Virus record (IMG/VR): IMGVR_UViG_3300044693_000272
Length of the DNA: 64,000 nt
Origin: a virus
Taxonomy: Duplodnaviria > Heunggongvirae > Uroviricota > Caudoviricetes
Strand: one strand, 5' to 3'
Part shown: positions 1 through 64,000 of the stretch, one piece after another
How positions within the stretch are numbered: the stretch's first letter is position 1
Layout of the letters: the number at the start of each line of letters is the position of its first letter
Made by a program: the position numbers and the translations under genes
Notes under the pieces: model-generated
The model's input: the letters and a program-made list of their open reading frames with translations, nothing else
The model's database searches: none
Told to the model about the DNA's origin: nothing

Positions 1-301
1 TAACTGCAAAGTCACCGTGCATTGTGAGCAATACTTCACCATGTGTACCAATCATTTGTGTATCAGCATCAAAACAAAAATGTTGAATATATTTCATATT
101 CCATTTGCCACCACAATATTCAAACACTCTTTTACCATCTTTGAATTTGTAAGAGTCAGTCCTATTTTGCAGTGTATCGGGTAGTTTGGTATTGCCATCT
201 AAAATATAACACTTGAGGTCTCTCTGATGGCACAAATCATTAAGATAATGCTTTAAATCTGTGAACTTTCCATAGTTCATCAACTTGTAAACATATTTCA
301 T
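1..301 (-). CDS. hypothetical protein, 3'-truncated by window edge (MKYVYKLMNY...HGDFAV)
   Basis: ATG at 301 overlaps upstream TGA (ATGA); frame open to position 1. Confidence 0.7.
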   Translation of the reverse strand, partial: MKYVYKLMNYGKFTDLKHYLNDLCHQRDLKCYILDGNTKLPDTLQNRTDSYKFKDGKRVFEYCGGKWNMKYIQHFCFDADTQMIGTHGEVLLTMHGDFAV

Positions 302-589
302 ATACTGTTTCTCGCTGCTTCCAAAGCATTGATAACGTCCAATAAAGCTTCTTTGCTAAACACTGACTTACCACCAGTTACATTTTCATTGTGTGATTTT
401 GTTTTGTAATCTTTGTTTGATGGATCATTAATGTCGAACGGTAGTTTCACTACTTTGGCAAAACCACCAAATTTTTTTTTTGGAATATGCCCGCATCTCT
501 TTTACGGTACGGCATTCGTGCCCATGCAGAATTTCCCATCCGGCGGGATAACGTCGAGATTTGATAACGATTGCATGTGCCATTTTCAT
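298..589 (-). pseudogene. hypothetical protein interrupted by a +1 frameshift in an A10 run (472-481)
   Basis: MKMAH..SKKK frame continues as FGGFAKVVKLPF..ARNSI* only with 9 A; that stop is coupled to the next ATG. Confidence 0.55.
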
Positions 590-601
590 ATCCTTTTTTG
601 T

Positions 602-678
602 TGGTACCCCAAGAGGGATTCGAACCCCCGACCTCACGCCTTCGGAAGACGGCACTCTATCCACTGAGCTATTGGGGC
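602..678 (-). tRNA. trnR: tRNA-Arg(CCG)
   Basis: cloverleaf, loop TTCCGAA, TTCGAA T-loop, CCA. Confidence 0.95.
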
Positions 679-1004
679 GATAAAGAACGGTAATACGACC
701 ACCATACTAGCAATGCTGTATTCGCCAAATCTGCATCACTCATATTTACCAATTGAATCCTTAGCGGAGCATGATCTACAAACAAACCTGATGTCAACTC
801 CATAATCAACATCGTTCGTTGATTATGGTCAAACTTCACAATTCCTGCTGCAACGTTGCGAACTACTTGTTCCTGTTTATCACAGGAGCAGACTGAATGA
901 TCGCAAATGCATACACTTGGTGTATCCCAGATTTTATTAGCTAACATCAAGTTCTTTGTTATGAATTCCCAACGACCATACAATTTCGCCTTGATTTTCT
1001 GCAT
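669..1004 (-). CDS. hypothetical protein
   Basis: 111 aa ORF in co-oriented gene string. Confidence 0.6.
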   Translation of the reverse strand: MQKIKAKLYGRWEFITKNLMLANKIWDTPSVCICDHSVCSCDKQEQVVRNVAAGIVKFDHNQRTMLIMELTSGLFVDHAPLRIQLVNMSDADLANTALLVWWSYYRSLSPQ

Positions 1005-1248
1005 CTTGGGTCGAAGTGTCTTCGACCGTGTTCAACACGAACGGCTCATGAATGAAGTCACTGTCAATGCAAGCTTGCTTCAATTCTTGCATTTTACTTG
1101 CATCTTGCAGACGATCGAATACAAACAAAATTCGACCATCGTCGAGTATTACCTCTGAAGGGTTCAAACCAACTTTGGCGGTCTGCTCATATGCCCACGC
1201 TGTAAACGCTTGCTGAAGTCCACTCATATACCCTCCGTTGGTAGTCAT
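937..1248 (-). CDS. hypothetical protein
   Basis: 103 aa ORF, SD-like GGAGGG nearby. Confidence 0.65.
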   Translation of the reverse strand: MTTNGGYMSGLQQAFTAWAYEQTAKVGLNPSEVILDDGRILFVFDRLQDASKMQELKQACIDSDFIHEPFVLNTVEDTSTQDAENQGEIVWSLGIHNKELDVS

Positions 1249-1288
1249 ACTGGCTAGAGTGTAGCTTCATATGAAGACCAACGCAAGG

Positions 1289-1858
1289 TTACTTGATGTC
1301 AACATAACCACGAAAAGTTAAGCTGATTCTCGGTGGACAACTGGCCCCACGATCGCTCTTCGGAATTCGGTGCATATGCGTATCCTGCATTCCAGGATGC
1401 ATCAAACACAAACTTCCGTTCTGGAGTTTGACTCTTGTCACTTTCTTGGTGTCATCGTTCGGACGAAACAGAATGTCACGCTCTGCACCCAAGCTGATGA
1501 TAGCAATGCTACGAGTGTCATCCATTTCAGGACTATCATCGGCATGCCAACCCAGGTGATCCAAACCGTGATCGTATCCATTCAAGAAAACGACTTCATA
1601 CTGCTCGCTTGCATACAATGCAAGGTCTTCAGTCATCTTGGTAATAAGTGGATGCCATGGCTGCGAACAATATGTGCGGATGCCCCGGCCAGAACCATAC
1701 GTGTACGGTTCGCCTGAACGGCTACAATAGTATTCTCGACGTGGCACATTTTCATGTCGTACCCAATCAAGCTCATTCCAAAGCATCTTGAATACTTCGT
1801 CTGGGTTCGAAATCCAGTTCGGTACATAGCTGATTGGTACGCCGTCAAATGCATCCAT
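1289..1858 (-). CDS. AlkB-family 2OG-Fe(II) dioxygenase (ALKBH2/3-like)
   Basis: PRREYY, LNGY, GWHADD (HxD), HRIPK, RISLTFR motifs. Confidence 0.9.
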   Translation of the reverse strand: MDAFDGVPISYVPNWISNPDEVFKMLWNELDWVRHENVPRREYYCSRSGEPYTYGSGRGIRTYCSQPWHPLITKMTEDLALYASEQYEVVFLNGYDHGLDHLGWHADDSPEMDDTRSIAIISLGAERDILFRPNDDTKKVTRVKLQNGSLCLMHPGMQDTHMHRIPKSDRGASCPPRISLTFRGYVDIK

Positions 1859-2370
1859 TATTCACTCCTTTTACGCAACATCAACCTCGTGTTCGAAGCG
1901 TTGACGTTGAATTCGTCACCCTCGCAGATGATAGCGTACCTGTTAACATCAAACAAGTAGCATTCGTAATCTTTGCTGAGTTTCCTCCAAAGACCGTTGC
2001 TTGCATGCGACTGGTTGTTTCCGGACACGAGAGTATAACCGTTGTTCAGTATCCAGCGATAGATTGATTCAACGTAACCATTACCACGCTGCTCTTTAAC
2101 GGTGAACGAATGTGGTTCGAAAACTTTCTTATACTTACCGTATCTTTTGGGAATCAATTCAACTATTCCCATGACCCGATCTCGCCAGTTACTTTCAGCA
2201 TTCATGAGCTCAGCATGTTCAATACTCACGTAGTATTCATAATTGGTTTTATGAACAACTAACTTGATGGTATCAAAGTTGGTATCGATGATCGTTCTTT
2301 TCCTAATCCAACTATCGTTAACCATGCTACGAAAATCAGTAGCGCCATCACTAAATGAATCAACAATCAT
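1858..2370 (-). CDS. GNAT-fold-like hypothetical protein
   Basis: QRGNGY..SIY and QSHASNGLWRKL resemble acetyl-CoA-binding motif A. Confidence 0.5.
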   Translation of the reverse strand: MIVDSFSDGATDFRSMVNDSWIRKRTIIDTNFDTIKLVVHKTNYEYYVSIEHAELMNAESNWRDRVMGIVELIPKRYGKYKKVFEPHSFTVKEQRGNGYVESIYRWILNNGYTLVSGNNQSHASNGLWRKLSKDYECYLFDVNRYAIICEGDEFNVNASNTRLMLRKRSE

Positions 2371-2377
2371 TTTATTT

Positions 2378-2695
2378 TTAACTTCCTGTGTTGAAATGCT
2401 TCAAAAGTTGGTTCATTTTTGATTCAATATTTTTGACACCAACTGGATTCTGGCTGTGAACGTAATATTGAAATTCAGTAGGAAACTGCAATCGTCCTTC
2501 AATTAGTTCGTCGGTAAGCCAATTGATGAAAACGATTGATGTATCTTCACCACCTAAGTCATGATCAAAAGAAATGAAATCAGGAATACCAAACTTTTTT
2601 ACGAAGTTTTTGGCTTCGGCACTAGATCTAACTACGATCCATTCTGTACCATCATTCGGTGGAAATCGTTCGTCATCAATGAAAAGTTTGATCAT
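2378..2695 (-). CDS. cyclic-phosphate-processing receiver-like domain protein
   Basis: LFIDDER.P, ISFDHDLG, HSQNPVG motifs. Confidence 0.7.
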   Translation of the reverse strand: MIKLFIDDERFPPNDGTEWIVVRSSAEAKNFVKKFGIPDFISFDHDLGGEDTSIVFINWLTDELIEGRLQFPTEFQYYVHSQNPVGVKNIESKMNQLLKHFNTGS

Positions 2696-2802
2696 GCGTA
2701 TCCTCAAAGTTGCCAAATAGTAACATGCATAATTTGGCAACTCAAGGTAGCAAATGAAATGGCTACCAGTTTGGTAGCCATTATTGACGAGCTATTATTG
2801 TA

Positions 2803-3504
2803 TCAGTATGGGAGAATACCGCAAAACTGCACAGCGAGAGTGAGTTGATACGCAGTGTCAAGCTGTTTGAAATCTTGCCATTCTTCAGGAGAACAAGCAG
2901 GACCTTCACCATCTACTTCACCTGTAGCATCTTCTGTTCCCAAGTACGGTTTTAACTTATTCGTGACAAAATCAAGCACGTATTCTGGATCGCTCCAATT
3001 TTCTTTTTCACGCGTGCTTCCGCTGATTTTTCGATCGATAGTTTGACCAAATTGTTCGAAAAAGAAGTCGAATGCTGGTCGAGCAAGCTCAATCACTTCA
3101 CGTTCAGCAGCCGGTACTTCAATCTCGTAACGTTTGAGCCGTTCGACTAGAGAAGGTTCATTAGATTCCACCAATCCCTTCTTTCGAGCGGCTCGGCGGG
3201 CATCACGCTGCTTTTGCTTTTCTTCAGCAATTGCAGCCATTTGTTCGTTAAATTCTCGTTCCTTACGAGCTCTAACTTCTTTGGGATCATTAATCGTGGG
3301 GCCAGTCCAGCCTTTGCGATATTTGACCAATTCATCTTTTTCAAAGCGTTCAAATGTTCCATCTGGATACATGACAAAGTGAACACCTTGATTAACACCA
3401 ACAGCAGCTAGTTCATTACCATTTGTTACTTGTTTGTCAAGTATTTCGCCGCCAATCTTCAGGAGGCGTTCGATTCGATCTTGTACTGCGGTTGTGTATT
3501 GCAT
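2803..3504 (-). CDS. hypothetical protein (central charged coiled coil)
   Basis: 233 aa ORF. Confidence 0.75.
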   Translation of the reverse strand: MQYTTAVQDRIERLLKIGGEILDKQVTNGNELAAVGVNQGVHFVMYPDGTFERFEKDELVKYRKGWTGPTINDPKEVRARKEREFNEQMAAIAEEKQKQRDARRAARKKGLVESNEPSLVERLKRYEIEVPAAEREVIELARPAFDFFFEQFGQTIDRKISGSTREKENWSDPEYVLDFVTNKLKPYLGTEDATGEVDGEGPACSPEEWQDFKQLDTAYQLTLAVQFCGILPY

Positions 3505-3564
3505 TTGTCTTTGTTGGTAGTCTTGGAGAAAATATTATAACGAAAGCAACCTTATCATGCAACG

Positions 3565-3993
3565 TCAATCACGTGGAAATTTGCGCCAAAATGGCACATT
3601 TACTTTTGGGAAATTCGCGTTATCTTGCCAAATGTAATCGAGGAATTCAGGATTTATCAGCTTCAAAAACCACGGATCATGACCACATTCCAGGTACATT
3701 TGCATCTTTACTTTGTAGTCAACATTCAACAAACCACCATGTGAAGGCCATTCACTCATCAAATCTGTATTATCCAACAATGTTCGAGGAAAGTGCTGTT
3801 CAACAAATTCCAACATATTAGCGATAATATCTTGACCTGCATGCTCAATTTTCAGCAAGGCATGCGCCATCTTATATGCGCGTACTCGGTCTTGCAGAAT
3901 GCAAGCCTCTGCAAAACTGCCCGGGTACAACCCGGCAACAATGAATATAGCCATCGATCGAATGACATCAATGTCGTACTTTTTATCCATCAA
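3565..3993 (-). CDS. hypothetical protein
   Basis: 142 aa ORF overlapping upstream stop. Confidence 0.7.
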   Translation of the reverse strand: MMDKKYDIDVIRSMAIFIVAGLYPGSFAEACILQDRVRAYKMAHALLKIEHAGQDIIANMLEFVEQHFPRTLLDNTDLMSEWPSHGGLLNVDYKVKMQMYLECGHDPWFLKLINPEFLDYIWQDNANFPKVNVPFWRKFPRD

Positions 3994-4225
3994 TGTTTAC
4001 TCGTAAACATTCATACCAATTCGGGTGAGTTCCAATTAACCACAGACGACGCCATTCCGCAAGGTATCCGTAAGTTTTGATGTAATCCATCACTCGTGTT
4101 TCAAGATCATCTCCTTTGAACACAGCTAAAGCTTCACCCTTGTAGGTGACTTGGACCACATGGTCATCACCACCAGTTTTTTCGTTCTTGCGAGAACCAT
4201 GTATGATGTTGAAGTCTTTATTCAT
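3983..4225 (-). CDS. hypothetical protein
   Basis: 80 aa ORF. Confidence 0.65.
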   Translation of the reverse strand: MNKDFNIIHGSRKNEKTGGDDHVVQVTYKGEALAVFKGDDLETRVMDYIKTYGYLAEWRRLWLIGTHPNWYECLRVNIDG

Positions 4226-4269
4226 TTGGGATCCCTTAAATTCTTCAAATGATACGAAATGTTGTTCAT

Positions 4270-4488
4270 TTAATCAACGTCTTCGACTTCTTCAGATTCT
4301 ACATACGGATACTTGAATGTGCGTGTTAATTCAAAGTCACAACCATTGCACCAATTTGTACAACGATGACGAAATTGAACAGGATTGCTCATCAAATTCG
4401 CATAGGACCGCATCTTGCCCTGACCACACTTGTCGCAGACATAATCAATTTCAACGGGGCGAACGATTTTTCTAGTCAGCGGCATCAC
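4270..4488 (-). CDS. small Zn-finger protein
   Basis: CDKC..HRC..C motifs. Confidence 0.65.
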   Translation of the reverse strand: MMPLTRKIVRPVEIDYVCDKCGQGKMRSYANLMSNPVQFRHRCTNWCNGCDFELTRTFKYPYVESEEVEDVD

Positions 4489-4808
4489 TTATTCCAATTC
4501 GTAGTTTCAATTTTGTAAGGTGAACGAGATGTTCGTTCTTCAAACGGTGTTGCAGCCATCATTCGTGCGGTTTTCTTATATTTCGCAGCTAAAACCTTCA
4601 CCGCTTCACGATCAGAAGCATGTTCAATAATCGTTCGTTGATGAGCTTCTACACCATGTGTGGCAACTGAATCAAGCAGCAATCTAGAACGACCCAAGTA
4701 ACCATCATTCAAGTCATCAGTTGAATGATAATCTATGAAACTTTTACCAGTTGTCGAACAGGTGGTAACAAATACAAAATGATGCTGTTTATCTTCAAAA
4801 TCGCTCAT
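4485..4808 (-). CDS. degenerate GIY-YIG-like protein
   Basis: FVFVTTC..TGKSFIDYHSTDDLNDGYLG resembles Seg-like N-terminus but lacks YIG. Confidence 0.5.
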   Translation of the reverse strand: MSDFEDKQHHFVFVTTCSTTGKSFIDYHSTDDLNDGYLGRSRLLLDSVATHGVEAHQRTIIEHASDREAVKVLAAKYKKTARMMAATPFEERTSRSPYKIETTNWNK

Positions 4809-5206
4809 TATCGATATGCGTAAGTAATTTCTGTCTTGCCATGTGCTGCTGGTTTGCCATCCTCACCAATGTTGACAAATACAATTTTAGCAATTGATAG
4901 TATTGTTTGTTTGGTCATTTTGTTGCGGACCTCACAGCGCATTGTGATTGATGTGCGACCGAAGTGAGTGGCCACAATGCCAAGTTCGATAATGTCACCT
5001 TGTTTAGCACTGCTAACAAAGTTAATTTCTGACATCAGCTTTGTAACGATACGCTGATTCTGAAGTTGAATCGTTGCGTAGATTGCACACTCTTCATCAA
5101 TCCACGAAAGTAGCCTTCCACCAAATAATGAACCGTTAGGGTTCAAATCTTCGGGCTTGATCCATCGTCGGGTGTGAAAATTCATTGGGTTGGTTACTTC
5201 AATCAT
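4808..5206 (-). CDS. acyl-CoA thioesterase, hotdog fold (YciA-like)
   Basis: DLNPNGSLFGGRLLSWIDE, GDIIE, GRTS motifs. Confidence 0.9.
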   Translation of the reverse strand: MIEVTNPMNFHTRRWIKPEDLNPNGSLFGGRLLSWIDEECAIYATIQLQNQRIVTKLMSEINFVSSAKQGDIIELGIVATHFGRTSITMRCEVRNKMTKQTILSIAKIVFVNIGEDGKPAAHGKTEITYAYR

Positions 5207-5211
5207 TGTTA

Positions 5212-5631
5212 TTACCAATCAAAAACAAAGCTACCAATATTAGCTTGCATCAATTCTTCTTTTATCTTATCTACTACATTTGGAATTTTCACTAGCTTCT
5301 CAGTAAAACAATACACCAAATCATCTGTGCTACAAGTCTGAATGTATTGATCAACATCACCTTGAACTTCGTTCACAAAGTCAATCATATTAATTGTTTG
5401 ATGTCGTTCGGCACCGTAATCATCATACCATTCAAACCCACCAAAACACGAAAAAGTATAATAATATTCTTTATGTCCTCGCAATTCACTTGGGGCCGAA
5501 ACAAACAATTTCCAACGATCATCAATTGGAATCGTTTTATCAGTAATAACTTTCATGAAATGCGAATGGATATTGTTTACGATATCCTTGTATAGATCGA
5601 TTTCTTTTTGTAGTTCTTGAATGGTTGTCAT
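5212..5631 (-). CDS. hypothetical protein
   Basis: 139 aa ORF. Confidence 0.7.
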   Translation of the reverse strand: MTTIQELQKEIDLYKDIVNNIHSHFMKVITDKTIPIDDRWKLFVSAPSELRGHKEYYYTFSCFGGFEWYDDYGAERHQTINMIDFVNEVQGDVDQYIQTCSTDDLVYCFTEKLVKIPNVVDKIKEELMQANIGSFVFDW

Positions 5632-5695
5632 TTTATTTTTCGGTATTGACTAGAACGGTGCCAATTATATAACACAATTGGCACCTTCACAGCGG

Positions 5696-7192
5696 TTACT
5701 TGGCTTGGTTCAACAAGAACTGAACGAGCAACGGCACCGGTCGTCCGGTTGCTTCTTTGTTTTTACCACCAGTTGAAGCTGTACCAGCAATATCAAGGTG
5801 AGCCCAACGTGTGCCATCTTCGATGAAACGGCCCAAGAAACAAGCAGCAGATGAACTTCCACCATCACGACCACCAACATTAGCAACGTCCGCATGGTTA
5901 GTCTTCAACATATCATCGAACTCTTGATCCATGGGCATACGCCACACCGTATCCATAGCACCATAACCAGCATTGATCAGATCACGAGCAAGTTCATCAT
6001 CCTTGGTGAACAAACCACTATGCACTTCACCCAAGGCAACACAAATAGCACCAGTCAATGTAGCAAGGTCAATAATCAATGATGGCTTGGTGCGCAGCTT
6101 TTGTTGAGCATAGGTCAATGCATCACATAGAATCAAACGACCTTCAGCGTCAGTGTTGTTATTCTCGATAGTAATACCAGACATCGAGGTAACGATATCG
6201 CCAGGTTTAACAGCCGAACCTGATGGCATATTTTCACATGTTGGGATAACACCAACAATGTTCTTCTTAATGCCAATTTGTTGTGCGGCCTTGATGGCAC
6301 CAATAACGGCACCTGCACCAAGCATGTCGTACTTCATTTCGTTCATGCCAGATGATGGCTTGATCGAGATACCACCTGTATCAAATGTGATTCCCTTACC
6401 AACCAATGCTATAGGGGCTTCATCATAATTATCGGCACCATTGTATGAAATCAAAATAAGCTTTGGTTCCTGCACCGAACCTTGTGCAACTGACAAGAAC
6501 GAATTCATACCCAACTGCTCGATCGCATACTTGGTTAGTACAACCACGTCCGTGTTTTTATTGGCCAGTGTAATAGCCTGTTCACCAAGCCATGTTGGAG
6601 TGCAAACATTACCAGGTGTGTTACCGAGATCTTTCGTGAACGACATACCCGATGCAATAGCATTACCTGTATTAACCGAATCTTGCGCAAACGGCACGCT
6701 TTCATCGTCATCAATGACAACAGTAATTGCATTTGGGAAGACAACAGGTTCAGCCTTGCTCTTGAACTTGTCAAAAGAGTATTCGGCACCACGAAGCGTC
6801 ATGGTAAGCTCACGAAGAGCATCCAAGCCAGTCATGTACTGGGTGTTGATCTGTTCGATCAAACGTACCAGAACGCCGGAAAACGCACGACCTTTGATAT
6901 TTGATGCAACAGCAGAAACAGCCTTGTTGAATGCATGACGATCAAATTTTTCTCGTTTACCAAGACCAACAAGAAGAACTCTGGAGAGTGACGTCACAAA
7001 TTCAATATGCGTATTGCCCAGAGACGGTTTGAAATCACCATCAGCAATACGCTTGGAGATGACACCAGCGAAATATGAATCATATTCACTGACAATACCA
7101 GTCAGTATGTCTTCTTCAAACACACCAACAACAATCATGTCCTGATCTTGCGTTTTATCATAATCAGAATGACGAACTACTTTGATTTCCAT
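5696..7192 (-). CDS. pepA: leucyl aminopeptidase (M17)
   Basis: VGKGITFDTGGISIKP, MKYDM, NTDAEGRL, DLATLTGA, HLDIAG. Confidence 0.97.
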   Translation of the reverse strand: MEIKVVRHSDYDKTQDQDMIVVGVFEEDILTGIVSEYDSYFAGVISKRIADGDFKPSLGNTHIEFVTSLSRVLLVGLGKREKFDRHAFNKAVSAVASNIKGRAFSGVLVRLIEQINTQYMTGLDALRELTMTLRGAEYSFDKFKSKAEPVVFPNAITVVIDDDESVPFAQDSVNTGNAIASGMSFTKDLGNTPGNVCTPTWLGEQAITLANKNTDVVVLTKYAIEQLGMNSFLSVAQGSVQEPKLILISYNGADNYDEAPIALVGKGITFDTGGISIKPSSGMNEMKYDMLGAGAVIGAIKAAQQIGIKKNIVGVIPTCENMPSGSAVKPGDIVTSMSGITIENNNTDAEGRLILCDALTYAQQKLRTKPSLIIDLATLTGAICVALGEVHSGLFTKDDELARDLINAGYGAMDTVWRMPMDQEFDDMLKTNHADVANVGGRDGGSSSAACFLGRFIEDGTRWAHLDIAGTASTGGKNKEATGRPVPLLVQFLLNQAK

Positions 7193-7217
7193 ATTTGTTT
7201 TTATTTCCAAATGAAAA

Positions 7218-7236
7218 GAAGCCGTAATACGGCTTC
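7218..7236 (-). terminator. intrinsic terminator
   Basis: GAAGCCGT-aat-ACGGCTTC hairpin with T-run on minus strand. Confidence 0.6.
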
Positions 7237-7307
7237 ACTAATGAAATTGCCGCTTTGTAATAATAACAGAACGGCAAGCCAAACGTTATTTCACTGTGGT
7301 ATTTGAT

Positions 7308-7661
7308 TCAATCCTCATCTTTCATCCGTTCATACTCAGCTGTTTCAATTTCATCACGAATGGCGAAATACTTTTCAGTCCAAACATCGTCACCTGGTTT
7401 GAACCCAAGACCGTTCACAGCACAAGTATGTAGCGTGCATATCGGGCGTAAATGCGGATCGGCAGTACAACCAGTCGGACCCATCAATGGAAGCCTTGGA
7501 TGATTCGTACGAACAAGAGTGACACCCCATTGCTCTTGAGCATAGATGATCGCTCCCTCGCAGTATTCGGGTGAACAACAAGAATGCGGGCATCTACATT
7601 GCGCACACTCGTCCTTCGTATGTTCGTACATCGTTTGGTACAAACGGACCAAGTGTTCCAT
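7308..7661 (-). CDS. Cys-rich YkgJ-like metal/Fe-S-binding protein
   Basis: CAQCRCPHSCC..C..GC..RP.C...C pattern. Confidence 0.55.
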   Translation of the reverse strand: MEHLVRLYQTMYEHTKDECAQCRCPHSCCSPEYCEGAIIYAQEQWGVTLVRTNHPRLPLMGPTGCTADPHLRPICTLHTCAVNGLGFKPGDDVWTEKYFAIRDEIETAEYERMKDED

Positions 7662-7676
7662 AACCTACCCCTCAAA

Positions 7677-7751
7677 TGGCGCGCCCGGAGGGAATCGAAC
7701 CCCCACTCGATGCTTAGAAGACACCTGTTCTATCCGTTGAACTACGGGCGC
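7677..7751 (-). tRNA. trnR: tRNA-Arg(TCT)
   Basis: cloverleaf, loop CTTCTAA, CCA. Confidence 0.95.
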
Positions 7752-7779
7752 ATAAGCGAATGATAACATCACTCGCCAA

Positions 7780-7992
7780 TTAAATCAGCACACCTTCGCA
7801 CGAATCAATCGTCACATAATACGATACATCATGAGGACGACTCTGCCCTTCATAATGAACCATGACCTTAGCCATTGCATCATCTGAGTCGGCGGCTACC
7901 ACTAATCGACGTAGCTTTTCGTGCTCGGGTTCCCGCATATAATGCCTGGTTTGCAATGTGAATTCAACCAGAAATAAATTGGTTATGTCCAT
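7780..7992 (-). CDS. hypothetical protein
   Basis: ORF coupled to upstream gene. Confidence 0.6.
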   Translation of the reverse strand: MDITNLFLVEFTLQTRHYMREPEHEKLRRLVVAADSDDAMAKVMVHYEGQSRPHDVSYYVTIDSCEGVLI

Positions 7993-8303
7993 CAGAACTT
8001 GATCCATTCCCCTTCTTGATCACCCTCGTTATCCGTTGACTCAACCAAATCTTCAGGCCGGTAAAACAACGGCAACGCTTGCGATTTCGCAGTTATGTTC
8101 ATCATGTACGCATTCATCTCGTACACATTTTGTTGAATCGCTTGGCAAATACGACAACGTGAATCAGGATCAACCACATCACCTTCATTGAGAGTAACAC
8201 ATTGCCCTATAACACGAACAGAACGAGTCTCTATCCAGGTATCATGAATAACCTTGATACCTTCAAGTTCGATAACAGGCAACTCTCCAGGAAAATTAAA
8301 CAT
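7992..8303 (-). CDS. hypothetical protein
   Basis: SD GGAGGG before ATG. Confidence 0.65.
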   Translation of the reverse strand: MFNFPGELPVIELEGIKVIHDTWIETRSVRVIGQCVTLNEGDVVDPDSRCRICQAIQQNVYEMNAYMMNITAKSQALPLFYRPEDLVESTDNEGDQEGEWIKF

Positions 8304-8579
8304 GACGGCCCTCCTGTAGTTATTCTGCTTCAACAATTAATTTACGAAGCTAATCATGACCAATCCAGGTTGGTTCCAAAAAAGCATATTGCATGGTTTG
8401 CCCTAACTAATCACCACCTCCTCCTTTAAGTTCACCCTCATCACATGATATGCTCATTTGAGCATTACGTCAAACGTAATACCGTAGTAACTGAGCAAGT
8501 ATGACTGTCAGTATAGTAAATTATCCTATGTTCACAACCGTCACTCGTATATCACGAACTAACCATCAATCACAGAAGA

Positions 8580-8652
8580 ATTCATGGAGGTTATAAGTCT
8601 TTCCTAATGACTTTCACGAATCATTAATTGGAGACTATCAAACCCAGGCAGA
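8580..8652. repeat. dispersed intergenic repeat copy A (ATTCATGGAGGTT-N~46-CAAACCCAGGYAGA)
   Basis: same ends at 56723-56795 and 57673-57741. Confidence 0.75.
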
Positions 8653-8659
8653 GGTCATG

Positions 8660-8689
8660 AAAAATGGCGGCTTAACAGCCGCCATTTTT
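8660..8689. terminator. bidirectional intrinsic terminator
   Basis: AAAAATGGCGGC-ttaaca-GCCGCCATTTTT. Confidence 0.8.
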
Positions 8690-8707
8690 GGCATGTGTGA
8701 TAATTAC

Positions 8708-8974
8708 CTACATAGGTACTAGCTCAACATTGAAGTAGGTGAGTGGTCGATTTGGTTTACCATCTGGGCGTATTGGGGTAACGTTAGATTGTTGACGCCA
8801 AAATTCATGTGCAGTGACTCTATCTGGGAACTGTTTTGCATCTTTGATGAAAGGGGAGCATTTCAATTCCCCTCGTCCATCATGGGCCTCAACGTCAAAT
8901 GATTTGATATAGGTACCATCAAAGTCTGTTGCCTGTCCCGTTGCCGCACTCAATATCTTGATCACAATCATCAT
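8708..8974 (-). CDS. hypothetical protein
   Basis: 88 aa ORF; RPDGKPNRPLT motif. Confidence 0.7.
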   Translation of the reverse strand: MMIVIKILSAATGQATDFDGTYIKSFDVEAHDGRGELKCSPFIKDAKQFPDRVTAHEFWRQQSNVTPIRPDGKPNRPLTYFNVELVPM

Positions 8975-9026
8975 TCGCCCCTGTGAAGAGATTTCATTCT
9001 AACACAGGTGAGCTTAGAAGTCAGGC

Positions 9027-9341
9027 TTAGTCACCAGAGTCAATCATATAAGTATCCCCACAATGCTTGCAGTGATAGTTGGTTGTACAGCGCCACGAAC
9101 CTTTGCTTGCCGTGTATTCATGTTCGCATGGCGAACCATCATCTCGTAGTCGCACTTTCCCGCTGGATTTACCGAACATGTATTGTGCGCCGCAGTTAGT
9201 ACAGTCAACACAATCATCTTCTGCTTTGTAACCATACCATCCGTTACTTTCAGCATATTTGCGGAGATGATCAGGACATGACATCCGCCCCGTTCCTTTA
9301 CAGACCGGGCATGTGCCGTATTGAACGTTCTTTGTGTTCAC
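9027..9341 (-). CDS. Zn-finger protein (DnaJ-type CxxCxGxG plus further CxxC pairs)
   Basis: CPVCKGTG, CTNCG, CKHCG. Confidence 0.75.
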   Translation of the reverse strand: MNTKNVQYGTCPVCKGTGRMSCPDHLRKYAESNGWYGYKAEDDCVDCTNCGAQYMFGKSSGKVRLRDDGSPCEHEYTASKGSWRCTTNYHCKHCGDTYMIDSGD

Positions 9342-9351
9342 AATTCATCCT

Positions 9352-9537
9352 TTAAAAACGGAATTCTCTCACCCACCAGAATTTGGTCGTTTCGGCCGGA
9401 AGCCAGCGAACAGTGAGGCTTTCAAGATCTCCAGGTTCGAGGCTAATCAGCAACCAGTCCTTGGCATCTGAAAACCGTACATCGTGTGCAATCCTCACGA
9501 TTTCAACTACTCGGTCATCTAATTTCGCCAATAACAT
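9352..9537 (-). CDS. hypothetical protein
   Basis: 61 aa ORF with SD AGGAGAG. Confidence 0.6.
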   Translation of the reverse strand: MLLAKLDDRVVEIVRIAHDVRFSDAKDWLLISLEPGDLESLTVRWLPAETTKFWWVREFRF

Positions 9538-9736
9538 GATTGCTCTCCTTGTTACATTCTTCGTTAAATGATAAGCTCATTTGAGCTTATATTCAAGCAT
9601 TAGATTGCGCTCGAAACGTCGCTCCTACTTGAAACAATTCGAACGGCATTGGTTGAAATCCATATTTCTCGCACAAATCGGTATAACGTTGATAGCTTTG
9701 CTGCTCTTGCTGCGTCATCTCACTCTCCTGTTCATC

Positions 9737-9777
9737 TACCATGTTCATATGGTAGATTCATTTGGCAATGGGATCAA
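9737..9777 (-). promoter_or_regulatory. sigma70-like early promoter with palindromic -10/+1
   Basis: TTGATC-N17-TACCAT-atgaac-ATGGTA. Confidence 0.7.
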
Positions 9778-9779
9778 GC

Positions 9780-10271
9780 TTATTTGAAAGTCAACAAATA
9801 TGGTTGCCACTCGTGATCAATCCAATCATAACGTTCAAGCGGGCCATGTTTGACGAAGCCAACTTTCTGGAAGAAAGGTTCGACTACAGTGCGTCCATAA
9901 TCCGTATGCGGCACTAATTCGACCAAATGTTTGCGATTTGGGTAATGAAACGGACAAACATCACGAAGAAGCAAGTCAAGAGCAGCACGGCCAATACCAC
10001 TTTTACGAATGTTTGGAACTACACCTGTCCATCTCAAATATATGTTTTCTGGATGTTCACCCAATTGATCTTCAGGATAGTCTTCGCTTGAGAACACACC
10101 TGTTATACCAACTACTTCATCATCGAGAGTAATCAAATAGATTTCGCCGGTATTAGAATCTTCAGACGAGATTTCATGAGCGATGGAATTATAGGGCTCA
10201 GGCCAAATTGTTTGCAATTGAGGATACAAATCAAATGGACTGCCCGTTGCCTGAACTAGTTTTATTGTCAT
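9780..10271 (-). CDS. GNAT acetyltransferase
   Basis: YLRWTGV.P..RKSGIGRAAL motif A. Confidence 0.75.
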   Translation of the reverse strand: MTIKLVQATGSPFDLYPQLQTIWPEPYNSIAHEISSEDSNTGEIYLITLDDEVVGITGVFSSEDYPEDQLGEHPENIYLRWTGVVPNIRKSGIGRAALDLLLRDVCPFHYPNRKHLVELVPHTDYGRTVVEPFFQKVGFVKHGPLERYDWIDHEWQPYLLTFK

Positions 10272-10730
10272 AAATCGATGTCTACATCTGGTGGATCTAT
10301 TTCTTCAAATGCGAATAACAGCACTAACCATACGATGATGCCAATTATGAGAAGTGCTTTCATTTTATGAATTAAAAATCATCATCACAAAACATATCAT
10401 ACGTGTCAAAAAGCAAAATAAACAGAACGATAAAGAAAACCACGACACCCAGAATTACTGCTCTCATTTTATTATAAACTTTACTTATTGAACATATCAC
10501 ACAATTGGCCATTCAGCTCTTCATCCGAAGAAGCCATGATTGTTGCTTGATATGTTGATACACTCACACTACCAATTCGAACCTCAAATTCAATGTTGTC
10601 GAATGATTCAACGAATACGTAAGCGTTCGCTGTCATCATCTTTGAATGATGCAAAGTTTTGGTTGGTAGACATATTGAAATGAAACATAAGCCATTCCTA
10701 CAAAAGCATTAGCATAACACAGAAATGGCT

Positions 10731-10753
10731 AAAGCCACCCTTAGGGTGGCTTT
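10731..10753. terminator. intrinsic terminator
   Basis: AAAGCCACC-cttag-GGTGGCTTT. Confidence 0.7.
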
Positions 10754-10787
10754 ATGCTCAAATGCAATGATATGCATCGGTCATCAA

Positions 10788-11747
10788 CTATTTGATTTCG
10801 AAATACTGTAACGCTCGTTTAATCAACTTTTGTGTTTGTTCTGGTGTCAATGTTTCTTTTGACAATTGATGCTTACGAAATGATTTGTTAAGTTCTGTGA
10901 TGAACCGATCACGTTGCAACAAATCAGGGTCTGCTTTTATCTTACTTGCAAGTTCTTTGATTGCTTGCGTGAAGCGAGCATTCACTTCAATATTTGATTG
11001 CAAATATTCTTGGTTAGTCATTTTTGATTGATCTTGGAATTGACCAGTGCGTTTGTTCATCATGTATCTCCCCGCACTCTTTTGATCGTCAATTGCATGT
11101 GTTAATTCATGCGCAATCGTACTAGCTATTGATTTCGCAGCAACACGACCATTTTTAATAAACCAGAAAGCACTTATCATTACTTCACCTTGTAATGAAT
11201 GCATACCATCTTCTTTTGTCTTTTTTATGTCATTATCATTTTTTGCATTCGGAGAATATTTTCCCTTTGACGCACCATTATTGGTTAAAACTACCCATAG
11301 AGATTTAACCATATTGTATGTATTGCTATCAACTGAATTGAAATCAAAATCATTGTTTCTTAAGATTTCATCTATTGTTCCAACTTCAATCTCGCTAGTA
11401 GCATGATCTGAGCCTTTAAGCGTGTTGTCATGTTTTCCAACAAGCATAGAACAAACGGAAGAACTAATTTCATCCCAATAGTCTTCGATGATTTCATCTG
11501 ATATAACGTCTTTAAAACGACGTGGTGAATTTTTAGTTGATGAATTTGCCCAATCTTTATTTCGAGCGGGCGCCATGAAAACACTAGGGCGCCATATTAG
11601 ATCTTCAGGGTCATCATCATTCTGGGTGCCAGAATTTTGACGTATATTTATTTGGATGGCTTTATTAATAGCAGTCATTAACGCATCTGATATCTTAATA
11701 ATATCATTGATTTCTCTGGCTGTTTCTCGTAATTCGAAATACCGCAT
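10788..11747 (-). CDS. HExxH zincin-like protein, probably late/virion-associated
   Basis: IAHELTHAID, EVNARF; ATAAATA motif just upstream (11766-11772). Confidence 0.65.
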   Translation of the reverse strand: MRYFELRETAREINDIIKISDALMTAINKAIQINIRQNSGTQNDDDPEDLIWRPSVFMAPARNKDWANSSTKNSPRRFKDVISDEIIEDYWDEISSSVCSMLVGKHDNTLKGSDHATSEIEVGTIDEILRNNDFDFNSVDSNTYNMVKSLWVVLTNNGASKGKYSPNAKNDNDIKKTKEDGMHSLQGEVMISAFWFIKNGRVAAKSIASTIAHELTHAIDDQKSAGRYMMNKRTGQFQDQSKMTNQEYLQSNIEVNARFTQAIKELASKIKADPDLLQRDRFITELNKSFRKHQLSKETLTPEQTQKLIKRALQYFEIK

Positions 11748-11769
11748 AATGGTTCTCTGAAAATAATAT

Positions 11770-12393
11770 TTATATGGTAAAGAAGCCACCCTTGGGTGGC
11801 TTCTTTTGCTTTACATACGGCATTGAAAAAACATTTGGTGCATAAAGTACAGTACTGTAATTTGTCACTTGGGGCGGTGGCACAGGGTCTTTGGGTCTGT
11901 CAATCACCATAAATGCCATAGTAATAGCTAGCAACGTTAGTGCTACTGTTATTCGAACAAATTTGATGTTCAATGTTGCTTGTGTGATATTGTTGCTCGT
12001 ATCCATAGCTCGTTCATGCATGGCTATGTTGCTTTCTGAAATCATCTTTTTAACATCGTGATACGATTTGGGATCGTTCAAAATTTGCTTATCACCTGCT
12101 ATTTCATTATCCAACCTAGCTTGCGTTGACGAAATCATTACCATCAATTTACTGAGTGCCACCAATAGATCATACATCACTTCATAAATGATATTCCATG
12201 AAACGATGATAATAAACGCGAGGATGTTAATTTTGAAGACTGACACTTCTTTAGAATGGTAATGGTTAAGAAACATGAACCAAATTAAGAAACCAGAAGT
12301 AACAATGGTAGAAAAATAATTAACAATCACTTCTTTCCAATATACAGAAAGAATAATCATGAGTAATCCAAAAGCTCGTTTAAATTTTGCCAT
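11770..12393 (-). CDS. multi-pass membrane protein
   Basis: several hydrophobic segments. Confidence 0.6.
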   Translation of the reverse strand: MAKFKRAFGLLMIILSVYWKEVIVNYFSTIVTSGFLIWFMFLNHYHSKEVSVFKINILAFIIIVSWNIIYEVMYDLLVALSKLMVMISSTQARLDNEIAGDKQILNDPKSYHDVKKMISESNIAMHERAMDTSNNITQATLNIKFVRITVALTLLAITMAFMVIDRPKDPVPPPQVTNYSTVLYAPNVFSMPYVKQKKPPKGGFFTI

Positions 12394-12442
12394 CTAACAT
12401 TCCTATAATAGAATTATGGCATTACATAGCCATAATAAGAAA

Positions 12443-13114
12443 ATGTCAAATACGTTTTACGTCTACAAATATTTGAGAGAAGCCGACTCACCAAATGGCA
12501 AAGCAGGCACGCCATATTACATAGGTAAGGGAACAGGCCGTAGATGCTACGAGAAGCATCATGGTGTTGCTGTTCCAAAAAACAGAGATCGGATAGTCAT
12601 AGTTCACGAGAACTTGCCAGAGTGGCAAGCGTTTTCTCTAGAAATCTGGTATATTCACAAATATGGGCGCATTGATAAAGGAACTGGCTCACTCAGGAAT
12701 TTAACTGACGGTGGAGAAGGCGTAGCTGGCAGGAAATGGACTGATGCCGAACGAGTACACATGAGCAATATCAAGAGAATCGCTTACACTGGTGAAGGCA
12801 ATCCAATGTATGGCAAGAAGGGTAATCTCAACCCAAACTATGGTAGAACGGCCTGGAATAAAGGTAAACTGATGCCTAAAACACCAGAGCATATTGAAGC
12901 GCAAGCGTCTGCCCAACGTGGTGAAAATAACATAATGTACGGGAAAACATATGCTGAAGTTTATGGTGAAGAATATGCGTCAAAGAGGAAAGCAGCAATC
13001 AGTGCCGCGTTGAAGGGAAGAAAACAAGAATTAACCACTTGTCCCCATTGCAGTAAAACTGGTGGTAACGGTATGATGAAACGCTACCATTTCGACAACT
13101 GCAAACAGAAATAA
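12443..13114 (+). mobile_element. free-standing GIY-YIG homing endonuclease (Seg-like, NUMOD3-type repeats)
   Basis: FYVYKY..PYYIGKGTGRR, NLTDGGEG, NPMYGK, AWNKGK, CPHC..RYHFDNCK; opposite strand to neighbours. Confidence 0.9.
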
Positions 13115-13142
13115 AGAAAGCACCCAAATGGGTGCTTTCTTT
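13113..13142. terminator. bidirectional terminator between convergent genes
   Basis: AAAGAAAGCACCC-aaat-GGGTGCTTTCTTT. Confidence 0.85.
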
Positions 13143-13166
13143 TAGACTACATTTAATCTTGACTTA

Positions 13167-14138
13167 TTAGTCGAGATCAATCCCGTCCTCGTTTCTCGCT
13201 CGAAAATACATTCTGAGCGCATCACGCAGTTCTGGCTTGTTGCCGACCAGGAAAGGTATGCCATCCTTGTCGAACGCGATGTCAGTACGTGGATCAAACT
13301 TGGTTTCAACAAGAGTGCTCCATCGTTCTACGTAAAATCTCTTCTTCTTGCTGCCATGCCAGTGATGCATCAATGTACCCGGAACATAGCCTACATCCTT
13401 CTGAATGTGCTTATCACAAAGTGCTTGGAATTCAGCTGCCATTGTGCGGTAGCCGATACCCATTTGACCGTGTACGCCGCTCCAAATGTCACCGACAAAT
13501 CCCCAAGCCATGTGGTGATCCCCGGCGCCCATGGGACACCAATCGATGAGTTTCTTGATACCATCCATTGCGTCACGACGAATTGCCCATGCGTAGCCAG
13601 CGTGCCAGTATTCACCACCATATTGTGACGATGGTGGAATACCTTCAACATAGCATGACAGGAATGAGCGTGCTGGCTTGCCAACGATTTCGTGGTTAGG
13701 ACCGAGGTCCAAAGAGTGGCTCCATGGCTGAACAACCTTATAATGTTGCAACGCTTCGAGAGTTTCTTCAGCCCAGTCAGAACGAGTAAACTCAACATCA
13801 GCATCGATCCATGCGGCGTATTGCCAATCTGGGTACTTTTCGTACAGATGCTTGAATCCGCGGTTGATCATTGGTTCCTTCAACCACAATTCATATTCTG
13901 GACCACCGCGCAGTTGAACGTGATCTGGATTATTGACATCAGTGATTTCGAATGGTCGATCACCGAAAGCGTGCTCTACGACTATTAATTTTATGTTAGG
14001 AGTTTGAAGCATGCGTTCTTCAAATTCTTTGTATAGCCGATAACGACTGTCGTATCGCACTGGATTGCTGATAACAGCGATGACATAAAGTGTGCGCCCG
14101 TTATGTCCTTGAGAAACTGGTTGATTACGATGTGACAT
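13167..14138 (-). CDS. GT-A-fold glycosyltransferase-like protein
   Basis: KE..IN.G, AWIDADVEF (DxD), HAGYAWA, GAGDH, HHWHG. Confidence 0.7.
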   Translation of the reverse strand: MSHRNQPVSQGHNGRTLYVIAVISNPVRYDSRYRLYKEFEERMLQTPNIKLIVVEHAFGDRPFEITDVNNPDHVQLRGGPEYELWLKEPMINRGFKHLYEKYPDWQYAAWIDADVEFTRSDWAEETLEALQHYKVVQPWSHSLDLGPNHEIVGKPARSFLSCYVEGIPPSSQYGGEYWHAGYAWAIRRDAMDGIKKLIDWCPMGAGDHHMAWGFVGDIWSGVHGQMGIGYRTMAAEFQALCDKHIQKDVGYVPGTLMHHWHGSKKKRFYVERWSTLVETKFDPRTDIAFDKDGIPFLVGNKPELRDALRMYFRARNEDGIDLD

Positions 14139-14339
14139 TTTCTTTTCCTGGGATGGAGTTGGCAAGACGAAGAGTCTCAAACCTATTTATGAATTAACTA
14201 CTTGTTTTAATAGGTTTTCTTGCCAACTTCTAGAATAAGGAAAAGTTGGTTTTGTCTCAATTTTGTAATTGTTATTTACTGTTACACGAACGGCAAAATC
14301 AGATGGCATGAAGCCCTGCCGACATGGCAGGGCTATATT

Positions 14340-14417
14340 AGCGGGTTAGGGGTGGGATTTGCACCCACAACCTTCTGTGGTCGACCTCACAGAACTCTAC
14401 ATTGAGTTACCCCAACC
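14340..14417 (-). pseudogene. degenerate tRNA (Asp/GTC-like)
   Basis: acceptor, D and anticodon stems pair; 8-nt anticodon loop AGGTCGAC, T-loop GTGCAAA, no CCA. Confidence 0.6.
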
Positions 14418-14458
14418 ATAAAATCGATTGACTCGAAAGAGTCAATCGATCATTCAGT

Positions 14459-14683
14459 TCAATAATACCAAGTCTTTGGTTTGAATCTCTTACGTTCTTC
14501 GTCAAGCTGACGCTCGCGCTCATCTTTTGCCATCATTTTAAGCATATGACTTTCTGCGACTTCTCTTTCATAGAAAGACATGGGTTCGGTTTTATAGTAA
14601 CATACGGCATGCCAGAAAAACCGAGTTTTCCAGTACAAATGAAAAACATCCTTTTCGACTTCAACAATTTTATACTTTTTCAT
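14459..14683 (-). CDS. hypothetical protein
   Basis: MKKYKIVEV.. ORF after tRNA-like RNA. Confidence 0.6.
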   Translation of the reverse strand: MKKYKIVEVEKDVFHLYWKTRFFWHAVCYYKTEPMSFYEREVAESHMLKMMAKDERERQLDEERKRFKPKTWYY

Positions 14684-14690
14684 TTTTGTA

Positions 14691-14812
14691 TGGTGCCGGG
14701 GGCGGGAGTCGAACCCGCACTTCACCACCGTGGCCTTTGGTGGGTCTGCGTTGTCTAGAATACGCACACATGGCTTTCTGGCCATGGCCTCTACCTATTG
14801 GGCTACCCCGAC
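14691..14812 (-). ncRNA. enlarged tRNA-like RNA (122 nt) with three hairpins between D and T arms
   Basis: acceptor GTCGGGG/CCCCGGC-A-CCA, Leu-like D arm, GGTTCGACTCC T arm. Confidence 0.75.
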
Positions 14813-14818
14813 AATAAA

Positions 14819-15019
14819 TCAGTTTTGTTCGATTTTGATCTTTGAAAGCAATTGCTTTACTCGTTCAATCGTTTCAAGCTCTTCTTGAGCACCAACAGCG
14901 TACTGGTCTGAACTTTTAACAATTTTCTCAAGATATTGTTCGATGATCCACCACTCACTACGACGAGTTAAACCAATAATTTGGTTATCGCGCTTGCTAT
15001 CACCAGTCAATTCAACCAT
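14819..15019 (-). CDS. hypothetical protein
   Basis: 66 aa ORF. Confidence 0.6.
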   Translation of the reverse strand: MVELTGDSKRDNQIIGLTRRSEWWIIEQYLEKIVKSSDQYAVGAQEELETIERVKQLLSKIKIEQN

Positions 15020-15206
15020 TTTTACCCTCGCTTGCTTCTAACCGTTGCTTAGTGGTTTCATATTGATCTTCAGGAATACAAAGACCAAATACACGCTTAT
15101 CACTCAACCTACATCTAGAACAAAGATATCTATGGTATTTCCTCACCTGGCCTTCACCAGTTGTTGGATGAACACACCAATGAATGTCAATTATTTCAGG
15201 TACCAT
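15012..15206 (-). CDS. hypothetical protein
   Basis: 64 aa ORF, coupled. Confidence 0.55.
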   Translation of the reverse strand: MVPEIIDIHWCVHPTTGEGQVRKYHRYLCSRCRLSDKRVFGLCIPEDQYETTKQRLEASEGKNG

Positions 15207-15439
15207 TATTTTACGAAAATAGCAATCGCTAGTATCACAATAAAGAAGGAAAAGAAAACTCCAAACGCGATTGCAGCAGTTTTACCCATATCTTCATATA
15301 TGGCTTGGTTTGTTCTTTCCCACTCTCGTTGTTCTAGTTCATACCACTCCAAATCGTATTGAGAAGCAGTACCATTTTCAATACGTTTCAGTCGCTCAAC
15401 CTTAAAGCGCCATGCACCTAATTCGGAAAATAAACTCAT
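15206..15439 (-). CDS. C-terminally anchored membrane protein
   Basis: hydrophobic C-terminal helix. Confidence 0.65.
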   Translation of the reverse strand: MSLFSELGAWRFKVERLKRIENGTASQYDLEWYELEQREWERTNQAIYEDMGKTAAIAFGVFFSFFIVILAIAIFVK

Positions 15440-15735
15440 TCGCTTGTCTTCACATCAACCGTTCGTCTACAGTTTCTACCACATCCTTCAACAAAGGATG
15501 TTACTGGTTGTGAATCAGATTTACAATAGGTGTAATACCCTTCTTCGTACCGTGTCCCATTCAGATATAAATGTATGAATTTTGTCACAGTACAACCATC
15601 AGAATTGGTACCAAGTTTCAAGAACGTGGTTGTTTCGTTCAGCTCTTCATTTGTTTTTACTGGTGCATTTTGCCGGACGCAACCAAACAATGACATAACG
15701 CAGAGAAAACTAATGAATACTTTTAAAATCGTCAT
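15436..15735 (-). CDS. putative lipoprotein
   Basis: signal peptide ending LFGC (lipobox). Confidence 0.6.
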   Translation of the reverse strand: MTILKVFISFLCVMSLFGCVRQNAPVKTNEELNETTTFLKLGTNSDGCTVTKFIHLYLNGTRYEEGYYTYCKSDSQPVTSFVEGCGRNCRRTVDVKTSE

Positions 15736-15736
15736 T

Positions 15737-16075
15737 TTACTTCATCCCCGGGTGCGGATGGTTCAAAATATACAACTTGGCACGCTGAATAACAGCAGTG
15801 CGATATTCGTCATCACAACCAGCATCGATCAATGCGTGTTCCATCTGCTCAATTGTCTGGAAATCCCACCACTTCGACTTACGAGCAGTCTCGATGAACT
15901 CGACCCAGTTAATAGCCATACCACGGTCTCGGACCATTTCAACAATAAGATCGAGTGGCATTCCTTTCTCGTCTTTCATCTTAAAAGCTGTGCGGCCGGA
16001 AAAGAGCGTCATAGTACCTCTGGCGGTTGTGGGAGAACATCCGTTAGCCTCAACGCAATTTGGTACTGTTCCCAA
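15737..16075 (-). CDS. stand-alone fragment resembling the AlaRS tRNA-recognition helix
   Basis: SGRTAFKMKDEKGMPLDL vs AlaRS G..AF.LYDTYGFP.DL. Confidence 0.6.
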   Translation of the reverse strand: MGTVPNCVEANGCSPTTARGTMTLFSGRTAFKMKDEKGMPLDLIVEMVRDRGMAINWVEFIETARKSKWWDFQTIEQMEHALIDAGCDDEYRTAVIQRAKLYILNHPHPGMK

Positions 16076-16404
16076 GCTGATTTGACCGTCTCATTGTCAT
16101 TTATGTTGGTGGGTACCAAATCCATCCATACATGTTCTTCGCGAATGCGTACTGGATACTTACCAAAATTGCGTGGCTGATGCAACTTGCCATCATGCTG
16201 AAGTTGAAGCGCAACTTCATTACATTTGTCTACGTCGAGACCTAAAAGGTAACCAGGTGTATACATATATTCGGCCACTACATCTAAAATGGCATTATCA
16301 TCTTCCATACGAGTACGGGCGATGATCACTGCAACATCTTTTATGTCAACTTCACCATTCACGATATCGCGAATACAACGACCAAAAGAAAACCCAACCT
16401 TCAT
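16009..16404 (-). CDS. hypothetical protein
   Basis: 131 aa ORF, MKVGFSFGRCIRDIV. Confidence 0.7.
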   Translation of the reverse strand: MKVGFSFGRCIRDIVNGEVDIKDVAVIIARTRMEDDNAILDVVAEYMYTPGYLLGLDVDKCNEVALQLQHDGKLHQPRNFGKYPVRIREEHVWMDLVPTNINDNETVKSAWEQYQIALRLTDVLPQPPEVL

Positions 16405-16586
16405 TTTTTGCCTTTTTCTTTTTGTTTTTGCTTGGCTGACGTTTTCATACCAAGTTTCAAATACTTTAATATCAAGTCAGTATGCTTGATGTTTAACTTT
16501 GCTGCTTCTTCGCGCAGCTTATCATCAAGCTCAATCGGCACGTATATAACGTTTCCTACGACTTGGTTCACGATATTCTCAAATTT

Positions 16587-16672
16587 TGGAGCCCAGAGAG
16601 GGATTCGAACCCCCGACTTTGCGGCTTTGCGGCTTTGCAGGCCGTTGCCTTTGACCTCTCGACCACCTGGGC
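16587..16672 (-). tRNA. trnC: tRNA-Cys(GCA) with 8-nt tandem duplication
   Basis: loop CTGCAAA; 86 nt vs 78 nt for the other two Cys tRNAs. Confidence 0.85.
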
Positions 16673-16956
16673 ATAACAAGTTAATTGCCAATTCTACAGC
16701 TTTGGCAACTTATGTCAAGCAAGATTGGTGTTTTCGTTTGCTACTTTGAAAGCTTCGTATTTTTCTTCATCATCAATATAGATGCGAAGCTCAGAATTAC
16801 CATAGCTACTATTCCATTCCATAAACCACACGCCAGGAACTTCTTTCACTTGCACCTCCTATTTGTTCACCTATTCATATGGTAGCACAAAACGGTTGAT
16901 TTACACGTGAATGAAGGGCCTACACTGTAGGCCCTTCATTTCAAAGCATTTTCAGC

Positions 16957-17502
16957 TTACTTTGCGGCTTTCAAAAAGTGCGGTTTCGTTTTTTCCGGCG
17001 TTCCATCTTGCAGACGCAGCGTAACAACACCTGCGGGGCTAATGCTTTCAATTACCGCATTACCATTTGACCATGCAACTTCAGAGCCAATCTTGAGGCC
17101 CTTCTTCTCAAGTGCTGCCATACGCTTTGCGGCTTTTTCTGCCCGAGCCTCACGCTTTTCTTCAATCGTTTTAATCATGCCACGTTCGACCAGCTGCGTA
17201 TACAGCAATTCAATCAAGTCCTTTGTATTGGACATGACCGTAATTTCAGCGTTGACACCGTGCAAGTCAAGCAAGTGAATCGCACCAACATTGCTTTTGT
17301 AAACCGACCAGGCCCACGTTTTGTTCATTTCGATGCTAAACTCATTACCACCAAGTTCTTCATCCTCAGTCAAACCAAGTTCGACGATGAGTGCTTTAAT
17401 GTCGGTAAGGCGAACATCATTGAAGATATTCGCAACAAATTGCTTGTTCTTCTTGTACTGCGCTTTCAACGCATCACGTACTTGCCAAGCATCTTGCTTC
17501 AT
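16957..17502 (-). CDS. hypothetical protein (C-terminal SH3-like strand pattern)
   Basis: strong SD AAAGGAG, upstream sigma70-like promoter TTGATT-N17-TAATAT. Confidence 0.75.
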   Translation of the reverse strand: MKQDAWQVRDALKAQYKKNKQFVANIFNDVRLTDIKALIVELGLTEDEELGGNEFSIEMNKTWAWSVYKSNVGAIHLLDLHGVNAEITVMSNTKDLIELLYTQLVERGMIKTIEEKREARAEKAAKRMAALEKKGLKIGSEVAWSNGNAVIESISPAGVVTLRLQDGTPEKTKPHFLKAAK

Positions 17503-17598
17503 TCGCTTTCTCCTTTGTTGTTCACCATGTTCGTATATTACGTTCATATGAACCAAGAATCAAGCAAAATCTAGACAGATGAAGGCTGAGCCGTGTTC

Positions 17599-18036
17599 TT
17601 ACAACTCAACCACGTTAACTGGTGATTCGATTTCAAGTGCATCGATTACTTCAAACCAATCGACGTCGGGGTCGAACCCAGCTTTGTCATCAAGCAGAAT
17701 GCTGAAGTAAAACTTCTGGTCGAAGCAACCGGTTTTTGTATTCTTCTCATCAGGATTCTCGTTGAAATAATGGACCATGATGCCATGTTGTCCAAAGAAA
17801 TCAACAATAGCTGTTTTCTCGTGGTCGTGACAGGACGACCACAGAATGATCTTGCTCTCTTTGCGAGCTGTTATTGCTTGAAGCCCATCAACTACGGTTT
17901 GATTAATGAATGTATAGCCACCGTTATCGTAGTTTGACTTTAGGCAAACACCGTGCAGGTCAATTGCCCAGTAAATTGTGTCCCAATTGCGCGAGCGCAT
18001 GGTTTGGTAAGCGCGATGAATAGCTTTTTTGATCAT
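17599..18036 (-). CDS. HAD-superfamily-like protein
   Basis: AIDLHGV, ILWSS, LLDDKAGF. Confidence 0.7.
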   Translation of the reverse strand: MIKKAIHRAYQTMRSRNWDTIYWAIDLHGVCLKSNYDNGGYTFINQTVVDGLQAITARKESKIILWSSCHDHEKTAIVDFFGQHGIMVHYFNENPDEKNTKTGCFDQKFYFSILLDDKAGFDPDVDWFEVIDALEIESPVNVVEL

Positions 18037-18103
18037 TGTTATCGCTCTGAATGGTGAAAGAGTGCCAGATTATAGCACTCTTTCCGCAACTTTTTGTAAT
18101 TGG

Positions 18104-18373
18104 TTACCAGTTACCTGACTGGCTATCACGCTCATCTTGTCTACCGTCAGAACGGGCTTCACTCTTAACTTCATCTATGTAATCATCAAGGGTCATCACA
18201 GAATATTTGAGCGAACCCAAGTTCGGCAAATTGCGATCGGGCCTCGACATTTTGTCCGCCATTCGTTGTGCTTCTTCTTTGTCATCATACAAGTTATCCA
18301 GATCACCTGAAATTCCGCTATAACGGATATAGGTAACTACGATGTAAAGTTGATTTGCCGAAAATGTTGTCAT
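18104..18373 (-). CDS. hypothetical early protein
   Basis: directly behind conserved early promoter. Confidence 0.7.
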   Translation of the reverse strand: MTTFSANQLYIVVTYIRYSGISGDLDNLYDDKEEAQRMADKMSRPDRNLPNLGSLKYSVMTLDDYIDEVKSEARSDGRQDERDSQSGNW

Positions 18374-18389
18374 GTCAACCTCCCTTGTC

Positions 18390-18430
18390 TACCATGTTCA
18401 TATGGTATACTCAACTGACCCGGCAATCAA
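18390..18430 (-). promoter_or_regulatory. sigma70-like early promoter with palindromic -10/+1
   Basis: TTGATT-N17-TACCAT-atgaac-ATGGTA. Confidence 0.7.
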
Positions 18431-18990
18431 GCAATGGTTTTGATCGCTTCGATCACCTTGTCCCAGTGCAGATCATAGCGATGACCACCGTCTTCCGTTA
18501 CGGTGAGGGACTTGATATAAGGGATATTCTTGCGTGCAACTTCTGGATTCAAAACATCATCGTCAGCAGCTAGAAAAAGATGGATGTTTGCACCATTTTG
18601 GTCGAACGCAATTTCGGTCGCCATTGCTTCCCACTCATCGATGAAATCTTCAGTAACCCAGAAGTCTTCACCCGTTGCATAGTTCTTGCTCTTTCCCAAT
18701 CGTTCTCGCATCGTGATATGTGGCTCAGTGCTCGGATTAACAAGAACGCATGGTGCATCAAACTTGGTGGAAAAGTAATGAGCGTAGAAGCCACCGAGAC
18801 TCGTACCAACAAACACGATGGGTTCATCTTTGTTATTTTTGACGATCGATTGGACCATCTCAACAACAGAGCGGGGATTGATGGGGAGGTTGGGAGCTTC
18901 AACATGATCATCACCAAACACGGCTTTTAGTGCATCAGACTTTGCGCTCTTACCAGAACTCCCGAAACCGTGCAAATAGATGATTTTCAT
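18427..18990 (-). CDS. YqiA/UPF0227-family alpha/beta hydrolase (esterase)
   Basis: YLHGFGSS, GTSLGGFYA, VLVNPS, DDVL, GGHR. Confidence 0.9.
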   Translation of the reverse strand: MKIIYLHGFGSSGKSAKSDALKAVFGDDHVEAPNLPINPRSVVEMVQSIVKNNKDEPIVFVGTSLGGFYAHYFSTKFDAPCVLVNPSTEPHITMRERLGKSKNYATGEDFWVTEDFIDEWEAMATEIAFDQNGANIHLFLAADDDVLNPEVARKNIPYIKSLTVTEDGGHRYDLHWDKVIEAIKTIA

Positions 18991-19052
18991 TTCGACTCCG
19001 TCATATTCCTCACAGCTTCATTATATGAAGAATACAGGTAGCCGTCAAACGA

Positions 19053-19640
19053 TTACTTACTTAACTTTACGTTTGGTGGCAGCTCACTCAATTCAACGCC
19101 TTGAGAAGCAAGGAAGTCAGCAGTCCGCTTATCCATGTTGACAAAACCGTAGATCATCTTTTTGTGACGATGGCCCGAGATCATGCGTTCATAGTGATAA
19201 CCGTCTGGATCAAGTTCGAGGATTTCTTTACCAGTCAGTGCTGCTGCCAGTGTATTTGGTACTGGCTGAGCGCCTGCTCTCTTCAATATCAACTCAACCG
19301 GACCACTTACTTCAGCCCATGAACGCTCACGTGTGACATCTTCATCTTTCATTCTAAGATAATCGCGCTTGCCCTGGCTTGAACCATCTGTACCACTAGC
19401 AATACTCTTTCGACCGTGCTGGTCTTTATACACCATGGCTGCGAATACGTGACCGTTTCGTACGCATAATTTCCACAAACCAGTTTTTGCAATCAATTCT
19501 TCAACATTAGCAGCTGAATGAAACCCGCCAACTTTCTCGTAACTGAGTTGCATTATATGCCAGACTTGGTCTGCGTACTTGGTCTTGGAATCATCGTCAA
19601 ACGCATTGACGTAATGTTCAAACAGATCAGTATAGCGCAT
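19053..19640 (-). CDS. conserved hypothetical protein
   Basis: 195 aa ORF; ATAAATA motif upstream. Confidence 0.75.
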   Translation of the reverse strand: MRYTDLFEHYVNAFDDDSKTKYADQVWHIMQLSYEKVGGFHSAANVEELIAKTGLWKLCVRNGHVFAAMVYKDQHGRKSIASGTDGSSQGKRDYLRMKDEDVTRERSWAEVSGPVELILKRAGAQPVPNTLAAALTGKEILELDPDGYHYERMISGHRHKKMIYGFVNMDKRTADFLASQGVELSELPPNVKLSK

Positions 19641-19677
19641 CGTCTATATCCTTTTGAGTTATAGACTTATTTATGCG

Positions 19678-20214
19678 CTACTCAACTTCGTTGGCAACCT
19701 TTTTCTTCTTCATCAACACTTCACGCCACGTCGATTCGAACGGTTCTTCGATGAAGCTCTGGTCGTTCCAGATCAAAGCATTCTTGCACCAGAAATCAAG
19801 GTTCTCAGCATCATTTACATGGTTGGGCTCAGCTGGTGCGGAATCGCCACACCATGCCGAAACGAAAAAATAGTCACCATATTTACCGCGTCGCAATACT
19901 ACAGTGACAAGCGACGTTTCCTGAGGCTCTGCAATTGTGCAACGAGTCGCACGCTTACGATTGACACGATGCGCAAAGGTAGCTGGCTCATCAATACCAA
20001 CAGCAGGAGCAGCAACACACCCTGAATGGCCAATAATGCGACCAAGATCAACAGTTCCCTTCCAGAATTTGGTGTCCACGTACGGCACAACGAGCATACG
20101 AAAGGCCTCGTGCAACAGATGCTCTTCGATCGGATGGGCAGCCATGTGATCGATACCTGCTTGGGTAATGATGATATTACGCTGCGAACCAGATTGGAAA
20201 ACACCAGATTTCAT
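19678..20214 (-). CDS. hypothetical protein
   Basis: 178 aa ORF. Confidence 0.75.
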   Translation of the reverse strand: MKSGVFQSGSQRNIIITQAGIDHMAAHPIEEHLLHEAFRMLVVPYVDTKFWKGTVDLGRIIGHSGCVAAPAVGIDEPATFAHRVNRKRATRCTIAEPQETSLVTVVLRRGKYGDYFFVSAWCGDSAPAEPNHVNDAENLDFWCKNALIWNDQSFIEEPFESTWREVLMKKKKVANEVE

Positions 20215-20259
20215 TGTTCACCTCGTATTTCAAGATGTCAAATTCTAAGTTCAGATGGC

Positions 20260-20293
20260 AAAAAGAGCAAGGGGAATTCCCCTTGCTCTTTTT
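20260..20293. terminator. bidirectional terminator
   Basis: AAAAAGAGCAAGGGG-aatt-CCCCTTGCTCTTTTT. Confidence 0.85.
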
Positions 20294-20297
20294 GTTT

Positions 20298-20382
20298 TGG
20301 TGCGGGTGACGGGACTCGAACCCGTACGCCAAAAGGCGGCAGATTTTAAGTCTGCTGTGGCTACCTATTACACCACACCCGC
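20298..20382 (-). tRNA. trnL: tRNA-Leu(TAA)
   Basis: loop CTTAAAA, long variable arm, CCA. Confidence 0.95.
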
Positions 20383-20400
20383 GTTGATCTTTACTCTATT

Positions 20401-20643
20401 TTACGACAATTCGTAGGTACTGCAACCGCGAATTCGCCACTTTTCCAACTTTGGAGAACCATCTGTGTTCTCATCAACGGCCACATAAGCAACCGTCTTC
20501 AGCAGTTTACATGCACGACGTTCTTCGCCGTTCTGTAGGAGAAGATCGTATTCAAGACCGTGAGAGATGGCCCAAGCGTTCTTCGATCGTTCGACGTAAA
20601 ACGTTTTGCCGTTTTCGATCAATGTAAAGTGACCAGCTTTCAT
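20401..20643 (-). CDS. hypothetical protein
   Basis: 80 aa ORF with SD. Confidence 0.7.
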   Translation of the reverse strand: MKAGHFTLIENGKTFYVERSKNAWAISHGLEYDLLLQNGEERRACKLLKTVAYVAVDENTDGSPKLEKWRIRGCSTYELS

Positions 20644-20670
20644 ACTGTTCCCTTCAGGTGTGTCAACATA

Positions 20671-20994
20671 TCAGTCGTTGATCACAAGAACTGACGTATT
20701 GCGACACTGCGGATATTGGCGCTTGCTTTCTTCCGTAGGATAAAACCGCCAACCTGCGATTTCACGATCTTCGCCCTGTCCGCTGTACTCTTCGTGGTCG
20801 AGATAGTAGACAACTTCTACACCAGTACGATGAGATACAAGCGTGAAGCCTTCGTCAGCGGCATCGTCGTAAACTTGACCCCAGACTTGGATCTTTCCGC
20901 CTTGGCTGAGTGTGGAGATTTCTTCTACCAATGAACCCGTTTCACGTACGAATGTAAAACCTTTGGTCGAAAAGCGCGGTGTGCTGAGCATCAT
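20671..20994 (-). CDS. hypothetical early protein
   Basis: SD CAGGAGG behind early promoter. Confidence 0.7.
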   Translation of the reverse strand: MMLSTPRFSTKGFTFVRETGSLVEEISTLSQGGKIQVWGQVYDDAADEGFTLVSHRTGVEVVYYLDHEEYSGQGEDREIAGWRFYPTEESKRQYPQCRNTSVLVIND

Positions 20995-21014
20995 TAGCGT
21001 TCCCTCCTGATGTT

Positions 21015-21056
21015 TACCATGTTTCATATGGTAGTTTCATATGGCTGGGAAAGCAA
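21015..21056 (-). promoter_or_regulatory. sigma70-like early promoter with palindromic -10/+1
   Basis: TTGCTT-N17-TACCAT-atgaaac-ATGGTA. Confidence 0.7.
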
Positions 21057-21061
21057 GCTCT

Positions 21062-21274
21062 TTATCGAGCCGTTACAACGACTGAACCACGCTTAATTGA
21101 CTGGGGCATCACGTGCGTTGTAACGCCGCTCCGTGCATTGTAAAACTCGATGTCGTCATGACCAACTTTCGTCACGACTGCTGAAATGCTGTAGCTGGGG
21201 TCTTTCGACGAACAGAACACGTTCACACGTTTCAAGTATGTAAGATCGGAAACTTGCAGCTTTTGCTTCTTCAT
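21062..21274 (-). CDS. hypothetical early protein
   Basis: SD AAGGAG behind early promoter. Confidence 0.7.
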   Translation of the reverse strand: MKKQKLQVSDLTYLKRVNVFCSSKDPSYSISAVVTKVGHDDIEFYNARSGVTTHVMPQSIKRGSVVVTAR

Positions 21275-21294
21275 TTACGTTCTCCTTCGGTGTC

Positions 21295-21336
21295 TACCAT
21301 GTTTCACATTGTAGCTTCACATGACGGAGAACGCAA
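21295..21336 (-). promoter_or_regulatory. sigma70-like early promoter
   Basis: TTGCGT-N17-TACAAT-gtgaaac-ATGGTA. Confidence 0.7.
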
Positions 21337-21377
21337 GCATTACGGAGATTTTGAAGCAATTTCGGTGTATCGCATGA

Positions 21378-21623
21378 TCAATTGTTTACTTGTTTTGGTT
21401 CAAAACAGAAAATATCTTCCATAACAAGCGTACCTTTGTCCACTTGTACTGGTGTTGACTTGTAGTATTTTTTCATACCAGCTTGATGCGCAACACGATT
21501 ACCTTCGATTATCTTTCTTTTAATCGCCGGACAAGAACTATGATGCTTTGAACAGCATTCTTTGCCATTTTTCAATGAAAAGTTGGCTTCTCCACCACAA
21601 CCATAAACACATTTACCCATCAC
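21378..21623 (-). CDS. small Cys-rich protein resembling an endonuclease N-terminal Zn module
   Basis: C.YGCG....F..KNGK.CCS.H..SCP. Confidence 0.55.
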   Translation of the reverse strand: MMGKCVYGCGGEANFSLKNGKECCSKHHSSCPAIKRKIIEGNRVAHQAGMKKYYKSTPVQVDKGTLVMEDIFCFEPKQVNN

Positions 21624-21644
21624 CGACTCCCTGTTTATGGTTAT

Positions 21645-21959
21645 TTATTGGTCGCCGAACTCCTCGTCATCTGCTTGGGCACGAGCTTCGTCTAGAACGT
21701 CTTTGCGTAATGCAGTTGAGCGACGTTTGGTCCAACTGTAATCCGCTCCAGTTTCGTCAACACCAGGCTTACCGACACTGTTGGGATTTTCTGACACGAA
21801 CGTGACGAAGCCAACGCTGCCATCTTCACGTTGTTGTTTGCGGAGATCTTCCATGAACTTAAGAGCAGCCGACATTTCATCGGAGCCGAAATGTTTGTGC
21901 TGTGGGGACCAGCCGGGCGCATATTGCTCTAACATATAAGTCCAGTACACCATGTACAT
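21645..21959 (-). CDS. hypothetical protein
   Basis: 104 aa ORF; ENPNSVGKPGVD motif. Confidence 0.7.
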   Translation of the reverse strand: MYMVYWTYMLEQYAPGWSPQHKHFGSDEMSAALKFMEDLRKQQREDGSVGFVTFVSENPNSVGKPGVDETGADYSWTKRRSTALRKDVLDEARAQADDEEFGDQ

Positions 21960-22039
21960 TTAGTTTCTCACTTTTCTGTTTTGACGATTCATTATATGAA
22001 TAATGAGAAGCCAAATCAACTGCAATTATTGCAAAATGG

Positions 22040-22300
22040 TTATTTCACAGAAGTCATGTTATTGTTGAAAAATTCAACTGCTTTGGTTGCTTCTTCTTTA
22101 AAGAAGCCACGCTTTATCATTATACCATCATCATGAATTTTGATAACGAAACCAAATATGTGTTGACGACCGACACCTTGTTCGAATACTACTTGGACTG
22201 TTTTCAGTCCATTGCTCCATCGATAGCAAACGTCATCTGTTAGAAACAACGCGAGCAGATCATTCTCGGTGATCTGCTCGGTAACGTTTTGAATTTCCAT
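22040..22300 (-). CDS. hypothetical protein
   Basis: 86 aa ORF. Confidence 0.6.
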   Translation of the reverse strand: MEIQNVTEQITENDLLALFLTDDVCYRWSNGLKTVQVVFEQGVGRQHIFGFVIKIHDDGIMIKRGFFKEEATKAVEFFNNNMTSVK

Positions 22301-22362
22301 GATTTTCCTGACTTAGTTTGCACGATCCGACTCGGAAAATTTGAAACAAGATTCCAAGTGAT

Positions 22363-22875
22363 TTATGACGCAAGAACCGCATTCAAGGCAGCTATGCGTT
22401 CGTTGATGAAATCACGTTCGATCGTATCGGATTTGAAGGAAATGGTCCGCTTACCAGCTTTGATCGCGTCGATCTTTGTTTGCGCACGGCGAATCGTTTC
22501 TTCAAGATTCGCGATTTCTTCAGCATCGCGGTCGTCGCATTTTTTGCAAGCTTCGTCGAACTTTTTGTTCAAGTATGCACGGATGCCTGCTTCGTTTGTC
22601 GTCCAGTTCCCATAGAAACGGGTGCTATTCCGAGCTATATCGCCCCATTGACGGCCATCCCGCTGATCGTACAGCTTGCGTTTATCGTGATGATCCATGT
22701 TCACACGCTTAGTCACATCAAGTCCGGGCGCAGTTGTGAAACAGTAATCGTCGGCGGCAGTAACGACTTCCTTCTTGAAGTAGTGCAGCGTCTGCTCGAA
22801 ATGGTACACATTGTCCCAGAGTTCGATCGACTCGAAATTGATAACAACGTCACCAACATTAAACTTACGCGTCAT
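22363..22875 (-). CDS. hypothetical early protein
   Basis: SD AAGGAG behind early promoter. Confidence 0.75.
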   Translation of the reverse strand: MTRKFNVGDVVINFESIELWDNVYHFEQTLHYFKKEVVTAADDYCFTTAPGLDVTKRVNMDHHDKRKLYDQRDGRQWGDIARNSTRFYGNWTTNEAGIRAYLNKKFDEACKKCDDRDAEEIANLEETIRRAQTKIDAIKAGKRTISFKSDTIERDFINERIAALNAVLAS

Positions 22876-22892
22876 TGTTTGCTCCTTATCTT

Positions 22893-22933
22893 TACCATAT
22901 TCATATGGTAAGATCAAATGAACATGGTAGCAA
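22893..22933 (-). promoter_or_regulatory. sigma70-like early promoter with palindromic -10/+1
   Basis: TTGCTA-N17-TACCAT-atgaat-ATGGTA. Confidence 0.7.
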
Positions 22934-22941
22934 GGATTTTA

Positions 22942-23376
22942 TTATATCGCTACGGCTACTGAAATCGTATTGTATCGTGTCTTGAGGTGTACAATCAAAT
23001 CATCGTACGCTACAACGCGATATTTGACAGGCGCTTTGCCTTTGAATTCAATCGGTTCAATTAACGTTCCCTTGTACTTCCAGTACGGATTGACCATCGC
23101 TTTCAATTCATTAATCGCTGCTTGATTGGGAGTATCAATGACGAACTCTTTGTATTCAATTCTCCCAAGATGGGGATTGAGCAACAGATTAAGAAACTCT
23201 TGAAGAGTTTCGACGGTGTTGCCCGTGTCGACTAACTTTTGGATCAAGTCTGCATCAACGTGTTCACTAGATTCATATGTACTACCGTATAGCTCGTTTA
23301 ACAGTGCAGAGCGGAACCTTGAATACCGCCGGAATGGGCCGCTCCGTACTGCGTCGTCAATACTTGTGATTTTCAT
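22942..23376 (-). CDS. hypothetical protein
   Basis: 144 aa ORF, SD CAGGAGG. Confidence 0.7.
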   Translation of the reverse strand: MKITSIDDAVRSGPFRRYSRFRSALLNELYGSTYESSEHVDADLIQKLVDTGNTVETLQEFLNLLLNPHLGRIEYKEFVIDTPNQAAINELKAMVNPYWKYKGTLIEPIEFKGKAPVKYRVVAYDDLIVHLKTRYNTISVAVAI

Positions 23377-23438
23377 GAAACCCTCCTGTTTTCCAATATG
23401 ATAAAATCATATGGTGAGGGGGTCAATACCTAGAAGGG

Positions 23439-23514
23439 TGGTCTCCGAAGAGGGACTCGAACCCTCGCTCCATGCTCCCGAAGCATGAGTGCTTGCCGCT
23501 AACACTATTCGGAG
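23439..23514 (-). tRNA. trnP: tRNA-Pro(CGG)
   Basis: loop TTCGGGA, C1-G72, CCA. Confidence 0.92.
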
Positions 23515-23522
23515 TTTTGAAT

Positions 23523-23600
23523 TGGTGGGCGTGGTCAGATTTGAACTGACAATCAACTGATTCTGAATCAGCTAGGTATTCCGGTTCCCGTCACATGCCC
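23523..23600 (-). tRNA. trnL: tRNA with CAG anticodon (Leu) lacking a long variable arm
   Basis: loop TTCAGAA, short variable loop, A73-CCA. Confidence 0.75.
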
Positions 23601-23602
23601 AT

Positions 23603-23938
23603 TTATTTTTTCCGTTTGGCAGTTGCTGATAACCTACCATGAGAACGCCAAACGCTTACCGCAAATCGTTCGACTCCGGCGTCAACACCGTCAATCAAAC
23701 TATAATTCACTTCAATCTCATACAAATGAGTGGCTTTATGTGGGCCATCAATCATATGATTGTATTTAACCTCAGTTACAGCATGTAATACTTGCTTATT
23801 GCTGAATATGCCCTTATGCACAGGGCTGTCAGAATGCAGAAGACAGCAGAGTTGACGGGTTGTTAGATGCCTGATGTTCATTACTTTTACCGTACGCACA
23901 CTAAGCAAGTATGATAAAGCCACCAAGTAACATGTCAA
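23603..23938 (-). CDS. hypothetical protein
   Basis: ORF in gene string; true start uncertain. Confidence 0.5.
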   Translation of the reverse strand: MTCYLVALSYLLSVRTVKVMNIRHLTTRQLCCLLHSDSPVHKGIFSNKQVLHAVTEVKYNHMIDGPHKATHLYEIEVNYSLIDGVDAGVERFAVSVWRSHGRLSATAKRKK

Positions 23939-24324
23939 CTCTTGTTTTCGCTATTCTTTCCGATATGATAGCCGTCACAGCGCATACACTTGTAATTGCT
24001 GAAATAGACACCGCGCTTCTTAGCCATAACTGTGGCAGCTTTCTGCGCTGATGCCTTGGAACCATAGCTGATCTTTGGTTTACCATCTGCATTCTCATGT
24101 GAGCGTCGAGAAAGCAAACCAAAGATGTGACCCTTCCAAAAATTAAGGACCAACCTACGCAGTGGTAGTTGGTCCTTCAGGGCCAGGATAATATTCCTGA
24201 CTTTTAACAATTCATTAATCGCTTGACAAATTCGAAAATTTCGTATGCATGAACGCACGTTTCTTTGTCCCAGTTGGACTCGTTGACGATCCATTCCTTG
24301 AAGTCTTCGAAGGTGGAGAACCAA
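23935..24324 (-). CDS. hypothetical protein with C-terminal Y.C..C.GYHIG module (true start downstream of ORF start)
   Basis: KPKISYGSK..A...A..YKCMRCDGYHIG. Confidence 0.55.
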   Translation of the reverse strand: MVLHLRRLQGMDRQRVQLGQRNVRSCIRNFRICQAINELLKVRNIILALKDQLPLRRLVLNFWKGHIFGLLSRRSHENADGKPKISYGSKASAQKAATVMAKKRGVYFSNYKCMRCDGYHIGKNSENKS

Positions 24325-24449
24325 CCCATGAATGTATCGATCTCATCCTCCTTTATACCATATTGGCTAGCATTCACATCGTTACGTACTTCCGCCACCT
24401 TCATGGTGATGTACTCAAGGCCGAATGTTTGGATTTGCTTTTGATTCAT
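24204..24449 (-). CDS. hypothetical protein
   Basis: SD AGGAGG before MNQKQ. Confidence 0.65.
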   Translation of the reverse strand: MNQKQIQTFGLEYITMKVAEVRNDVNASQYGIKEDEIDTFMGWFSTFEDFKEWIVNESNWDKETCVHAYEIFEFVKRLMNC

Positions 24450-24504
24450 GATCCCTCCTTTGTTGTTCACCGTATAACCATGATGCATTCATCTGGCTGT
24501 GGTG

Positions 24505-24834
24505 TCAACTACAGATCACTTCGTATGAAAAGTGCTTTTCGGGATCAATGCAGTCTTCATCAGGTCGAAGACCATTCCACCAATCCGGTGTGTCGCCAAA
24601 GCTGTATTTGCGACTTGCATAACCATAGAGGAGTGGTTTGCCTTCCAAGGCAGCTTCGACAATACTTTTGACGTAACCATATTCGAATTTATGCTGTTCT
24701 AGCCAACTGCCCAACTTTCGAGTACTGATTCGATATTCAGTAATATCACAACGATATTCTTCTGGTTCCCAATATTCTGGATCGGAATGAAGAATGCGGC
24801 TCTCAGTAATGATCAATATGAAATGCTGATCCAT
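24505..24834 (-). CDS. hypothetical protein
   Basis: 109 aa ORF. Confidence 0.65.
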   Translation of the reverse strand: MDQHFILIITESRILHSDPEYWEPEEYRCDITEYRISTRKLGSWLEQHKFEYGYVKSIVEAALEGKPLLYGYASRKYSFGDTPDWWNGLRPDEDCIDPEKHFSYEVICS

Positions 24835-25079
24835 TATTGTTCCGTAATCGTAACGTTGCTATAAAGTTCGATCACGTTCACATTCTTATCGAAATCGCCA
24901 TCGTACGGATCACGCTTGATGTCAGTCGACACGTTGAGAATGACGTCAAACAGATTACCGTTGCCATCTTTTAGCAAAACATCGTTAGCCAAATCGCAAT
25001 TGTTAGTGATGTAGTCGATCAATTCTTGACCAGTCATTTCATTCTCCTTGCATTTGTTTACCATGTTCAAATAGTACAT
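24834..25079 (-). CDS. hypothetical early protein (likely start MTGQEL)
   Basis: behind promoter TTGCAA-N17-TACTAT (25071-25099). Confidence 0.6.
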   Translation of the reverse strand: MYYLNMVNKCKENEMTGQELIDYITNNCDLANDVLLKDGNGNLFDVILNVSTDIKRDPYDGDFDKNVNVIELYSNVTITEQ

Positions 25080-25104
25080 TCATTTGAACATAGTTGCAAG
25101 ACGT

Positions 25105-25542
25105 TTATGCAAGCTTGCGGGCATTACGTTTTTTCTTATATGCCGGCTTACCGCTCATCAACATGATCGCGCGCATGAACTCATCCATGGCGAGAAATGT
25201 GGTAAGCTTCATTTCTTCACCAGCAAAGCGGACCTTGTTTTGTCCGCCACCAGAAACGTTGCCTTCATATTTGTTCCAGATAAAACGTGCATCAGATTGA
25301 TCACCAACATACGCGATAAACCGGGTCAACGTAGTCATCTCTCTACTGTCTGCGTAACGGAGATGAGCAACAAACTTAGTTGCTTTCATGAACGTGAGTT
25401 CAAGCCCCGCAACTGCTAGAATTGCTTTGATCGCTTCGTAGTTGGCTGTTTGCAGTTTGAAGTTGAAGTCTTTCGGATGACCTTCAAAAATTTCAAGTAC
25501 CGTTCCAGCATCTTCATACGTGAAATTATTTCCGTAGGCCAT
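25105..25542 (-). CDS. hypothetical protein
   Basis: 145 aa ORF, SD AAGGAG. Confidence 0.75.
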   Translation of the reverse strand: MAYGNNFTYEDAGTVLEIFEGHPKDFNFKLQTANYEAIKAILAVAGLELTFMKATKFVAHLRYADSREMTTLTRFIAYVGDQSDARFIWNKYEGNVSGGGQNKVRFAGEEMKLTTFLAMDEFMRAIMLMSGKPAYKKKRNARKLA

Positions 25543-25614
25543 GTTTTCTCCTTACTGTTGTTAACTATGTAACGATTCTACGTTCATATGAACGAAACAG
25601 CAAGGTTTGAATGA

Positions 25615-25703
25615 TGGTGCCCAAGAGGGGGCTCGAACCCCTACGCCCTAAACGGGCCACGGACTCTCAATCCGTGATGTCTACCAAATTCCAACACTTG
25701 GGC
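25615..25703 (-). tRNA. trnL: tRNA-Leu(GAG)
   Basis: loop TTGAGAG, long variable arm, CCA. Confidence 0.93.
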
Positions 25704-25760
25704 ATAAAACAAAAGAGCCACATGTGGCTCTTTTGCGCAAATTTATTATTCCAGCTTTGT

Positions 25761-26057
25761 TTAGCTGAACGTGGTTTCGAACGCGATCTCACTTACTGCG
25801 TCGTGTGCTTGTTCGCGCGTCGACCAAGGACCTTCCCAACCACGCGATCGTGAGCCACCGAACTTTCCGTAAAAACCCGGTTTACTGGTAAACTGTTCCA
25901 GTGTAACAAGGGGGAACATCTTGTCCACCTGCTCTTGCGTCTGGCCTAGCTGCATCCAGTTATCACGAAGCTTTTGCTGAACTTTGTTGTAGGAATTGAC
26001 ATCAGCTTTGGTCAATTCCGACGAATGCTTGACGGTTACCTTGGGCAGCTTCTTCAT
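25761..26057 (-). CDS. hypothetical early protein
   Basis: SD AAGGAG behind early-type promoter (26077-26117). Confidence 0.7.
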   Translation of the reverse strand: MKKLPKVTVKHSSELTKADVNSYNKVQQKLRDNWMQLGQTQEQVDKMFPLVTLEQFTSKPGFYGKFGGSRSRGWEGPWSTREQAHDAVSEIAFETTFS

Positions 26058-26124
26058 CTACTTGCTCCTTGTTGTTTACCATGTATCAAATGATACACTC
26101 ATCTGGCTAGGATGCAAGCATTTT

Positions 26125-27111
26125 TCACTTCGTTTTTACTCGATAGTCTTTTACGATGACACCGTGTTCAGCTTTACTGCGCATATGTGAATGCCACCAG
26201 AATATTCCAGTTTTTCGGCGTTTAAAATGCCCGCTCACCGTATGTAACCTTGGTGGATTTCTAAGCCATTGCTGGATGGCAGCATTACGTCTACCATGCC
26301 CTGACGGTATGTCACGTATCGCATTACCGAGAAAGATATCGAGCACTTTGTATTCGAAAAATGGTGGCTTACCAGTTTTACGTCTTTTTCGATTCAACTT
26401 CTCTGAAGGTGTTATCGAAATCTCATTCACATTACGAGCATTGATCGCTAACAATGTCGCAATCGTGACTGTTACTTCTTCATGACAGTCACGAGCCATC
26501 GTATTCATATCAACACCAGCTGCTTTGTTCTGTCGAATAGCATCTGGATGCAAAGGTATCCAAGCCGACTTGAAAGAAGATCGTTGTCGCCCTTCAATAG
26601 TTATTAGTTCAACTTCATTAATGCGAGGGATCCAGATACCAATAGGTGAAGGTACCCACAAATCCATTTCATCATAATACGACACGGGTTGTACTAACAC
26701 ACCGTCAATTGAATCATTTCTTGTAACAGTTTTCACTATCGATTCAAGAGGACCAAGTGCTTCACCATCAGTGACAACAATCAAACGTTTTGATGACGGG
26801 GTAATTGAAGCCATCGAACTATTTGAACCGTAAAATTCATTTGTACCTGATATCAACCGCTCATTCACAGTGTTGACAGTTTCATATTCAAACACCATGA
26901 CGGGGTACGGGCATTTCGTGAGTCTAAAAAGGTCAGTGTCTATGTTCGACACACCAACTTCACCGTGCAACGGTAGGAGAAACTTCACACCATAACGTAG
27001 TTGATCAATAAGCAACTCAATAGCAACTGCGTCATTTTTCAACTCAGGTTTACGAGCTGAAATTGCTGATAACCGTTGTAAGAACTCAATCGCATCTGAG
27101 ACGAAGTTCAT
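26125..27111 (-). CDS. conserved phage protein with C-terminal R.H.V.GH motif (paralogue of 40467-41495)
   Basis: PRLHTVSGHF..W..HMR...G.IVKDY.V. Confidence 0.8.
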   Translation of the reverse strand: MNFVSDAIEFLQRLSAISARKPELKNDAVAIELLIDQLRYGVKFLLPLHGEVGVSNIDTDLFRLTKCPYPVMVFEYETVNTVNERLISGTNEFYGSNSSMASITPSSKRLIVVTDGEALGPLESIVKTVTRNDSIDGVLVQPVSYYDEMDLWVPSPIGIWIPRINEVELITIEGRQRSSFKSAWIPLHPDAIRQNKAAGVDMNTMARDCHEEVTVTIATLLAINARNVNEISITPSEKLNRKRRKTGKPPFFEYKVLDIFLGNAIRDIPSGHGRRNAAIQQWLRNPPRLHTVSGHFKRRKTGIFWWHSHMRSKAEHGVIVKDYRVKTK

Positions 27112-27186
27112 TTAAGTTGACCCATAGACGATGTGTATCGTTTATGATACACTCATATGAATTTTACTGCAAAGCTTTTTGTTTAC

Positions 27187-27261
27187 TGGTGGACCGTCGG
27201 GGATTCGAACCCCGGACTCCTGCGTGCAAGGCAAGTGTGTTCCCAATTATACCAACAGCCC
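27187..27261 (-). tRNA. trnA: tRNA-Ala(TGC)
   Basis: loop CTTGCAC, G3.U70, CCA. Confidence 0.95.
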
Positions 27262-27268
27262 ATAAACT

Positions 27269-27345
27269 TGGTCAGAGCGGAGCGACTCGAACGCTCAACC
27301 TTCGGATTCCAGATCCGACCGTCTACCAATTGACATTACGCCCTG
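27269..27345 (-). tRNA. trnP: tRNA-Pro(TGG), C33
   Basis: loop TCTGGAA, CCA. Confidence 0.9.
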
Positions 27346-27360
27346 ATATGAAGTTGTTGA

Positions 27361-27433
27361 GGGGTGACCAATGGGTTTCGAACCCATACTAACAGAGTCA
27401 CATTCTGTAGTGCTACCATTACACTATGGCCAC
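27361..27433 (-). tRNA. trnH: tRNA-His(GTG), no encoded CCA, flanked by 10-bp inverted repeat
   Basis: loop ATGTGAC, C73; GTTGTTGAGG/CCTCAACAAC flanks. Confidence 0.85.
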
Positions 27434-27456
27434 ACCTCAACAACCTCTTTGAGACT

Positions 27457-27530
27457 TGGTACCCCCGGAAGGAATCGAACCTTCGTATTCGGTTTGTAGG
27501 ACCGATGTTCTACCATTGAACTACAGGGGC
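27457..27530 (-). tRNA. trnV: tRNA-Val(TAC), C33
   Basis: loop CCTACAA, CCA. Confidence 0.9.
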
Positions 27531-27666
27531 ATTGAATTATTTTGTGATTCGATAACCGACAAACCATAAATCGATTCTGGCAAACCATTTTCCGTCATGC
27601 TTACCAAAACCAATTCTCAGCATACGATTATTATTGTCAAGTGAAATTTTTGTAATCATATAAATT

Positions 27667-27740
27667 TGGCGGGGACGGAAGGGATTGAACCTTCACCTAC
27701 TGAGTCAGAGTCAGCCATGCTTCCTTTACACCACGTCCCT
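27667..27740 (-). tRNA. trnQ: tRNA-Gln(CTG)
   Basis: loop CTCTGAC, CCA. Confidence 0.93.
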
Positions 27741-27819
27741 ATTAATTGGTCCGGTTACGGGTTCCGGAGTGACGCCCTATCATTGCGTACCGATTTCTGC
27801 GTTATAGCGCATTATTCAT

Positions 27820-27895
27820 TGGGGTGGCTAGTGGGGATCGAACCCACATCTCCGGATTCACAGTCCAGAACTCTAACCATTGAGCTATAGCCACC
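27820..27895 (-). tRNA. trnH: tRNA-His(GTG)
   Basis: loop CTGTGAA, C73-CCA. Confidence 0.95.
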
Positions 27896-27919
27896 ATTGA
27901 CATACTACTCTTTGAAACT

Positions 27920-28026
27920 TGGCAGGGGCACTAGGATTCGAACCTAGATCACGTCCTTGGGATGGAAGAAATGGTTGCTGAAAGGAAAGCCTTTTTACGT
28001 GTGCTGACCAATTACACCATACCCCT
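27920..28026 (-). ncRNA. tRNA-shaped RNA with CAGCAA helix module inserted in the anticodon arm
   Basis: intact acceptor/D/T arms and CCA; CGT-AAAAAGG-cttt-CCTT-TCAGCAA..CC-atcccaa-GGACG. Confidence 0.75.
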
Positions 28027-28035
28027 GTAAAACCT

Positions 28036-28365
28036 TTACTGCTTATCAGGATACTTGGAGTCAAGTTCCTCGATATAAGCAAGTGGGCTCATACCTGGTT
28101 CCAGATCATGAACCTTGCTAAAGCCGTTTTCTATCGTAATAAGTGAATCCTTAGGCTGGACAGCACCTGCATACTTTCGAAAACCAGGCTTATTCATCAG
28201 CTTACCTGTTGCTGGATCCACAGAACCCCACGCCGTCCAATCAGTTTTGCTCTGATTGTCAATCGGTTCTACAAAATACGATTTACCAGTGCGTTGCGAT
28301 ACAACGATGAATCTACCGGTTTCATCTGTATTTGTGAGAAACCGTTTGCGGAGGTCGTGGTCCAT
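28036..28365 (-). CDS. conserved hypothetical protein inside tRNA array
   Basis: TDETGRFIV.S.RTGK.YFVEPI, WGSVDPATGK, ENGF. Confidence 0.8.
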   Translation of the reverse strand: MDHDLRKRFLTNTDETGRFIVVSQRTGKSYFVEPIDNQSKTDWTAWGSVDPATGKLMNKPGFRKYAGAVQPKDSLITIENGFSKVHDLEPGMSPLAYIEELDSKYPDKQ

Positions 28366-28417
28366 ATAATTACCTTACGTTAAAAACTTGGCTGACTTAA
28401 ATGTCAGCCAAGGGTAT

Positions 28418-28536
28418 TGGTTGGGCCGCCAGGAATTGAACCTAGACTTCGTCCTTGTGCATGGATGAATTGAGTGCTGAACGGATCCTTATCAGGATCA
28501 CCTTCTTTACGCGTGCTACCGTTACACTACAGCCCA
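28418..28536 (-). ncRNA. tRNA-shaped RNA with CAGCA helix module inserted in the anticodon arm
   Basis: intact acceptor/D/T arms and CCA; CGT-AAAGAAGGT-GATCCT-gata-AGGATC-CGTTCAGCAC..CC-atgcacaa-GGACG. Confidence 0.75.
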
Positions 28537-28543
28537 ATAAACT

Positions 28544-28618
28544 TGGTGCCCCGAGAGTGAATCGAACACTCATTTCCGACATACCAAGTCGGTGTACTGA
28601 CCTTTATACTATCAGGGC
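28544..28618 (-). tRNA. trnT: tRNA-Thr(GGT)
   Basis: loop TTGGTAT, CCA. Confidence 0.93.
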
Positions 28619-28619
28619 G

Positions 28620-29051
28620 TTACTTGTTGTCCCAAGGAGTTGGTGAAGGAACAACAGCATTTTCTGGTGCATCAACTTCAATGCTACCAAAATCTGCTGG
28701 TGAACAAATTTCCAAGTACTCCATGTCAGGCGAGTAATCATACAAATAATGTACTAGCCCAGGAACTTGATGTACTACATCGCCTGCTTCAACAAGCGTT
28801 ACTTGATCGCCGTACATGAACTTGGCCCAGCCTTTGTTCATTACAACAATCTGAAAATCTAAAATATGTCGGTGCCAACCAGTACCTTCAAAAGGTGGTT
28901 TGTTAGCTTTCACCAAATGTGCAATGACTTTACCATCAGTTGCGTCCTTGATACCGAGATCCTTATACAGGAAGAAATCGCGCAGACCATCACCTTTCCA
29001 TTCAGTGTCAGCTGGCTTGATGTGTGAAAATTTCATGGGGTCTAACCTCAA
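28620..29051 (-). CDS. cupin-domain protein
   Basis: GWHRHILDFQ, GWAKF.Y, GD.VHQ.PG..H. Confidence 0.9.
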   Translation of the reverse strand: MRLDPMKFSHIKPADTEWKGDGLRDFFLYKDLGIKDATDGKVIAHLVKANKPPFEGTGWHRHILDFQIVVMNKGWAKFMYGDQVTLVEAGDVVHQVPGLVHYLYDYSPDMEYLEICSPADFGSIEVDAPENAVVPSPTPWDNK

Positions 29052-29097
29052 AAGTTGATGCTATAATTATAAGCAACTTGGTTAGAACCACAATATT

Positions 29098-29172
29098 TGG
29101 TGCGTCCTACAGGAATTGAACCTGTATCCAACTCTTAGGAGGAGCTTATTCTATCCATTGAACTAAGGACGC
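29098..29172 (-). tRNA. trnR: tRNA-Arg(CCT)
   Basis: loop CTCCTAA, CCA. Confidence 0.95.
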
Positions 29173-29178
29173 GGTATT

Positions 29179-29532
29179 TCAACTAATCACTTGTTCAAGT
29201 TTATTCCACACATCATCATACAACACATGGTGCTTGGATCCGTCTTCTAGTTCGATCGGAACTGCTTTGCTACCAAGACCAGCCATACCCACAACATCAC
29301 CAGGAATAACCATTTTCCCGGTTACTTTGATCATAGTCCGCGCGGGAATAGTTGCAATCACGTTATCCGTAACGTTGCCATCAGCATCTTTCTTGGAAGC
29401 TTGGTGATAAATCCCCACACGCACTGGAATCTCTTTCTTAGTCACCCAGACTGTGCCTTTCTTTAGCAAAGCACGAATACCACCGGCCATGATTTTCTCC
29501 ATAGGAAAATCATATGATACGATAGCATTCAT
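29179..29532 (-). CDS. hypothetical protein
   Basis: 117 aa ORF between tRNAs. Confidence 0.7.
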   Translation of the reverse strand: MNAIVSYDFPMEKIMAGGIRALLKKGTVWVTKKEIPVRVGIYHQASKKDADGNVTDNVIATIPARTMIKVTGKMVIPGDVVGMAGLGSKAVPIELEDGSKHHVLYDDVWNKLEQVIS

Positions 29533-29549
29533 TCTGCATCAAGCAAAAC

Positions 29550-29624
29550 TGGTACCCGCAGGTGGAATCGAACCACCGACCTACGGCATGTCAAGCCGTT
29601 GCGCTACCGCTACGCTATACGGGT
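29550..29624 (-). tRNA. trnV: tRNA-Val(GAC)
   Basis: loop TTGACAT, CCA. Confidence 0.95.
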
Positions 29625-29632
29625 ATTGAAAC

Positions 29633-29706
29633 TGGTGCCCCATGGCGGAATTGAACCACCATCACCTGACTACGAAACAGGTATTCTACCATTAAACTAA
29701 TGGGGC
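29633..29706 (-). tRNA. trnT: tRNA-Thr(CGT)
   Basis: loop TTCGTAG, CCA. Confidence 0.92.
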
Positions 29707-29714
29707 ATAAAACT

Positions 29715-29788
29715 TGGCGTGCCGTACGGGAGTCAAACCCGTCTTCTCACCGTGAAAGGGTGATGTCCTATCGATAGACGAACGACAC
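29715..29788 (-). tRNA. trnE: tRNA-Glu(TTC)
   Basis: loop CTTTCAC, CCA. Confidence 0.93.
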
Positions 29789-29796
29789 ATGAATTC

Positions 29797-29870
29797 TGGA
29801 GCCCTAAGTGAGAATCGAACTCACATTTCCGGAGTACAAAACCGGTGTTCTACCATTAAACTAAAAGGGC
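29797..29870 (-). tRNA. trnT: tRNA-Thr(TGT)
   Basis: loop TTTGTAC, CCA. Confidence 0.92.
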
Positions 29871-29872
29871 GA

Positions 29873-29948
29873 TGGCGTCGGTACGGAGAATCGAACTCGC
29901 GATCCGCGGATTGAAGGTCCGCTATTCTAACCATTAAACTATACCGAC
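29873..29948 (-). tRNA. trnE: tRNA-Glu(TTC), C33
   Basis: stem GCGGA/TCCGC, loop CCTTCAA, G73-CCA. Confidence 0.8.
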
Positions 29949-29953
29949 AAAAC

Positions 29954-30071
29954 TGGTTGATATTTTAAGTGCTATCCAATTACACCACAGAGGGGCTCAT
30001 CTCCTCCGCCAGGGTTCGAACCTGGACCTTTCATTTCTCAGATGATTAAAATAAATTTGCTGAAATCAACC
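29954..30071 (-). ncRNA. YrlA-like circularly permuted tRNA-mimic RNA
   Basis: GGTTGAT-TTCAGCAA..T arm (CCAGGTTCGAACCCTGG)..closed acceptor..D arm..AAAAT-ATCAACC. Confidence 0.75.
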
Positions 30072-30083
30072 TACGAGCACAAC

Positions 30084-30173
30084 TGGCAGTGGGAAGGAGA
30101 TTCGAACTCCTGGGGCCATTCCAGACCCTCCCGGCTTCCAACCAGGCGCCTTAAACCGCTCAGCCATCCCACT
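30084..30173 (-). tRNA. trnS: tRNA-Ser(GGA)
   Basis: loop TTGGAAG, long variable arm, G73-CCA. Confidence 0.95.
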
Positions 30174-30211
30174 ATATTCTTTTCAAATCGCCAAGCCACG
30201 AAGAAAGGCGA

Positions 30212-30358
30212 TTACGAGTGTACAGCGAAACCCTCTTCACGCGTCAAGACACTAGTCTCAGGTGAGACTTCAAGTGTGGACATATGCTCAGGGAGAGCCA
30301 GAGCGAGCGTATGCTGCGGTAATGCGGTAACATGCGCGAATGTCAGCGTCGTAAGCAT
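30212..30358 (-). CDS. small ORF (48 aa, MLTTLTFAHV...), possible leader peptide
   Basis: strong SD AAGGAGAG; not in ORF track. Confidence 0.45.
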   Translation of the reverse strand: MLTTLTFAHVTALPQHTLALALPEHMSTLEVSPETSVLTREEGFAVHS

Positions 30359-30387
30359 AATGCTCTCCTTGAGAAAATGGTTAAAAG

Positions 30388-30570
30388 TTATTCTTCGTTG
30401 AGGTATTCAACGAGGGTTTCACGACTGATTTCACCAGCTATGAATTGATTTTTCAACTCATTGAACTTGCGTGCTCGATCAGCTTGGTTGTATGTAACAC
30501 CATATTCAGCTGATACTTTAGCTTGCTTATCCACGCACTGATGAATCAGGTTTACTATGTCTTGTCTCAT
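30388..30570 (-). CDS. hypothetical protein
   Basis: SD GGAGG before MRQD. Confidence 0.65.
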   Translation of the reverse strand: MRQDIVNLIHQCVDKQAKVSAEYGVTYNQADRARKFNELKNQFIAGEISRETLVEYLNEE

Positions 30571-30713
30571 ATGGCCTCCAATATTAGCCATATGATATAT
30601 TCATTGTCACTGTGAATCAATACCTGCTATTGTTCATCTGCTCTCAAACGAACAGAAGCGCATTACATAGATTCTTCACAGGCGGTCGTAATATCCGTGC
30701 CTGGCATTGCAAT

Positions 30714-30805
30714 TGGCGGTAGGGGTGGGATTTGAACCCACGGAGCTTTTTAGGACTCGCCAGTTTTCGAGGCTGGAGCAATAAACCGGACTCTGCCACC
30801 CTACC
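30714..30805 (-). tRNA. trnS: tRNA-Ser(CGA)
   Basis: loop CTCGAAA, long variable arm, CCA. Confidence 0.95.
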
Positions 30806-31098
30806 ATAAACTTCATATACTTGAATGGTGTGCTGTTACGCCAAAAGGTGCTCATGCAGACTAAAACCCAACTCCTAGTATGGAATGCACGTTGGATCTC
30901 CGCTGTTGCAAAACGCTTGCCACGGTACTCAAAGCAACCATCCCCTCGTCTCTCACTATACTGCTGTGAGTTCGTTTGAGGTGGAAATTAGGTTTCTGGG
31001 GCAAGTACCCTAATTTTACTGCTCTCCCACGTCCAACGCCCTACTCTTTAAATGATGGGTGCTACTATCCCTACATCCCGTATCAAGTTATACGAAAC

Positions 31099-31199
31099 TG
31101 GAGCCGAGTCACGGAATCGAACCGCAGCGGGTTGGACCTGGGTCACCAGAAGACCAACTCTTATTGATTCGTACCAGCAGCCTACTGGACTCTCTCGGC
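31099..31199 (-). ncRNA. atypical tRNA-like RNA (101 nt) without a pairable anticodon stem
   Basis: acceptor GCCGAG/CTCGGC-T-CCA, T arm GCGGTTCGATTCCGT, long GTTGG..CCAAC stem. Confidence 0.6.
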
Positions 31200-31200
31200 A

Positions 31201-31413
31201 TTAAAACGTTGGATTGGGCGTGTTGCTTTGATCGTCACGCTCACGAATATGAGACATGAACATACAACCTTCAACGCCACAACCACAAATAACATGAAAC
31301 GTGCGACGAATCTCGTCTGCTTCTTTCACTTCTCCACGCTTCAAACGAGAATTGAAAACTTCCTCTTCATAGCGTGCTGCTGCCATATCAACTTGTGTTA
31401 AACGTCTTCCCAT
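31201..31413 (-). CDS. hypothetical protein
   Basis: 70 aa ORF, C.CG..GC motif. Confidence 0.65.
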   Translation of the reverse strand: MGRRLTQVDMAAARYEEEVFNSRLKRGEVKEADEIRRTFHVICGCGVEGCMFMSHIRERDDQSNTPNPTF

Positions 31414-31432
31414 TTTGGGTCTCGATTATATC

Positions 31433-31526
31433 TGGCAGAGAGTATGGGATTCGAACCCATGCGGCAGTTTATCACCACCCTAACGTCTTAGCAGGACGCC
31501 CCCTTGAACCTCTTGGGTAACTCTCT
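31433..31526 (-). tRNA. trnS: tRNA-Ser(GCT)
   Basis: loop CTGCTAA, long variable arm, CCA. Confidence 0.95.
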
Positions 31527-31536
31527 ATGGTAAAGC

Positions 31537-31614
31537 TGGAGCCCAGGGCTGGATTCGAACCAGCGGTTTGACTGCTTTGCAGGCAGTTGCCTTGGACCTC
31601 TCGGCCACCTGGGC
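31537..31614 (-). tRNA. trnC: tRNA-Cys(GCA)
   Basis: loop CTGCAAA, U73-CCA. Confidence 0.95.
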
Positions 31615-31623
31615 ATTGAAACT

Positions 31624-31920
31624 TTAACTTTTGATGAAAGTTTTGAATTCATCAAAGGTTTTAAACTGTTTTGCAACATTAAAGCATTCAGCACCAACCA
31701 CCTGAGCTTTATTCGATAAATCTTGTGCTAGAACTCTAAAGGTTGCTCGTGAAGCGCTACTCCATTTACCACGAACTACGCCTGTTTTTGGAAGCCCATT
31801 GCAGGATTCCCAATACCATAGCATCAAGTCATCATACGTGTAATCGTAACCCGGATGAATTGGGCCCACAAACTTTTGTTCGTGGTTGATGAACTGTATC
31901 TGGGTCTGTGCTCTTTTCAT
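31624..31920 (-). CDS. hypothetical protein
   Basis: SD GAAGAG before MKRAQ. Confidence 0.65.
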   Translation of the reverse strand: MKRAQTQIQFINHEQKFVGPIHPGYDYTYDDLMLWYWESCNGLPKTGVVRGKWSSASRATFRVLAQDLSNKAQVVGAECFNVAKQFKTFDEFKTFIKS

Positions 31921-32001
31921 GTTCTCTTCTAGAAGATGAGGCATCGTTCCCTTTTTGTTTCGTGTGTAATAACGAATAGTTGCTTCGCTTTAAACGTAAA
32001 T

Positions 32002-32228
32002 TGGTGGATCGGACGGGAATTGAACCCGCGTAGTTTCCGCTTACCTGGGCATTACTCCAGGCCCACACATAACTTGGAAACGCGCTTCCCTTGCTGTTTA
32101 GATGCCACCTCTTTCGAGGCCGCTATAGGTGCTTCTGCAACCGTGCGTTATGTGTGACTTGCGAATGGAACCCGTTTTACCGGATCTCCTTTCATTTTAG
32201 GAGTGCTTTTCCTCTCAGCCACCGACCC
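32002..32228 (-). ncRNA. 227-nt tRNA-like RNA with Ala identity (G3.U70, A73) and large structured insert
   Basis: GGGTCGG/CCGATCC-A-CCA, D arm, GCGGGTTCAATTCCCGT T arm, 10-bp CACACATAAC/GTTATGTGTG, GAAA-capped helix followed by AACAGCAA. Confidence 0.75.
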
Positions 32229-32271
32229 ATAACCATATGATTACGTCATTTGCAGCATCAGTCAAGACAAA

Positions 32272-32685
32272 TTACAGTTCTTTCAACATCAAAGGGCCGC
32301 CGCCCGTTTGATGAAGCACTGCAAAACCATTCTTTGCATACCACTGCACAAGATCAAAACCTTCAGCTTGTGATTCAGCAGTATCGGCTATCAACAAAAT
32401 AGCCTTTGCATCTTCATATCCAACGTCGTCTATAAAACGACCAAGTAGGAAATTTCCGTAGCCTTGACCTTTGAATTCATCGTATACGTTGACATTATTC
32501 AACATTGCAATGCGCGGATACTTTGCACGAATTTCGGCGATCAACGCGTCATTATCAATACCATGCTTTGAAAACCAATTAACTATCTGGACAGCATTGC
32601 TATTTACAACGTAGCCTTCAACTGTACCTTCATCTTCTTGAAGGTTTACCACAACAGGTCGATCATACAAACTATCAGCTTTCAT
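32272..32685 (-). CDS. GNAT acetyltransferase
   Basis: NVNV.DEFKGQGYG..LL, L.QWY.K.GF. Confidence 0.8.
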   Translation of the reverse strand: MKADSLYDRPVVVNLQEDEGTVEGYVVNSNAVQIVNWFSKHGIDNDALIAEIRAKYPRIAMLNNVNVYDEFKGQGYGNFLLGRFIDDVGYEDAKAILLIADTAESQAEGFDLVQWYAKNGFAVLHQTGGGPLMLKEL

Positions 32686-32750
32686 GAGTCTTCCTTTTTC
32701 ATTTGCTTATATGATGAGGCCATTTGTGGTGTTAGTCAAGACACATTCAT

Positions 32751-32828
32751 TGGAGCGGGTAGGGAGAGTCGAACTCCGCGATCTTCAGCTTGGAAGGCTG
32801 CTGGACGCCCCTTGTCCTGTCTACCCGC
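32751..32828 (-). tRNA. trnG: tRNA-Gly(TCC)
   Basis: loop CTTCCAA, U73-CCA. Confidence 0.95.
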
Positions 32829-32835
32829 ATCAATA

Positions 32836-33039
32836 CTACTTATTGTAAGGCACACGAACCATCTTATACTTGATGAACTGCGGAACAGTGTCAACAAATT
32901 CAGTTTCGCTTGCGATCACAAACGGTTTGTCAGTAAAGAACTGAAGCTTCCGCAATAATGGATTCGCCAGTAACTTGATTGGACTGCGATGCACCCAATG
33001 CCCATCTATTTTCGTATAATACTTGTTTTTCTTTTGCAT
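32836..33039 (-). CDS. hypothetical protein
   Basis: 67 aa ORF between tRNAs. Confidence 0.65.
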   Translation of the reverse strand: MQKKNKYYTKIDGHWVHRSPIKLLANPLLRKLQFFTDKPFVIASETEFVDTVPQFIKYKMVRVPYNK

Positions 33040-33046
33040 TTATTAG

Positions 33047-33141
33047 TGGTAGTCCCCCAGGGATTCGAACCCTGCCGTTGCAGCCCATCTAGCCGCTCTC
33101 CCAGGTGTATAAGGCCCGGCCGCTCACCAAAGCTGAGGACT
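33047..33141 (-). tRNA. atypical long-variable-arm tRNA with UAU anticodon
   Basis: AGTCCTC/GGGGACT-A-CCA; 3-bp D stem; CCGGGC-CTTATAC-ACCTGG; GCGGC/GCTGC variable stem. Confidence 0.7.
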
Positions 33142-33153
33142 ACTGTAAAACTT

Positions 33154-33227
33154 TGAGCGGGCACCGGGTTTCGAACCCGGGACTACAGCATGGCAAGCTG
33201 TCGTTTTACCAACAAAACTCTGCCCGC
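33154..33227 (-). tRNA. trnG: tRNA-Gly(GCC), 3' end TCAA
   Basis: loop TTGCCAT. Confidence 0.9.
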
Positions 33228-33237
33228 ATTGTAAAAC

Positions 33238-33300
33238 TGGATAGCTTTTTAACGAGTCAAATTAACGGTTTGATGTTTTTAAGTTTGCTGCAACTATCCA
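33238..33300 (-). ncRNA. minimal Y-RNA-like stem element
   Basis: TGGATAG-TTGCAGCAAA..AAAAAG-CTATCCA. Confidence 0.65.
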
Positions 33301-33308
33301 AAACTGAC

Positions 33309-33359
33309 TGGAAGCACATGGTCATGTTGGAAAATGAATGTGATTGCTGTAGGCTTCCA
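33309..33359 (-). ncRNA. minimal Y-RNA-like stem element
   Basis: TGGAAGC-CTACAGCAAT..ATGT-GCTTCCA. Confidence 0.65.
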
Positions 33360-33380
33360 AAAACTGGGTCTAAAATGAAT

Positions 33381-33473
33381 GTGTTTTGCTCCGCGTGTGA
33401 GGATCGAACTCACCTAGCCACTGATTAACAGTCAGGCCCATGCACCAAGCTCGGGTTTCGCGGAGCAAAACAC
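33381..33473 (-). tRNA. trnN: tRNA-Asn(GTT) with 15-bp extended acceptor stem, no CCA
   Basis: loop CTGTTAA; GTGTTTTGCTCCGCG/CGCGGAGCAAAACAC perfect inverted repeat. Confidence 0.8.
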
Positions 33474-33520
33474 ACTCTAAATCATATAGCTCTACCGCTG
33501 AGCTACATCGGAACAGAAAC

Positions 33521-34054
33521 TTATGCTACAAGCCCTAGAGCCTGCAAACCAGCCTCATGGTTAGCTTGCGTTGCTGCCAGTGCTACTGGACTAGACAATT
33601 CGCTAAAAGCGCGCTCATGCCATTCTTCGTCCTTCAAAATACGTTCAAACACACTACGAATATCAGCAGGTGCTTGCTCATCAGCTGCGATAACACGGAT
33701 CCGTTCAAGTCGCATACCTTCAGCATGCGCTGCTACTGCTGATCCGGTTTCGAAATCTGTGATACCATGCAACGTTTCTTTCCAATAACGTTGCTCTGCT
33801 TGATCAATCTGACCTGCATCAACTTCAATACCACGCGAGAGGAGCAATTGCTCAACCCATTCAGCATGCTGGCGTTCTTGTGCTGCAATCGCATTCAACA
33901 CCTTTACTTGATGTTGATCGCTTGCATATTGCTCTGCAAACCGTACAATGCGATTTGAGGCTGTTACTTCACCACGCCATTGCTTCAGCAACCAATCTTT
34001 TAAAAGTGTTTCATCTGCTTTAACTGCTTGCCACCATGTTTCAGAAGTTTTCAT
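33521..34054 (-). CDS. ferritin-like (di-iron four-helix) protein
   Basis: W.GE..A, QE.QH, HAE.MRL, DEEWH (two ExxH motifs). Confidence 0.85.
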   Translation of the reverse strand: MKTSETWWQAVKADETLLKDWLLKQWRGEVTASNRIVRFAEQYASDQHQVKVLNAIAAQERQHAEWVEQLLLSRGIEVDAGQIDQAEQRYWKETLHGITDFETGSAVAAHAEGMRLERIRVIAADEQAPADIRSVFERILKDEEWHERAFSELSSPVALAATQANHEAGLQALGLVA

Positions 34055-34374
34055 ATTCAGTTGTTATTGTTATTGATTCGAATAGCAATTAACACCAGGT
34101 TTGCACATTAACGCAGTGGAGAATGGACGCCAAGTGGTGATCAATCCACTCTTCCATTCGCTCTCACGACCAACCTTGCCTAGAAGTGGGAGGCGCGTCG
34201 GGGGTTCCCGATATTTGTAAGCGACTTAACTTCTGTGTGATACACTGTCCACACTCACCTATCCCACGTGAACAAGGGCTTTACCACTTGCAGTGCAAAA
34301 GCGTCCGACCACTTCCTGACGCTAATTACTATGCAAACTATTCTACTACTCTATTGTCGTTTTGCAACTAAAAC

Positions 34375-34449
34375 TGGCAGGGGATGTAGGAATCGAACCC
34401 ACGTCTGCGGATTTGGAGACCGATATTCTAGCCATTGAACTAATCCCCT
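34375..34449 (-). tRNA. trnW: tRNA-Trp(CCA)
   Basis: loop CTCCAAA, G73-CCA. Confidence 0.93.
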
Positions 34450-34465
34450 GTTGAAACTTGGTACT

Positions 34466-34732
34466 TCAAAAATCTATATCATCGGGGTCAAACCCCCACT
34501 TGAACTGTTTATCAGTTGGCTCGCAAACTAAAAGCCGATCCTTGAATTCCAACAAAAAAGCAAGACGTTCTTGCTCAGTTGAGAATCCTAAACCAATAAT
34601 TGCAGGCGAACAGGTATGACCGTTAAACCTTACATTCTCAGCTACTAACGCTTCACTGTCGCAAATCTTTAGGCGCGCCAATATTTCATCACGTAGCTTA
34701 CCAGCTGCTGAAAGTTTAATGTTGAATGTCAT
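34466..34732 (-). CDS. hypothetical protein
   Basis: ORF between tRNAs; GFSTEQERLAFLL weakly like the FKL-family motif. Confidence 0.6.
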   Translation of the reverse strand: MTFNIKLSAAGKLRDEILARLKICDSEALVAENVRFNGHTCSPAIIGLGFSTEQERLAFLLEFKDRLLVCEPTDKQFKWGFDPDDIDF

Positions 34733-34744
34733 TGTTATTGAAAT

Positions 34745-34820
34745 TGGTAGGGCCACTCAGATTCGAACTGAGACAAACGGATTAAGAGTCCGCTGTGCTA
34801 ACCATTGACACCATGACCCC
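34745..34820 (-). tRNA. trnK: tRNA-Lys(CTT)
   Basis: loop CTCTTAA, CCA. Confidence 0.95.
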
Positions 34821-34968
34821 ATTAAATATCATTGGATGTGATCTCCATCACATCACCTGTTGATCACGATGCTGAAGCTACTTGCACATATAACGCTGAG
34901 TAGGCGTCATGCACTTTTACTTACCGTGGGTGATCAGGTTAACCACATCGAATGATACTTGTGGAAAT

Positions 34969-35045
34969 TGGTGGGGGCACTGGGATTCGAACCCAAGCCT
35001 GACGGATTAAAAGTCCGCTGTGCTAACCGCTAACACCATACCCCC
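34969..35045 (-). tRNA. trnK: tRNA-Lys(TTT)
   Basis: loop CTTTTAA, CCA. Confidence 0.95.
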
Positions 35046-35437
35046 TTAGGGTTACTACAAATTCGCCTAAGGGGGTATGAGAATTTACTTCCCAACCCCC
35101 TCAGGTTTGCCAGATTTGTCACTTGACATGACAGTCTCTCCTGAGAAAGTTAAATTAAATGTGCTGAGGTTTTCCTACTCAGCTCCGTGTCGACCTATGT
35201 CACGGAGGACAGTGCTATGAACACAAACATTTAATCATGACAGCGTAGATCATGTTTGACTAGCACGAGTTCTAAGCTGTCGCCTAGGTCGGTTTAAACT
35301 GGTGAGTAATGCCACGCAGAATGCGACAGCTTCTATCGCTAAACTACGCGTTCATGTTAATAACCCCATGAACTGGTTCAAGCACTACTCGGTTACTGGT
35401 TGCGGACGTCGGAATCTAACTGCTCCGCGACAAATAT

Positions 35438-35514
35438 TGGATGCGGAAATTGGGAGTCGAACCCATTGTCACCAGCTTATGAGACTGGTATGTAAACCGT
35501 TTCACTCTTCCGCA
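35438..35514 (-). tRNA. trnM: tRNA-Met(CAT), initiator-like body
   Basis: loop CTCATAA, GAGTGAAACGGTTTAC D arm. Confidence 0.85.
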
Positions 35515-35524
35515 ATTGAAAACT

Positions 35525-35609
35525 TGGTACCTCGGGTCGGACTCGAACCGACACTCCTTTCGGAACTGGATTTTGAGTCCAGCGCGTCTACCACTTCCGC
35601 CACCGAGGC
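35525..35609 (-). tRNA. trnL: tRNA-Leu(CAA)
   Basis: loop CTCAAAA, long variable arm, CCA. Confidence 0.95.
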
Positions 35610-35755
35610 ATTTGTAAAAAAAGCACAGGCTGCGTATATCGCGCCACGTGCAAAAAGATGTCAGCTTGCTGATCAGGAGCCCTTTTACAGACCCCCGTGG
35701 TTTTGCACCACACGCACACGTTGAACAGCTAGTTTTATGTGAGCTGACAAAAATC

Positions 35756-35838
35756 TGGTGCCCGACAAGGGACTCGAACCCTCACCCCGAAGGACTGGAA
35801 CCTAAATCCAGCGCGTATGCCAATTTCGCCAATCGGGC
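35756..35838 (-). tRNA. trnL: tRNA-Leu(TAG)
   Basis: loop TTTAGGT, long variable arm, CCA. Confidence 0.95.
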
Positions 35839-36109
35839 AATGAATACAACGCATCCCCAGCACTGCTATGGTAGGAGAAGTGGTGTGTGCCGCCCAGAAT
35901 TGCTATGGTAGGACGACCGTTGTATTGAAACACTTTTATGCAAATTGCATTGAACGACGGTATGTCGTTCTGCGTGCAATTGAACGCTTGACAGAATCAA
36001 CTACAATGCCTTTCACGATGTCAATTACGACCGCTTTGATAATACCGAGAACAAATGACCACATATTCGTTTCACTTAGTTATTATAGTTGATGTGCAAA
36101 AATGTTCAC

Positions 36110-36186
36110 TGGTTGCGGGGAGCAGGAGTCGAACCTGATGTCTTCGGCTTATGAGACCGACGTGTAAACCGTTTCACTCCCCCGCA
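36110..36186 (-). tRNA. trnM: tRNA-Met(CAT), initiator-like
   Basis: loop CTCATAA, GCGGGG acceptor, A73-CCA. Confidence 0.9.
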
Positions 36187-36206
36187 ATCGTCGAAAGCGA
36201 GAATTC

Positions 36207-36282
36207 TGGTTGCCGGTATTGGATTTGAACCAATGACCTTCGCCTTATCAAGACGCTGCTGCTACCACTGAGCTAACCGGCA
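36207..36282 (-). tRNA. trnI: tRNA-Ile(GAT)
   Basis: loop TTGATAA, CCA. Confidence 0.92.
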
Positions 36283-36707
36283 ATATATTGAAAGCACTCG
36301 TTGCGTTCGCACAAGTCATCATGCAGCGCTTTACATTTCCACATAATGAACGAGGAGCTACGTCCCTAACTGTAACCAAGTCTGTCACCAATAAAACGTA
36401 GCATACTACTGGTACATATTGGCTCTGTTACAGCCCGTCAGCTTACGCTAACAGTTTGCCACATTATACACCTTTCGCTGTACAATGCAACACAAATTTA
36501 TTCACCACGTCGATCAAGCAATCTGTAGAATGCTTCTACTCGACGGTTATACGCTTTACGTGGCCCATGTATGTCACGGATACGGTAAAGTAATTCATCA
36601 GCACGCTTCCACTTACTGTGGCGCCTGCGTGTCTTGCAGAAGTATCGTTCTTGTTGCATCAATTTCCTCGTATTGTACAGCGTTTGGCATACAACACAAT
36701 TTAAAAG

Positions 36708-36782
36708 TGGTACCTAATAGTGGAATCGAACCACTGTCGCCCGATTATCAGTCGAGTGCTCTAGCCATTGAGCTAATCAGGT
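36708..36782 (-). tRNA. trnI: tRNA-Ile(GAT)
   Basis: loop CTGATAA, CCA. Confidence 0.95.
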
Positions 36783-36792
36783 ATTGAAATCT

Positions 36793-36867
36793 TGGTCGCT
36801 ACGGGTGGAATCGAACCACCATAACCTGCGTATGAAACAAGTGTCCTAGCCGTTGAACGACGTAGCG
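36793..36867 (-). tRNA. tRNA-CAT (elongator Met or Ile2)
   Basis: loop TTCATAC, C1-G72, CCA. Confidence 0.85.
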
Positions 36868-36872
36868 ATAAC

Positions 36873-36984
36873 AGGATGTACATAAATGGCTCCGGAGGCT
36901 GGGATCGAACCAGCGACCCGCGCATTAACAGTGCGCTGCACTACCGCTGTGCTACTCCGGAATTGATGATGCTGTAAACATCCT
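36873..36984 (-). ncRNA. Y-RNA-like stem enclosing an intact tRNA-Asn
   Basis: AGGATGT-TTACAGCAT..[tRNA]..TTTATGT-ACATCCT. Confidence 0.7.
36887..36961 (-). tRNA. trnN: tRNA-Asn(GTT)
   Basis: loop CTGTTAA, G73-CCA. Confidence 0.95.
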
Positions 36985-37049
36985 AAAACATTAAAAGGGT
37001 GAGCCTCGAGTTCCACGACGCCAGTCTAACATTCACCCTGAAAAACAAC

Positions 37050-37100
37050 TGGATGCACTTTCGTTTTCACCAAGAAAATTTAAGTTGCTATAGGCATCCA
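37050..37100 (-). ncRNA. minimal Y-RNA-like stem element
   Basis: TGGATGC-CTATAGCAAC..AAAGT-GCATCCA. Confidence 0.65.
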
Positions 37101-37152
37101 AAACCATTAATGCTCACCACTAAATATCAATATCTCTTTAAGGATGATACCG

Positions 37153-37770
37153 ATGAGCATGTACAAGCTATATTTACCAACTATTTCGCCAGAAACGAGC
37201 AATGAGATTATTGGTAAACTTGAATTTCTTTATAAGACAAACAAGGACAATTCAACGTTCATCCTACCTTGGAATTATCGAGAAGGAGCAAATATTGCTC
37301 TGTTTCTAAACTTCCCTCAATGTTCAGGTATTTTCCCGGAAGTTGATGCCATACTCGATTCTATGCCATGGCCTATGTGCTATTCACTCTCGGTGATAGC
37401 AAACCAAAATCCAAACAGCACTGCTTACATTGTACCGCATTATGATCGAAAACGCAATGTAGCGTTCAATTTTTTACTTGAACCTGGTGGTTCTCAAGTT
37501 GAGACTTGGTTTATAGCTCCTACAGAAGAGCAACGAGATCAACAAGCCATACATGATTCTTTTGAAATTTCGGAATCATATATTCAAGAAGCAAATAACT
37601 GGTGTCTGTTTGATACCGCACGCTTACACGGTGTTTCAAACATCGAAACCACTCGCTTTATCATTAGCGCAACCACCATTGATCGATCAATCACATTAAG
37701 TGAGATCGTTAATCAACTAGGCAATTTAACTACAAGCATCAAACCAGATACTACAGTCAAACGACTATAG
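37153..37770 (+). CDS. 2OG-Fe(II) oxygenase-like protein, only plus-strand gene in the array
   Basis: IVPHYDR (HxD), NF.L, LFDTARLHGVSN, RFIIS. Confidence 0.7.
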   Translation: MSMYKLYLPTISPETSNEIIGKLEFLYKTNKDNSTFILPWNYREGANIALFLNFPQCSGIFPEVDAILDSMPWPMCYSLSVIANQNPNSTAYIVPHYDRKRNVAFNFLLEPGGSQVETWFIAPTEEQRDQQAIHDSFEISESYIQEANNWCLFDTARLHGVSNIETTRFIISATTIDRSITLSEIVNQLGNLTTSIKPDTTVKRL

Positions 37771-37780
37771 CCAATAAACT

Positions 37781-37856
37781 TGGCTCCGCCCGTTGGATTC
37801 GAACCAACCTCATCCGGTTAACAGCCGGGGGTACTCACCGAGAATACGAGAGCGGA
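37781..37856 (-). tRNA. trnN: tRNA-Asn(GTT)
   Basis: loop CTGTTAA, G73-CCA. Confidence 0.92.
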
Positions 37857-37867
37857 ATTGAAACTTG

Positions 37868-37943
37868 TGGTGCCGCCCCGCGGGATCGAACCGCGCCCTC
37901 AGGATTTTCAGTCCCGCGCTTCCACCAGGTTAGCTTGAACGGC
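37868..37943 (-). tRNA. trnF: tRNA-Phe(GAA)
   Basis: loop CTGAAAA, CCA. Confidence 0.95.
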
Positions 37944-37954
37944 ATTGGAATACT

Positions 37955-38030
37955 TGGAGTCGCGTGTGGGACTTGAACCCTACATTTGCGGCTTGAAAGG
38001 CCACCGTCCTTACCTTTAGACGAACACGAC
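37955..38030 (-). tRNA. trnE: tRNA-Glu(TTC)
   Basis: loop CTTTCAA, CCA. Confidence 0.9.
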
Positions 38031-38040
38031 ATTGTAAATC

Positions 38041-38117
38041 TGGTGGAGACAGTGGGAATCAAACCCACCACAGACGCATTGCAAGTGCATCTCGCCACTC
38101 TTGGTACATGTGCCCCC
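38041..38117 (-). tRNA. trnA: tRNA-Ala(TGC)
   Basis: loop CTTGCAA, G3.U70, CCA. Confidence 0.9.
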
Positions 38118-38242
38118 AGAATTTGTTGTGCGTTTTTCTATGCGAAGGTCGCACCCCCTGCATTCCACCTTGAGACGCAAGCGTCTGTTTCACTGAGAAA
38201 CAATGCTATGTTCGCTACTCATAGCACCAAGTAATTTAAAAC

Positions 38243-38318
38243 TGGCGCCCCGTAGGGGGTTCGAACCCCTGACTTCCCGATAGACAGTCGAGCACTCTAG
38301 CCGCTGAGTTAACGAGGC
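38243..38318 (-). tRNA. trnD: tRNA-Asp(GTC)
   Basis: loop CTGTCTA, G73-CCA. Confidence 0.95.
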
Positions 38319-38327
38319 AATGAAACT

Positions 38328-38403
38328 TGGAGGGTCCTGGGTGAATCGAACACACCATCCTCGCGTTCGTAGCACGAGATTCTCTCCATTGAACTAAGGA
38401 CCC
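38328..38403 (-). tRNA. trnR: tRNA-Arg(ACG)
   Basis: loop CTACGAA, CCA. Confidence 0.93.
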
Positions 38404-38421
38404 ATCATGTAAAACAAAACT

Positions 38422-38497
38422 TGGTCACCCCGGACAGACTCGAACTGTCGCTCCATGATCCCAAATCACGTGTGCTTGCCGCTAACACTACGGGGAG
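38422..38497 (-). tRNA. trnP: tRNA-Pro(TGG)
   Basis: loop TTTGGGA, CCA. Confidence 0.9.
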
Positions 38498-38570
38498 ATA
38501 AGCGAATTGGACGCTCTGGATTGGCTTGCGCGAATCGTCAAACGTTTAACCCAACCGTTACTATTAAACT

Positions 38571-38645
38571 TGGCGACCCTGCGGAGAATCGAACTCCGTT
38601 CCCCAGATAGACAGTCTAGGATAATAACCAATATAAGACAAGGCC
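38571..38645 (-). tRNA. trnD: tRNA-Asp(GTC)
   Basis: loop CTGTCTA, G73-CCA. Confidence 0.93.
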
Positions 38646-38721
38646 AAAAACACATACCCGGCTGAGAACCTTACGCATGCCTTAACATGCGTGCCCGTCT
38701 TAACGGGGTATGTGTAGTAGA

Positions 38722-38877
38722 TGGTGGAGACATTTGGAATCGAACCAAACTAGCCTACTTGCTCAATCCCTGTTCTATGCAACAGTGCTATCCATGGTCA
38801 ACTGTCACACGTCGGAATGCTATTGCTTTCAACGGCAGCCTATGCTGCTGCTGGGCTTCCCAGTGCCCTATATCTCC
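38722..38877 (-). ncRNA. 156-nt tRNA-like RNA with multi-hairpin insert in place of the anticodon arm
   Basis: GGAGATA/TGTCTCC-A-CCA, GGGC/GCCC D stem, TTTGGTTCGATTCCAAA T arm. Confidence 0.75.
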
Positions 38878-38885
38878 GTAAAACT

Positions 38886-38973
38886 TGGTGAAGAGTGAAG
38901 GAATCGAACCTAATAACCAACCACCTGTCTATCAGGGTAACGGGTTTACAATCCGCTGACAGGAACACTCTCC
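38886..38973 (-). ncRNA. D-armless tRNA-Tyr(GTA)-like RNA
   Basis: GGAGAGTG/CACTCTTC-A-CCA, loop TTGTAAA, variable arm, no D hairpin. Confidence 0.6.
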
Positions 38974-38991
38974 ATTGAAACTTTATCGCAA

Positions 38992-39141
38992 TTTGCTTTG
39001 CTCATCTGGGTGGATTCGAATCCACCATTTTATCCGAACATTAGGCGCCATTCTTGATCATATCGGCCCGATCAAGTGTGGCTGTTCACTTCTGCACATT
39101 GTCGGCCGTGACTCAAACGCAATTCAGATGATTAAAGCAAA
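38992..39141 (-). ncRNA. 150-nt RNA with tRNA T arm stacked on a ~15-bp terminal stem, no CCA
   Basis: TTTGCTTT-aa-TCATCTG / CAGATGA-gc-AAAGCAAA; GGTGGATTCGAATCCACC. Confidence 0.6.
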
Positions 39142-39152
39142 CTACTGAATTA

Positions 39153-39237
39153 TGGTGGGGTAGGATGGATTCGAACCAACTCACCCGAAGGAACGGATTT
39201 ACAGTCCGCCGCCACTCTCCAACTTGACCGCTACCCC
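39153..39237 (-). tRNA. trnY: tRNA-Tyr(GTA)
   Basis: loop CTGTAAA, variable arm, CCA. Confidence 0.93.
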
Positions 39238-39302
39238 ATAAAACTTACAAATGAAACGCAAGTGCCTTTATAGCTGTTATCCTCTCGTTTCATCTTTATT
39301 AC

Positions 39303-39392
39303 TGGCGGAGGCGGTGAGATTCGAACTCACGGAGCTTTTTAAAACTCGTCGGTTTTCAAGACCGGTGCAATAAACCACTCTGCCACGCCTCC
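39303..39392 (-). tRNA. trnS: tRNA-Ser(TGA)
   Basis: loop CTTGAAA, long variable arm, CCA. Confidence 0.95.
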
Positions 39393-39398
39393 ATATTC

Positions 39399-39472
39399 TG
39401 GCTGAGGGACTAGGGCTCGAACCTAGGCTACATGAGTCAAAGTCATGGGTGCTACCATTACACTATCCCCCA
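39399..39472 (-). tRNA. trnQ: tRNA-Gln(TTG)
   Basis: loop CTTTGAC, U1-A72, CCA. Confidence 0.95.
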
Positions 39473-39746
39473 ACAAGCGCTTACTAAGTTGGTTACGCTT
39501 TTTCAACGCACGTGGTATTGAGCCACGCCCAACTTAGTAAGCGTCTGCATAACGGGGCAACATCAACTTCATGCTGCTGCGTTATGCAGATGTGTCTAGG
39601 CCTAATTGCCCTAGACTGACGAATTTTATACGTTCGCTCGCAAACGAACCTTCATCCTCGCCGCCGCCCATTTAGCCAGTTTTTACGTGCGCGCCTGGGA
39701 TCTCGTTTCCCGTCTACACGTTACTGCAAAGAACATAGGTGCTCTT

Positions 39747-39781
39747 AAACACGAAACCCCGGAAACTTTCGTTTACCGGGG
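39747..39781 (-). terminator. intrinsic terminator (attenuator candidate) ahead of the tRNA array
   Basis: CCCCGG-13 nt-CCGGGG-TTTCGTGTTT. Confidence 0.7.
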
Positions 39782-39808
39782 TGCCTTGTTGTTTAAGAAT
39801 TGCGCTTA

Positions 39809-39958
39809 CTATGCGCTACTCCCTTGGCACCCCTTACTATCTGACAGACTAATGCTTTTCACTTCGCGATTACCATTACCGAGCCATGTTGCGGCGGGCA
39901 TGGACAAGCAATGTCCTTGCTGCTGCTCTGGTCGATAAAAGTTAAACGAAGTTTGCAT
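39809..39958 (-). CDS. putative leader peptide (49 aa, MQTSFNFYRPEQQQ...)
   Basis: ATG with GAGGGA SD between promoter and terminator. Confidence 0.5.
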   Translation of the reverse strand: MQTSFNFYRPEQQQGHCLSMPAATWLGNGNREVKSISLSDSKGCQGSSA

Positions 39959-40013
39959 TTTTCCCTCAAATAGGAGTTAATCATTACGCTGTGTTCATCA
40001 CAGCATGTTACGT

Positions 40014-40042
40014 ACTCTACATCTACTACAACGGCAAGTCAA
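40014..40042 (-). promoter_or_regulatory. sigma70-like promoter for the tRNA array
   Basis: TTGACT-N17-TAGAGT. Confidence 0.65.
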
Positions 40043-40106
40043 CAAACTTTTTGTTAACCCACCAACACTTACTTGTTGCAGAAAAACAACACTCTACAAC
40101 TACAAT

Positions 40107-40354
40107 TCTATTTAGCAAAGTCGGGTGGAGGACTTCACTTAACCCTGTTTCTACTTCCACCATGAGCAGCGTTTCGTTATCACTGCAACGTCCAAGTAAC
40201 AAGGGCGTAAGGATTCGCCACCAACTGTTAACTACAACGTTTTCTAATTCTATTTAGCAAACTGGCTGAAGTCAACAACTTTTTCTAACTTTCTTGCCAC
40301 TTGCTAAACAAACGCTGCCGTTTCCTACAGCGTGTTCACATTATATTTAGCAAA
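40107..40354 (-). promoter_or_regulatory. three TTTGCTAAATA motifs (late-promoter-like)
   Basis: copies at 40107-40119, 40249-40261, 40344-40354; a fourth at 44523-44535. Confidence 0.55.
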
Positions 40355-40466
40355 CAATTTGGCGTCAATTATTTCTACCAACTTGCTTGCCACTTTGTTG
40401 GTGCGTTGTTCTGCAACAACATATGTCACACTATATGGCATGCCAATCTACCTGTCAACAATTATT

Positions 40467-41495
40467 TTATTCTGTTACTTTGTAGTGGCTCGTGACCGTT
40501 CCTTTGTCAGCATGCCCACGTTGATGCTCATGGCGCCACCATCGAACCCCACCACATCTGAGTTTGCATTCCCAATGTAGCGGTTTAGTTTCTTCCCATT
40601 CATGCATACAACCGCTAAACTTCGCTTCTTTATTATGACAGAAGTGCCCACGCACATCATGCAACCGTCGCCAAACACCAGGACCAGCAATCAACTTACG
40701 CAATCTTGGTATTGGATTCAACTTCAGGTGAATGACTGAATGCTTTAATAATGGCCTTACTTGGTGTCGCACAAGTGCTTGAGCATGACCAACTTCCTTC
40801 AGGTAGATGTCACCTCTAGTGCGATTCAAAAACAACAAGAACGCAATGATGTTGCGTAAGTCACCTGCTTGTCCATACGCAAGTTCGTCCATTATACGAT
40901 CTTGAATTTGTGGTAAGCAGCACAATTCTATCGAATGATTTTCGCGTAACGATCTCAACCCTTCTTTATCTTGTTCATTCAGGAAAACATCAGCTGCCGA
41001 GCCCCAATACATTGCATCTAAAGCGATACGCGATATACGCGTCTTCTGGCAGAATTCTAATTCCTGTTGAAACGAAAACGGTTGGAACAGTTTGTATTGC
41101 AAGGGGAGAACTTCTGGAATCATCTCTTCGTCGTTCGAATTGACGATTACACGAACAAGCGGACCTGTTATCAGGTAACCCAACCGAAAGTCGCTGATCA
41201 CATCAGGTTCTTTACAGGTTACGGCTTTGAACAGCACTCGAGAATCAAACTCTATCCAAGTTTTCTCAAACGGTGGAATAGCGAAATCTTGCGCGTCAGC
41301 AATGATACGCGGCATCGTTCTGATCATCTCACCCACATATTCGGTTGCTTGATCATCAAACACAAAGCGATGCGCTTGCCGTAAATGGTCGCACGTGGTT
41401 TCGTGAAAATGTGGTTCTTCAATTTCTCGGCGAACAGATGTTGCCAAGAACATATCAGCTAGTGTCGGCTTCCGCTTGACTTTGCTAACCACCAT
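40467..41495 (-). CDS. conserved phage protein with R.H.VRGH motif and Cys/His insert (paralogue of 26125-27111)
   Basis: RRLHDVRGHF..WWRHEHQRG...G.V...Y.V. Confidence 0.8.
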   Translation of the reverse strand: MVVSKVKRKPTLADMFLATSVRREIEEPHFHETTCDHLRQAHRFVFDDQATEYVGEMIRTMPRIIADAQDFAIPPFEKTWIEFDSRVLFKAVTCKEPDVISDFRLGYLITGPLVRVIVNSNDEEMIPEVLPLQYKLFQPFSFQQELEFCQKTRISRIALDAMYWGSAADVFLNEQDKEGLRSLRENHSIELCCLPQIQDRIMDELAYGQAGDLRNIIAFLLFLNRTRGDIYLKEVGHAQALVRHQVRPLLKHSVIHLKLNPIPRLRKLIAGPGVWRRLHDVRGHFCHNKEAKFSGCMHEWEETKPLHWECKLRCGGVRWWRHEHQRGHADKGTVTSHYKVTE

Positions 41496-41588
41496 GGCCC
41501 CCGTAGTAATCTCTAATTCATTCTACTACGAACGCCAACACGAGTAAAGGCACAAATGAATAGGGGGCCAATTGGCCCCCTAGTTTGA

Positions 41589-43463
41589 TCACTTTGCTAG
41601 AAACTGTTTCCAGCGCTCCGTAAATGGAAACGAAGGTTGCTGTTTTTCAAGTTTAATGAACGGTTGGGATTCAGCGATAAATTCATCTTGACTGAGTGAA
41701 TTCCGTTCAATCAACACATTTGTAATATGTTTGTAATAGTCGAGGTGCTCACCGATCAAGGCCTTAGCACGAACATATTGTTGTTGAATCAAATCTTTCA
41801 CTGCTGGATCAGTTTCTTCGATCATCGTCAACCAATTGATCGTGGGTGATGCACTAGTTTCGATCAGCCCAACAACGTCAGTAAAGCCATAACGTCGCAC
41901 ATAGAAACTAGCACCTTCAGTTGCTTTAGCAATATCAGATTGCGCACCAGTAGTAGTATTTTCAATACCGAATACGATTTCTTCAGCAGCCCGTCCACTC
42001 AACAAAATGCAGAGATCATTTCGCAATCCCTCACGCGTCACTGCTTCGTTGTCTGGTGGAGGCAGCATGTAACCACCATTGAAGGAATTAATATTAACCT
42101 TCACTTCAAAAGGTGATGTCTTGTTCAACAATGCAAATGTGATCGCGTGCCCTGCTTCGTGTGCCGCAACCAACGTCTTATAATCAACCGATGTTTTCTT
42201 CTTGCGTTCGTTCATTTCGAACTCAACTGCAAACTTGGCTGTTTGCCCATCTGCTGTTGCATTAACAAAAGCTAAGCCATCATTGATCGTTAGCTTCACG
42301 TCTTTGTGGTCATTTTCAATGGCCCAAAACGTAACGTTGACGAGCAGATTACTGAAGATCTTATGAATCGAAGAAAAGACTGGTCGTGTTCCTTGTGTTG
42401 GGAAAACTGAATTGTCGTAAATTTGATCGAGTATTGACTGGTCGATGTCAAACTTGATATCTGATACCGCAGTCATCTCATCAGTGTAACGCTTGCACGT
42501 TGCTGCGATAAGCTTCTGGTATGACACTTTGCTCATCGAGGGATAGATGATGTGGTTATTGCCCATGCGAGCAATTTGCTCTGGGCGGAAGCGACGCAAC
42601 AGATTTGCCTTGATCTTGTTGGTTGAAATATTCTTCGTGATTTCGTGGTAGAAGTCAGCATCAGTGTCTGAATCGTCCGTACTGGTTGCACCAGCAAATG
42701 CAGTGTCAAGATTGCCAGAGATGAAGATGATCAACTTCGTATAATCAATTTCCCATGACTTGCGTGTTGCTTGAACTTTATGATATGCAGCTACCACATC
42801 TTTTGAATCCCACGACATGATCTCGGAAACTGAATTCGGCAAACGCAAAAGCTTCTTGATGTTGTTTGCTTCCCACATGTAGATCTTGTGCTTCTTGGAT
42901 TTTGCTTCACCTTCTGCCACAACTTCGCTTTCTTCATCATCGTCGTTCATGCGACTGGCCATCATCATTTCAATCTCATTGAATACTGATGAATCGGATG
43001 AGAATTTACCATCACTCAACAACGTCCATACGTCTTGATAACGTTCAACCTTCATGTCACCGCCGTTATCATCAACTGTACGGAAACGTTGAATCTCATC
43101 AAGCAACAAAATGCCTGGCTTACCTTCTTCAATTTTTGATTGCGACAAAATCGAAGAAAGTGAGTTACTAAAATAACTACCATGAGATGAACTACCATCC
43201 ATAACCACTTCAACAAAGCGGTCACTAAAATCGAGCAGGGAAACAATGCGACGCACGAGTTGCGTCTTGCCAACACCAGTCATACCCCAAAGGTTAACTA
43301 TGACTGGACGTGTAATAAGTTCAGGGAAAATATACCAGGCCGACATTGAATCAATCACCTTGTCGATGATTGAGTCGAGACCAAAGAATTCTGTTTTGAG
43401 CTGCTTTTTTACTTTTTCAAGTTCGACTCGCTTGGAGTCGATGACTGATTTGTCAAGTGCCAT
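41589..43463 (-). CDS. soluble AAA+ ATPase fused to M41 (FtsH-type) zinc peptidase
   Basis: GMTGVGKT, LLLDEIQ, RFRPEQIAR, GTRP, AAHEAGHA, GRAAEE, GA.SDI..AT; no TM segment. Confidence 0.9.
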   Translation of the reverse strand: MALDKSVIDSKRVELEKVKKQLKTEFFGLDSIIDKVIDSMSAWYIFPELITRPVIVNLWGMTGVGKTQLVRRIVSLLDFSDRFVEVVMDGSSSHGSYFSNSLSSILSQSKIEEGKPGILLLDEIQRFRTVDDNGGDMKVERYQDVWTLLSDGKFSSDSSVFNEIEMMMASRMNDDDEESEVVAEGEAKSKKHKIYMWEANNIKKLLRLPNSVSEIMSWDSKDVVAAYHKVQATRKSWEIDYTKLIIFISGNLDTAFAGATSTDDSDTDADFYHEITKNISTNKIKANLLRRFRPEQIARMGNNHIIYPSMSKVSYQKLIAATCKRYTDEMTAVSDIKFDIDQSILDQIYDNSVFPTQGTRPVFSSIHKIFSNLLVNVTFWAIENDHKDVKLTINDGLAFVNATADGQTAKFAVEFEMNERKKKTSVDYKTLVAAHEAGHAITFALLNKTSPFEVKVNINSFNGGYMLPPPDNEAVTREGLRNDLCILLSGRAAEEIVFGIENTTTGAQSDIAKATEGASFYVRRYGFTDVVGLIETSASPTINWLTMIEETDPAVKDLIQQQYVRAKALIGEHLDYYKHITNVLIERNSLSQDEFIAESQPFIKLEKQQPSFPFTERWKQFLAK

Positions 43464-43542
43464 TTATTGTTATTATTCGGAGTGGAGTAAAGCTTGACCC
43501 GAATTATAACAGTATGGCAAGCTAGACGTGCAAATTATTTTC

Positions 43543-44322
43543 CTACCACCCTCTTTCAATGATGGTTTGACGCATTCGATCCAACAGCCGACGATCAAAG
43601 AAGTCTAACATAAACATAGCTCCGATTAATGCACCATGTCCATATGCATCATTCTCGTCTTTAAAGTGTTCAATACAGACTTGAATATTGTTATTTTCAT
43701 ACGGACAATGCAACCAATCTTTAAGTGTTCTTCTATTATTATACCTACAGTAGGTTACTTCTGATACAACGGAAACCGTAAAATTCAACATCAATCCTAA
43801 TTTGATCGCATCAGTAAAATCGGCAATTGGATCAATGTCAGGGTCATTCAAACGATATTTGAGCACTGCTTGAAAGAGCTGAGTTACTTCTTGTTCATTC
43901 ATCACAGGAAACACTGGCTCGATGTATGGTCGTCGAAGTTCGTAACGTAGATGTTTGCGGTAACGTTTCGACTTTTCCTTCATTAAACTTTGGCAAAATC
44001 TACGTTCATACAAGACATGACCCCAGATCGATTCACATTCTAAGTCTTCATATGATTTGTTTTCTGGTTTGACCTTAATCGTCCAATCGTCATGATTGAT
44101 ACATCGAGCACCAATTACACCATTACCATATGCGACAGTATAACCTGTTCGTTTGGCCCAATAACGCGCAAGATCAATTTCATAGAAGCGGCTTAGATCA
44201 CCAGCAACAGAAGCAAATTCATCCTTTAATTTACTAATGGATGCTTCTTTTTGCTGCCATTGATGAAAACAACCAAATTGCAACCTACGCTTGTTTAGCA
44301 TCTCTTCGGTGAACTCGATCAT
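43543..44322 (-). CDS. hypothetical protein
   Basis: SD AGGAGAGG. Confidence 0.75.
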   Translation of the reverse strand: MIEFTEEMLNKRRLQFGCFHQWQQKEASISKLKDEFASVAGDLSRFYEIDLARYWAKRTGYTVAYGNGVIGARCINHDDWTIKVKPENKSYEDLECESIWGHVLYERRFCQSLMKEKSKRYRKHLRYELRRPYIEPVFPVMNEQEVTQLFQAVLKYRLNDPDIDPIADFTDAIKLGLMLNFTVSVVSEVTYCRYNNRRTLKDWLHCPYENNNIQVCIEHFKDENDAYGHGALIGAMFMLDFFDRRLLDRMRQTIIERGW

Positions 44323-44388
44323 TTCCTCTCCTATATGAGACTTCATTATACATTCATATGAATGGGAAGTCTAGGTTCGCCGGAAATG

Positions 44389-44414
44389 AAAAAGCGGCCT
44401 TTTAGGCCGCTTTT
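44389..44414. terminator. bidirectional terminator
   Basis: AAAAAGCGGCCT-tt-TAGGCCGCTTTT. Confidence 0.8.
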
Positions 44415-44427
44415 AAAACTTGATCAG

Positions 44428-44501
44428 TGGTGCCCCGTGACAGAATCGAACTATCGTCTGATGATTACAAGTCAACTGTTCTACCATTAAACTAACAGGG
44501 C
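44428..44501 (-). tRNA. trnT: tRNA-Thr(TGT)
   Basis: loop CTTGTAA, CCA. Confidence 0.92.
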
Positions 44502-44564
44502 GTACTTGATTACAACTACATTTCTATTTAGCAAATTGAATCAATTTGCTAAGAGTTTCAAACA

Positions 44565-44848
44565 GGATGGATTGTGCATGCAGTTTTTTGTTTATCGTTT
44601 GGTCTACATAGCAAGCTGCCTTATCCTTCACGTACTGACAAAAATTTCATAATGCCAGCGGAAGACCTTATCAACAAGCGTACACCCACCAAACTATCAC
44701 GTATTCTACGTGCCTATCTCGCGCATTTCGTCTACGAGCCCAACGCCACATATTCGCTATGGACACTATCCGTTACATCAGCTTTCACCTAAAAGGTGAA
44801 AGCATTCAACGGCTTTCTATATTAGAAAGTTTATTGCTGTACCCATCC
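44565..44848 (-). ncRNA. long (284 nt) Y-RNA-like element L1
   Basis: GGATGG-GTACAGCAAT..CAAT-CCATCC ends; core shared with L2. Confidence 0.65.
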
Positions 44849-44888
44849 AAACACCTAACTATCCAAAAGCCAGTGCTTTGAAACTACC

Positions 44889-45087
44889 AGGATTGTGGTC
44901 TCCCTACTATCGATTCAAGGCCAGGATCTTCCTTGGTCGATCTCGTTTCTACGAGCACTATTCCATATTCTATGGACACTATCTTCATCGCACTCCACAC
45001 ACGACCTTTCGGTCTTAGCATTTAAGCCAGCACATGGATCATGAAGCAACGCCGGATTAAGTAATTTTGGCTTGCTGTAACAATCCT
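44889..45087 (-). ncRNA. long (199 nt) Y-RNA-like element L2
   Basis: AGGATTGT-TACAGCAAG..ACAATCCT ends; core shared with L1. Confidence 0.65.
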
Positions 45088-45231
45088 AAAACATCTATTC
45101 TAACAGAGTTACCAAACAAGTCAACAACTTTGTTAAAATTTTCTACACATTGACGACGTAGATAACTTCAATCAATCACGAAGGTTTATTAACCGTATGC
45201 CATTTTACGCCTTCCATAGAGAAATGCAATA

Positions 45232-45690
45232 TTATTCCATCTCTTGTAGTTTGAACATGGTCATCAAGGCATCACACGGATCATCTTTCACAGTCACCAC
45301 ATAGAAGATCAAATCATCAGTATCCCGAAATGAATCTTTATCTGAATGTAATAGTTCTATTCTTGAAATCGTCCACTCATTACAAGTCGCCTGACTTAGA
45401 TCAGAAACGCCATCAATGCTCATTGGGTTTTTAAACCGATCATGAAGTAGTTCTTGAATATACTGTTTATAATGATTTTCTAATTTCACCCAAGATGCAT
45501 AATCCTCTTTTAACTTTGAATTAAACCGATCAGAAAATAGACCGCCAGAAGCCCAAATTTTTGATCCATAATGGGCAGTTATGCGTGCATTATTGGTTGA
45601 TCCAATTTGCTTTGACAGCCAATCAATCATTCGTTCCATTAGATCAGTATCAAGATCGTAATCCCAATTAACACGAAAAATGAAAGTCAT
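45232..45690 (-). CDS. hypothetical protein, C-terminal FKL-motif family
   Basis: ends DDPCDALMTMFKLQEME. Confidence 0.7.
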   Translation of the reverse strand: MTFIFRVNWDYDLDTDLMERMIDWLSKQIGSTNNARITAHYGSKIWASGGLFSDRFNSKLKEDYASWVKLENHYKQYIQELLHDRFKNPMSIDGVSDLSQATCNEWTISRIELLHSDKDSFRDTDDLIFYVVTVKDDPCDALMTMFKLQEME

Positions 45691-45692
45691 AA

Positions 45693-45881
45693 TTAATTCA
45701 AAAATGTGAGTTTGAATTGAACGGCGAGAATTGAATCTTCAATCTGAATGTGGACGTTGTGTGAAATGACGCCAATCCATGTTCGTTGCATAGTACAGTC
45801 ATACAATTTCCATCCATATCCTTCAATGCGATGGATATCATTTATTTTCTCAACATGAAACCAATTCGTGAATTGAGTCAC
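45693..45881 (-). CDS. hypothetical protein, C-terminal FKL-motif family
   Basis: ends IEDSILAVQFKLTFLN. Confidence 0.7.
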   Translation of the reverse strand: MTQFTNWFHVEKINDIHRIEGYGWKLYDCTMQRTWIGVISHNVHIQIEDSILAVQFKLTFLN

Positions 45882-46103
45882 TTCGGCGGCTAACAGACAC
45901 TAGCTACTAACGTTTTTATCAGCTCTATTGGCGCGCATTTTGCACTGTTTATCACCTACATGGCCAATCAACCATGTGAGTATTTCACGAACTACCTCCG
46001 GGTTGTGTATGGCTTGTTTAATGTGTATCAGGTGCATCAGAATACCCTATATAGGGAACGAAGGCCACTTACTACAGTAGCCTTCGTTGTCACTACCAAC
46101 TGC

Positions 46104-46889
46104 TTACAGCTTGATTTCGTGCGAACCAAATGCAACGTGTGATACGAGATCGATGAACTTACGCGAAACAAAGATCACCTTATCTACGATCACCGTCAGG
46201 AAGCGTGAAAACAGGATTGAGAGAATTGTGATCGGCCATTCGAAAACCGCGCTTGCGAGAATAGCCTTACCGCGTAATGTCTTCGGCGGAAAAAGCTCCG
46301 CCATCTTCTTGGCAATAGTATCTTCAACACTTAAGATCGATTGTTCGTGCTTTAGTGAATAAAGATCAAACATCGTATTCACTTTATACGAACGGCCAAA
46401 GATATGATCCTTGTTATTGGCAGCAATGTCTAATTGAAGCACACGACGAATAAAATCATCTGTTACCGTTAGAGGATCAATTGGCGTAGGACGACCATCA
46501 TTCAAATTCTTGATAACAGCGTTTGCGTATTTTTGAAAAGCATCTGAATCCGTCAAATACGGCAATATCATATTGCGGTATCGTGTCTTCACATGCATAC
46601 AGAACAAAATCCAATTCACAAACGACACACCGACACCAATAGCAAGATACAATGCAATCGGCTCCATAATGGCATGGATAAGTGAAGTGGAATGGAAGTA
46701 CGCGATGAGTGGCTGATGGTAAACATAACCAATCGCCACAAAACAAAGCAGCATCGTAAAGAACGACAATCCAAATGCATCTTCTGCGTAGACACTGATC
46801 GAAAGAACAATGAACACAAAAGCTACGGCAAGTGCGATCCATTCGAAGAGTGAAAAGGCAATCGCACTAGCAAATAGGGCTTCGAACAA
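46104..46889 (-). CDS. membrane protein
   Basis: three N-terminal hydrophobic helices. Confidence 0.75.
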   Translation of the reverse strand: MFEALFASAIAFSLFEWIALAVAFVFIVLSISVYAEDAFGLSFFTMLLCFVAIGYVYHQPLIAYFHSTSLIHAIMEPIALYLAIGVGVSFVNWILFCMHVKTRYRNMILPYLTDSDAFQKYANAVIKNLNDGRPTPIDPLTVTDDFIRRVLQLDIAANNKDHIFGRSYKVNTMFDLYSLKHEQSILSVEDTIAKKMAELFPPKTLRGKAILASAVFEWPITILSILFSRFLTVIVDKVIFVSRKFIDLVSHVAFGSHEIKL

Positions 46890-47115
46890 GGTGTTCTCCT
46901 AAAGTTGTTTTTAAAGAATGAAACAACTAAGAGTGTGTATTGGCGCGCCATTTCAGTCAAGCTGACTTAACCACTTCACCAGTCCAAACACCAGATGGCT
47001 AGGCGCCCCAAACAATCTTTCGATCATTCGGGGCGCTTTCGCCAGGTAAACAACTTTCAGGAGGAAAGTGTTAAGTCATATACTACGACTATTCGTCTAA
47101 GCAGTCAAGAACTTT

Positions 47116-47943
47116 TTAGAACAAGGTAAGTGCTGTACCACATTCGCTGCAAAATTTAGCAGTCGCTTGGTTCGTTCTACCACATGTTGTGCAGACGGGC
47201 TTTGCTTTCACTGTAACAGGAGCTTCAACTTTCTTGCCCTCTGGGCTTTCACCCAACAGCTTCAGCGTAATCACGTGCTTAGTTGATTCAACTTGAAAAC
47301 CATATGATGTCTGGAACGTTTGTTCGCTCTTAGCACCAGGAACAGTAATACCAACATCGTTTTGAACTGAAGCTTGTGCTGAATAGGCAGCAGTAGGTGC
47401 TTCAGTTGAATTTGATGTCAACGTAGTGGCGGTTGCTGCCGAAGAAGCCATCGATACATTATTCACCGCGCTACGAAGAACTGAATTATTCAACGTTGCG
47501 TGATTGCTGGTTGTGGTCCAGGTAGGTTGCCCATACAGAGTTGGTTGTATTGAAGACCCAGTATACCAAGTATTGATATTGTTCCAATTATATACTGCTT
47601 CGAACTGATATTCGACACGGATGAATCCATCATCTACCTTGGAACCACGATGCTTCTCAATGTTTGCTGTACGTTCAATGAACTTGAACTTGTTACCTTC
47701 CTTTAAATTGCCGTTTCGAATGAAACGTTCAAGCTCGATCTCACTATTCGCATTGACGATAAGTGACACACCTTCTGTTGCATCAGTACCGTCGATTGAT
47801 ACTCGAACCATAGCACGACGAGTGTCCAAGTTCTTGATCAAGATTGAATATTCAGATCCGAATGGAATGTAGGTTGCGTCCTTGAACTCACGGAGAACCT
47901 TATTGTTGGCTTTGATGGCCACGACTAGATTTTCTTTGAACAT
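47116..47943 (-). CDS. conserved phage protein with C-terminal zinc ribbon
   Basis: LREF....YIPFGSEYSILIKN, LERF; CTTCG..N...AKFCSECG. Confidence 0.85.
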   Translation of the reverse strand: MFKENLVVAIKANNKVLREFKDATYIPFGSEYSILIKNLDTRRAMVRVSIDGTDATEGVSLIVNANSEIELERFIRNGNLKEGNKFKFIERTANIEKHRGSKVDDGFIRVEYQFEAVYNWNNINTWYTGSSIQPTLYGQPTWTTTSNHATLNNSVLRSAVNNVSMASSAATATTLTSNSTEAPTAAYSAQASVQNDVGITVPGAKSEQTFQTSYGFQVESTKHVITLKLLGESPEGKKVEAPVTVKAKPVCTTCGRTNQATAKFCSECGTALTLF

Positions 47944-48156
47944 TTTGATGTCCTTAATACTGACGACAGCATAGGCGTCATTTGTTTATAATGCTGTGGT
48001 TTGAGCATTGCGCTCAGATGATGACTTTACATAATTGGATTATGCCAGTCAATATTATTTATCGAATAATGATTCAAACTTAGAATGGATTAAACATCCA
48101 TCGGACTACAATGCCAGTCCAAAGCATAAAGATGGTATAAAGACTCATTTGATTTC

Positions 48157-48630
48157 TCACATTTCACTAATGTAATCAAGCAAAACATCAAGGCTTTCAT
48201 ATGTACGAACGCCATAACGATTGCAAACAATATCAACATTACCCTTTCGCCAATATCCTTCTGGGCAACAGACATGCAACTTACCAGGATTACTTGCTGC
48301 GATAATACCAAGTTCAAGTAATGTGATTGGTGACTTCGTACCAGGCGCAAAATACATTACCACAATATCAGACGAATTGATGTGATCAAGTTCCCAATTT
48401 ACTTGGGAATTGAATTCTGGACTGTCGATTTCCTGTGTCCACGAAGCATCCCAGTCTGATCGCCGTGGGTTGTAGATCACGCTTGCATTGACCATCAAAC
48501 GATCGATAGCAATTTGCTGCCAGTCATCGCTGTTGCCCATTTCTATGGTACCAGCAAGAAAGATGGAGGGTTGCTCAAGATGAGCAGGCTTCTTAAAGAA
48601 GCAGGGTGGATATTTTACTAACGCAGTCAT
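48157..48630 (-). CDS. nucleoside 2-deoxyribosyltransferase-like protein
   Basis: IFLAGTIEMG...DWQ, NPRR, QVNWEL, SPITLLELG, YWRKGNV. Confidence 0.9.
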   Translation of the reverse strand: MTALVKYPPCFFKKPAHLEQPSIFLAGTIEMGNSDDWQQIAIDRLMVNASVIYNPRRSDWDASWTQEIDSPEFNSQVNWELDHINSSDIVVMYFAPGTKSPITLLELGIIAASNPGKLHVCCPEGYWRKGNVDIVCNRYGVRTYESLDVLLDYISEM

Positions 48631-48738
48631 GTTGTTATTTATTTTTCGACTGTAGAACGACTAAGGGCCCCGTTGCCGGGGCCCGTCGCCGATGGTAAAC
48701 AACTACAGGAGGAACTACATGGTTAATTCAAAAACAAC

Positions 48739-48874
48739 AGGATCCTATTTTCACATTGTCTAGCGCGTCTACCAATTTCGCCATAATCCACTTTTAAGGG
48801 TGGATCAGAAGGACTCGAACCTTCACGTCTTGCGACACCAGATTCCTTAGCCTATAGATTGCTGTAAGGATCCT
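48739..48874 (-). ncRNA. YrlA-like circularly permuted tRNA-Leu mimic
   Basis: AGGATCCT-TACAGCAAT, Leu 3' half (variable and T arm), TAAAA linker, Leu 5' half (GTGGATTATGGCGAAATTGGTAGACGCGCTAGAC), AAAAT-AGGATCCT. Confidence 0.8.
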
Positions 48875-48883
48875 AAAACTAAC

Positions 48884-48935
48884 TGGATGCACCTTTGGTC
48901 ACATAGCAAGTGTAGGTAATTGCTGTAGGCATCCA
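48884..48935 (-). ncRNA. minimal Y-RNA-like stem element
   Basis: TGGATGC-CTACAGCAAT..AAAGGT-GCATCCA. Confidence 0.65.
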
Positions 48936-49154
48936 AAACCTTAAATTCTTCCAATATTCAGATTTAGCGCATAGCAATACTGGCAACTTTTGCGCTAAGT
49001 CTAAGCTTGTTGAGCGCTGAAACACTAGGTCTTTTAACTCTCACTCGTCACTAGCTTCAAACATCTAGTGCAGACCTAACTACCTTAACTCTAGTCTACT
49101 GCTATGGCAACCTTACGTCAAGCACTTTATTGCCACTTCTTGAAACTTTTAAAC

Positions 49155-49267
49155 AGGATGAACTTTTAAGTCGGGCGCCTTACCACTTGGCGACTAGGTC
49201 TTTCAACCTAGGTAGAGAATCGAACTCTACGCTTGCCCGATTGACCAGTAATTGCTGAACTCATCCT
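49155..49267 (-). ncRNA. YrlA-like circularly permuted tRNA mimic
   Basis: AGGATGA-GTTCAGCAAT..TCGGG..GTAGAGTTCGATTCTCTAC-CTAGG-loop-CCTAG-D arm-CCCGA..AAAAGT-TCATCCT. Confidence 0.8.
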
Positions 49268-49280
49268 TATACTACAAAAC

Positions 49281-49355
49281 TGGTGGACCCCAGAGGAATC
49301 GAACCTCCATCAGCGGCAAGACTTTCATCTCCCACAGCACCGTGCCAAAGGGCCC
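49281..49355 (-). ncRNA. 75-nt tRNA-like RNA with Ala acceptor (G3.U70, A73) and non-canonical D/anticodon region
   Basis: GGGCCC/GGGTCC-A-CCA, GGAGGTTCGATTCCTCT T arm. Confidence 0.6.
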
Positions 49356-49718
49356 AAAACTTGTAAAGCTTTTGGAAGGCTCACCAACTTGCAGCATCAT
49401 GCGCTAAAACTCAGCCTCAGTGCAAATGATCGTTTTACACTTGATCGTGAGGTTTGACTTTCAGTTTGGATGCCAGCGCATCGGTGAGTCTTACAAAAGC
49501 TTCATTAATGTATTAAGCGTGATAGTCAGGGATAATGATCCCTCTGTCTCGGCTTCCCAGGCACGTTCCCCAGTGACCGTCTAGACTACCACGTTTAATG
49601 CATTAAACACTAATGGATCCGAAACTTTCACCCTGTTGCTCTGCTCTACAACCCATGCTGCTATTCTATGGCAATACTCATCTACAGTCAAGCGATTTAT
49701 TCACCTAGGTAACCACTT

Positions 49719-49967
49719 TTAAAAAGGATAATCGCCCTTGTCAGCAATAACAGTGGCGCCAATCGCTTCGAGCTCATTCAAAATAGCTTCACGGAGATTG
49801 AACTGACCGTCTGCGTAGACGACATAATTCCCGTCTCTTGCGGCTTCCACTTTGTCGTAAATGCGTTCAGCGGCTGCATTGGCCTCATCTGTCGACATTG
49901 TTTCAGGTGGAGTAGCAATGACGATAGTACCATCCCAGTTCTCGAAGTTGATGATCATCACATTCAT
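49719..49967 (-). CDS. hypothetical protein
   Basis: acidic ORF with SD. Confidence 0.65.
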   Translation of the reverse strand: MNVMIINFENWDGTIVIATPPETMSTDEANAAAERIYDKVEAARDGNYVVYADGQFNLREAILNELEAIGATVIADKGDYPF

Positions 49968-50058
49968 CGTAAATCCACCAGCACGAAGATCCATCACGTT
50001 CTCCCAAATTCATCATGCTCTTACTATACGATGCCAAGTGATTACAGTCAAGCCTAGA

Positions 50059-50087
50059 ATGAAACCCGGCTACTAGCCGGGTTTCAT
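50059..50087. terminator. intrinsic terminator
   Basis: ATGAAACCCGGC-tacta-GCCGGGTTTCAT. Confidence 0.8.
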
Positions 50088-50101
50088 GTTTGCATTAGTT
50101 A

Positions 50102-51289
50102 TTAGTCAACATTCGATTTGACGAAGCTTTTCAACGCACCGTAGCGTGCATTGAAGTTCAGTGTATAGCTATCATTCGTAATTCCCCAGGACCCAAGCAT
50201 CTGATACAACATAACCGATTTGATACCATTGCCCCGGCTGCGGTTGCTATAAACCTCAGTGAGGAATTTCGTGTAATATGCCGCCTGATCAGCGTCAGAC
50301 TGTTCAGGCAAACCACCCCATTCAGTAATGATGAATGGAACACCGTAAGCCTTATCACAGTAATCAACTAAATTGAAACGTGACGTTCCATCGCCGTCAC
50401 GAGCAATATTGAAGATATCACCGTATACTTCATAGTTATGCCAACTAGTCAAGTCCCAACGCACTTGTGGTTTTCCGGTTGCACCACCGGGCTCATTTCC
50501 GTTCCAAAGAGCGTCTGATGCACCAATATCTGCCACACAAAACAGAGCAGCGGTGACATTCTTGCTATCAATTGATTTTACGCCATCGTGAATACCTCTG
50601 ATCAAACCACGCATTTGAGGCCAGAAGCCTTGTTTGAAATCAGTTATGCTGGTTCCCATTAACGCTGGATTAGAGATAATTTCTGGTGCTCGGGTGTATT
50701 CATTCCCCATTTCATATATGAAATCCCCATATGGAGTTAGGGTTTGCGCTACATGAGCAGCAGTGGATTTCGCATAGTTATATGCCGCGTCTTCACTTTG
50801 CCAATATGCCCCAGTCGAATCTTTAAAGGAACAATTGATACAAACAACAAATGTGATACCACTACCACGTAGTGCTTGGAGCCAATTGAGTATCGAATTA
50901 AGCGATTGATCAGATGATTCGTAAGTCATACGAATTGACGTCAAACCAATATCAAGCATTACATTCTTCAACCCAGTCGGATTAAAAGGAAAATCCCAAT
51001 GAGCGTTTATACCATAAAACATCTTTGGTAGAGGATACGTTCGAGGGTCAGCTGACGCGAACCATGTCTTCTGGGCATCATTCCATGCATAAAATGCACC
51101 GGATGTATTTTGATGGTACAAAGTGTTTGCATACCACAATAACATTGCGGCATTATAGCTACCACCAGCACGTTGGCCATTTAAAAGAACATATCCATTG
51201 CCATCAGTACTGATAGTCCACACTCGTCCCAAATTATCACTGATTGCATTATCAGTTTTGAACGTGGTTCCGCTTAGTGCTGTAGTCAT
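50102..51289 (-). CDS. clan GH-A glycoside hydrolase with N-terminal beta-rich module
   Basis: FYGINAH, YEMGNE (acid/base), SWHNY, IITEWG (nucleophile). Confidence 0.85.
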   Translation of the reverse strand: MTTALSGTTFKTDNAISDNLGRVWTISTDGNGYVLLNGQRAGGSYNAAMLLWYANTLYHQNTSGAFYAWNDAQKTWFASADPRTYPLPKMFYGINAHWDFPFNPTGLKNVMLDIGLTSIRMTYESSDQSLNSILNWLQALRGSGITFVVCINCSFKDSTGAYWQSEDAAYNYAKSTAAHVAQTLTPYGDFIYEMGNEYTRAPEIISNPALMGTSITDFKQGFWPQMRGLIRGIHDGVKSIDSKNVTAALFCVADIGASDALWNGNEPGGATGKPQVRWDLTSWHNYEVYGDIFNIARDGDGTSRFNLVDYCDKAYGVPFIITEWGGLPEQSDADQAAYYTKFLTEVYSNRSRGNGIKSVMLYQMLGSWGITNDSYTLNFNARYGALKSFVKSNVD

Positions 51290-51393
51290 TTGACTCTCCT
51301 GTGAAAGTACAAATGTTCTAGTATAGCTAGACATATATCACACCAACAGTCACCAACTATTTTTTTTGGAATTTTGCTGTATTTCTTACAGAT

Positions 51394-51431
51394 GTGTGAA
51401 GGGGTCAACATTTTTGTTGACCCCTTCACAC
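51394..51431. terminator. 17-bp hairpin/terminator after infA
   Basis: GTGTGAAGGGGTCAACA-tttt-TGTTGACCCCTTCACAC. Confidence 0.75.
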
Positions 51432-51455
51432 CAACCAGCTATCAAAAGCCTGGTG

Positions 51456-51677
51456 TTATTTGTGACGGAAGGTGATTCGACCTTTTGACATATCGTACGG
51501 TGAAATGTCGATCGTTACTTTATCACCAGGTAAGATACGAATGAAGTTCTGTCGAATCTTGCCCGAAGCATGCCCAAGAACGGTATGACCGTTTTCCAGT
51601 TTCACCCGGAACATTGCATTAGGTAGATTTTCAACTACCTCTCCCTGCATTTGAATCACATCATCTTGTTTGGCCAT
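51456..51677 (-). CDS. infA: translation initiation factor IF-1
   Basis: [48 protein letters not shown]...SPYD..KGRI.FR. Confidence 0.97.
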
Positions 51678-51685
51678 TTTCCTCA

Positions 51686-51865
51686 TTAACCTTGTTCAAC
51701 ACCAGCTTTATCTAGTGCATTGTAAAAAGCTTTTTCAGCATCCAGAAAAGCTTTTGCGGCAGATGAAAGCTCTTCACAGTCGGTAACTGTTGCCGCTTCA
51801 TCTGCAAAGTCAGTCAAACTCCACGGTCCACCGCTAAATTGGTCTCGAAATTGTTCAAGTGTCAT
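51686..51865 (-). CDS. small hypothetical protein (59 aa, [10 protein letters not shown]...)
   Basis: open frame read by eye, coupled to infA. Confidence 0.6.
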
Positions 51866-51881
51866 TGCATTTGTTATTAAA

Positions 51882-51959
51882 TGGAGCGCGGGGTAGGATT
51901 TGAACCTACGGTTTTACTGCTTTGCAGGCAGTTGCTTTGGACCACTCAGCCACCCGCGC
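51882..51959 (-). tRNA. trnC: tRNA-Cys(GCA)
   Basis: loop CTGCAAA, U73-CCA. Confidence 0.95.
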
Positions 51960-52039
51960 TTTGGAGATCGTTATTATGAACCTACTGTGCCAGAAGTCAA
52001 TTACTAATGCAATGAACCAGGCATAACCTGGTTCATTGC

Positions 52040-53110
52040 TTATACTGCATCGTAGTTGAAGTACTTGGGTTGCACCTTCTTCAGAATCAACTTTCGTGTG
52101 GCATCACCAAACACGAATGTACTTTGTGATGAATCAATTTTCTGCAGGTGGCTAGATGTGAAACTAACCGTTGACCATTCCCAATCACCTTCATCAGCAC
52201 TGGAATCTTCGTAATAACCAATGGAGATACCTTCAGGTGAAAGAGGATTACCACGCCATTCACGATCACCAGACATACGACGTTCTTCAACTTCCTTACC
52301 GTTGATGATAAGTTGCACTTCATACTTGGCATCGTTGTCGTACTCTGGGCTTGCATTCAGCATACGCAATGCATCTTGCGGACTTTCGCCATAACGATTC
52401 ATTTCTTCGACCAAAGCTTTCAGCATATCGAAGTTGAACTGATGGAACAACGAAGCAATTGAGCAAATCTTGTCGATATGCTGTTTGTTCTCCAAGTTGT
52501 CTTCGCAGTATTCACGAATGAATGATTCCGCCAAACCTTTAAAGTCGATCATGTAATAGATACGACCCGGACGATTACGCATGTGTGAATCGACACGGTA
52601 TTTGTCATTGCATGTGATCACAAACAACTTCTTGCTGGGGAAAACACCATCAAGCAGAGTCAGGATTTCTTCCTGATCTTCACGATCGTATACTTTTTCA
52701 AATTCGTCGAACAAAACTACACAAGGCTGGTTTATGTCCTGCATGAACTTGTTGAAGCCATCACCCTTCCATGCTGCATTGATAACGATGGTCGGAATAC
52801 CTTGCTCAGCGCACTTGATTGACAATGTCTTAGCAAGCAAAGACTTTCCACTACCCTTTTCACCGGTAAGCATAACGCCAGTGCTTACTGTGCGTTGCAT
52901 GAATGTGTTAATGATTCGATCTGCATTGCGAGATGTATCGCCGTACATCTTACTGATGGGAGTGAAACTGTCGATCATCTCCAGATACAATGCACCAGTT
53001 TGAGGATTTTGGCGAACGATGTAATTACCAGCTGGCAATTCGCTGTGAATATCAAGTGATGCGGAATCTGAAACGCTGAAAGTGTTGCCGTTACGGATGA
53101 AATATGACAT
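52040..53110 (-). CDS. AAA+ ATPase
   Basis: GEKGSGKS, VLFDEFEK, LLDG, RNRPGRI. Confidence 0.9.
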   Translation of the reverse strand: MSYFIRNGNTFSVSDSASLDIHSELPAGNYIVRQNPQTGALYLEMIDSFTPISKMYGDTSRNADRIINTFMQRTVSTGVMLTGEKGSGKSLLAKTLSIKCAEQGIPTIVINAAWKGDGFNKFMQDINQPCVVLFDEFEKVYDREDQEEILTLLDGVFPSKKLFVITCNDKYRVDSHMRNRPGRIYYMIDFKGLAESFIREYCEDNLENKQHIDKICSIASLFHQFNFDMLKALVEEMNRYGESPQDALRMLNASPEYDNDAKYEVQLIINGKEVEERRMSGDREWRGNPLSPEGISIGYYEDSSADEGDWEWSTVSFTSSHLQKIDSSQSTFVFGDATRKLILKKVQPKYFNYDAV

Positions 53111-53207
53111 TTATAGTTATGTGTTGTGTTACGGTTGCCACATTGTACAGCTTTACCTACACTTTACAAGCTTTTCTTGCCAGTTTGTGGTTACTGGCAA
53201 GAACCAC

Positions 53208-53522
53208 TTACTCAATCTGGGCAGCAATCAGGTGTCCATCTGCGTCAATGTCAAAAACACATGTATGCTTGGAAACATAAACAACATAACCAACAGTATG
53301 ATTCTTATTATCGACTACATCTTCTACTACCCAATCTTTGTATCGATTGGTATCCATACCAGTCACTTGACCACAAGCATATCGCAAGTAATCTTTTGAT
53401 GCTGTTTGTTCTGCTTTAGATGGCGGACTTGCATGAGCGTGCTGTGCCATAAACATCACAATCACGCTCAAACAAATTGCCACAACTGCAAGCATGCAAG
53501 TACGAACAATATCAACTTTCAT
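53208..53522 (-). CDS. secreted/membrane-anchored hypothetical protein
   Basis: N-terminal signal-like hydrophobic segment. Confidence 0.65.
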   Translation of the reverse strand: MKVDIVRTCMLAVVAICLSVIVMFMAQHAHASPPSKAEQTASKDYLRYACGQVTGMDTNRYKDWVVEDVVDNKNHTVGYVVYVSKHTCVFDIDADGHLIAAQIE

Positions 53523-53602
53523 TTATGTCCCCTTTATAGACGTTGTTCACCTAGAACGGTAGCACAAATGGCAATAAGAATATGTAAGTACTTACACTAG
53601 TA

Positions 53603-53959
53603 TTACATATAAGATCGAAACCGTTCTCGGGCGCGTGAAGAAATGTTGCGATTACGTGCTACTTTCTCCCATCGCAAATTGGCTTGTTTCCAACGCTTTG
53701 CCGCTTTTTCAGGCCCATGGCTGACTATATGATGTAGCATACCAAAGAACCTGATCTTGAATTGAATATTCAAGGCATATGGTCGTTTCGTTTTATAATT
53801 CTCAAACAGACGACTTTTGCGACGTTCCTTTATATTGCTGTAATAATAAAGAATGTACGTTTCTTTCTTACCGAATGAAGATTTCGCTCGAGCTTTCGAA
53901 AGAGACACTCGATAACGTGCCTTCTTAGAAAAACCATCTGGGCAAAAATGCTTGCTCAT
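53603..53959 (-). CDS. basic hypothetical protein
   Basis: 118 aa, K/R-rich. Confidence 0.55.
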   Translation of the reverse strand: MSKHFCPDGFSKKARYRVSLSKARAKSSFGKKETYILYYYSNIKERRKSRLFENYKTKRPYALNIQFKIRFFGMLHHIVSHGPEKAAKRWKQANLRWEKVARNRNISSRARERFRSYM

Positions 53960-54279
53960 GCCTCTTTATCCGTTAAAAACGAATCAATCAGTGCTTGTTC
54001 ACTTGGTTTTTTCCAGTTCATAATTTGACCAGTTTCAATATCAATAACGAATTCGATATAGTCTGAACGACCAAAACCCAAACCTGATGGCATATAGCCA
54101 TCAATGTTAAACAAGATTCCACCATCGCTATTCGTTGCAATAACCTGTGACCGATCATCACACTTGCCACGCACACGCATGAACTTGATCGAATGCACTT
54201 TGTTCAGAGCATCAGCTTCTCGACGTGCTTGCTCACCTTCGCCGTGATCTTCTTCAAACTGATTATCAAACATACTCAT
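53956..54279 (-). CDS. hypothetical protein
   Basis: K.DDR, DGYMP, DYIEF.ID.ETGQI.NW. Confidence 0.7.
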   Translation of the reverse strand: MSMFDNQFEEDHGEGEQARREADALNKVHSIKFMRVRGKCDDRSQVIATNSDGGILFNIDGYMPSGLGFGRSDYIEFVIDIETGQIMNWKKPSEQALIDSFLTDKEA

Positions 54280-55898
54280 GCTTGTTCCTTTTCTTCAATT
54301 ACTTCGGTCATCTTTTTCAAGTCGATCATGACAATTTCAAGACTACCACTATACGTCAACCTGATCTGAATAGCGGTAGTGATATCTTTTATTGCGAATG
54401 CCATCTGAGTATCGCTCTTTGCACGCTTGTAATCCTTCTTGTCAAGCACTTCTACAGCTTCGTTGATTTTGGCCTTTTCAGTGTCAGTCAACTCGTAATC
54501 GTAATAGTATTTGTCGTCCTCTTTCTTGGAGAAGACAACCATCGCACTGAATTCATCAAGCTTTTTCTTCTTCTCAAGATCAGAATACACTTGACGAACT
54601 GCACTACCAAACTTGATTGTCAAATCACGAAGACGCCATGTACGCTTAAACGATTCAACCAAATCAATCTTTTTAACCAGTTGTTTGGTGCTTTTGTCGT
54701 ATTCGTGAATCTCCCAAGTATCTGGAATGTCAAACTTATAGCCAGTCGTGTAATACTCAGCGCCACCATACATATCGGGCAAACCAACATAATACCCACT
54801 TGCGTTCAAAGCAAACTGGCGAACATCGCTTAAACGTTTCCAATTCTTGCAACCACGAATACCCTTCTCAGAGTACTCAATTGCATGCTGATAACCATTT
54901 TTCCAATTACCAGCATCACCCTTGAAATATTTTTGTTCAGAAGTGTCGTATATGTAGAAGACCGGAATAATATCGTTAGAATCAAGATTCACCGTTCCAT
55001 CAACATTTACATTTGATTGTGCCGATAAAATCCGTTCAACTTTACCATTCACATCAGACACACGTGCCCAATGCGTCACGGTGCCGCCAAATGTATTTGT
55101 AAACCACAGACCAGAACTATATCCGGGTCCCGGTTGACTAACTTTTTCAGTCAACTTGAATTCTGCTCCAACAGGAATCACTGCACCTGCATCTTCTTCT
55201 AATGTGGTGGTGTAGTATTGATGACCGTTATAGCTATGAGACGGCGTTTTAATAATCTTGGGCAATTTGATTTCTTTTGTTACTTTCCAGGTAGTTCCAG
55301 GAACGAAAACCTGGCGGAACGTAGGTCCAGATTCTTTTGCTTCTTTACGGGGTTTCGGAGCTTCTGCACGAATAACATTGTCAATATGTACTGCACACTC
55401 ACCGTCTTTATAGACTAAGTACACACCAGGCTTCGCATCTGCCGGTAATGCTGGTTTCGTTAACGTTTTAGCATTAACGATTTTTCCATTGTACTTACGG
55501 GGAGCCTTTTCAGCTTTGATCTTCTGATTGTAATTATAGAGAATGTTGCTATTGCCTTCAGCCTGAAGAATGTCTACACCACCAGCAATCGAAAAATACT
55601 GATCTTCTTCTACGACTGAACCATCAGGCCATTTCAATTCTTGTTGCTGAGCATCAACTTGCATGAAGAAATAGTACAAATTGTCATCAACTTGCACTTT
55701 TTCGAAACGCAGTATTCGACCATTTGTATTGTCTCTGATGAGATGTCTAATTTCGTAGGGAATACCATAATGGTGTGACTGATTCGAAGACAATAGCAGG
55801 TCTTCCGTTAGGAAGTCAGTCACATAAGGGACGTTATCACCACCACGGAAGATGGTTGAACCAGCAGGAAGAATTTTATAGTAGATTGGCGTTCCCAT
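54276..55898 (-). CDS. large hypothetical protein (540 aa)
   Basis: long ORF, no recognised motif. Confidence 0.85.
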   Translation of the reverse strand: MGTPIYYKILPAGSTIFRGGDNVPYVTDFLTEDLLLSSNQSHHYGIPYEIRHLIRDNTNGRILRFEKVQVDDNLYYFFMQVDAQQQELKWPDGSVVEEDQYFSIAGGVDILQAEGNSNILYNYNQKIKAEKAPRKYNGKIVNAKTLTKPALPADAKPGVYLVYKDGECAVHIDNVIRAEAPKPRKEAKESGPTFRQVFVPGTTWKVTKEIKLPKIIKTPSHSYNGHQYYTTTLEEDAGAVIPVGAEFKLTEKVSQPGPGYSSGLWFTNTFGGTVTHWARVSDVNGKVERILSAQSNVNVDGTVNLDSNDIIPVFYIYDTSEQKYFKGDAGNWKNGYQHAIEYSEKGIRGCKNWKRLSDVRQFALNASGYYVGLPDMYGGAEYYTTGYKFDIPDTWEIHEYDKSTKQLVKKIDLVESFKRTWRLRDLTIKFGSAVRQVYSDLEKKKKLDEFSAMVVFSKKEDDKYYYDYELTDTEKAKINEAVEVLDKKDYKRAKSDTQMAFAIKDITTAIQIRLTYSGSLEIVMIDLKKMTEVIEEKEQA

Positions 55899-55967
55899 CC
55901 ATCACTCCAATGATGAAAACGCCAGTCTACACTAAAACAGTAACAACTACTCAACAAAGTGGCATTC

Positions 55968-56243
55968 TTATATCATCAAAATAGTCACCCGAACTACCAA
56001 CATCTGCTCTCCTCGCTCTACAATCACCCGAAACGAACTATCTGAATTAGAACTATATGTGATAGCTCGATGATCAGAATCATAACACCTAAATCCGAAC
56101 TTCTGATCACCCACTAAAAAGGTATCAATATGATCCAACAATCGATCATATTCAGCACGTGTCGCTAAACACCAATACGCTGAGAACGCATTACTTATAT
56201 CTGGCTTATAACCGACCTCATTCGCTATTTTTATAGCATCCAT
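55968..56243 (-). CDS. hypothetical protein
   Basis: 91 aa ORF. Confidence 0.55.
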   Translation of the reverse strand: MDAIKIANEVGYKPDISNAFSAYWCLATRAEYDRLLDHIDTFLVGDQKFGFRCYDSDHRAITYSSNSDSSFRVIVERGEQMLVVRVTILMI

Positions 56244-56382
56244 GATGAGATCCCCTGCACAGGGTTAATGATGTTGTTAGCCAACAGTAATAATACTAGC
56301 AGGTACTTATCTATATCTAAACCTAAATGTCAATTGGTTGTAACTATCAACAATCAACTTCCAATAACGAAAACCTATTAAA

Positions 56383-56706
56383 TCACACACTTAACTTGAA
56401 TATCAAAGCATCCAGCTCGCATGGAAACTCAATTACAATATCATAATATGTTTCATTAATGTTACCAGTAACGATGTCCCTCTGAGTATCCCAAACCTTT
56501 ACTTCACAATTACTACGGCAAGAAGCATACGAAAGGTAACCCTCCAAATTATGCCTTACAACAATTTCATATATCGACAGATCAGAGTCAACAGCTTTCA
56601 ATGGTCCATATTGCTCACACAACATATCAAGGGTGCGCGCTAGTAAACGATCATGTTCATATGCTTCATTAGGAAATAATTGTGTAAACACCACAGTAGT
56701 TTTCAT
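56383..56706 (-). CDS. FKL-motif family protein
   Basis: ends FPCELDALIFKLSV. Confidence 0.7.
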   Translation of the reverse strand: MKTTVVFTQLFPNEAYEHDRLLARTLDMLCEQYGPLKAVDSDLSIYEIVVRHNLEGYLSYASCRSNCEVKVWDTQRDIVTGNINETYYDIVIEFPCELDALIFKLSV

Positions 56707-56722
56707 ATCATTTCAACGAATA

Positions 56723-56795
56723 ATTCATGGAGGTTATTAACTTTACCTAATGATAATATCTAATCAATAGAGGAAAGCTACCAAACCCAGGTAGA
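56723..56795. repeat. dispersed intergenic repeat copy B
   Basis: ATTCATGGAGGTT..CCTAATGA..CAAACCCAGGTAGA. Confidence 0.75.
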
Positions 56796-56888
56796 ACTCT
56801 AAGAAGTGGCCAATCGATAAGCAACTGCTTCGGCATCAGTTTTTAAAATGGTAATATCTGGTGTAATTTTTGAATGTGACAACATTCA

Positions 56889-57299
56889 TCATGATACCGC
56901 CAATTTAAAAAGTACAGCATCATTATCATTTTCGAAGGCATAGATGCAAGCAGGTCGTTGATCGCAACAAAGATACCACATACGCCATCCAACACCATTA
57001 ATAAAATAAATGTAACCACTATCCTGAACTTCGAAATAACAATGTTGTCGAATTTCACAAATATGATTATTTGCTCTATCTGGCCAACACACTTCAGAAC
57101 CGCGCACCAAGTAGTAATCCAGAAAACAATCAGTATCATTCCTGGGACCATACATTTTCACTATGTCTTCACGAACATTTGATTCCTCAACTAAAGAAAA
57201 GCCACCAAAATATTTTTGAAGGACCTGGTGATGCGCCCTACCTATATTCTTTAATTGCGCTAGATCATAACGAGGAAGTTCATAAACTAGAAATTTCAT
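56889..57299 (-). CDS. FKL-motif family protein
   Basis: ends FENDNDAVLFKLAVS. Confidence 0.7.
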   Translation of the reverse strand: MKFLVYELPRYDLAQLKNIGRAHHQVLQKYFGGFSLVEESNVREDIVKMYGPRNDTDCFLDYYLVRGSEVCWPDRANNHICEIRQHCYFEVQDSGYIYFINGVGWRMWYLCCDQRPACIYAFENDNDAVLFKLAVS

Positions 57300-57637
57300 G
57301 ACATCATCAATTTAAAAGTAATAGCATCTGCATCATTCTTAAATACCATCACAATAACAATCCTGTCAGGATCATTTTGGATGGTATAGTAATCCCAGAT
57401 ACTAGTTTTTTCATGCTTCCCAATTCGGTAGGTTGGAAAATCAAATCCAACATCACGAAATACTTGAAGAAACGGACCAATTCGTTCCCGTTTCTTTTCC
57501 ACCAACTCATCAAAACCAAATCCCAAAAACATCCACCGCTCATAACTACCATCCTCTGGAACATGATCCGCCAGAAAATGAAGCACCTTGGAATGCAACT
57601 CACCCCATGCAGCAGTCTCATACACAATAGTAGCCAT
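57296..57637 (-). CDS. FKL-motif family protein
   Basis: ends FKNDADAITFKLMMS. Confidence 0.7.
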   Translation of the reverse strand: MATIVYETAAWGELHSKVLHFLADHVPEDGSYERWMFLGFGFDELVEKKRERIGPFLQVFRDVGFDFPTYRIGKHEKTSIWDYYTIQNDPDRIVIVMVFKNDADAITFKLMMS

Positions 57638-57672
57638 ATCACACCATCAACTTTAAAATAATATCAACGAAT

Positions 57673-57741
57673 ATTCATGGAGGTTGATATCGGATCCGTC
57701 AGTGGCTAGAGCCTTATACCACGATGTCAAACCCAGGCAGA
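57673..57741. repeat. dispersed intergenic repeat copy C
   Basis: ATTCATGGAGGTT..CAAACCCAGGCAGA. Confidence 0.75.
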
Positions 57742-57753
57742 AGTCTTCAATTT

Positions 57754-58149
57754 TTACAAAAAAATCAACTTCAACTGAACGGCTACCAATTCATCATATA
57801 CCATAATCATAGTGTGATTCTCCAGATATCCATCCCTATTCCAATGCCACATGTAGAATGCCGCCCATCCCTTACCAACCGCTCGCCCTGCATTCCTCGT
57901 CCATACGTAGCCGGACCATAACGGATCAGCCACACTAATGTAATGTGCTATGATGTTATTGAACTTTTGGTTAATTTCTATTGAATCATCAGGATTAGTA
58001 TAGTATGAATGTCCCCATTTCGAGACTTCGCACTGCTTACTAGTGTAAGGTGATACATTGGCAGAAAGCCAGTTGATTATCTCTTCAAACTTTGCACGAA
58101 GCGCCAATATACCTTGTTCAGTTGGCACGTAATAAGTCACGTTATACAT
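57754..58149 (-). CDS. FKL-motif family protein
   Basis: ends VYDELVAVQLKLIFL. Confidence 0.7.
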   Translation of the reverse strand: MYNVTYYVPTEQGILALRAKFEEIINWLSANVSPYTSKQCEVSKWGHSYYTNPDDSIEINQKFNNIIAHYISVADPLWSGYVWTRNAGRAVGKGWAAFYMWHWNRDGYLENHTMIMVYDELVAVQLKLIFL

Positions 58150-58550
58150 CAGAGCATCTCAAGCTTGAACTGAACTGCTAACGTTTCATCGTAAAAGTCG
58201 AATGTGAATTTTACGGTGCCATGCATAGAAAGAGCATCGTTCCTGTAAAGGGTTTCTCGCAACGTGCAACCATCAAAATAAAAGGTCCAACAGAAATAGA
58301 GATCAAAATCGTTTTGTAATTTGATTTCTTGAATTTCAAGATATTCATTCGCATACGCACGCATCTTGGTCCAGTCACCAGCACATGTGACCATATTCAT
58401 ACCTTCATGCTTTATACCGTCATCCCACCATTCACCATCTGGGTTTAGCAATCTGCCGAATTCTGCTAGTTTATCCTTGGCACAAACGGCCACATTATCA
58501 TGACCGTACCATGGACCTTCTTGAACGTAATGCAAACGAATCATAGTCAC
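58149..58550 (-). CDS. FKL-motif family protein
   Basis: ends FYDETLAVQFKLEML. Confidence 0.7.
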   Translation of the reverse strand: MTMIRLHYVQEGPWYGHDNVAVCAKDKLAEFGRLLNPDGEWWDDGIKHEGMNMVTCAGDWTKMRAYANEYLEIQEIKLQNDFDLYFCWTFYFDGCTLRETLYRNDALSMHGTVKFTFDFYDETLAVQFKLEML

Positions 58551-58960
58551 TAACCGTAAAGCAATCTCATCTCTGTCGCCTCACAGAGATCTTCAATCAA
58601 TACCAAATATGTGTATCTCGTCGCTCGATGTTGTAAACCTTTATTTTCATCTTCCGCTTCATCTACTGCCAAACTACCGATCATATCAATTGAACTCACA
58701 AAAATGACTTCCCATCCGTCATTATATGAATGAACTACTTCATTTAAATCTTGAGTAGCAAACCAAGAATCGAGCTTGATAATACGTTTATGCCATGTGC
58801 GTGGAATTTGCTCCTTGCCATATCGACGTTGTTCATATACTCGGCCTTTATCTCTAACTGGACGTTCGAGGCTTTTAACCCACTCCAGCAATTCCTTGCT
58901 CTTTTGAACATAAGCATTATGATTTTCGACAGCGTCAAATCGATACTTGAAGAGATACAT
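58550..58960 (-). CDS. FKL-motif family protein (divergent)
   Basis: ends IEDLCEATEMRLLYG. Confidence 0.65.
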   Translation of the reverse strand: MYLFKYRFDAVENHNAYVQKSKELLEWVKSLERPVRDKGRVYEQRRYGKEQIPRTWHKRIIKLDSWFATQDLNEVVHSYNDGWEVIFVSSIDMIGSLAVDEAEDENKGLQHRATRYTYLVLIEDLCEATEMRLLYG

Positions 58961-59494
58961 TTAAAGTGGAAATGTGATTTTATGTTTCTTCGCAATAGCA
59001 ATTAGAGCCTCACCATTGCCCCTAGCATCATTAACCGGATTGTGATCATGTGCGGTAGTCCGCATACGCTTCCAGTTGTTTGCAGCTTTGAAATTGCGTT
59101 CCAATCCAGCAAAGAAATCACCAATTCTACGGGATGAAAACCCGAATGGATTGCTACCTGCATATTTGTGCATGTAGTAATTAATGAACTGCCAGTCGAA
59201 GCCGTTGTTGTCCGAGATGAAAACAGCATGTCCTTCACCCTTCTGCTCATTCACAAACGTCATAGCTTGCGGCATAACGACGCTGGCTTGATCGAAACTT
59301 AAGGTCTCTTCGCGGGTATGACCACTGACAGCCAGAGCCTCAGGTAGCCATATATCACTAATTGGAGCTACTTTACCGTAGAAAGATGGTGCGGATGCCA
59401 TATCGTTTTGTACTTTAACGATTCCAAATGATACCATCGAATAATCACCTGGGTACGGTCCATCAGCTTCTACGTCTACAATAAACAGTGCCAT
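58961..59494 (-). CDS. DEDD 3'-5' exonuclease (Rv2179c-like)
   Basis: IVDVEADGP, YSMVSFG, FISDN.GFDW, H.HNPVNDA.GN.EA. Confidence 0.85.
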   Translation of the reverse strand: MALFIVDVEADGPYPGDYSMVSFGIVKVQNDMASAPSFYGKVAPISDIWLPEALAVSGHTREETLSFDQASVVMPQAMTFVNEQKGEGHAVFISDNNGFDWQFINYYMHKYAGSNPFGFSSRRIGDFFAGLERNFKAANNWKRMRTTAHDHNPVNDARGNGEALIAIAKKHKITFPL

Positions 59495-59579
59495 TTCATT
59501 TTCCTTTTTGATTGCTTGCCAATTGTAGCATGGCAATCTTTGTGTTATGGCACTCTTTACCATCTGTTCATCAACGAAC

Positions 59580-59605
59580 GAAAGGGGAGCAGATGCTCCC
59601 CTTTC
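59580..59605. terminator. intrinsic terminator after YadA-like gene
   Basis: GAAAGGGGAGC-agat-GCTCCCCTTTC. Confidence 0.8.
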
Positions 59606-59626
59606 GCATTTACTGCTGATGTTCAA

Positions 59627-61462
59627 TTAAAATTGATAACCTGCACCGACTACTGCGCCAAAGTCACCACGGCTGTTACCTGTAACTGCTCCCTTCACTA
59701 CCCAACCGCCAGTAGCAGTAGATACGCCGATCGCGTAACCAGTAGCACCATGATACGTGCTCGCTGCTGCCGACATCATAGAATGGCCATTACTCATCGG
59801 TTGCGGGAGGCCTGCTACTGCCATTGCGCTGGCTACACCACCATACATATCTTGACGAAGCGTGCTAATGTCGCTCTCTGCTTGATTAAAGCGTTGATTC
59901 GTGTAGTTGTTGGCTGCCTGCACACCATTTGCAACCGATTGATCAGTATAACTGTTAGCAGCTTGTAAAGTCGCTGCCGACGACTGATCAGTGTAAACGT
60001 TGGATTGTGCATGCGCTTGTGCCACTTCATCATGGGATGCCGATTGCTGTTGAAGCGTTGCAATGTCACCAGTATTTTGTGTCACTTGCGATTGCAAACC
60101 AGCTTCAGCAGTCTTCGCACGTTGCGTTTCATTCGAGATTGCATTTGCATTCGTTTGTTCAGCAGCCTGCGCACGAGTCGATTCTGCACCAACCTGCTGG
60201 TCAGTGTACGTCTTCGCCCCAGCCAACGTCTTACTTGCAACTTGATTCGTATATTGGTTTGACGTCATAACTGCCGCACCATATGCGATTGACGCGTCTT
60301 TTGCTGCAACCGCATCAGCATGTCGGTTAGCCGCCGAGAGAGTCTTGGCTGCCGTCTGGTCAGTGTAACTTTTTGCAGAAGCAGCATTCGTTGTGATCTG
60401 AGACTGCAGGTTGTTTTCGGCTCCTTCAGCACGTGTTGTTTCAATGCCGATTGCCGTGCTCAGCGATGCTTCAGCTGCTTGAGCACGTTGCGATTCACCA
60501 GCAACCTGTCCCATGGTGAAGCTATTTGCTTGTTCGATCGCATTACCCATCGCTTGAGTAACTTCCGAATGCGTAGCGCTCTTTTGTTGCAGCGAAGCAA
60601 TATTGGACGTGTTCGTCGAAACTTGCTTCGCAACATTTGCCACATTAGCATTTGTTTGGTCAAGACGTTGATCAGTTGCGTTGATCGCGATCGAATTACC
60701 AATACCGATGCCAATCGCCACACCAGCTCCAGTCAATGCTTGATTAGCAGTGCTCTGTGCCGCGCCTGCGGCACCAAGTGCTTTATCTGCAGTTGATTGC
60801 GCAGTATTAACCTTTGCATTCAGCGTCGACTCTGCTGTTTGTGCGCGAGCGGTTTCAGCAGCCGTTGCTCCAGCCGCAGTCGATGCATTTGCCGCAATCT
60901 GCGATTGCAACATTCCTTCAATTGTCGTTGCTCGCTGATTTTCACCTTGAACCATCGATGAAGCGGTTGCCGCGTTGTTGTTGATTTGAATCTGCAAGCC
61001 AGCTTCAACACCTTGTGCCCGTTGCGTTTCAGCGCCTACGACTGTGCTCGCATTTGCATTAGCCGCTGACAATGTCGCAGCCGCCGAATTCATCACTTCT
61101 TGATGAGAAGCACTATTCGTCTGTAGGCTATTGATAGCTGCCGTATTTGCATTTACTTGCGTTTGTGTGCTGGCGAGACCTTGACCCAGGCCGTTGACAG
61201 TGGTGTTAGTGTTGTTGATCTGCGTTTGCAAATCGCCAGCTTGTTTTTGCAAAACAGTGATATTACCAGCATTCGTCGTGATCTGACTTTGCAAACCAGA
61301 TTCTGCATTGGTTGCTCGGGTCGTTTCTGTTGCAATGCTTTGATCAACATATGTTTGGGTTGCACTTGTGCAGTCATGCGGATTACCAGTGCAATCTGCA
61401 AAAGCTTGCGAAGAGATTGCCAAAATAGCAATCATTGTCGAAGCCATAAGACTCTTCTTCAT
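59627..61462 (-). CDS. YadA-family trimeric autotransporter adhesin
   Basis: Sec signal peptide (..SQAFA), E..RA..AE coiled-coil stalk repeats, AN.YTD neck repeats, GGVASAMA..LPQ..GAGYQF anchor. Confidence 0.9.
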   Translation of the reverse strand: MKKSLMASTMIAILAISSQAFADCTGNPHDCTSATQTYVDQSIATETTRATNAESGLQSQITTNAGNITVLQKQAGDLQTQINNTNTTVNGLGQGLASTQTQVNANTAAINSLQTNSASHQEVMNSAAATLSAANANASTVVGAETQRAQGVEAGLQIQINNNAATASSMVQGENQRATTIEGMLQSQIAANASTAAGATAAETARAQTAESTLNAKVNTAQSTADKALGAAGAAQSTANQALTGAGVAIGIGIGNSIAINATDQRLDQTNANVANVAKQVSTNTSNIASLQQKSATHSEVTQAMGNAIEQANSFTMGQVAGESQRAQAAEASLSTAIGIETTRAEGAENNLQSQITTNAASAKSYTDQTAAKTLSAANRHADAVAAKDASIAYGAAVMTSNQYTNQVASKTLAGAKTYTDQQVGAESTRAQAAEQTNANAISNETQRAKTAEAGLQSQVTQNTGDIATLQQQSASHDEVAQAHAQSNVYTDQSSAATLQAANSYTDQSVANGVQAANNYTNQRFNQAESDISTLRQDMYGGVASAMAVAGLPQPMSNGHSMMSAAASTYHGATGYAIGVSTATGGWVVKGAVTGNSRGDFGAVVGAGYQF

Positions 61463-61618
61463 ATTCTTGTACCTCCGGGAAAATTTTGATAATTTACCAC
61501 GTCATTGCGTGGTCCCTTTATGCGTATTACTAGTTCAAAACGTTTGTGATACTACTTTCACGTGGTACATACAGCAAGCAGAATCTAATTTGTTGTACTT
61601 TTACAACAAGTTACAAAT

Positions 61619-62035
61619 TTACCAAATATGGCGGCGCGATCTCAAGCGTTCAAAGTAGGCGTCTACTTTAAGTTGGACATCCGGATGGTAACCAGGCAAA
61701 CCAAGTTCGTTTGCATATAGCCGTTGCAAGCGTTTACGCATAATGTCACGGCGTTTGTTCTCGTTTTTCTCGGGTACCTTTTGTGCCTTGGAGAGTTGAC
61801 GGCGGTATTTTGGGTGTTCACGCACTTGTTCTTCTGTCAAGTGAGTTTTCGCCATGATTCGACGAAGCTCTTTCGATTCATTTTTGTTTGGAGCGTGTGG
61901 ATCATTCGAATCAATTAAATGACGCTGGGTTGATCTGACGGTGACATATTCTTGTTCGTCTTCATCCCATTCACGTTCTCGATGATAATAACCATCATCT
62001 TTAATAGATCGCACTTCTGATTTTGACAATGGCAT
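61619..62035 (-). CDS. basic hypothetical protein
   Basis: 138 aa ORF. Confidence 0.7.
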   Translation of the reverse strand: MPLSKSEVRSIKDDGYYHREREWDEDEQEYVTVRSTQRHLIDSNDPHAPNKNESKELRRIMAKTHLTEEQVREHPKYRRQLSKAQKVPEKNENKRRDIMRKRLQRLYANELGLPGYHPDVQLKVDAYFERLRSRRHIW

Positions 62036-62129
62036 TTTTGTAATTGTAATAGTTCAGAACTGCATCATACTATATTCATCTACAGTATGATGCAAGGGAA
62101 AATTGATAAATCGTTGTGCCGTGACAACG

Positions 62130-62537
62130 TTAGATATACGTGCTTGTTTCAGCGTTTTGCCGGCGAGTTTCTTCGAGATCGAACCGGTAGTTGCGGAAGC
62201 AGAATTCATACAAGCCGAGTCGATGTTGTTTCACATCCTTGCCGTAGGTCTTGACGATCGTGACAGACTTGTCACTGATGGATTTGATCGTTCCCAAGTA
62301 AGAAAGATTGTAACTGTCGTATTCAGCAATATCACCAAGTTCAAACTTACGGCACACGGTAATCGACCCGTCTTTGCCTTCACGGTAGATCTGGATGCTC
62401 TTGTTTTTCTCGATCACAACCAGGTACTCAGTAGGAGTCGCAGGGTATTCGACACCAAAACGCTTGTGGGCTTTGGTCATCACGCGTTGTGCATTCTTGA
62501 TTGCTTCAAGCATTTCGTCCTCCTGTTTGTTCACCAT
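62130..62537 (-). CDS. hypothetical early protein
   Basis: GDIAEYDSYNL.YLG.I..I..K.V.I; promoter TTGACT..TATCAT upstream (62545-62572). Confidence 0.75.
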   Translation of the reverse strand: MVNKQEDEMLEAIKNAQRVMTKAHKRFGVEYPATPTEYLVVIEKNKSIQIYREGKDGSITVCRKFELGDIAEYDSYNLSYLGTIKSISDKSVTIVKTYGKDVKQHRLGLYEFCFRNYRFDLEETRRQNAETSTYI

Positions 62538-62632
62538 ACATCAAATGATACATTCATATGATGAAAAGTCAACTCACAAATGAACTAAGGTGCTACAATG
62601 TTGTGGCACCTTGCTTTGAGCAAAATCGTGCT

Positions 62633-62986
62633 TTATTCGAACATTAGCGGATCAGTCGCGCAACTAAAGATGGCGGAGTGCATTTCTTTTGTGCCGCCGT
62701 TAATGAATGCACTAACAATACGTGGGAGGTGATAGTCGTACAGTTTCGTGGTGAGTGCCGGATCTTGTAATCGCCTCGATGGACGAATTCGCTTGTCGAT
62801 ATTGGTCGGTAATGCAGCAAGCGTTCGAGCAATGCTGTTGTCAACCAAGTCTTGGACGCCAACTTGAATACCGACACGGCCACCATCCATGAACTTGAAG
62901 AAGATATGCTCCGTAAAGAAATCAGTAAACTCTTCCATACGAAGTCGTTCAAGCGGCTTATCATTGATCTTCACAAATCGTGACAT
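62633..62986 (-). CDS. hypothetical protein
   Basis: SD GGAGG before MSRF. Confidence 0.65.
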   Translation of the reverse strand: MSRFVKINDKPLERLRMEEFTDFFTEHIFFKFMDGGRVGIQVGVQDLVDNSIARTLAALPTNIDKRIRPSRRLQDPALTTKLYDYHLPRIVSAFINGGTKEMHSAIFSCATDPLMFE

Positions 62987-63036
62987 ATGACCTCCAAAGA
63001 GTGACTGATTATAACCAGATGGTACAACCACCTGAA

Positions 63037-63612
63037 TCATTCTGCAAGCTTCATTCCGTTGCATTCAGTGTACAACCACGTCCAAGTACCACGCGACGGT
63101 CCCTTTTCCTTGAAGGGAGTGGGGTTGAACTGCTTACCCTTGCGCTCTGCCGCTTCCTTGGCTGCCGCTTGTGCAGCTTCGTGGCGCACGAGATCTTTCT
63201 CACGATTGTAGAAGCTGTACTTGTACACCAGGTACAGCCGCACACTACCGACCGCCATATGGGGATATTGTTCATCCTCACGTTCTGGCAGTTGCGGCAG
63301 TGCCGTGGAATAATCGTTGTGATGTGGCGAAGGGGCAGGGAACAAGTCGTAAACGCCGGTAGCACCAGGCTTGCTGCTCTTGACCCTGATGCAATTTCCA
63401 GTGCTTGGGGTGGTAGTGCCGTGTCGAGCATGCATCTGCGCAATCGTCTGAATGTCGTCAATGACTAGCTTTTGATGCTCGACAAGCTCAAGCGCCAACT
63501 TGTACCCCATGTACGCATTGTCTGCCGCGTCGAAACCATACTGATAGCCCTTGTCGACTAGCATCTTTCTGAAATCATCGAACCCCATTGGTTCGAGTTG
63601 GGTATTGCTCAT
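63037..63612 (-). CDS. hypothetical protein
   Basis: long ORF with SD AAGGA. Confidence 0.65.
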   Translation of the reverse strand: MSNTQLEPMGFDDFRKMLVDKGYQYGFDAADNAYMGYKLALELVEHQKLVIDDIQTIAQMHARHGTTTPSTGNCIRVKSSKPGATGVYDLFPAPSPHHNDYSTALPQLPEREDEQYPHMAVGSVRLYLVYKYSFYNREKDLVRHEAAQAAAKEAAERKGKQFNPTPFKEKGPSRGTWTWLYTECNGMKLAE

Positions 63613-63697
63613 ATTAATCCTTAACGTTGACGGAATGCCTTCAGCCAAAAATTGGCGACTGCATCGGAAATTTCACTGTCGGTCATTTGCTCCGCTT

Positions 63698-63988
63698 CTA
63701 CCAGCTTCTTGCGGAGCTCTGCCATCCACGAACGGTCGTGCGTTGCAGTTGAATGAGCCCTTCAGCCTTGAAGGAATCGACGAGCGCCATGCAGCGCAAT
63801 TGCGCATGTTCAACAGAATGACCGTACACCTGAATGTGAGTCATGGTGGTTGGGTTACCAACTTTACCAGTCAGACGATCTCGAATCCAAGATTCATCCA
63901 TGGTTTTATCAAACATGGTTGGGCATTCTTCCAATACTAGGTATTGGTCGTCGAGAATGTTATAAACAGCACAATGCGTGAACGGCAT
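63698..63988 (-). CDS. hypothetical protein
   Basis: 96 aa ORF. Confidence 0.55.
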   Translation of the reverse strand: MPFTHCAVYNILDDQYLVLEECPTMFDKTMDESWIRDRLTGKVGNPTTMTHIQVYGHSVEHAQLRCMALVDSFKAEGLIQLQRTTVRGWQSSARSW

Positions 63989-64000
63989 ATCACCTGCTTC

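What the first reader, a model, noticed from the sequence alone, without database searches (positions are those of the whole stretch)
27920..49267. A family of at least 12 Y-RNA-like ncRNAs built from one CAGCAA helix module in five topologies
Seen: ten non-coding elements (29954, 33238, 33309, 36873, 37050, 44565, 44889, 48739, 48884, 49155) have ends forming a 6-8 bp helix, typically (T/A)GGATG.../...CATCC(A/T). A 5' strand N(T/A)CAGCAA follows the helix (TAGCAA and CAGCAT variants occur once each), and an A-rich or ..GT strand lies opposite. What the helix encloses varies: about 30 nt of AU-rich loop, a permuted tRNA, a complete tRNA, or 190-270 nt. Two or three CCA-ended tRNA-like genes (27920, 28418, probably 32002) carry the same module closed by a loop. 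Established: bacterial and phage YrlA Y RNAs join a Ro60/Rsr (TROVE)-binding terminal helix to a tRNA-mimic domain with a loop-closed acceptor stem, and Rsr is often linked to RtcB RNA repair. Inference: this is a modular RNA toolkit in which one protein-binding handle is grafted onto different cargo RNAs, possibly to scaffold RNA repair/decay or act as decoys against anticodon nucleases. No TROVE gene is visible in this window.
Basis: partly seen in the sequence, partly recalled or inferred. Interest (0 to 1): 0.92.

Follow-up and report, generated by a model that had tools for sequence, protein, structure and literature searches.

The report
Phage Y-like RNAs with CAGCAA handle
Twelve small RNA genes scattered through this giant phage's 49-tRNA cluster share one stem-plus-CAGCAA "handle" joined to different tRNA look-alike bodies, and in related phages and bacteria that handle travels with a ring-shaped Ro60-like protein, so they are most likely that protein's partner RNAs: a widespread RNA-protein particle that is in neither Rfam nor the papers I could search.

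Summary
All ten helix-ended elements exist at the stated coordinates, all on the minus (transcribed) strand. Each has a 7-bp terminal helix (W-GGAT-NN / NN-ATCC-W), then N-T-W-CAGCAA on the 5' strand, with an A-rich strand opposite. Two CCA-ended tRNA-like genes (28418, 27920) carry the same module closed by a loop. The third candidate (32002) is not a member.

The family is not confined to this window. A covariance model finds over 200 copies in uncultivated phages and bacterial MAGs, with strong helix covariation. A syntenic 524-kb relative (G001) has orthologues with compensatory changes.

They are not YrlA: there is no GNCGAA motif, no Rfam hit, and no TROVE gene in G001. The handle is instead tightly linked to DUF2828 genes. 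It lies on the gene's strand in 82 of 82 model hits and often sits in the 5' leader. DUF2828 was present in 5 of 5 complete motif-bearing genomes and 0 of 5 controls. An AlphaFold model of that protein matches Ro60 over its full length.

The DUF2828 gene is not in this window; in G001 it lies about 100 kb from the array. Binding and function are untested.

This scan met the same family before on other DNA, and I re-tested its claims here. Verdict: a new variant of the Ro60/Y-RNA kind.

The parts
29954..30072 (-). E1: handle (AGGTTGA / TCAACC, TTCAGCAA) enclosing a complete circularly permuted tRNA. Order: anticodon-like hairpin with loop CTGAGAA, T arm, loop-capped acceptor, D arm.
   Evidence: ARAGORN reads tRNA-Leu(gag), 74-78 nt, across the junction after the handle is removed. 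The orthologue at G001 L131:290-409 has a different, compensated helix.
33238..33300 (-). E3: short element. Handle TGGATAG / CTATCCA, TTGCAGCAA, inner 5-bp hairpin with 7-nt loop CCGTTAA.
   Evidence: R1 46.9 bits, E 4.9e-9. The G001 orthologue L130:19163-19223 has two compensatory pairs in the handle and one in the inner stem, with an identical loop.
33309..33359 (-). E2: short element. Handle TGGAAGC / GCTTCCA, CTACAGCAA.
   Evidence: R1 37.9 bits, E 7.6e-7. The G001 orthologue L130:19105-19154 has its closing pair flipped from T:A to A:T.
36873..36984 (-). E5: handle (AGGATGT / ACATCCT, TTACAGCAT variant) wrapped around a complete tRNA-Asn(GTT) at 36887-36961.
   Evidence: The handle is not present around the G001 tRNA-Asn, so this topology may be a recent chimera.
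37050..37100 (-). E4: short element. Handle TGGATGC / GCATCCA, CTATAGCAA variant.
   Evidence: R1 42.8 bits, E 4.9e-8. G001 orthologue at L130:17090-17143.
44565..44848 (-). E7: handle (GGATGG / CCATCC, GTACAGCAA) enclosing about 255 nt of structured RNA. It shares a GATAGTGTCCATAG block with E6.
   Evidence: It is 83% identical to G001 L130:12593-12885, with a near-invariant core, above the 66-75% of flanking DNA.
44889..45087 (-). E6: handle (AGGATTG / CAATCCT, TTACAGCAA) enclosing about 170 nt. It is the first RNA of a unit running promoter, E6, E7, tRNA-Thr, terminator.
   Evidence: A sigma-70-like promoter (TTGACT, 16 nt, TG-TAGAAT) lies at 45124-45097, ending 10 nt before the helix. E6 is 78% identical to G001 L130:12380-12578.
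48739..48874 (-). E9: handle (AGGATCC / GGATCCT, TTACAGCAA) enclosing a permuted tRNA-like body. Order: variable-arm hairpin with GCAA loop, T arm, capped acceptor, Leu/Tyr-type D arm.
   Evidence: G001 orthologue at L130:6546-6676.
48884..48935 (-). E8: short element. Handle TGGATGC / GCATCCA, CTACAGCAA.
   Evidence: R1 41.7 bits, E 8.9e-8. G001 orthologue at L130:6448-6502.
49155..49267 (-). E10: handle (AGGATGA / TCATCCT, GTTCAGCAA) whose internal loop leads into a 5-bp anticodon-stem equivalent. That stem carries the T arm, capped acceptor and D arm, which is the YrlA-type architecture.
   Evidence: MFE fold -37.9 kcal/mol, z -3.14, 0 of 200 shuffles as good. The G001 orthologue L130:6105-6235 has a compensatory A:T to G:C change at helix pair 7.
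28418..28536 (-). CCA-ended tRNA-like gene in which the anticodon arm is replaced by a loop-closed handle (GATCC-TGATAA-GGATC, then CGTT-CAGCAC), followed by a variable-arm hairpin and T arm.
   Evidence: It is 75% identical to G001 L131:3519-3628.
27920..28027 (-). Second CCA-ended tRNA-like gene with a degenerate loop-closed handle (AAAGG-CTTT-CCTTT directly before CAGCAA).
   Evidence: Rfam tRNA model 43.9 bits over 27923-28026, with a long insert. G001 L131:3517-3635 has the intact form CTTTCC-TGACAA-GGAAAC-GTT-CAGCAA, and the window copy lacks 13 nt of it.

Best explanation
These twelve genes encode Y-RNA-like small RNAs. They are the partner RNAs of a phage-encoded, Ro60-shaped RNA-binding protein of the DUF2828/DUF7788 family.

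The shared handle is the protein's docking site. It consists of the 7-bp terminal helix and the internal loop formed by N-U-W-CAGCAA and an A-rich strand. The variable cargo presents tRNA-like surfaces on the particle: an anticodon-like hairpin, a whole permuted tRNA with a capped acceptor end, a tRNA body with a free CCA end, or a larger structured RNA.

By analogy with Ro60/Y-RNA particles, the cargo would tether or occupy tRNA-handling enzymes. These could be host exonucleases such as PNPase, end-healing and ligation enzymes, or host anticodon nucleases. The purpose would be to protect or repair the tRNA pool during infection.

What is shown: the RNA family, its structure, and its genomic coupling to a Ro60-fold protein. 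What is inferred: direct binding, the presence of the gene in this phage (seen only in its relative), and the tRNA-surveillance, repair or decoy role.
For: (1) The structure is real. Across 120 distinct copies, 98.4% of helix cells are paired. There are 145 double-change cells against 26.7 in shuffles, and controls with the pairing partner shifted by 1-3 columns pair at 46% or less. Window and G001 orthologues differ by compensatory pairs.

(2) Coupling in the RNA-to-protein direction. Of 119 viral loci fetched only by an 18-nt RNA pattern, 44 encode a DUF2828 homologue within about 10 kb. By comparison, only 710 of 50,697 cultured-phage records hold the protein anywhere.

(3) Coupling in the protein-to-RNA direction. 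In 80 viral loci fetched only by the protein, R1 gives 49 hits at E<1e-3. All 49 are on the gene's strand, and about half end 10-90 nt before the start codon. In 48 bacterial or archaeal genome contigs, whose proteins are 31-54% identical to the query, there are 33 hits at E<0.01. All 33 are on the gene's strand and most lie less than 400 nt upstream.

(4) Whole genomes. DUF2828 is in 5 of 5 large motif-bearing phage genomes, four of them complete, including the syntenic relative G001. It is in 0 of 5 contigs that held only a chance pattern match, and those contigs also have no R1 hit. The short elements R1 detects lie only in the tRNA array in G001 and directly beside the gene in G003 and G005; I did not map the context of the G002 and G004 hits, which lie 7-57 kb from the gene.

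(5) The protein. The AlphaFold model has pLDDT 89 and pTM 0.88. The top 13 PDB hits are all Ro60/TROVE, with TM up to 0.66 and E down to 6e-10 over the full length. The top 6 Swiss-Prot hits are five Ro60 proteins and telomerase p80. The MIDAS motif D-x-S-G-S is invariant.

(6) Architecture. E1, E9 and E10 have the YrlA order described in PMC4201824 section 6.

(7) Neighbours of the gene in phages include AAA_33 kinases, metallophosphoesterases and DSP phosphatases, which are families known from RNA end-healing systems. Rnl2-type RNA ligase is in 5 of 5 genomes.

(8) Precedent. The TROVE Ro60 of Thermus phage phiLo binds two phage Y-like RNAs encoded upstream of its gene and recruits host PNPase (PMC12135203).
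Against: - No DUF2828 gene lies in this window (tblastn), and the window's own genome is not held. Its presence is inferred from G001, where the gene sits about 100 kb from the array with no handle beside it.
- Binding has not been tested.
- The viral loci sampled are related to one another, so the counts are not independent events.
- Part of the co-occurrence could reflect shared ancestry of tRNA-rich phages.
- Pfam TROVE does not match, and a profile search against PDB sequences is only marginal (E 0.06).
- Neighbouring end-healing-type enzymes and RNA ligases are common in large phages anyway.
- No expression data could be obtained.
Confidence: 0.7

Rival explanations
1. The module is a processing or stability device of polycistronic tRNA-array transcripts. 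It would be an acceptor-stem-like 7-bp clamp that directs RNase P, RNase E or 3' trimming and protects the excised pieces, with no dedicated protein partner. On this reading its link to DUF2828 is only shared phylogeny.
For: The elements sit among tRNAs on the transcribed strand. They are flanked by the same spacer as the tRNAs, AGTTTT before and GTT(N)TTT after. The helix is 7 bp long, like an acceptor stem. In G001 and this window the protein gene is far away.
Against: In many viral and bacterial loci the handle lies directly before or after the DUF2828 gene; I did not check systematically whether those sites lie outside tRNA arrays. It lies on the gene's strand in 82 of 82 hits. A processing signal does not explain an invariant CAGCAA plus A-rich internal loop. 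It also does not explain the loop-closed copies inside tRNA-like genes, where the helix end is not a terminus.
Confidence: 0.12
2. They are true members of the YrlA / TROVE-Ro60 Y-RNA family, and a canonical Ro60 (Rsr) of the phage or host binds them.
For: The module order in E1, E9 and E10 is the same as in YrlA. Phage Y RNAs next to TROVE genes are known (PMC4201824, PMC12135203).
Against: The defining 5' motif GNCGAAN0-1G is absent and is replaced by CAGCAA. There is no Y_RNA or YrlA hit even at E<=5-10. No TROVE gene is found in the complete relative G001. The linked gene is DUF2828.
Confidence: 0.05
3. They are working adaptor RNAs. On this reading they are minimal or permuted tRNAs that are cut at the handle, circularised or ligated by phage RNA ligase, and re-opened to give decoding tRNAs, as with permuted tRNA genes of red algae.
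For: E1 contains every tRNA arm, and ARAGORN reads it as tRNA-Leu(gag) after re-permutation. About half of the short copies carry a 7-nt loop with the C32-U33...A37-A38 signature. Rnl2-type ligases are present in relatives.
Against: The acceptor stems are capped by short loops, with no discriminator or CCA context. E9 and E10 have no defined anticodon loop. The short copies lack D and T arms altogether. Two cargos are 170-255 nt of non-tRNA RNA. The array already supplies 49 ordinary tRNAs. No splicing-endonuclease-type bulge-helix-bulge is evident.
Confidence: 0.05
4. They are selfish or regulatory DNA-level repeats. On this reading they are miniature inverted-repeat elements, or merely copies of an autoregulatory operator of the DUF2828 mRNA.
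For: They have 7-bp terminal inverted repeats, many dispersed copies, and a copy in the gene's 5' leader in many genomes.
Against: Orientation is strictly strand-specific. The conserved motif is on one arm only. Compensatory rather than identical repeat arms are seen between copies and between orthologues. Cargo is tRNA-like and conserved. In this clade the copies lie about 100 kb from the gene.
Confidence: 0.03

Closest known systems
Bacterial and phage Ro60 (Rsr, TROVE) with YrlA-type Y RNAs (Chen et al. 2014, PMC4201824; Thermus phage phiLo Ro60 with Yrl1/Yrl2, PMC12135203)
   Same: - The 5' and 3' ends form a stem with a conserved single-stranded motif on its 5' strand.
- In E1, E9 and E10 the interior runs V hairpin, T arm, loop-capped acceptor, D arm, as in YrlA.
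- The RNAs are encoded next to the gene of a ring-shaped HEAT-repeat plus vWA/MIDAS protein.
- The partner's predicted fold matches Ro60 (TM about 0.65).
- Several different RNAs serve one protein.
   Different: - The handle motif is N-U-W-CAGCAA, not GNCGAA(N)G or CGAA.
- No Rfam Y_RNA or YrlA match.
- The protein is Pfam DUF2828+DUF7788, not TROVE.
- Cargo diversity is far larger (hairpin only, whole permuted tRNA, CCA-ended tRNA body with a loop-closed handle, 170-255 nt RNAs).
- There are many copies per genome, interleaved with tRNA genes.
- RtcB is usually absent (1 of 5 genomes).
Class I RNAs of Dictyostelia (Rfam RF01414; Kjellin et al. 2021, PMC7919456)
   Same: - About 60 nt long.
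[quoted passage not shown]
- A conserved motif of about 11 nt lies directly after the 5' stem strand. The paper's near-invariant C6, C9, A10 and A11 fall exactly on C11, C14, A15 and A16 of the phage handle. Its T3 falls on the commonest base at position 8.
- The RNA starts A-G and ends C-U-G-U, with the G:C pair closing the stem, just as AGG...CCU-GU does here.
- The interior is variable.
   Different: - The Rfam model does not match the phage copies, even at E<=10 on 65-141-nt targets.
- Class I RNAs are eukaryotic and reported as absent outside Dictyostelia.
- Their known binder is an RRM protein (Rnp1A).
- No tRNA-like cargo is reported for them.
- I could not test whether Dictyostelium has a DUF2828 protein.
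- The full motif sequence is in a figure that I could not read.
ROT/TROVE RNA-repair modules of jumbo phages (Iyer et al. 2021, PMC7824862, section 3.4.9)
   Same: A Ro-type RNA-binding protein in large, tRNA-rich phages, discussed there as a platform for RNA repair together with a tRNA-like partner RNA, RNA ligases and end-healing enzymes.
   Different: That survey reports the protein in only 'a small subset' of jumbo phages. It does not describe the partner RNAs, the CAGCAA handle or their spread through tRNA arrays. Here the protein family is found in 710 cultured-phage records.

Membership tests
YrlA / bacterial Y RNA (Rfam RF02553; Chen et al. 2014) | Conserved 5' motif GNCGAAN0-1G (the Rsr contact, resembling vertebrate GGUCCGA) | tested here: not met
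   All copies carry N-T-W-CAGCAA instead. C11, A12, G13, C14 and A15 are invariant in the motif-selected set of 229 copies, where the search pattern itself fixed A12-A15. The motif definition is from PMC4201824 section 6.
YrlA / bacterial Y RNA (Rfam RF02553; Chen et al. 2014) | Match to the Rfam covariance model | tested here: not met
   No Y_RNA or YrlA hit at gathering score, at E<=5 over 27-52 kb, or at E<=10 on single elements.
YrlA / bacterial Y RNA (Rfam RF02553; Chen et al. 2014) | tRNA-like domain in the order stem, V, T arm, capped acceptor-like stem, D arm, stem | tested here: met
   E1, E9 and E10 fold this way. ARAGORN calls a tRNA across the junction after re-permutation. This does not hold for the four short copies, E5, E6 or E7.
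YrlA / bacterial Y RNA (Rfam RF02553; Chen et al. 2014) | Encoded next to, and bound by, a TROVE-domain Ro60 orthologue | tested here: not met
   No TROVE (PF05731) in the complete relative G001. No Ro-like gene in the window. The linked gene family is DUF2828. Binding is not testable with these tools.
Ro60/TROVE protein superfamily (for the partner protein, DUF2828 of G001) | Ring of HEAT-like helical repeats followed by a vWA domain with a MIDAS motif | tested here: met
   AlphaFold pLDDT 89.4, pTM 0.88. Foldseek's top 13 PDB hits are all Ro60/TROVE over about 500-570 columns. The Swiss-Prot top 6 are Ro60 and telomerase p80. D272-x-S274-G-S276 is invariant in 32 sequences.
Ro60/TROVE protein superfamily (for the partner protein, DUF2828 of G001) | Sequence-level match to the Pfam TROVE model or to solved Ro60 sequences | tested here: inconclusive
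   Pfam gives DUF7788 (1e-44) and DUF2828 (4e-28), not TROVE. The profile against PDB sequences gives TROVE proteins as best hits, but only at E 0.06 over 45 residues. One ESM Atlas cluster mixes TROVE, DUF7788 and DUF2828 annotations.
Dictyostelid Class I RNAs (Rfam RF01414) | About 60 nt; a covarying 6-bp stem joining the ends; an 11-nt motif after the 5' stem with T3, C6, C9, A10 and A11 conserved; ends AAG... and ...CUGU | tested here: met
   The features are taken from the paper's text. The short phage copies are 50-63 nt, with a 7-bp covarying stem, C/C/A/A at the same spacing, a 5' A-G and a 3' C-U-G-U. This is a feature-by-feature resemblance only.
Dictyostelid Class I RNAs (Rfam RF01414) | Match to the Rfam covariance model | tested here: not met
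   No RF01414 hit at E<=10 on 141-nt and 65-nt targets holding three short copies.
CAGCAA-handle RNAs linked to DUF2828 (the family defined in this scan; not in Rfam) | 7-bp covarying terminal or loop-closed helix, three bases, C-A-G-C-A-A, A-rich opposite strand; same strand as neighbouring genes | tested here: met
   Ten open and two loop-closed copies in the window. Model R1 recovers 126 + 49 + 33 further copies elsewhere.
CAGCAA-handle RNAs linked to DUF2828 (the family defined in this scan; not in Rfam) | A DUF2828 gene in the same genome | not testable with these tools
   The window's whole genome is not held and is not in IMG/VR. The syntenic relative G001 has the gene at 281.2-282.4 kb.

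The most novel reading that the evidence does not exclude
The CAGCAA handle and the DUF2828 ring protein form an ancient ribonucleoprotein, sister to Ro60/Y RNA, that spans phages, bacteria, archaea and eukaryotes. On this reading the unexplained Class I RNAs of Dictyostelium are its eukaryotic members.

In tRNA-rich phages the particle would be loaded with a whole wardrobe of tRNA mimics: anticodon-loop hairpins, capped permuted tRNAs, and CCA-ended bodies. These would soak up host anticodon nucleases or hand damaged tRNAs to end-healing enzymes and ligases. That would make it a counter-defence organised by RNA mimicry.
Probability: 0.25. Interest if true: 0.92.

Novelty: new variant of a known kind. 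Interest (0 to 1): 0.82.

Why it matters
Ro60/Y-RNA particles are known from animals and a modest set of bacteria and phages, and what their tRNA-like RNAs do is still open.

This system appears to be a second, much more widespread branch of that kind:
- It has a different protein family (DUF2828/DUF7788), which has no described function. RefSeq labels some members 'RNA-binding protein'.
- It has a different RNA handle.
- It has a strikingly modular set of tRNA-mimic cargos.
- The protein is in 710 cultured-phage records, including Escherichia, Salmonella, Listeria, Staphylococcus and Mycobacterium phages, so it is directly testable at the bench.

It would explain many 'odd tRNAs' and unannotated gaps in phage tRNA clusters. 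It would add a player to the tRNA-centred arms race between phages and hosts. It might also give the first functional lead for Dictyostelium Class I RNAs.

This window is a particularly rich instance. It holds twelve copies and five connectivities, including the two circular permutations of one design: open at the handle with a capped acceptor, or open at the acceptor with a capped handle.

Tried and rejected
- Rfam at gathering and at permissive E-values found only tRNAs, so no known RNA family applies.
- Megablast and blastn of window DNA and of a conserved tandem RNA pair against cultured phages found no match. The query used wrong coordinates and was repeated correctly.
- Locating the window's own genome failed. 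No genome is held. An exact 33-mer is absent from IMG/VR. The only contig found by protein identity is a 17-kb Logan contig with no DNA available.
- I thought E7 might be homologous to the roughly 226-nt RNA class that sits directly upstream of DUF2828 in at least 14 other phage contigs. By eye some blocks align, but nhmmer gives no hit beyond the handle. I do not claim this.
- A TROVE gene in the relative: absent.
- RtcB linkage: present in only 1 of 5 genomes.
- G001's DUF2828 neighbourhood is uninformative: FG-GAP repeats and unknown proteins, with no handle RNA.
- The 32002 RNA as a family member: rejected.
- Extra pairing of position 8 with the 3' strand: mutual information is low (0.2 bits), so it is not claimed.
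- Organism names for AlphaFold DB cluster hits were masked, so the Dictyostelium protein question stayed open.
- One scan script used a regular expression shifted by one base and printed nothing. It was corrected.

Full report
**Context.** The window looks like part of a very large phage genome. It has 49 tRNA genes, all on the minus strand, interleaved with small ORFs. No Rfam family other than tRNA reaches threshold. It has no near match among cultured phages. It is syntenic, at 66-75% nucleotide identity, with a complete 523,836-bp IMG/VR phage genome with terminal repeats, here called G001.

**The observation.** I read the minus strand at each coordinate. All ten elements have the same ends. 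First comes a 7-bp helix, W-G-G-A/T-T-N-N pairing with N-N-A-T/A-C-C-W. The 5' strand then continues N-T-W-C-A-G-C-A-A, and an A-rich (or ..GT) stretch precedes the 3' helix strand. The pattern GGATNNNNWCAGCAA occurs five times against 0.06 expected. The two variants (TAGCAA, CAGCAT) are as stated.

The flanks are also stereotyped: AGTTTT before and GTT(N)TTT after. The same spacer follows the CCA of the neighbouring tRNAs. From my own knowledge this resembles the RNase E consensus, so the elements are probably excised like the tRNAs. I did not test that.

**What the helix encloses.**
- E2, E3, E4 and E8 are 51-63 nt long and hold one hairpin.
- E1, E9 and E10 hold a T arm, a loop-capped acceptor stem and a D arm in permuted order. 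I removed the handle, joined the ends and let ARAGORN re-open the circle. It then called a tRNA across the junction in all three and in their G001 orthologues. E1 reads consistently as a 74-78-nt tRNA-Leu(gag), so it is a complete permuted tRNA. E9 and E10 have no fixed anticodon, so there the handle stands where the anticodon loop would be.
- E5 wraps an ordinary tRNA-Asn. The G001 tRNA-Asn has no handle, so this topology may be a recent accident.
- E6 (199 nt) and E7 (284 nt) are paralogous larger RNAs that share an exact 14-mer. They lie behind a strong promoter-like site that ends 10 nt before E6, and are followed by tRNA-Thr and a terminator. They are 78% and 83% identical to their G001 counterparts, with near-invariant cores.

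**The loop-closed copies.**
- 28418-28536 is a CCA-ended tRNA-like gene. Its anticodon arm is replaced by GATCC-TGATAA-GGATC followed by CGTT-CAGCAC.
- 27920-28027 matches the Rfam tRNA model at 43.9 bits with a long insert. Its G001 orthologue has an intact loop-closed handle, and the window copy has lost 13 nt of it.

In both genes the connectivity is the same as in E1: D arm, A-rich strand, helix, CAGCAA, hairpin, T arm. The two designs are therefore circular permutations of each other. One is open at the handle with a capped acceptor. The other is open at the acceptor with a capped handle.

The 32002 RNA is different. Its CAGCAA lies in a multiloop with no GGAT-type helix, and I found no orthologue in the G001 stretch I fetched. 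I exclude it. The count is twelve.

**The family beyond the window.** A closure scan found 240 elements, 229 of them distinct, with a matching 3' strand. Nearly all lie in tRNA arrays, and those arrays again gave only tRNA hits in Rfam.

I built a covariance model, R1, from 79 short copies. It found 126 copies in 79 sources. On that alignment the seven pairs are 98.4% paired. There are 145 double-change cells against 26.7 in shuffles, and controls with the pairing partner shifted by 1-3 columns pair at 46% or less. That alignment is fitted to the model, so it leans towards the structure.

There is independent support. The closing pair, which my scan did not require, is A:T, T:A or G:C in 207 of 229 copies. 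Orthologous window and G001 copies also differ by compensatory pairs:
- E10: helix pair 7 changes from A:T to G:C.
- E2: pair 1 changes from T:A to A:T.
- E3: pairs 6 and 7 both change.
- E1: three helix pairs change.

About half of the short copies (39 of 84) have a 7-nt loop with the anticodon-loop signature: C32 in 29, U33 in 35, A37 in 33 and A38 in 32 of those 39. They carry varied 'anticodons'. In this window only E3 comes close to that.

**Not YrlA.** Chen et al. define YrlA by a 5' GNCGAAN0-1G motif, a tRNA-like domain and a neighbouring TROVE gene. The domain order is met by E1, E9 and E10. The motif is not met, and no Y_RNA or YrlA model matches at any threshold I could set. G001 has no TROVE gene.

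**The partner.** Earlier notes of this scan named DUF2828 as a travelling companion of a 'CAGCAA handle'. I treated that as a lead and tested it four ways.

1. *RNA to protein.* Of the 119 loci fetched only by the RNA pattern, 44 encode a DUF2828 homologue within the locus, usually directly downstream of handle elements. For scale, only 710 of 50,697 cultured-phage records hold the protein at all.

2. *Protein to RNA.* In 80 viral loci fetched only by a DUF2828 alignment, R1 gives 49 hits at E<1e-3. All are on the gene's strand. About half end 10-90 nt before the start codon, and others lie just past the stop. In 48 loci from bacterial and archaeal genome assemblies, many of them MAGs that may include prophages, the proteins are only 31-54% identical to the query. 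There R1 gives 33 hits at E<0.01, all on the gene's strand and mostly within 400 nt upstream.

3. *Whole genomes.* DUF2828 is present in 5 of 5 large motif-bearing phage genomes, including G001. It is absent from 5 of 5 contigs that held only a chance pattern match, and those also lack R1 hits. Among the five genomes, the short elements R1 detects lie only in the tRNA array in G001 and directly beside the gene in G003 and G005; I did not map the context of the G002 and G004 hits, which lie 7-57 kb from the gene.

4. *The fold.* The AlphaFold model of the G001 protein (pLDDT 89, pTM 0.88) matches Ro60 structures over its full length. The top 13 PDB hits are all Ro60/TROVE, including Xenopus Ro, Deinococcus Rsr and the Thermus phage phiLo Ro60. 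The top six Swiss-Prot hits are Ro60 proteins and telomerase p80. An invariant D-x-S-G-S MIDAS motif sits in the C-terminal vWA domain. At sequence level, Pfam sees DUF7788 and DUF2828 rather than TROVE.

**What is missing for this window.** No DUF2828 gene lies in the 64 kb, and I could not reach the rest of the genome. In G001 the gene lies at 281 kb, about 100 kb from the array, with no handle beside it and uninformative neighbours. In this clade the RNAs would therefore act in trans.

**How it most likely works.** This part is inferred, by analogy with Ro60. Ro60 docks on the stem and 5'-strand motif of Y RNAs, while the rest of the Y RNA gates the ring or tethers an effector. Examples are PNPase in Deinococcus and Salmonella, and host PNPase recruited by phage phiLo Ro60 with its two Y-like RNAs (PMC12135203).

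On that model the DUF2828 ring binds the handle, and the cargo presents tRNA-like surfaces. A handle copy in the gene's own leader suggests feedback control.

The gene's neighbours in other phages include AAA_33 kinases (15 loci), metallophosphoesterases (24 and 7 loci) and DSP phosphatases (17 loci). These are families known from RNA end-healing systems. Rnl2-type ligase is in all five genomes, while RtcB is in one. These facts fit a role in tRNA surveillance or repair, or in decoying tRNA-targeting nucleases. But such genes are common in large phages, and the sampled loci are related to each other, so I give the specific role no more than about one chance in three.

**Comparison with Dictyostelium Class I RNAs.** The published description gives these features:
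- 42-65 nt long;
- a covarying 6-bp stem joining the ends;
- an 11-nt motif after the 5' stem with T3, C6, C9, A10 and A11 nearly invariant;
- a start of AAG and an end of CUGU, with the G:C pair closing the stem.

The short phage copies fit this position for position. The Rfam model RF01414 nevertheless does not match them. I could not test whether Dictyostelium has a DUF2828 protein. This is a resemblance worth testing, not membership.

**Novelty.** DUF2828 appears in the papers I could search only in passing, in plant and tardigrade studies. The jumbo-phage survey of Iyer et al. mentions a ROT/TROVE protein with a tRNA-like partner in 'a small subset' of jumbo phages, without describing the RNAs. 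No Rfam family covers them.

The same family was noted several times earlier in this scan on other DNA. This report re-derives the coupling independently and adds several points:
- the trans arrangement, about 100 kb from the gene in the closest relative;
- the permutation relationship between the two tRNA-like designs;
- the orthologue comparison with G001;
- a small negative control.

A canonical copy next to the gene in a cultured phage, Cronobacter phage S13, shows that bench tests are feasible.

Noticed in passing
window 32002-32240 (-), promoter-like site 32265-32237: A promoter-driven RNA of about 230 nt. It has a tRNA-like acceptor, D arm and T arm, ends in CCACCA, and carries an insert of about 150 nt closed by a 10-bp long-range helix (z -3.67). 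Rfam tmRNA matches only weakly (18.3 bits) and ARAGORN calls nothing. It may be a tmRNA-like or insert-bearing tRNA-like RNA. It is not a handle RNA.
   Followed up: partly
window 33380-33520 (-): An odd tRNA-like element. Rfam tRNA scores 22.5 bits at 33389-33464, with a GTT loop. Its acceptor helix is extended outward by a further 8-9 bp and is preceded by a lone D-arm-like hairpin. Part of it is 84% identical to G001 L130:16688-16751.
   Followed up: partly
window 49281-49663 (-), promoter-like site 49691-49663: A non-coding transcript of about 380 nt behind a TTGACT-17-TAGAAT site. Its last 75 nt (49281-49355) look like a tRNA with a T arm and a CCACCA end, yet neither ARAGORN nor Rfam calls it. 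Only short blocks are conserved in G001. E10 follows 13 nt later.
   Followed up: no
window 48940-49093 (-), promoter-like site 49121-49093: Another promoter-like site followed by about 150 nt of non-coding sequence that leads directly into E8 and E9. Its content is unexplained.
   Followed up: no
window 38880-39150 (-): A non-coding stretch inside the tRNA array that is 86% identical to G001 over 176 nt (L130:16140-16311), above the local average. It is probably another structured RNA. Rfam gives only a weak tRNA-Sec-like hit at 38889-38974.
   Followed up: no
window 33521-34054 (-): A 177-aa rubrerythrin/ferritin-like protein with a weak MiaE (tRNA hydroxylase) match, sitting in the middle of the tRNA array. 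It is a possible tRNA-modifying enzyme.
   Followed up: no
window 1289-1858, 5696-7210, 41589-43463, 51456-51686, 59627-61462 (all -): Unusual cargo genes for a phage: an AlkB-type 2OG-Fe(II) oxygenase, an M17 leucyl aminopeptidase, an FtsH-like AAA+/M41 protease, a 76-aa eIF-1A-fold protein (per the precomputed Pfam listing), and a 611-aa protein with a YadA-like membrane anchor.
   Followed up: no
L261 (Cronobacter phage S13, NC_028773.1) 7890-8010 and 8020-8132: Two over-long annotated 'tRNAs', tRNA-Ser of 121 nt and tRNA-OTHER of 113 nt. They lie just downstream of the DUF2828 gene and just upstream of a canonical handle RNA (8148-8282). They are probably mis-annotated tRNA-mimic RNAs of this family.
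   Followed up: partly
IMG/VR loci such as L066:2460-2858(-), L051:3000-3392, L038:4123-4517(-): A conserved tandem pair of larger handle RNAs, of about 160 nt and about 226 nt, followed by a low-GC short handle. All sit directly upstream of the DUF2828 start codon in at least 13 contigs. Their internal structure is unknown, and nhmmer found no homology to E6 or E7.
   Followed up: partly
ESM Atlas, structure row 4: One protein cluster has members annotated variously as TROVE (47%), DUF7788 (43%) and DUF2828 (38%). This suggests a sequence-level bridge between the TROVE and DUF2828 families.
   Followed up: no

What the first reader, a model, noticed from the sequence alone, without database searches (positions are those of the whole stretch)
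27920..28536. Inverse-permuted Y/tRNA hybrids: CCA-ended tRNAs with the CAGCA module grafted into the anticodon arm
Seen: both genes have normal acceptor, D and T arms and CCA, but are 107 and 119 nt long. Both are interrupted at the same point, after CGT of the 5' anticodon strand, by A-rich strand-helix-loop-helix-TCAGCA, followed by a small CC-loop-GG hairpin and ACG. The 28418 insert (AGGATCC-GTTCAGCA / GGTGATCCT) closely matches the terminal helix of the YrlA-like RNA at 48739 (AGGATCC-TTACAGCA / TAGGATCCT). Inference: this has the same overall shape as YrlA (tRNA elbow plus handle) but is opened at the acceptor end, so it could be aminoacylated or CCA-bearing. I do not know of this permutation being described. 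The alternative is a conserved non-canonical intron in a tRNA.
Basis: partly seen in the sequence, partly recalled or inferred. Interest (0 to 1): 0.86.

Follow-up and report, generated by a model that had tools for sequence, protein, structure and literature searches.

The report
tRNA genes carrying Y-RNA-like handle
Two genes in this giant phage encode tRNAs that look normal except that the anticodon stem is interrupted by a conserved hairpin-plus-CAGCAA "handle"; across many large phages this handle travels with a Ro60-shaped protein (DUF2828), so they are most likely protein-docked tRNA chimeras of an undescribed kind, not broken tRNAs.

Summary
On the minus strand, 28026-27920 (107 nt) and 28536-28418 (119 nt) score as tRNA (43.9 and 40.8 bits). 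Each has a 31- or 44-nt structured insert after the third pair of the anticodon stem.

The insert is a loop-closed copy of the stem-plus-(N)CAGCAA handle that about ten other small RNAs in this window carry at their ends. Homologues occur in many uncultured jumbo phages, in Synechococcus phage BUCT-ZZ01 and in KVP40-like vibriophages, where they are annotated only as "pseudo-tRNA". The hairpin and both halves of the split anticodon stem covary.

These RNAs are not YrlA in the strict sense. No TROVE/Ro60 gene was found, the Rsr motif GNCGAA(N)G is absent, and there is no Rfam hit.

All five complete handle-bearing phage genomes I tested encode a DUF2828+DUF7788 protein. My AlphaFold model of it matches only Ro60/Rsr structures. 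In 7 of 10 DUF2828 loci inspected, handles lie directly upstream of the gene.

Best reading (about 0.55): unspliced tRNA/handle chimeras that dock a Ro60-like ring. Main rival (about 0.25): a protein-dependent mini-intron or processing signal.

This scan has found the same RNA-protein pairing before on other DNA. I found no paper that describes it.

The parts
27920..28026 (-). Gene A: 107-nt tRNA-bodied RNA with G73 and encoded CCA. The anticodon loop AUCCCAA (anticodon CCC, glycine-type) sits on a split 5-bp stem, CGU+CC paired with GGACG.
   Evidence: Rfam tRNA 43.9 bits; model R1 84 bits; direct reading.
27966..27996 (-). Insert of gene A, 31 nt: an A-rich strand, a short hairpin AAAGG-CUUU-CCUUU, the box CAGCAA, and a U-rich spacer. 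It is a shortened handle, missing 13 nt compared with the G001 orthologue.
   Evidence: Alignment A2; G001 orthologue at 399516-399635.
27975..27985 (-). 11-nt handle motif CCUUUCAGCAA of gene A. It has U3, C6, C9, A10 and A11, the positions conserved in Dictyostelium Class I RNAs.
   Evidence: Direct reading; motif description in PMC7919456.
27955..27965 (-). Anticodon mini-hairpin of gene A: CC, a 7-nt loop with U33, CCC and A37, then GG.
   Evidence: The anticodon stem halves (helices 3 and 5) show compensatory changes across homologues.
28418..28536 (-). Gene B: 119-nt tRNA-bodied RNA with A73 and encoded CCA. The split stem CGU+CC paired with GGACG carries an 8-nt loop, AUGCACAA.
   Evidence: Rfam tRNA 40.8 bits; model R1 113.7 bits; direct reading.
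28465..28508 (-). Insert of gene B, 44 nt: the A-rich strand AAAGAAGGU, hairpin P1, CGUUCAGCAC, and the spacer UCAAUUCAU.
28484..28499 (-). Hairpin P1 of the gene B handle: GAUCC-UGAUAA-GGAUC. The loop, CUG..AAG with its closing nucleotides, joins what are the 3' end (CUGU) and the 5' start (AAG) in linear handle RNAs.
   Evidence: All 6 pairs of this hairpin show changes on both sides in 23 homologues. Terminal signatures are from PMC7919456.
48740..48873 (-). Sibling RNA: a circularly permuted tRNA-Leu-like RNA. Its terminal helix GGAUCC and the box CCUUACAGCAA are the open form of the gene B handle.
29955..49266 (-). Region holding the other open-form handle RNAs of the window: 29955-30071, 33239-33299, about 33300-33360, 36873-36984 (a whole tRNA-Asn nested inside), 37050-37100, 44565-44848, 44890-45086, 48884-48935 and 49156-49266.
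   Evidence: Helix-plus-CAGCA scan; folds.

Best explanation
Genes A and B are tRNA-bodied members of a large phage family of "handle" RNAs. The handle is a 5-8 bp stem followed by an unpaired box, NNUNNCAGCAA, opposite an A-rich strand.

In most family members the stem joins the RNA's two ends. In A and B it is closed by a loop, and the whole handle is grafted into the 5' strand of the anticodon stem between nucleotides 29 and 30. The 3' strand stays continuous. The RNA can therefore still fold as an L-shaped tRNA with a CCA end and an anticodon hairpin, with the handle projecting as an extra arm.

I propose that the handle stays in the mature RNA and is the docking site for the phage's Ro60-shaped ring protein (Pfam DUF2828+DUF7788), as the stem of a Y RNA is for Ro60. 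On this view the tRNA part plays the role of the tRNA-like effector module of YrlA. It would either tether the ring to tRNA-recognising machinery or place a particular tRNA species under the ring's control.

Shown here:
- the anatomy
- the covariation
- the family's distribution
- the co-occurrence and adjacency with DUF2828
- the Ro60-like fold of DUF2828

Inferred:
- binding of the handle by the protein
- retention of the handle in the mature RNA
- the biological role
For: **Structure.** In 23 diverse homologues 99% of cells are paired, and 23 of 27 pairs have changes on both sides, including 6 of 6 in the insert hairpin and 4 of 5 in the two halves of the split anticodon stem. Slid controls give 35-50% pairing.

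**Selection.**
- The KVP40 tRNA-Asn-type member (Pseudo-3) keeps its insert in all 49 Vibrio phage records.
- It is almost invariant where the flanks differ by about 12%.
- At about 75% identity the acceptor and T stems have changed by compensatory substitutions, while the handle persists.

**Same handle in non-intron contexts.**
- It occurs as stand-alone RNAs of 40-60 nt.
- It occurs around whole tRNAs.
- It occurs at the ends of permuted tRNAs.

**Protein partner.**
- DUF2828 scores over its Pfam cut-off in 5 of 5 complete handle-bearing genomes (G001, G007, KVP40, nt-1, BUCT-ZZ01) and in 2 of 3 fragments.
- It is absent from T4, RsoM2USA and 14 cellular control genomes.
- Handles lie directly upstream of the DUF2828 gene on the same strand in 7 of 10 loci inspected: BUCT-ZZ01, G007, and the contigs of P0099, P0027, P0034, P0047 and P0065.
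- In BUCT-ZZ01 the two insert-bearing tRNAs lie less than 200 nt downstream of that gene.

**Fold.** The AlphaFold2 model of the G001 protein has pLDDT 82 and pTM 0.78. Its 13 best PDB matches are all Ro60, Rsr or TROVE structures (E from 1e-8 to 1e-4, TM mostly 0.5-0.6 (0.40 for the top hit, 2nvo)), followed by vWA domains.

**Loop signature.** The hairpin loop keeps the signature CUG..AAG, which forms the 3' end and 5' start of linear handle RNAs. That fits recognition of the intact handle.

**Precedent.** M. smegmatis YrlA is cut by RNase P and gains CCA in vivo (PMC4201824).
Against:
- The DUF2828 gene is not in the window. In G001 it lies about 100 kb from the tRNA array. Its presence in the window's own genome is inferred from the relative.
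- The anticodon hairpins look like those of working tRNAs. They have 7-nt loops with U33 and a purine at 37. Different anticodons occur: GUC, UCU, UCC, CCC, CAU, GUU.
- Discriminators often fit the anticodon: U73 with UCC twice, G73 with GUC.
- A large arm at position 29/30 would probably clash with the ribosome (my own knowledge), which argues for removal.
- The insertion point varies (28/29, 29/30, or inside the loop) in KVP40, BUCT-ZZ01 and L182, as it does for introns.
- BUCT-ZZ01 has nearly the same insert in two different tRNA bodies, which also fits a mobile insert.
Confidence: 0.55

Rival explanations
1. The insert is a protein-dependent mini-intron or processing signal. The handle marks where the RNA is cut and rejoined, possibly on the DUF2828 ring with a phage RNA ligase. 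The products would be ordinary tRNAs, tRNA-Gly(CCC) from gene A. The same machinery would mature the circularly permuted tRNA genes through a circular or two-piece intermediate, as the bulge-helix-bulge system does in Archaea and in the red alga Cyanidioschyzon.
For: - After conceptual removal of the insert, the tRNA is canonical: a 5-bp stem CGUCC/GGACG with a 7-nt loop.
- Both halves of the split stem covary.
- The anticodon changes while the body stays the same, as in L001 (GUC) versus L158 (UCU).
- Insertion positions vary.
- Permuted genes break exactly in the handle's loop and carry ACCA plus a 3-5 nt linker before G1.
- The complete relative G001 encodes an Rnl2-type RNA ligase.
- A T4 Rnl1-type ligase lies 1.3 kb from DUF2828 in L396.
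- Gene A would supply an anticodon (CCC) that the window's 49 regular tRNAs lack.
Against: - No bulge-helix-bulge geometry is present.
- G001 has no EndA or RtcB homologue.
- No intron-less allele was found, whether by pattern search or among 49 orthologous vibriophage loci.
- Insert-bearing tRNAs duplicate canonical tRNAs in the same arrays: Asp in every array examined, Asn in KVP40, and Gly-UCC in G001.
- Gene B, KVP40_b and the RNA at 48740 have 8-nt loops.
- The handle also exists alone and around complete tRNAs, where there is nothing to splice.
- The insert is as conserved as the exons.
Confidence: 0.25
2. They are decoys or shields against tRNA-targeting host defences. The tRNA body with a real anticodon loop would attract anticodon nucleases or similar enzymes. 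The extra arm, with or without its protein, would block cleavage or trap the enzyme.
For: - The anticodon triplet turns over quickly on an unchanged body (GUC to UCU).
- These tRNAs are redundant with canonical tRNAs.
- Anticodons of the kinds attacked by known anticodon nucleases occur: Asp, Asn, CAU and Arg-UCU (target list from my own knowledge).
- Phage tRNAs are known to counter such defences (PMC11464382 and PMC11555353, listed).
Against: Purely circumstantial. This reading does not explain the stand-alone handles or the link to DUF2828 unless it is merged with the best explanation. No defence system is identified here.
Confidence: 0.1
3. They are genuine YrlA-type Y RNAs that bind a TROVE-domain Ro60/Rsr, from the host or the phage.
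For: - They have a tRNA-like elbow plus a stem handle.
- The partner candidate has a Ro60-like fold.
Against: - No TROVE match was found in 14 records, five of them complete genomes.
- The Rsr motif GNCGAA(N)G is absent.
- No Rfam Y-family hit was found.
- The acceptor end is open with CCA, and an anticodon hairpin is kept.
Confidence: 0.05
4. They are decaying tRNA pseudogenes hit by a selfish insertion and have no function, as the GenBank label "pseudo-tRNA" implies.
For: - tRNAscan-type tools flag them as low-scoring pseudo-forms (PMC3468402).
- Gene A has lost half of its hairpin.
- Gene B has an 8-nt loop and no orthologue in G001.
Against: - Purifying selection is strong, and compensatory changes occur across very distant phages.
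- The family is spread from a T4-like cyanophage to 520-kb megaphages.
Confidence: 0.05

Closest known systems
YrlA-type bacterial and phage Y RNAs with Ro60/Rsr (Chen et al. 2014, PMC4201824; structure preprint 10.1101/312249)
   Same: - A tRNA-like elbow is joined to a protein-binding stem.
- The partner candidate has the Ro60 ring-plus-vWA fold.
- The M. smegmatis YrlA even acquires a CCA end after RNase P cleavage.
   Different: - The protein belongs to Pfam DUF2828/DUF7788, not TROVE.
- The handle box is NNUNNCAGCAA, not GNCGAA(N)G.
- Here the tRNA is not permuted: the acceptor is open with encoded CCA.
- A full anticodon hairpin is kept.
- The handle is loop-closed and sits inside the anticodon stem.
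- There is no Rfam match.
Dictyostelium Class I RNAs (Kjellin et al. 2021, PMC7919456)
   Same: - A short stem of about 6 bp joins the 5' and 3' ends.
- An unpaired 11-nt motif lies next to the 5' strand, with U3, C6, C9, A10 and A11 conserved.
- The RNAs start with AAG and end with CUGU.
- The middle is variable.
- The RNA at 48740 reads CCUUACAGCAA and ends CUGU.
   Different: - Class I RNAs are eukaryotic, stand-alone RNAs of 42-65 nt, reported as unique to dictyostelids and bound by the RRM protein Rnp1A.
- They are not fused to tRNAs.
- In genes A and B the stem is loop-closed.
- No Rfam family other than tRNA-type ones reached E <= 5 in the window.
"tRNA-Pseudo-3/4/5" of Vibrio phage KVP40 and "tRNA-OTHER" in related records (NC_005083; PMC3468402; PMC1524935)
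   Same: They are the same family. Model R1 scores them at 36-77 bits. They have a tRNA body, a handle in the anticodon arm and an encoded CCA.
   Different: - They are annotated only as low-scoring pseudogenes, with the GCA or UGC of the handle box misread as the anticodon.
- I found no analysis of the insert.
- Box variants occur: CUGCAA, CGGCAA, CCAGCA.
Non-canonical introns and permuted or split tRNA genes of Archaea and Cyanidioschyzon merolae (bulge-helix-bulge, EndA plus RtcB)
   Same: - Short inserts occur at non-canonical places in the anticodon arm, including 29/30.
- Permuted genes have termini that coincide with the insert position.
- One signal is used in several topologies.
   Different: - No bulge-helix-bulge motif is present.
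- No EndA or RtcB was found.
- The hosts are bacteria.
- The signal also occurs as a free small RNA next to a Ro60-like gene.
T4 stable RNAs species 1 and 2 (rnaC, rnaD) in the tRNA cluster
   Same: They are small stable RNAs of unknown function, encoded inside a phage tRNA array, with tRNA-like 3' parts (annotation and sequence).
   Different: - T4 has no DUF2828 and no R1-type member.
- Any resemblance of rnaD (a hairpin followed by ACAGCAG) is weak and untested.

Membership tests
tRNA (Rfam RF00005) | Acceptor, D and T arms scoring above the gathering threshold | tested here: met
   43.9 and 40.8 bits against a threshold of 29.
tRNA (Rfam RF00005) | Contiguous 5-bp anticodon stem with a 7-nt loop | tested here: not met
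   The stem is split by 31 or 44 nt after pair 3. The loop is 7 nt in gene A but 8 nt in gene B.
YrlA / Y RNA | Rsr-binding stem with the conserved GNCGAA(N0-1)G motif, formed by the 5' and 3' ends | tested here: not met
   The motif, as given in PMC4201824, is absent. The box here is (N)CAGCA(A/C) and the stem is loop-closed.
YrlA / Y RNA | Encoded with a TROVE-domain Ro60/Rsr | tested here: not met
   PF05731 was absent from 14 records, including 5 complete genomes, while the control genomes gave hits. A Ro60-fold protein of another Pfam family is present instead.
YrlA / Y RNA | Match to the Rfam Y-RNA or YrlA models | tested here: not met
   No such hit at E <= 10 over 27800-28700, or at E <= 5 over 29900-49400.
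YrlA / Y RNA | Acceptor-like stem closed by a loop (permuted, no free CCA) | tested here: not met
   Both genes have an open 7-bp acceptor stem, a discriminator and encoded CCA.
Handle (ACAGCAA) RNAs associated with DUF2828 | A 5-8 bp stem directly followed by an unpaired NNUNNCAGCAA box, with an A-rich strand opposite | tested here: met
   Gene A has CCUUUCAGCAA after the stem AAAGG/CCUUU. Gene B has CCGUUCAGCAC after GAUCC/GGAUC. The hairpin covaries at 6 of 6 pairs.
Handle (ACAGCAA) RNAs associated with DUF2828 | Genome encodes a DUF2828+DUF7788 (Ro60-fold) protein | tested here: inconclusive
   The gene is not in the 64-kb window, and no whole genome is held for it. It is present in the 82%-identical complete relative G001 and in 4 of 4 other complete handle-bearing genomes.
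Handle (ACAGCAA) RNAs associated with DUF2828 | Physical binding of the handle by the protein | not testable with these tools
   The only evidence is co-occurrence, adjacency and fold.
Archaeal-type spliced tRNA intron | Bulge-helix-bulge at the junctions, with EndA endonuclease and RtcB ligase | tested here: not met
   The junction is a three-way junction with no 3-nt bulges. PF01974 and PF01139 are absent from G001.
Group I intron in tRNA | Self-splicing core of about 200 nt or more, located in the anticodon loop | tested here: not met
   The inserts are 31 and 44 nt, lie in the stem, and give no Rfam intron hit.
Dictyostelium Class I RNA | Terminal stem joining the ends, the 11-nt motif, an AAG start, a CUGU end, and a stand-alone RNA of about 60 nt | tested here: inconclusive
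   The motif positions fit gene A and the RNA at 48740, and the loop keeps CUG..AAG. However, the RNA is permuted and fused to a tRNA, and no Rfam hit was found.

The most novel reading that the evidence does not exclude
The handle is the recognition signal of a tRNA cut-and-rejoin (or circularise-and-open) pathway in viruses of bacteria, organised on a Ro60-like ring (DUF2828) together with phage RNA ligases. That would make genes A and B the first tRNA genes in the bacterial world with protein-spliced introns. It would also explain the circularly permuted tRNA genes found in the same phages.
Probability: 0.2. Interest if true: 0.92.

Novelty: new variant of a known kind. Interest (0 to 1): 0.72.

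Why it matters
- It gives a concrete reading to "pseudo-tRNAs" that have been in the genomes of KVP40-like, Aeromonas and cyano-T4 phages for twenty years.
- It enlarges the Ro60/Y-RNA world with a second protein family (DUF2828, more than 6,000 homologues) and a new RNA handle.
- It shows that a real tRNA, with a CCA end and an anticodon, can be wired to such a ring. That makes questions about Ro-type RNA surveillance, tRNA repair and phage-host tRNA warfare testable in cultured systems: KVP40 on Vibrio, BUCT-ZZ01 on Synechococcus PCC 7942.
- The handle's match to the Dictyostelium Class I RNA signature also offers a lead to the unknown function of those RNAs.

Tried and rejected
- **TROVE/Ro60 (PF05731).** Absent from all 14 records tested. 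This first led me to doubt the Y-RNA idea, until DUF2828 was tested.
- **Splicing and repair enzymes in G001 and the fragments.** No RtcB and no EndA. Tpt1 gave only a weak sub-threshold hit. An Rnl2-type ligase is present, but it is not specific to this system.
- **T4 57B, annotated "RNA ligase" beside the KVP40, nt-1 and T4 tRNA clusters.** It is Acb1, the anti-CBASS phosphodiesterase, and is irrelevant.
- **The 109-aa ORF between genes A and B.** It has no Pfam family. Its RsoM2USA homologue is not next to tRNAs.
- **Intron-less alleles.** The specific pattern gave 0 hits. The loose pattern gave 1 unrelated tRNA among 117 hits.
- **Known small ribozymes and riboswitches.** No Rfam hit. Comparison by eye with hammerhead, hairpin, pistol and k-turn motifs gave nothing consistent.
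- **A closing helix between the first and last insert nucleotides.** It is present in some lineages (AAGAA/UUCUU in G001; GUAUUA/UAAUAC in the Asp group) but is not universal.
- **The KVP40 genome paper.** I tried it under the PMC id I recalled (PMC180978), but nothing is held under that id.

Full report
**What is there**

The window is a tRNA-rich stretch of a roughly 520-kb phage. ARAGORN finds 49 tRNAs, all on the minus strand. The nearest GenBank phage is only weakly similar. Neither finding gene is called by ARAGORN.

The Rfam tRNA model matches both genes above its gathering score, at 43.9 and 40.8 bits. The acceptor, D and T arms are intact, and there is a long local insertion after the third pair of the anticodon stem.

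Read on the minus strand:
- Gene A (28026-27920, 107 nt) is acceptor / D arm / CGU / 31-nt insert / CC-AUCCCAA-GG / ACG / T arm / G73-CCA.
- Gene B (28536-28418, 119 nt) has the same plan with a 44-nt insert and an 8-nt loop, AUGCACAA.

Each insert consists of an A-rich strand, a hairpin, the box (U)UCAGCA(A/C) and a U-rich spacer. The gene B hairpin and box match the terminal helix and box of the permuted tRNA-Leu-like RNA at 48740-48873.

**It is a conserved family**

- A pattern taken from the two genes found 11 true homologues in IMG/VR.
- A second pattern found further non-permuted members and also circularly permuted tRNA genes with the same module.
- A metagenome scan added 19 more.
- A covariance model (R1) separates members, at 67-144 bits, from ordinary tRNAs at 50 bits or less.

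The anticodons seen are GUC, UCU, UCC, CCC, CAU and GUU.

The complete 523,836-bp relative G001 (82% identical) has the positional orthologue of gene A, with anticodon UCC and a full hairpin. Gene A has lost 13 nt of that hairpin, and gene B is absent from G001.

Cultured phages carry the family too:
- Synechococcus phage BUCT-ZZ01 has two tandem members with nearly the same insert in two different tRNA bodies, CAU and Asn-GUU.
- KVP40 and nt-1 vibriophages have at least five and three members.
- In KVP40 three of these are annotated "tRNA-Pseudo-3/4/5". The phi-pp2 paper calls them low-score pseudo-forms with GCA or TGC anticodons, which misreads the handle box as the anticodon (PMC3468402).

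**Structure and selection**

On 23 diverse members 99% of cells are paired, and 23 of 27 pairs show changes on both sides. These include all six pairs of the insert hairpin and four of the five pairs in the two halves of the split anticodon stem (for example CGU/ACG to CUU/AAG or ACG/CGU; CC/GG to GC/GC or UGC/GCA). Slid controls give 35-50% pairing. The alignment was fitted to the model, which favours it somewhat.

The KVP40 Pseudo-3 orthologue keeps its insert in all 49 Vibrio phage records. It is nearly invariant where the flanks diverge. At about 75% identity the acceptor and T stems have been rebuilt by compensatory changes, while the handle and the Asn anticodon loop persist. These are functional RNAs, not debris.

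**Is it YrlA?**

It is not, in the strict sense.
- The published Rsr-site motif is GNCGAA(N0-1)G (PMC4201824), and the box here is different.
- No Rfam Y family is hit.
- No TROVE gene is found in 14 records, five of them complete genomes.

**The partner**

Notes from earlier runs of this scan pointed to Pfam DUF2828. I tested that lead.
- DUF2828 is present, over its cut-off, in 5 of 5 complete handle-bearing genomes and in 2 of 3 fragments.
- It is absent from T4, RsoM2USA and 14 cellular control genomes. T4 and RsoM2USA have no R1-type gene; I did not test them for open-form handles.
- Handles sit directly upstream of the DUF2828 gene, on the same strand, in BUCT-ZZ01 (three copies, with the insert-bearing tRNAs just downstream of the gene), in G007 (six copies), and in the contigs of five other homologues.
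- In KVP40, nt-1 and G001 the RNAs lie in the tRNA array instead.

The protein is DUF2828 plus DUF7788, with a weak vWA signal. Its AlphaFold2 model (26-sequence alignment, pLDDT 82, pTM 0.78) has Ro60, Rsr or TROVE structures as its 13 best PDB matches, followed by vWA domains. No paper in the library discusses the function of DUF2828.

**Class I RNA signature**

The handle also fits the published signature of Dictyostelium Class I RNAs: a terminal stem, an 11-nt motif with U3, C6, C9, A10 and A11, a start of AAG and an end of CUGU (PMC7919456). The hairpin loops of the closed form read CUG..AAG, which is the two termini joined.

**Intron or retained arm?**

Several points favour removal of the insert:
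- The product without the insert would be a canonical tRNA.
- The anticodon turns over on a constant body, as in L001 (GUC) versus L158 (UCU).
- Discriminators often fit the anticodon.
- Insertion points vary.
- Permuted genes break in the handle loop and carry ACCA plus a short linker.
- Ligases are present.

Other points favour retention:
- The handle exists alone and around whole tRNAs.
- It is as conserved as the exons.
- No intron-less allele was found.
- Canonical tRNAs with the same anticodon sit in the same arrays for the Asp-type members, for Asn in KVP40 and for Gly-UCC in G001; gene A's CCC anticodon has none in the window.
- Several members have 8-nt loops.
- There is no EndA or RtcB.

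I put the retained, protein-docking chimera at about 0.55 and a protein-dependent splicing or processing signal at about 0.25. RNA from infected cultures would settle this.

**Verdict**

The handle is Y-like and has a Ro60-fold partner candidate, but the RNAs are not YrlA, and the partner is a different protein family.

The scan has met this pairing before on other DNA. I re-derived the key links independently here. In the papers I could search it is undescribed.

Noticed in passing
L147 (minus strand, about 3850-4110 of the reversed locus), L152 2945-3140, L156 10350-10650, L171: Circularly permuted tRNA genes in phage contigs. The order is handle strand, CAGCA box, anticodon hairpin, T arm, acceptor 3' strand, ACCA, a 3-5 nt linker, acceptor 5' strand, D arm, CGU, A-rich strand, handle strand. 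Anticodons are UAG, GCU, GAA and AUG.
   Followed up: partly
L001 3375-3495 versus L158 1313-1432: Nearly identical insert-bearing tRNA bodies (G73) differ almost only in the anticodon triplet, GUC versus UCU. This suggests fast anticodon switching that is independent of acceptor identity.
   Followed up: no
L376 2108-2230 (KVP40 record about 181.6 kb): A strong R1 match (73 bits), an insert-bearing tRNA, overlaps the annotated CDS KVP40.0319 ("hypothetical protein"). That ORF is probably a mis-call over an RNA gene. A second member at L376 2495-2620 is unannotated.
   Followed up: partly
window 14694-14812 (-): A 119-nt tRNA-like gene (Rfam tRNA 33.3 bits) with two extra hairpins between the D and T arms and a CCA end. 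It has no CAGCA box and seems to be a different kind of odd tRNA.
   Followed up: no
window 38722-38877 (-): A 156-nt tRNA-shaped RNA (R1 31 bits) with a multi-hairpin middle containing CAGCAGCAGCA.
   Followed up: no
L396 (contig of homologue P0034): The DUF2828 gene with its upstream handle lies beside WGR and PARP-domain genes and 1.3 kb from a T4 Rnl1-type RNA ligase. This is a possible RNA-repair neighbourhood.
   Followed up: no
L001, L003, L008, L013, L221, L235 (several arrays): A 91-95 nt tRNA with anticodon UAU and a long variable arm recurs in the tRNA arrays of unrelated jumbo-phage contigs, as it does in this window at about 33047-33141.
   Followed up: no
L378 3054-3172 (T4 rnaD): T4 stable RNA species 2 contains a hairpin GAUG..CAUC followed by ACAGCAG, and a UUCC-CUGAGUAA-GGAA hairpin. 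Both faintly recall the handle, but T4 lacks DUF2828, so this may be coincidence.
   Followed up: no
window 16587-16672 (-): ARAGORN calls an 86-nt tRNA-Cys(GCA), which is unusually long for Cys. I did not check whether the GCA is a real anticodon or a handle-like box.
   Followed up: no
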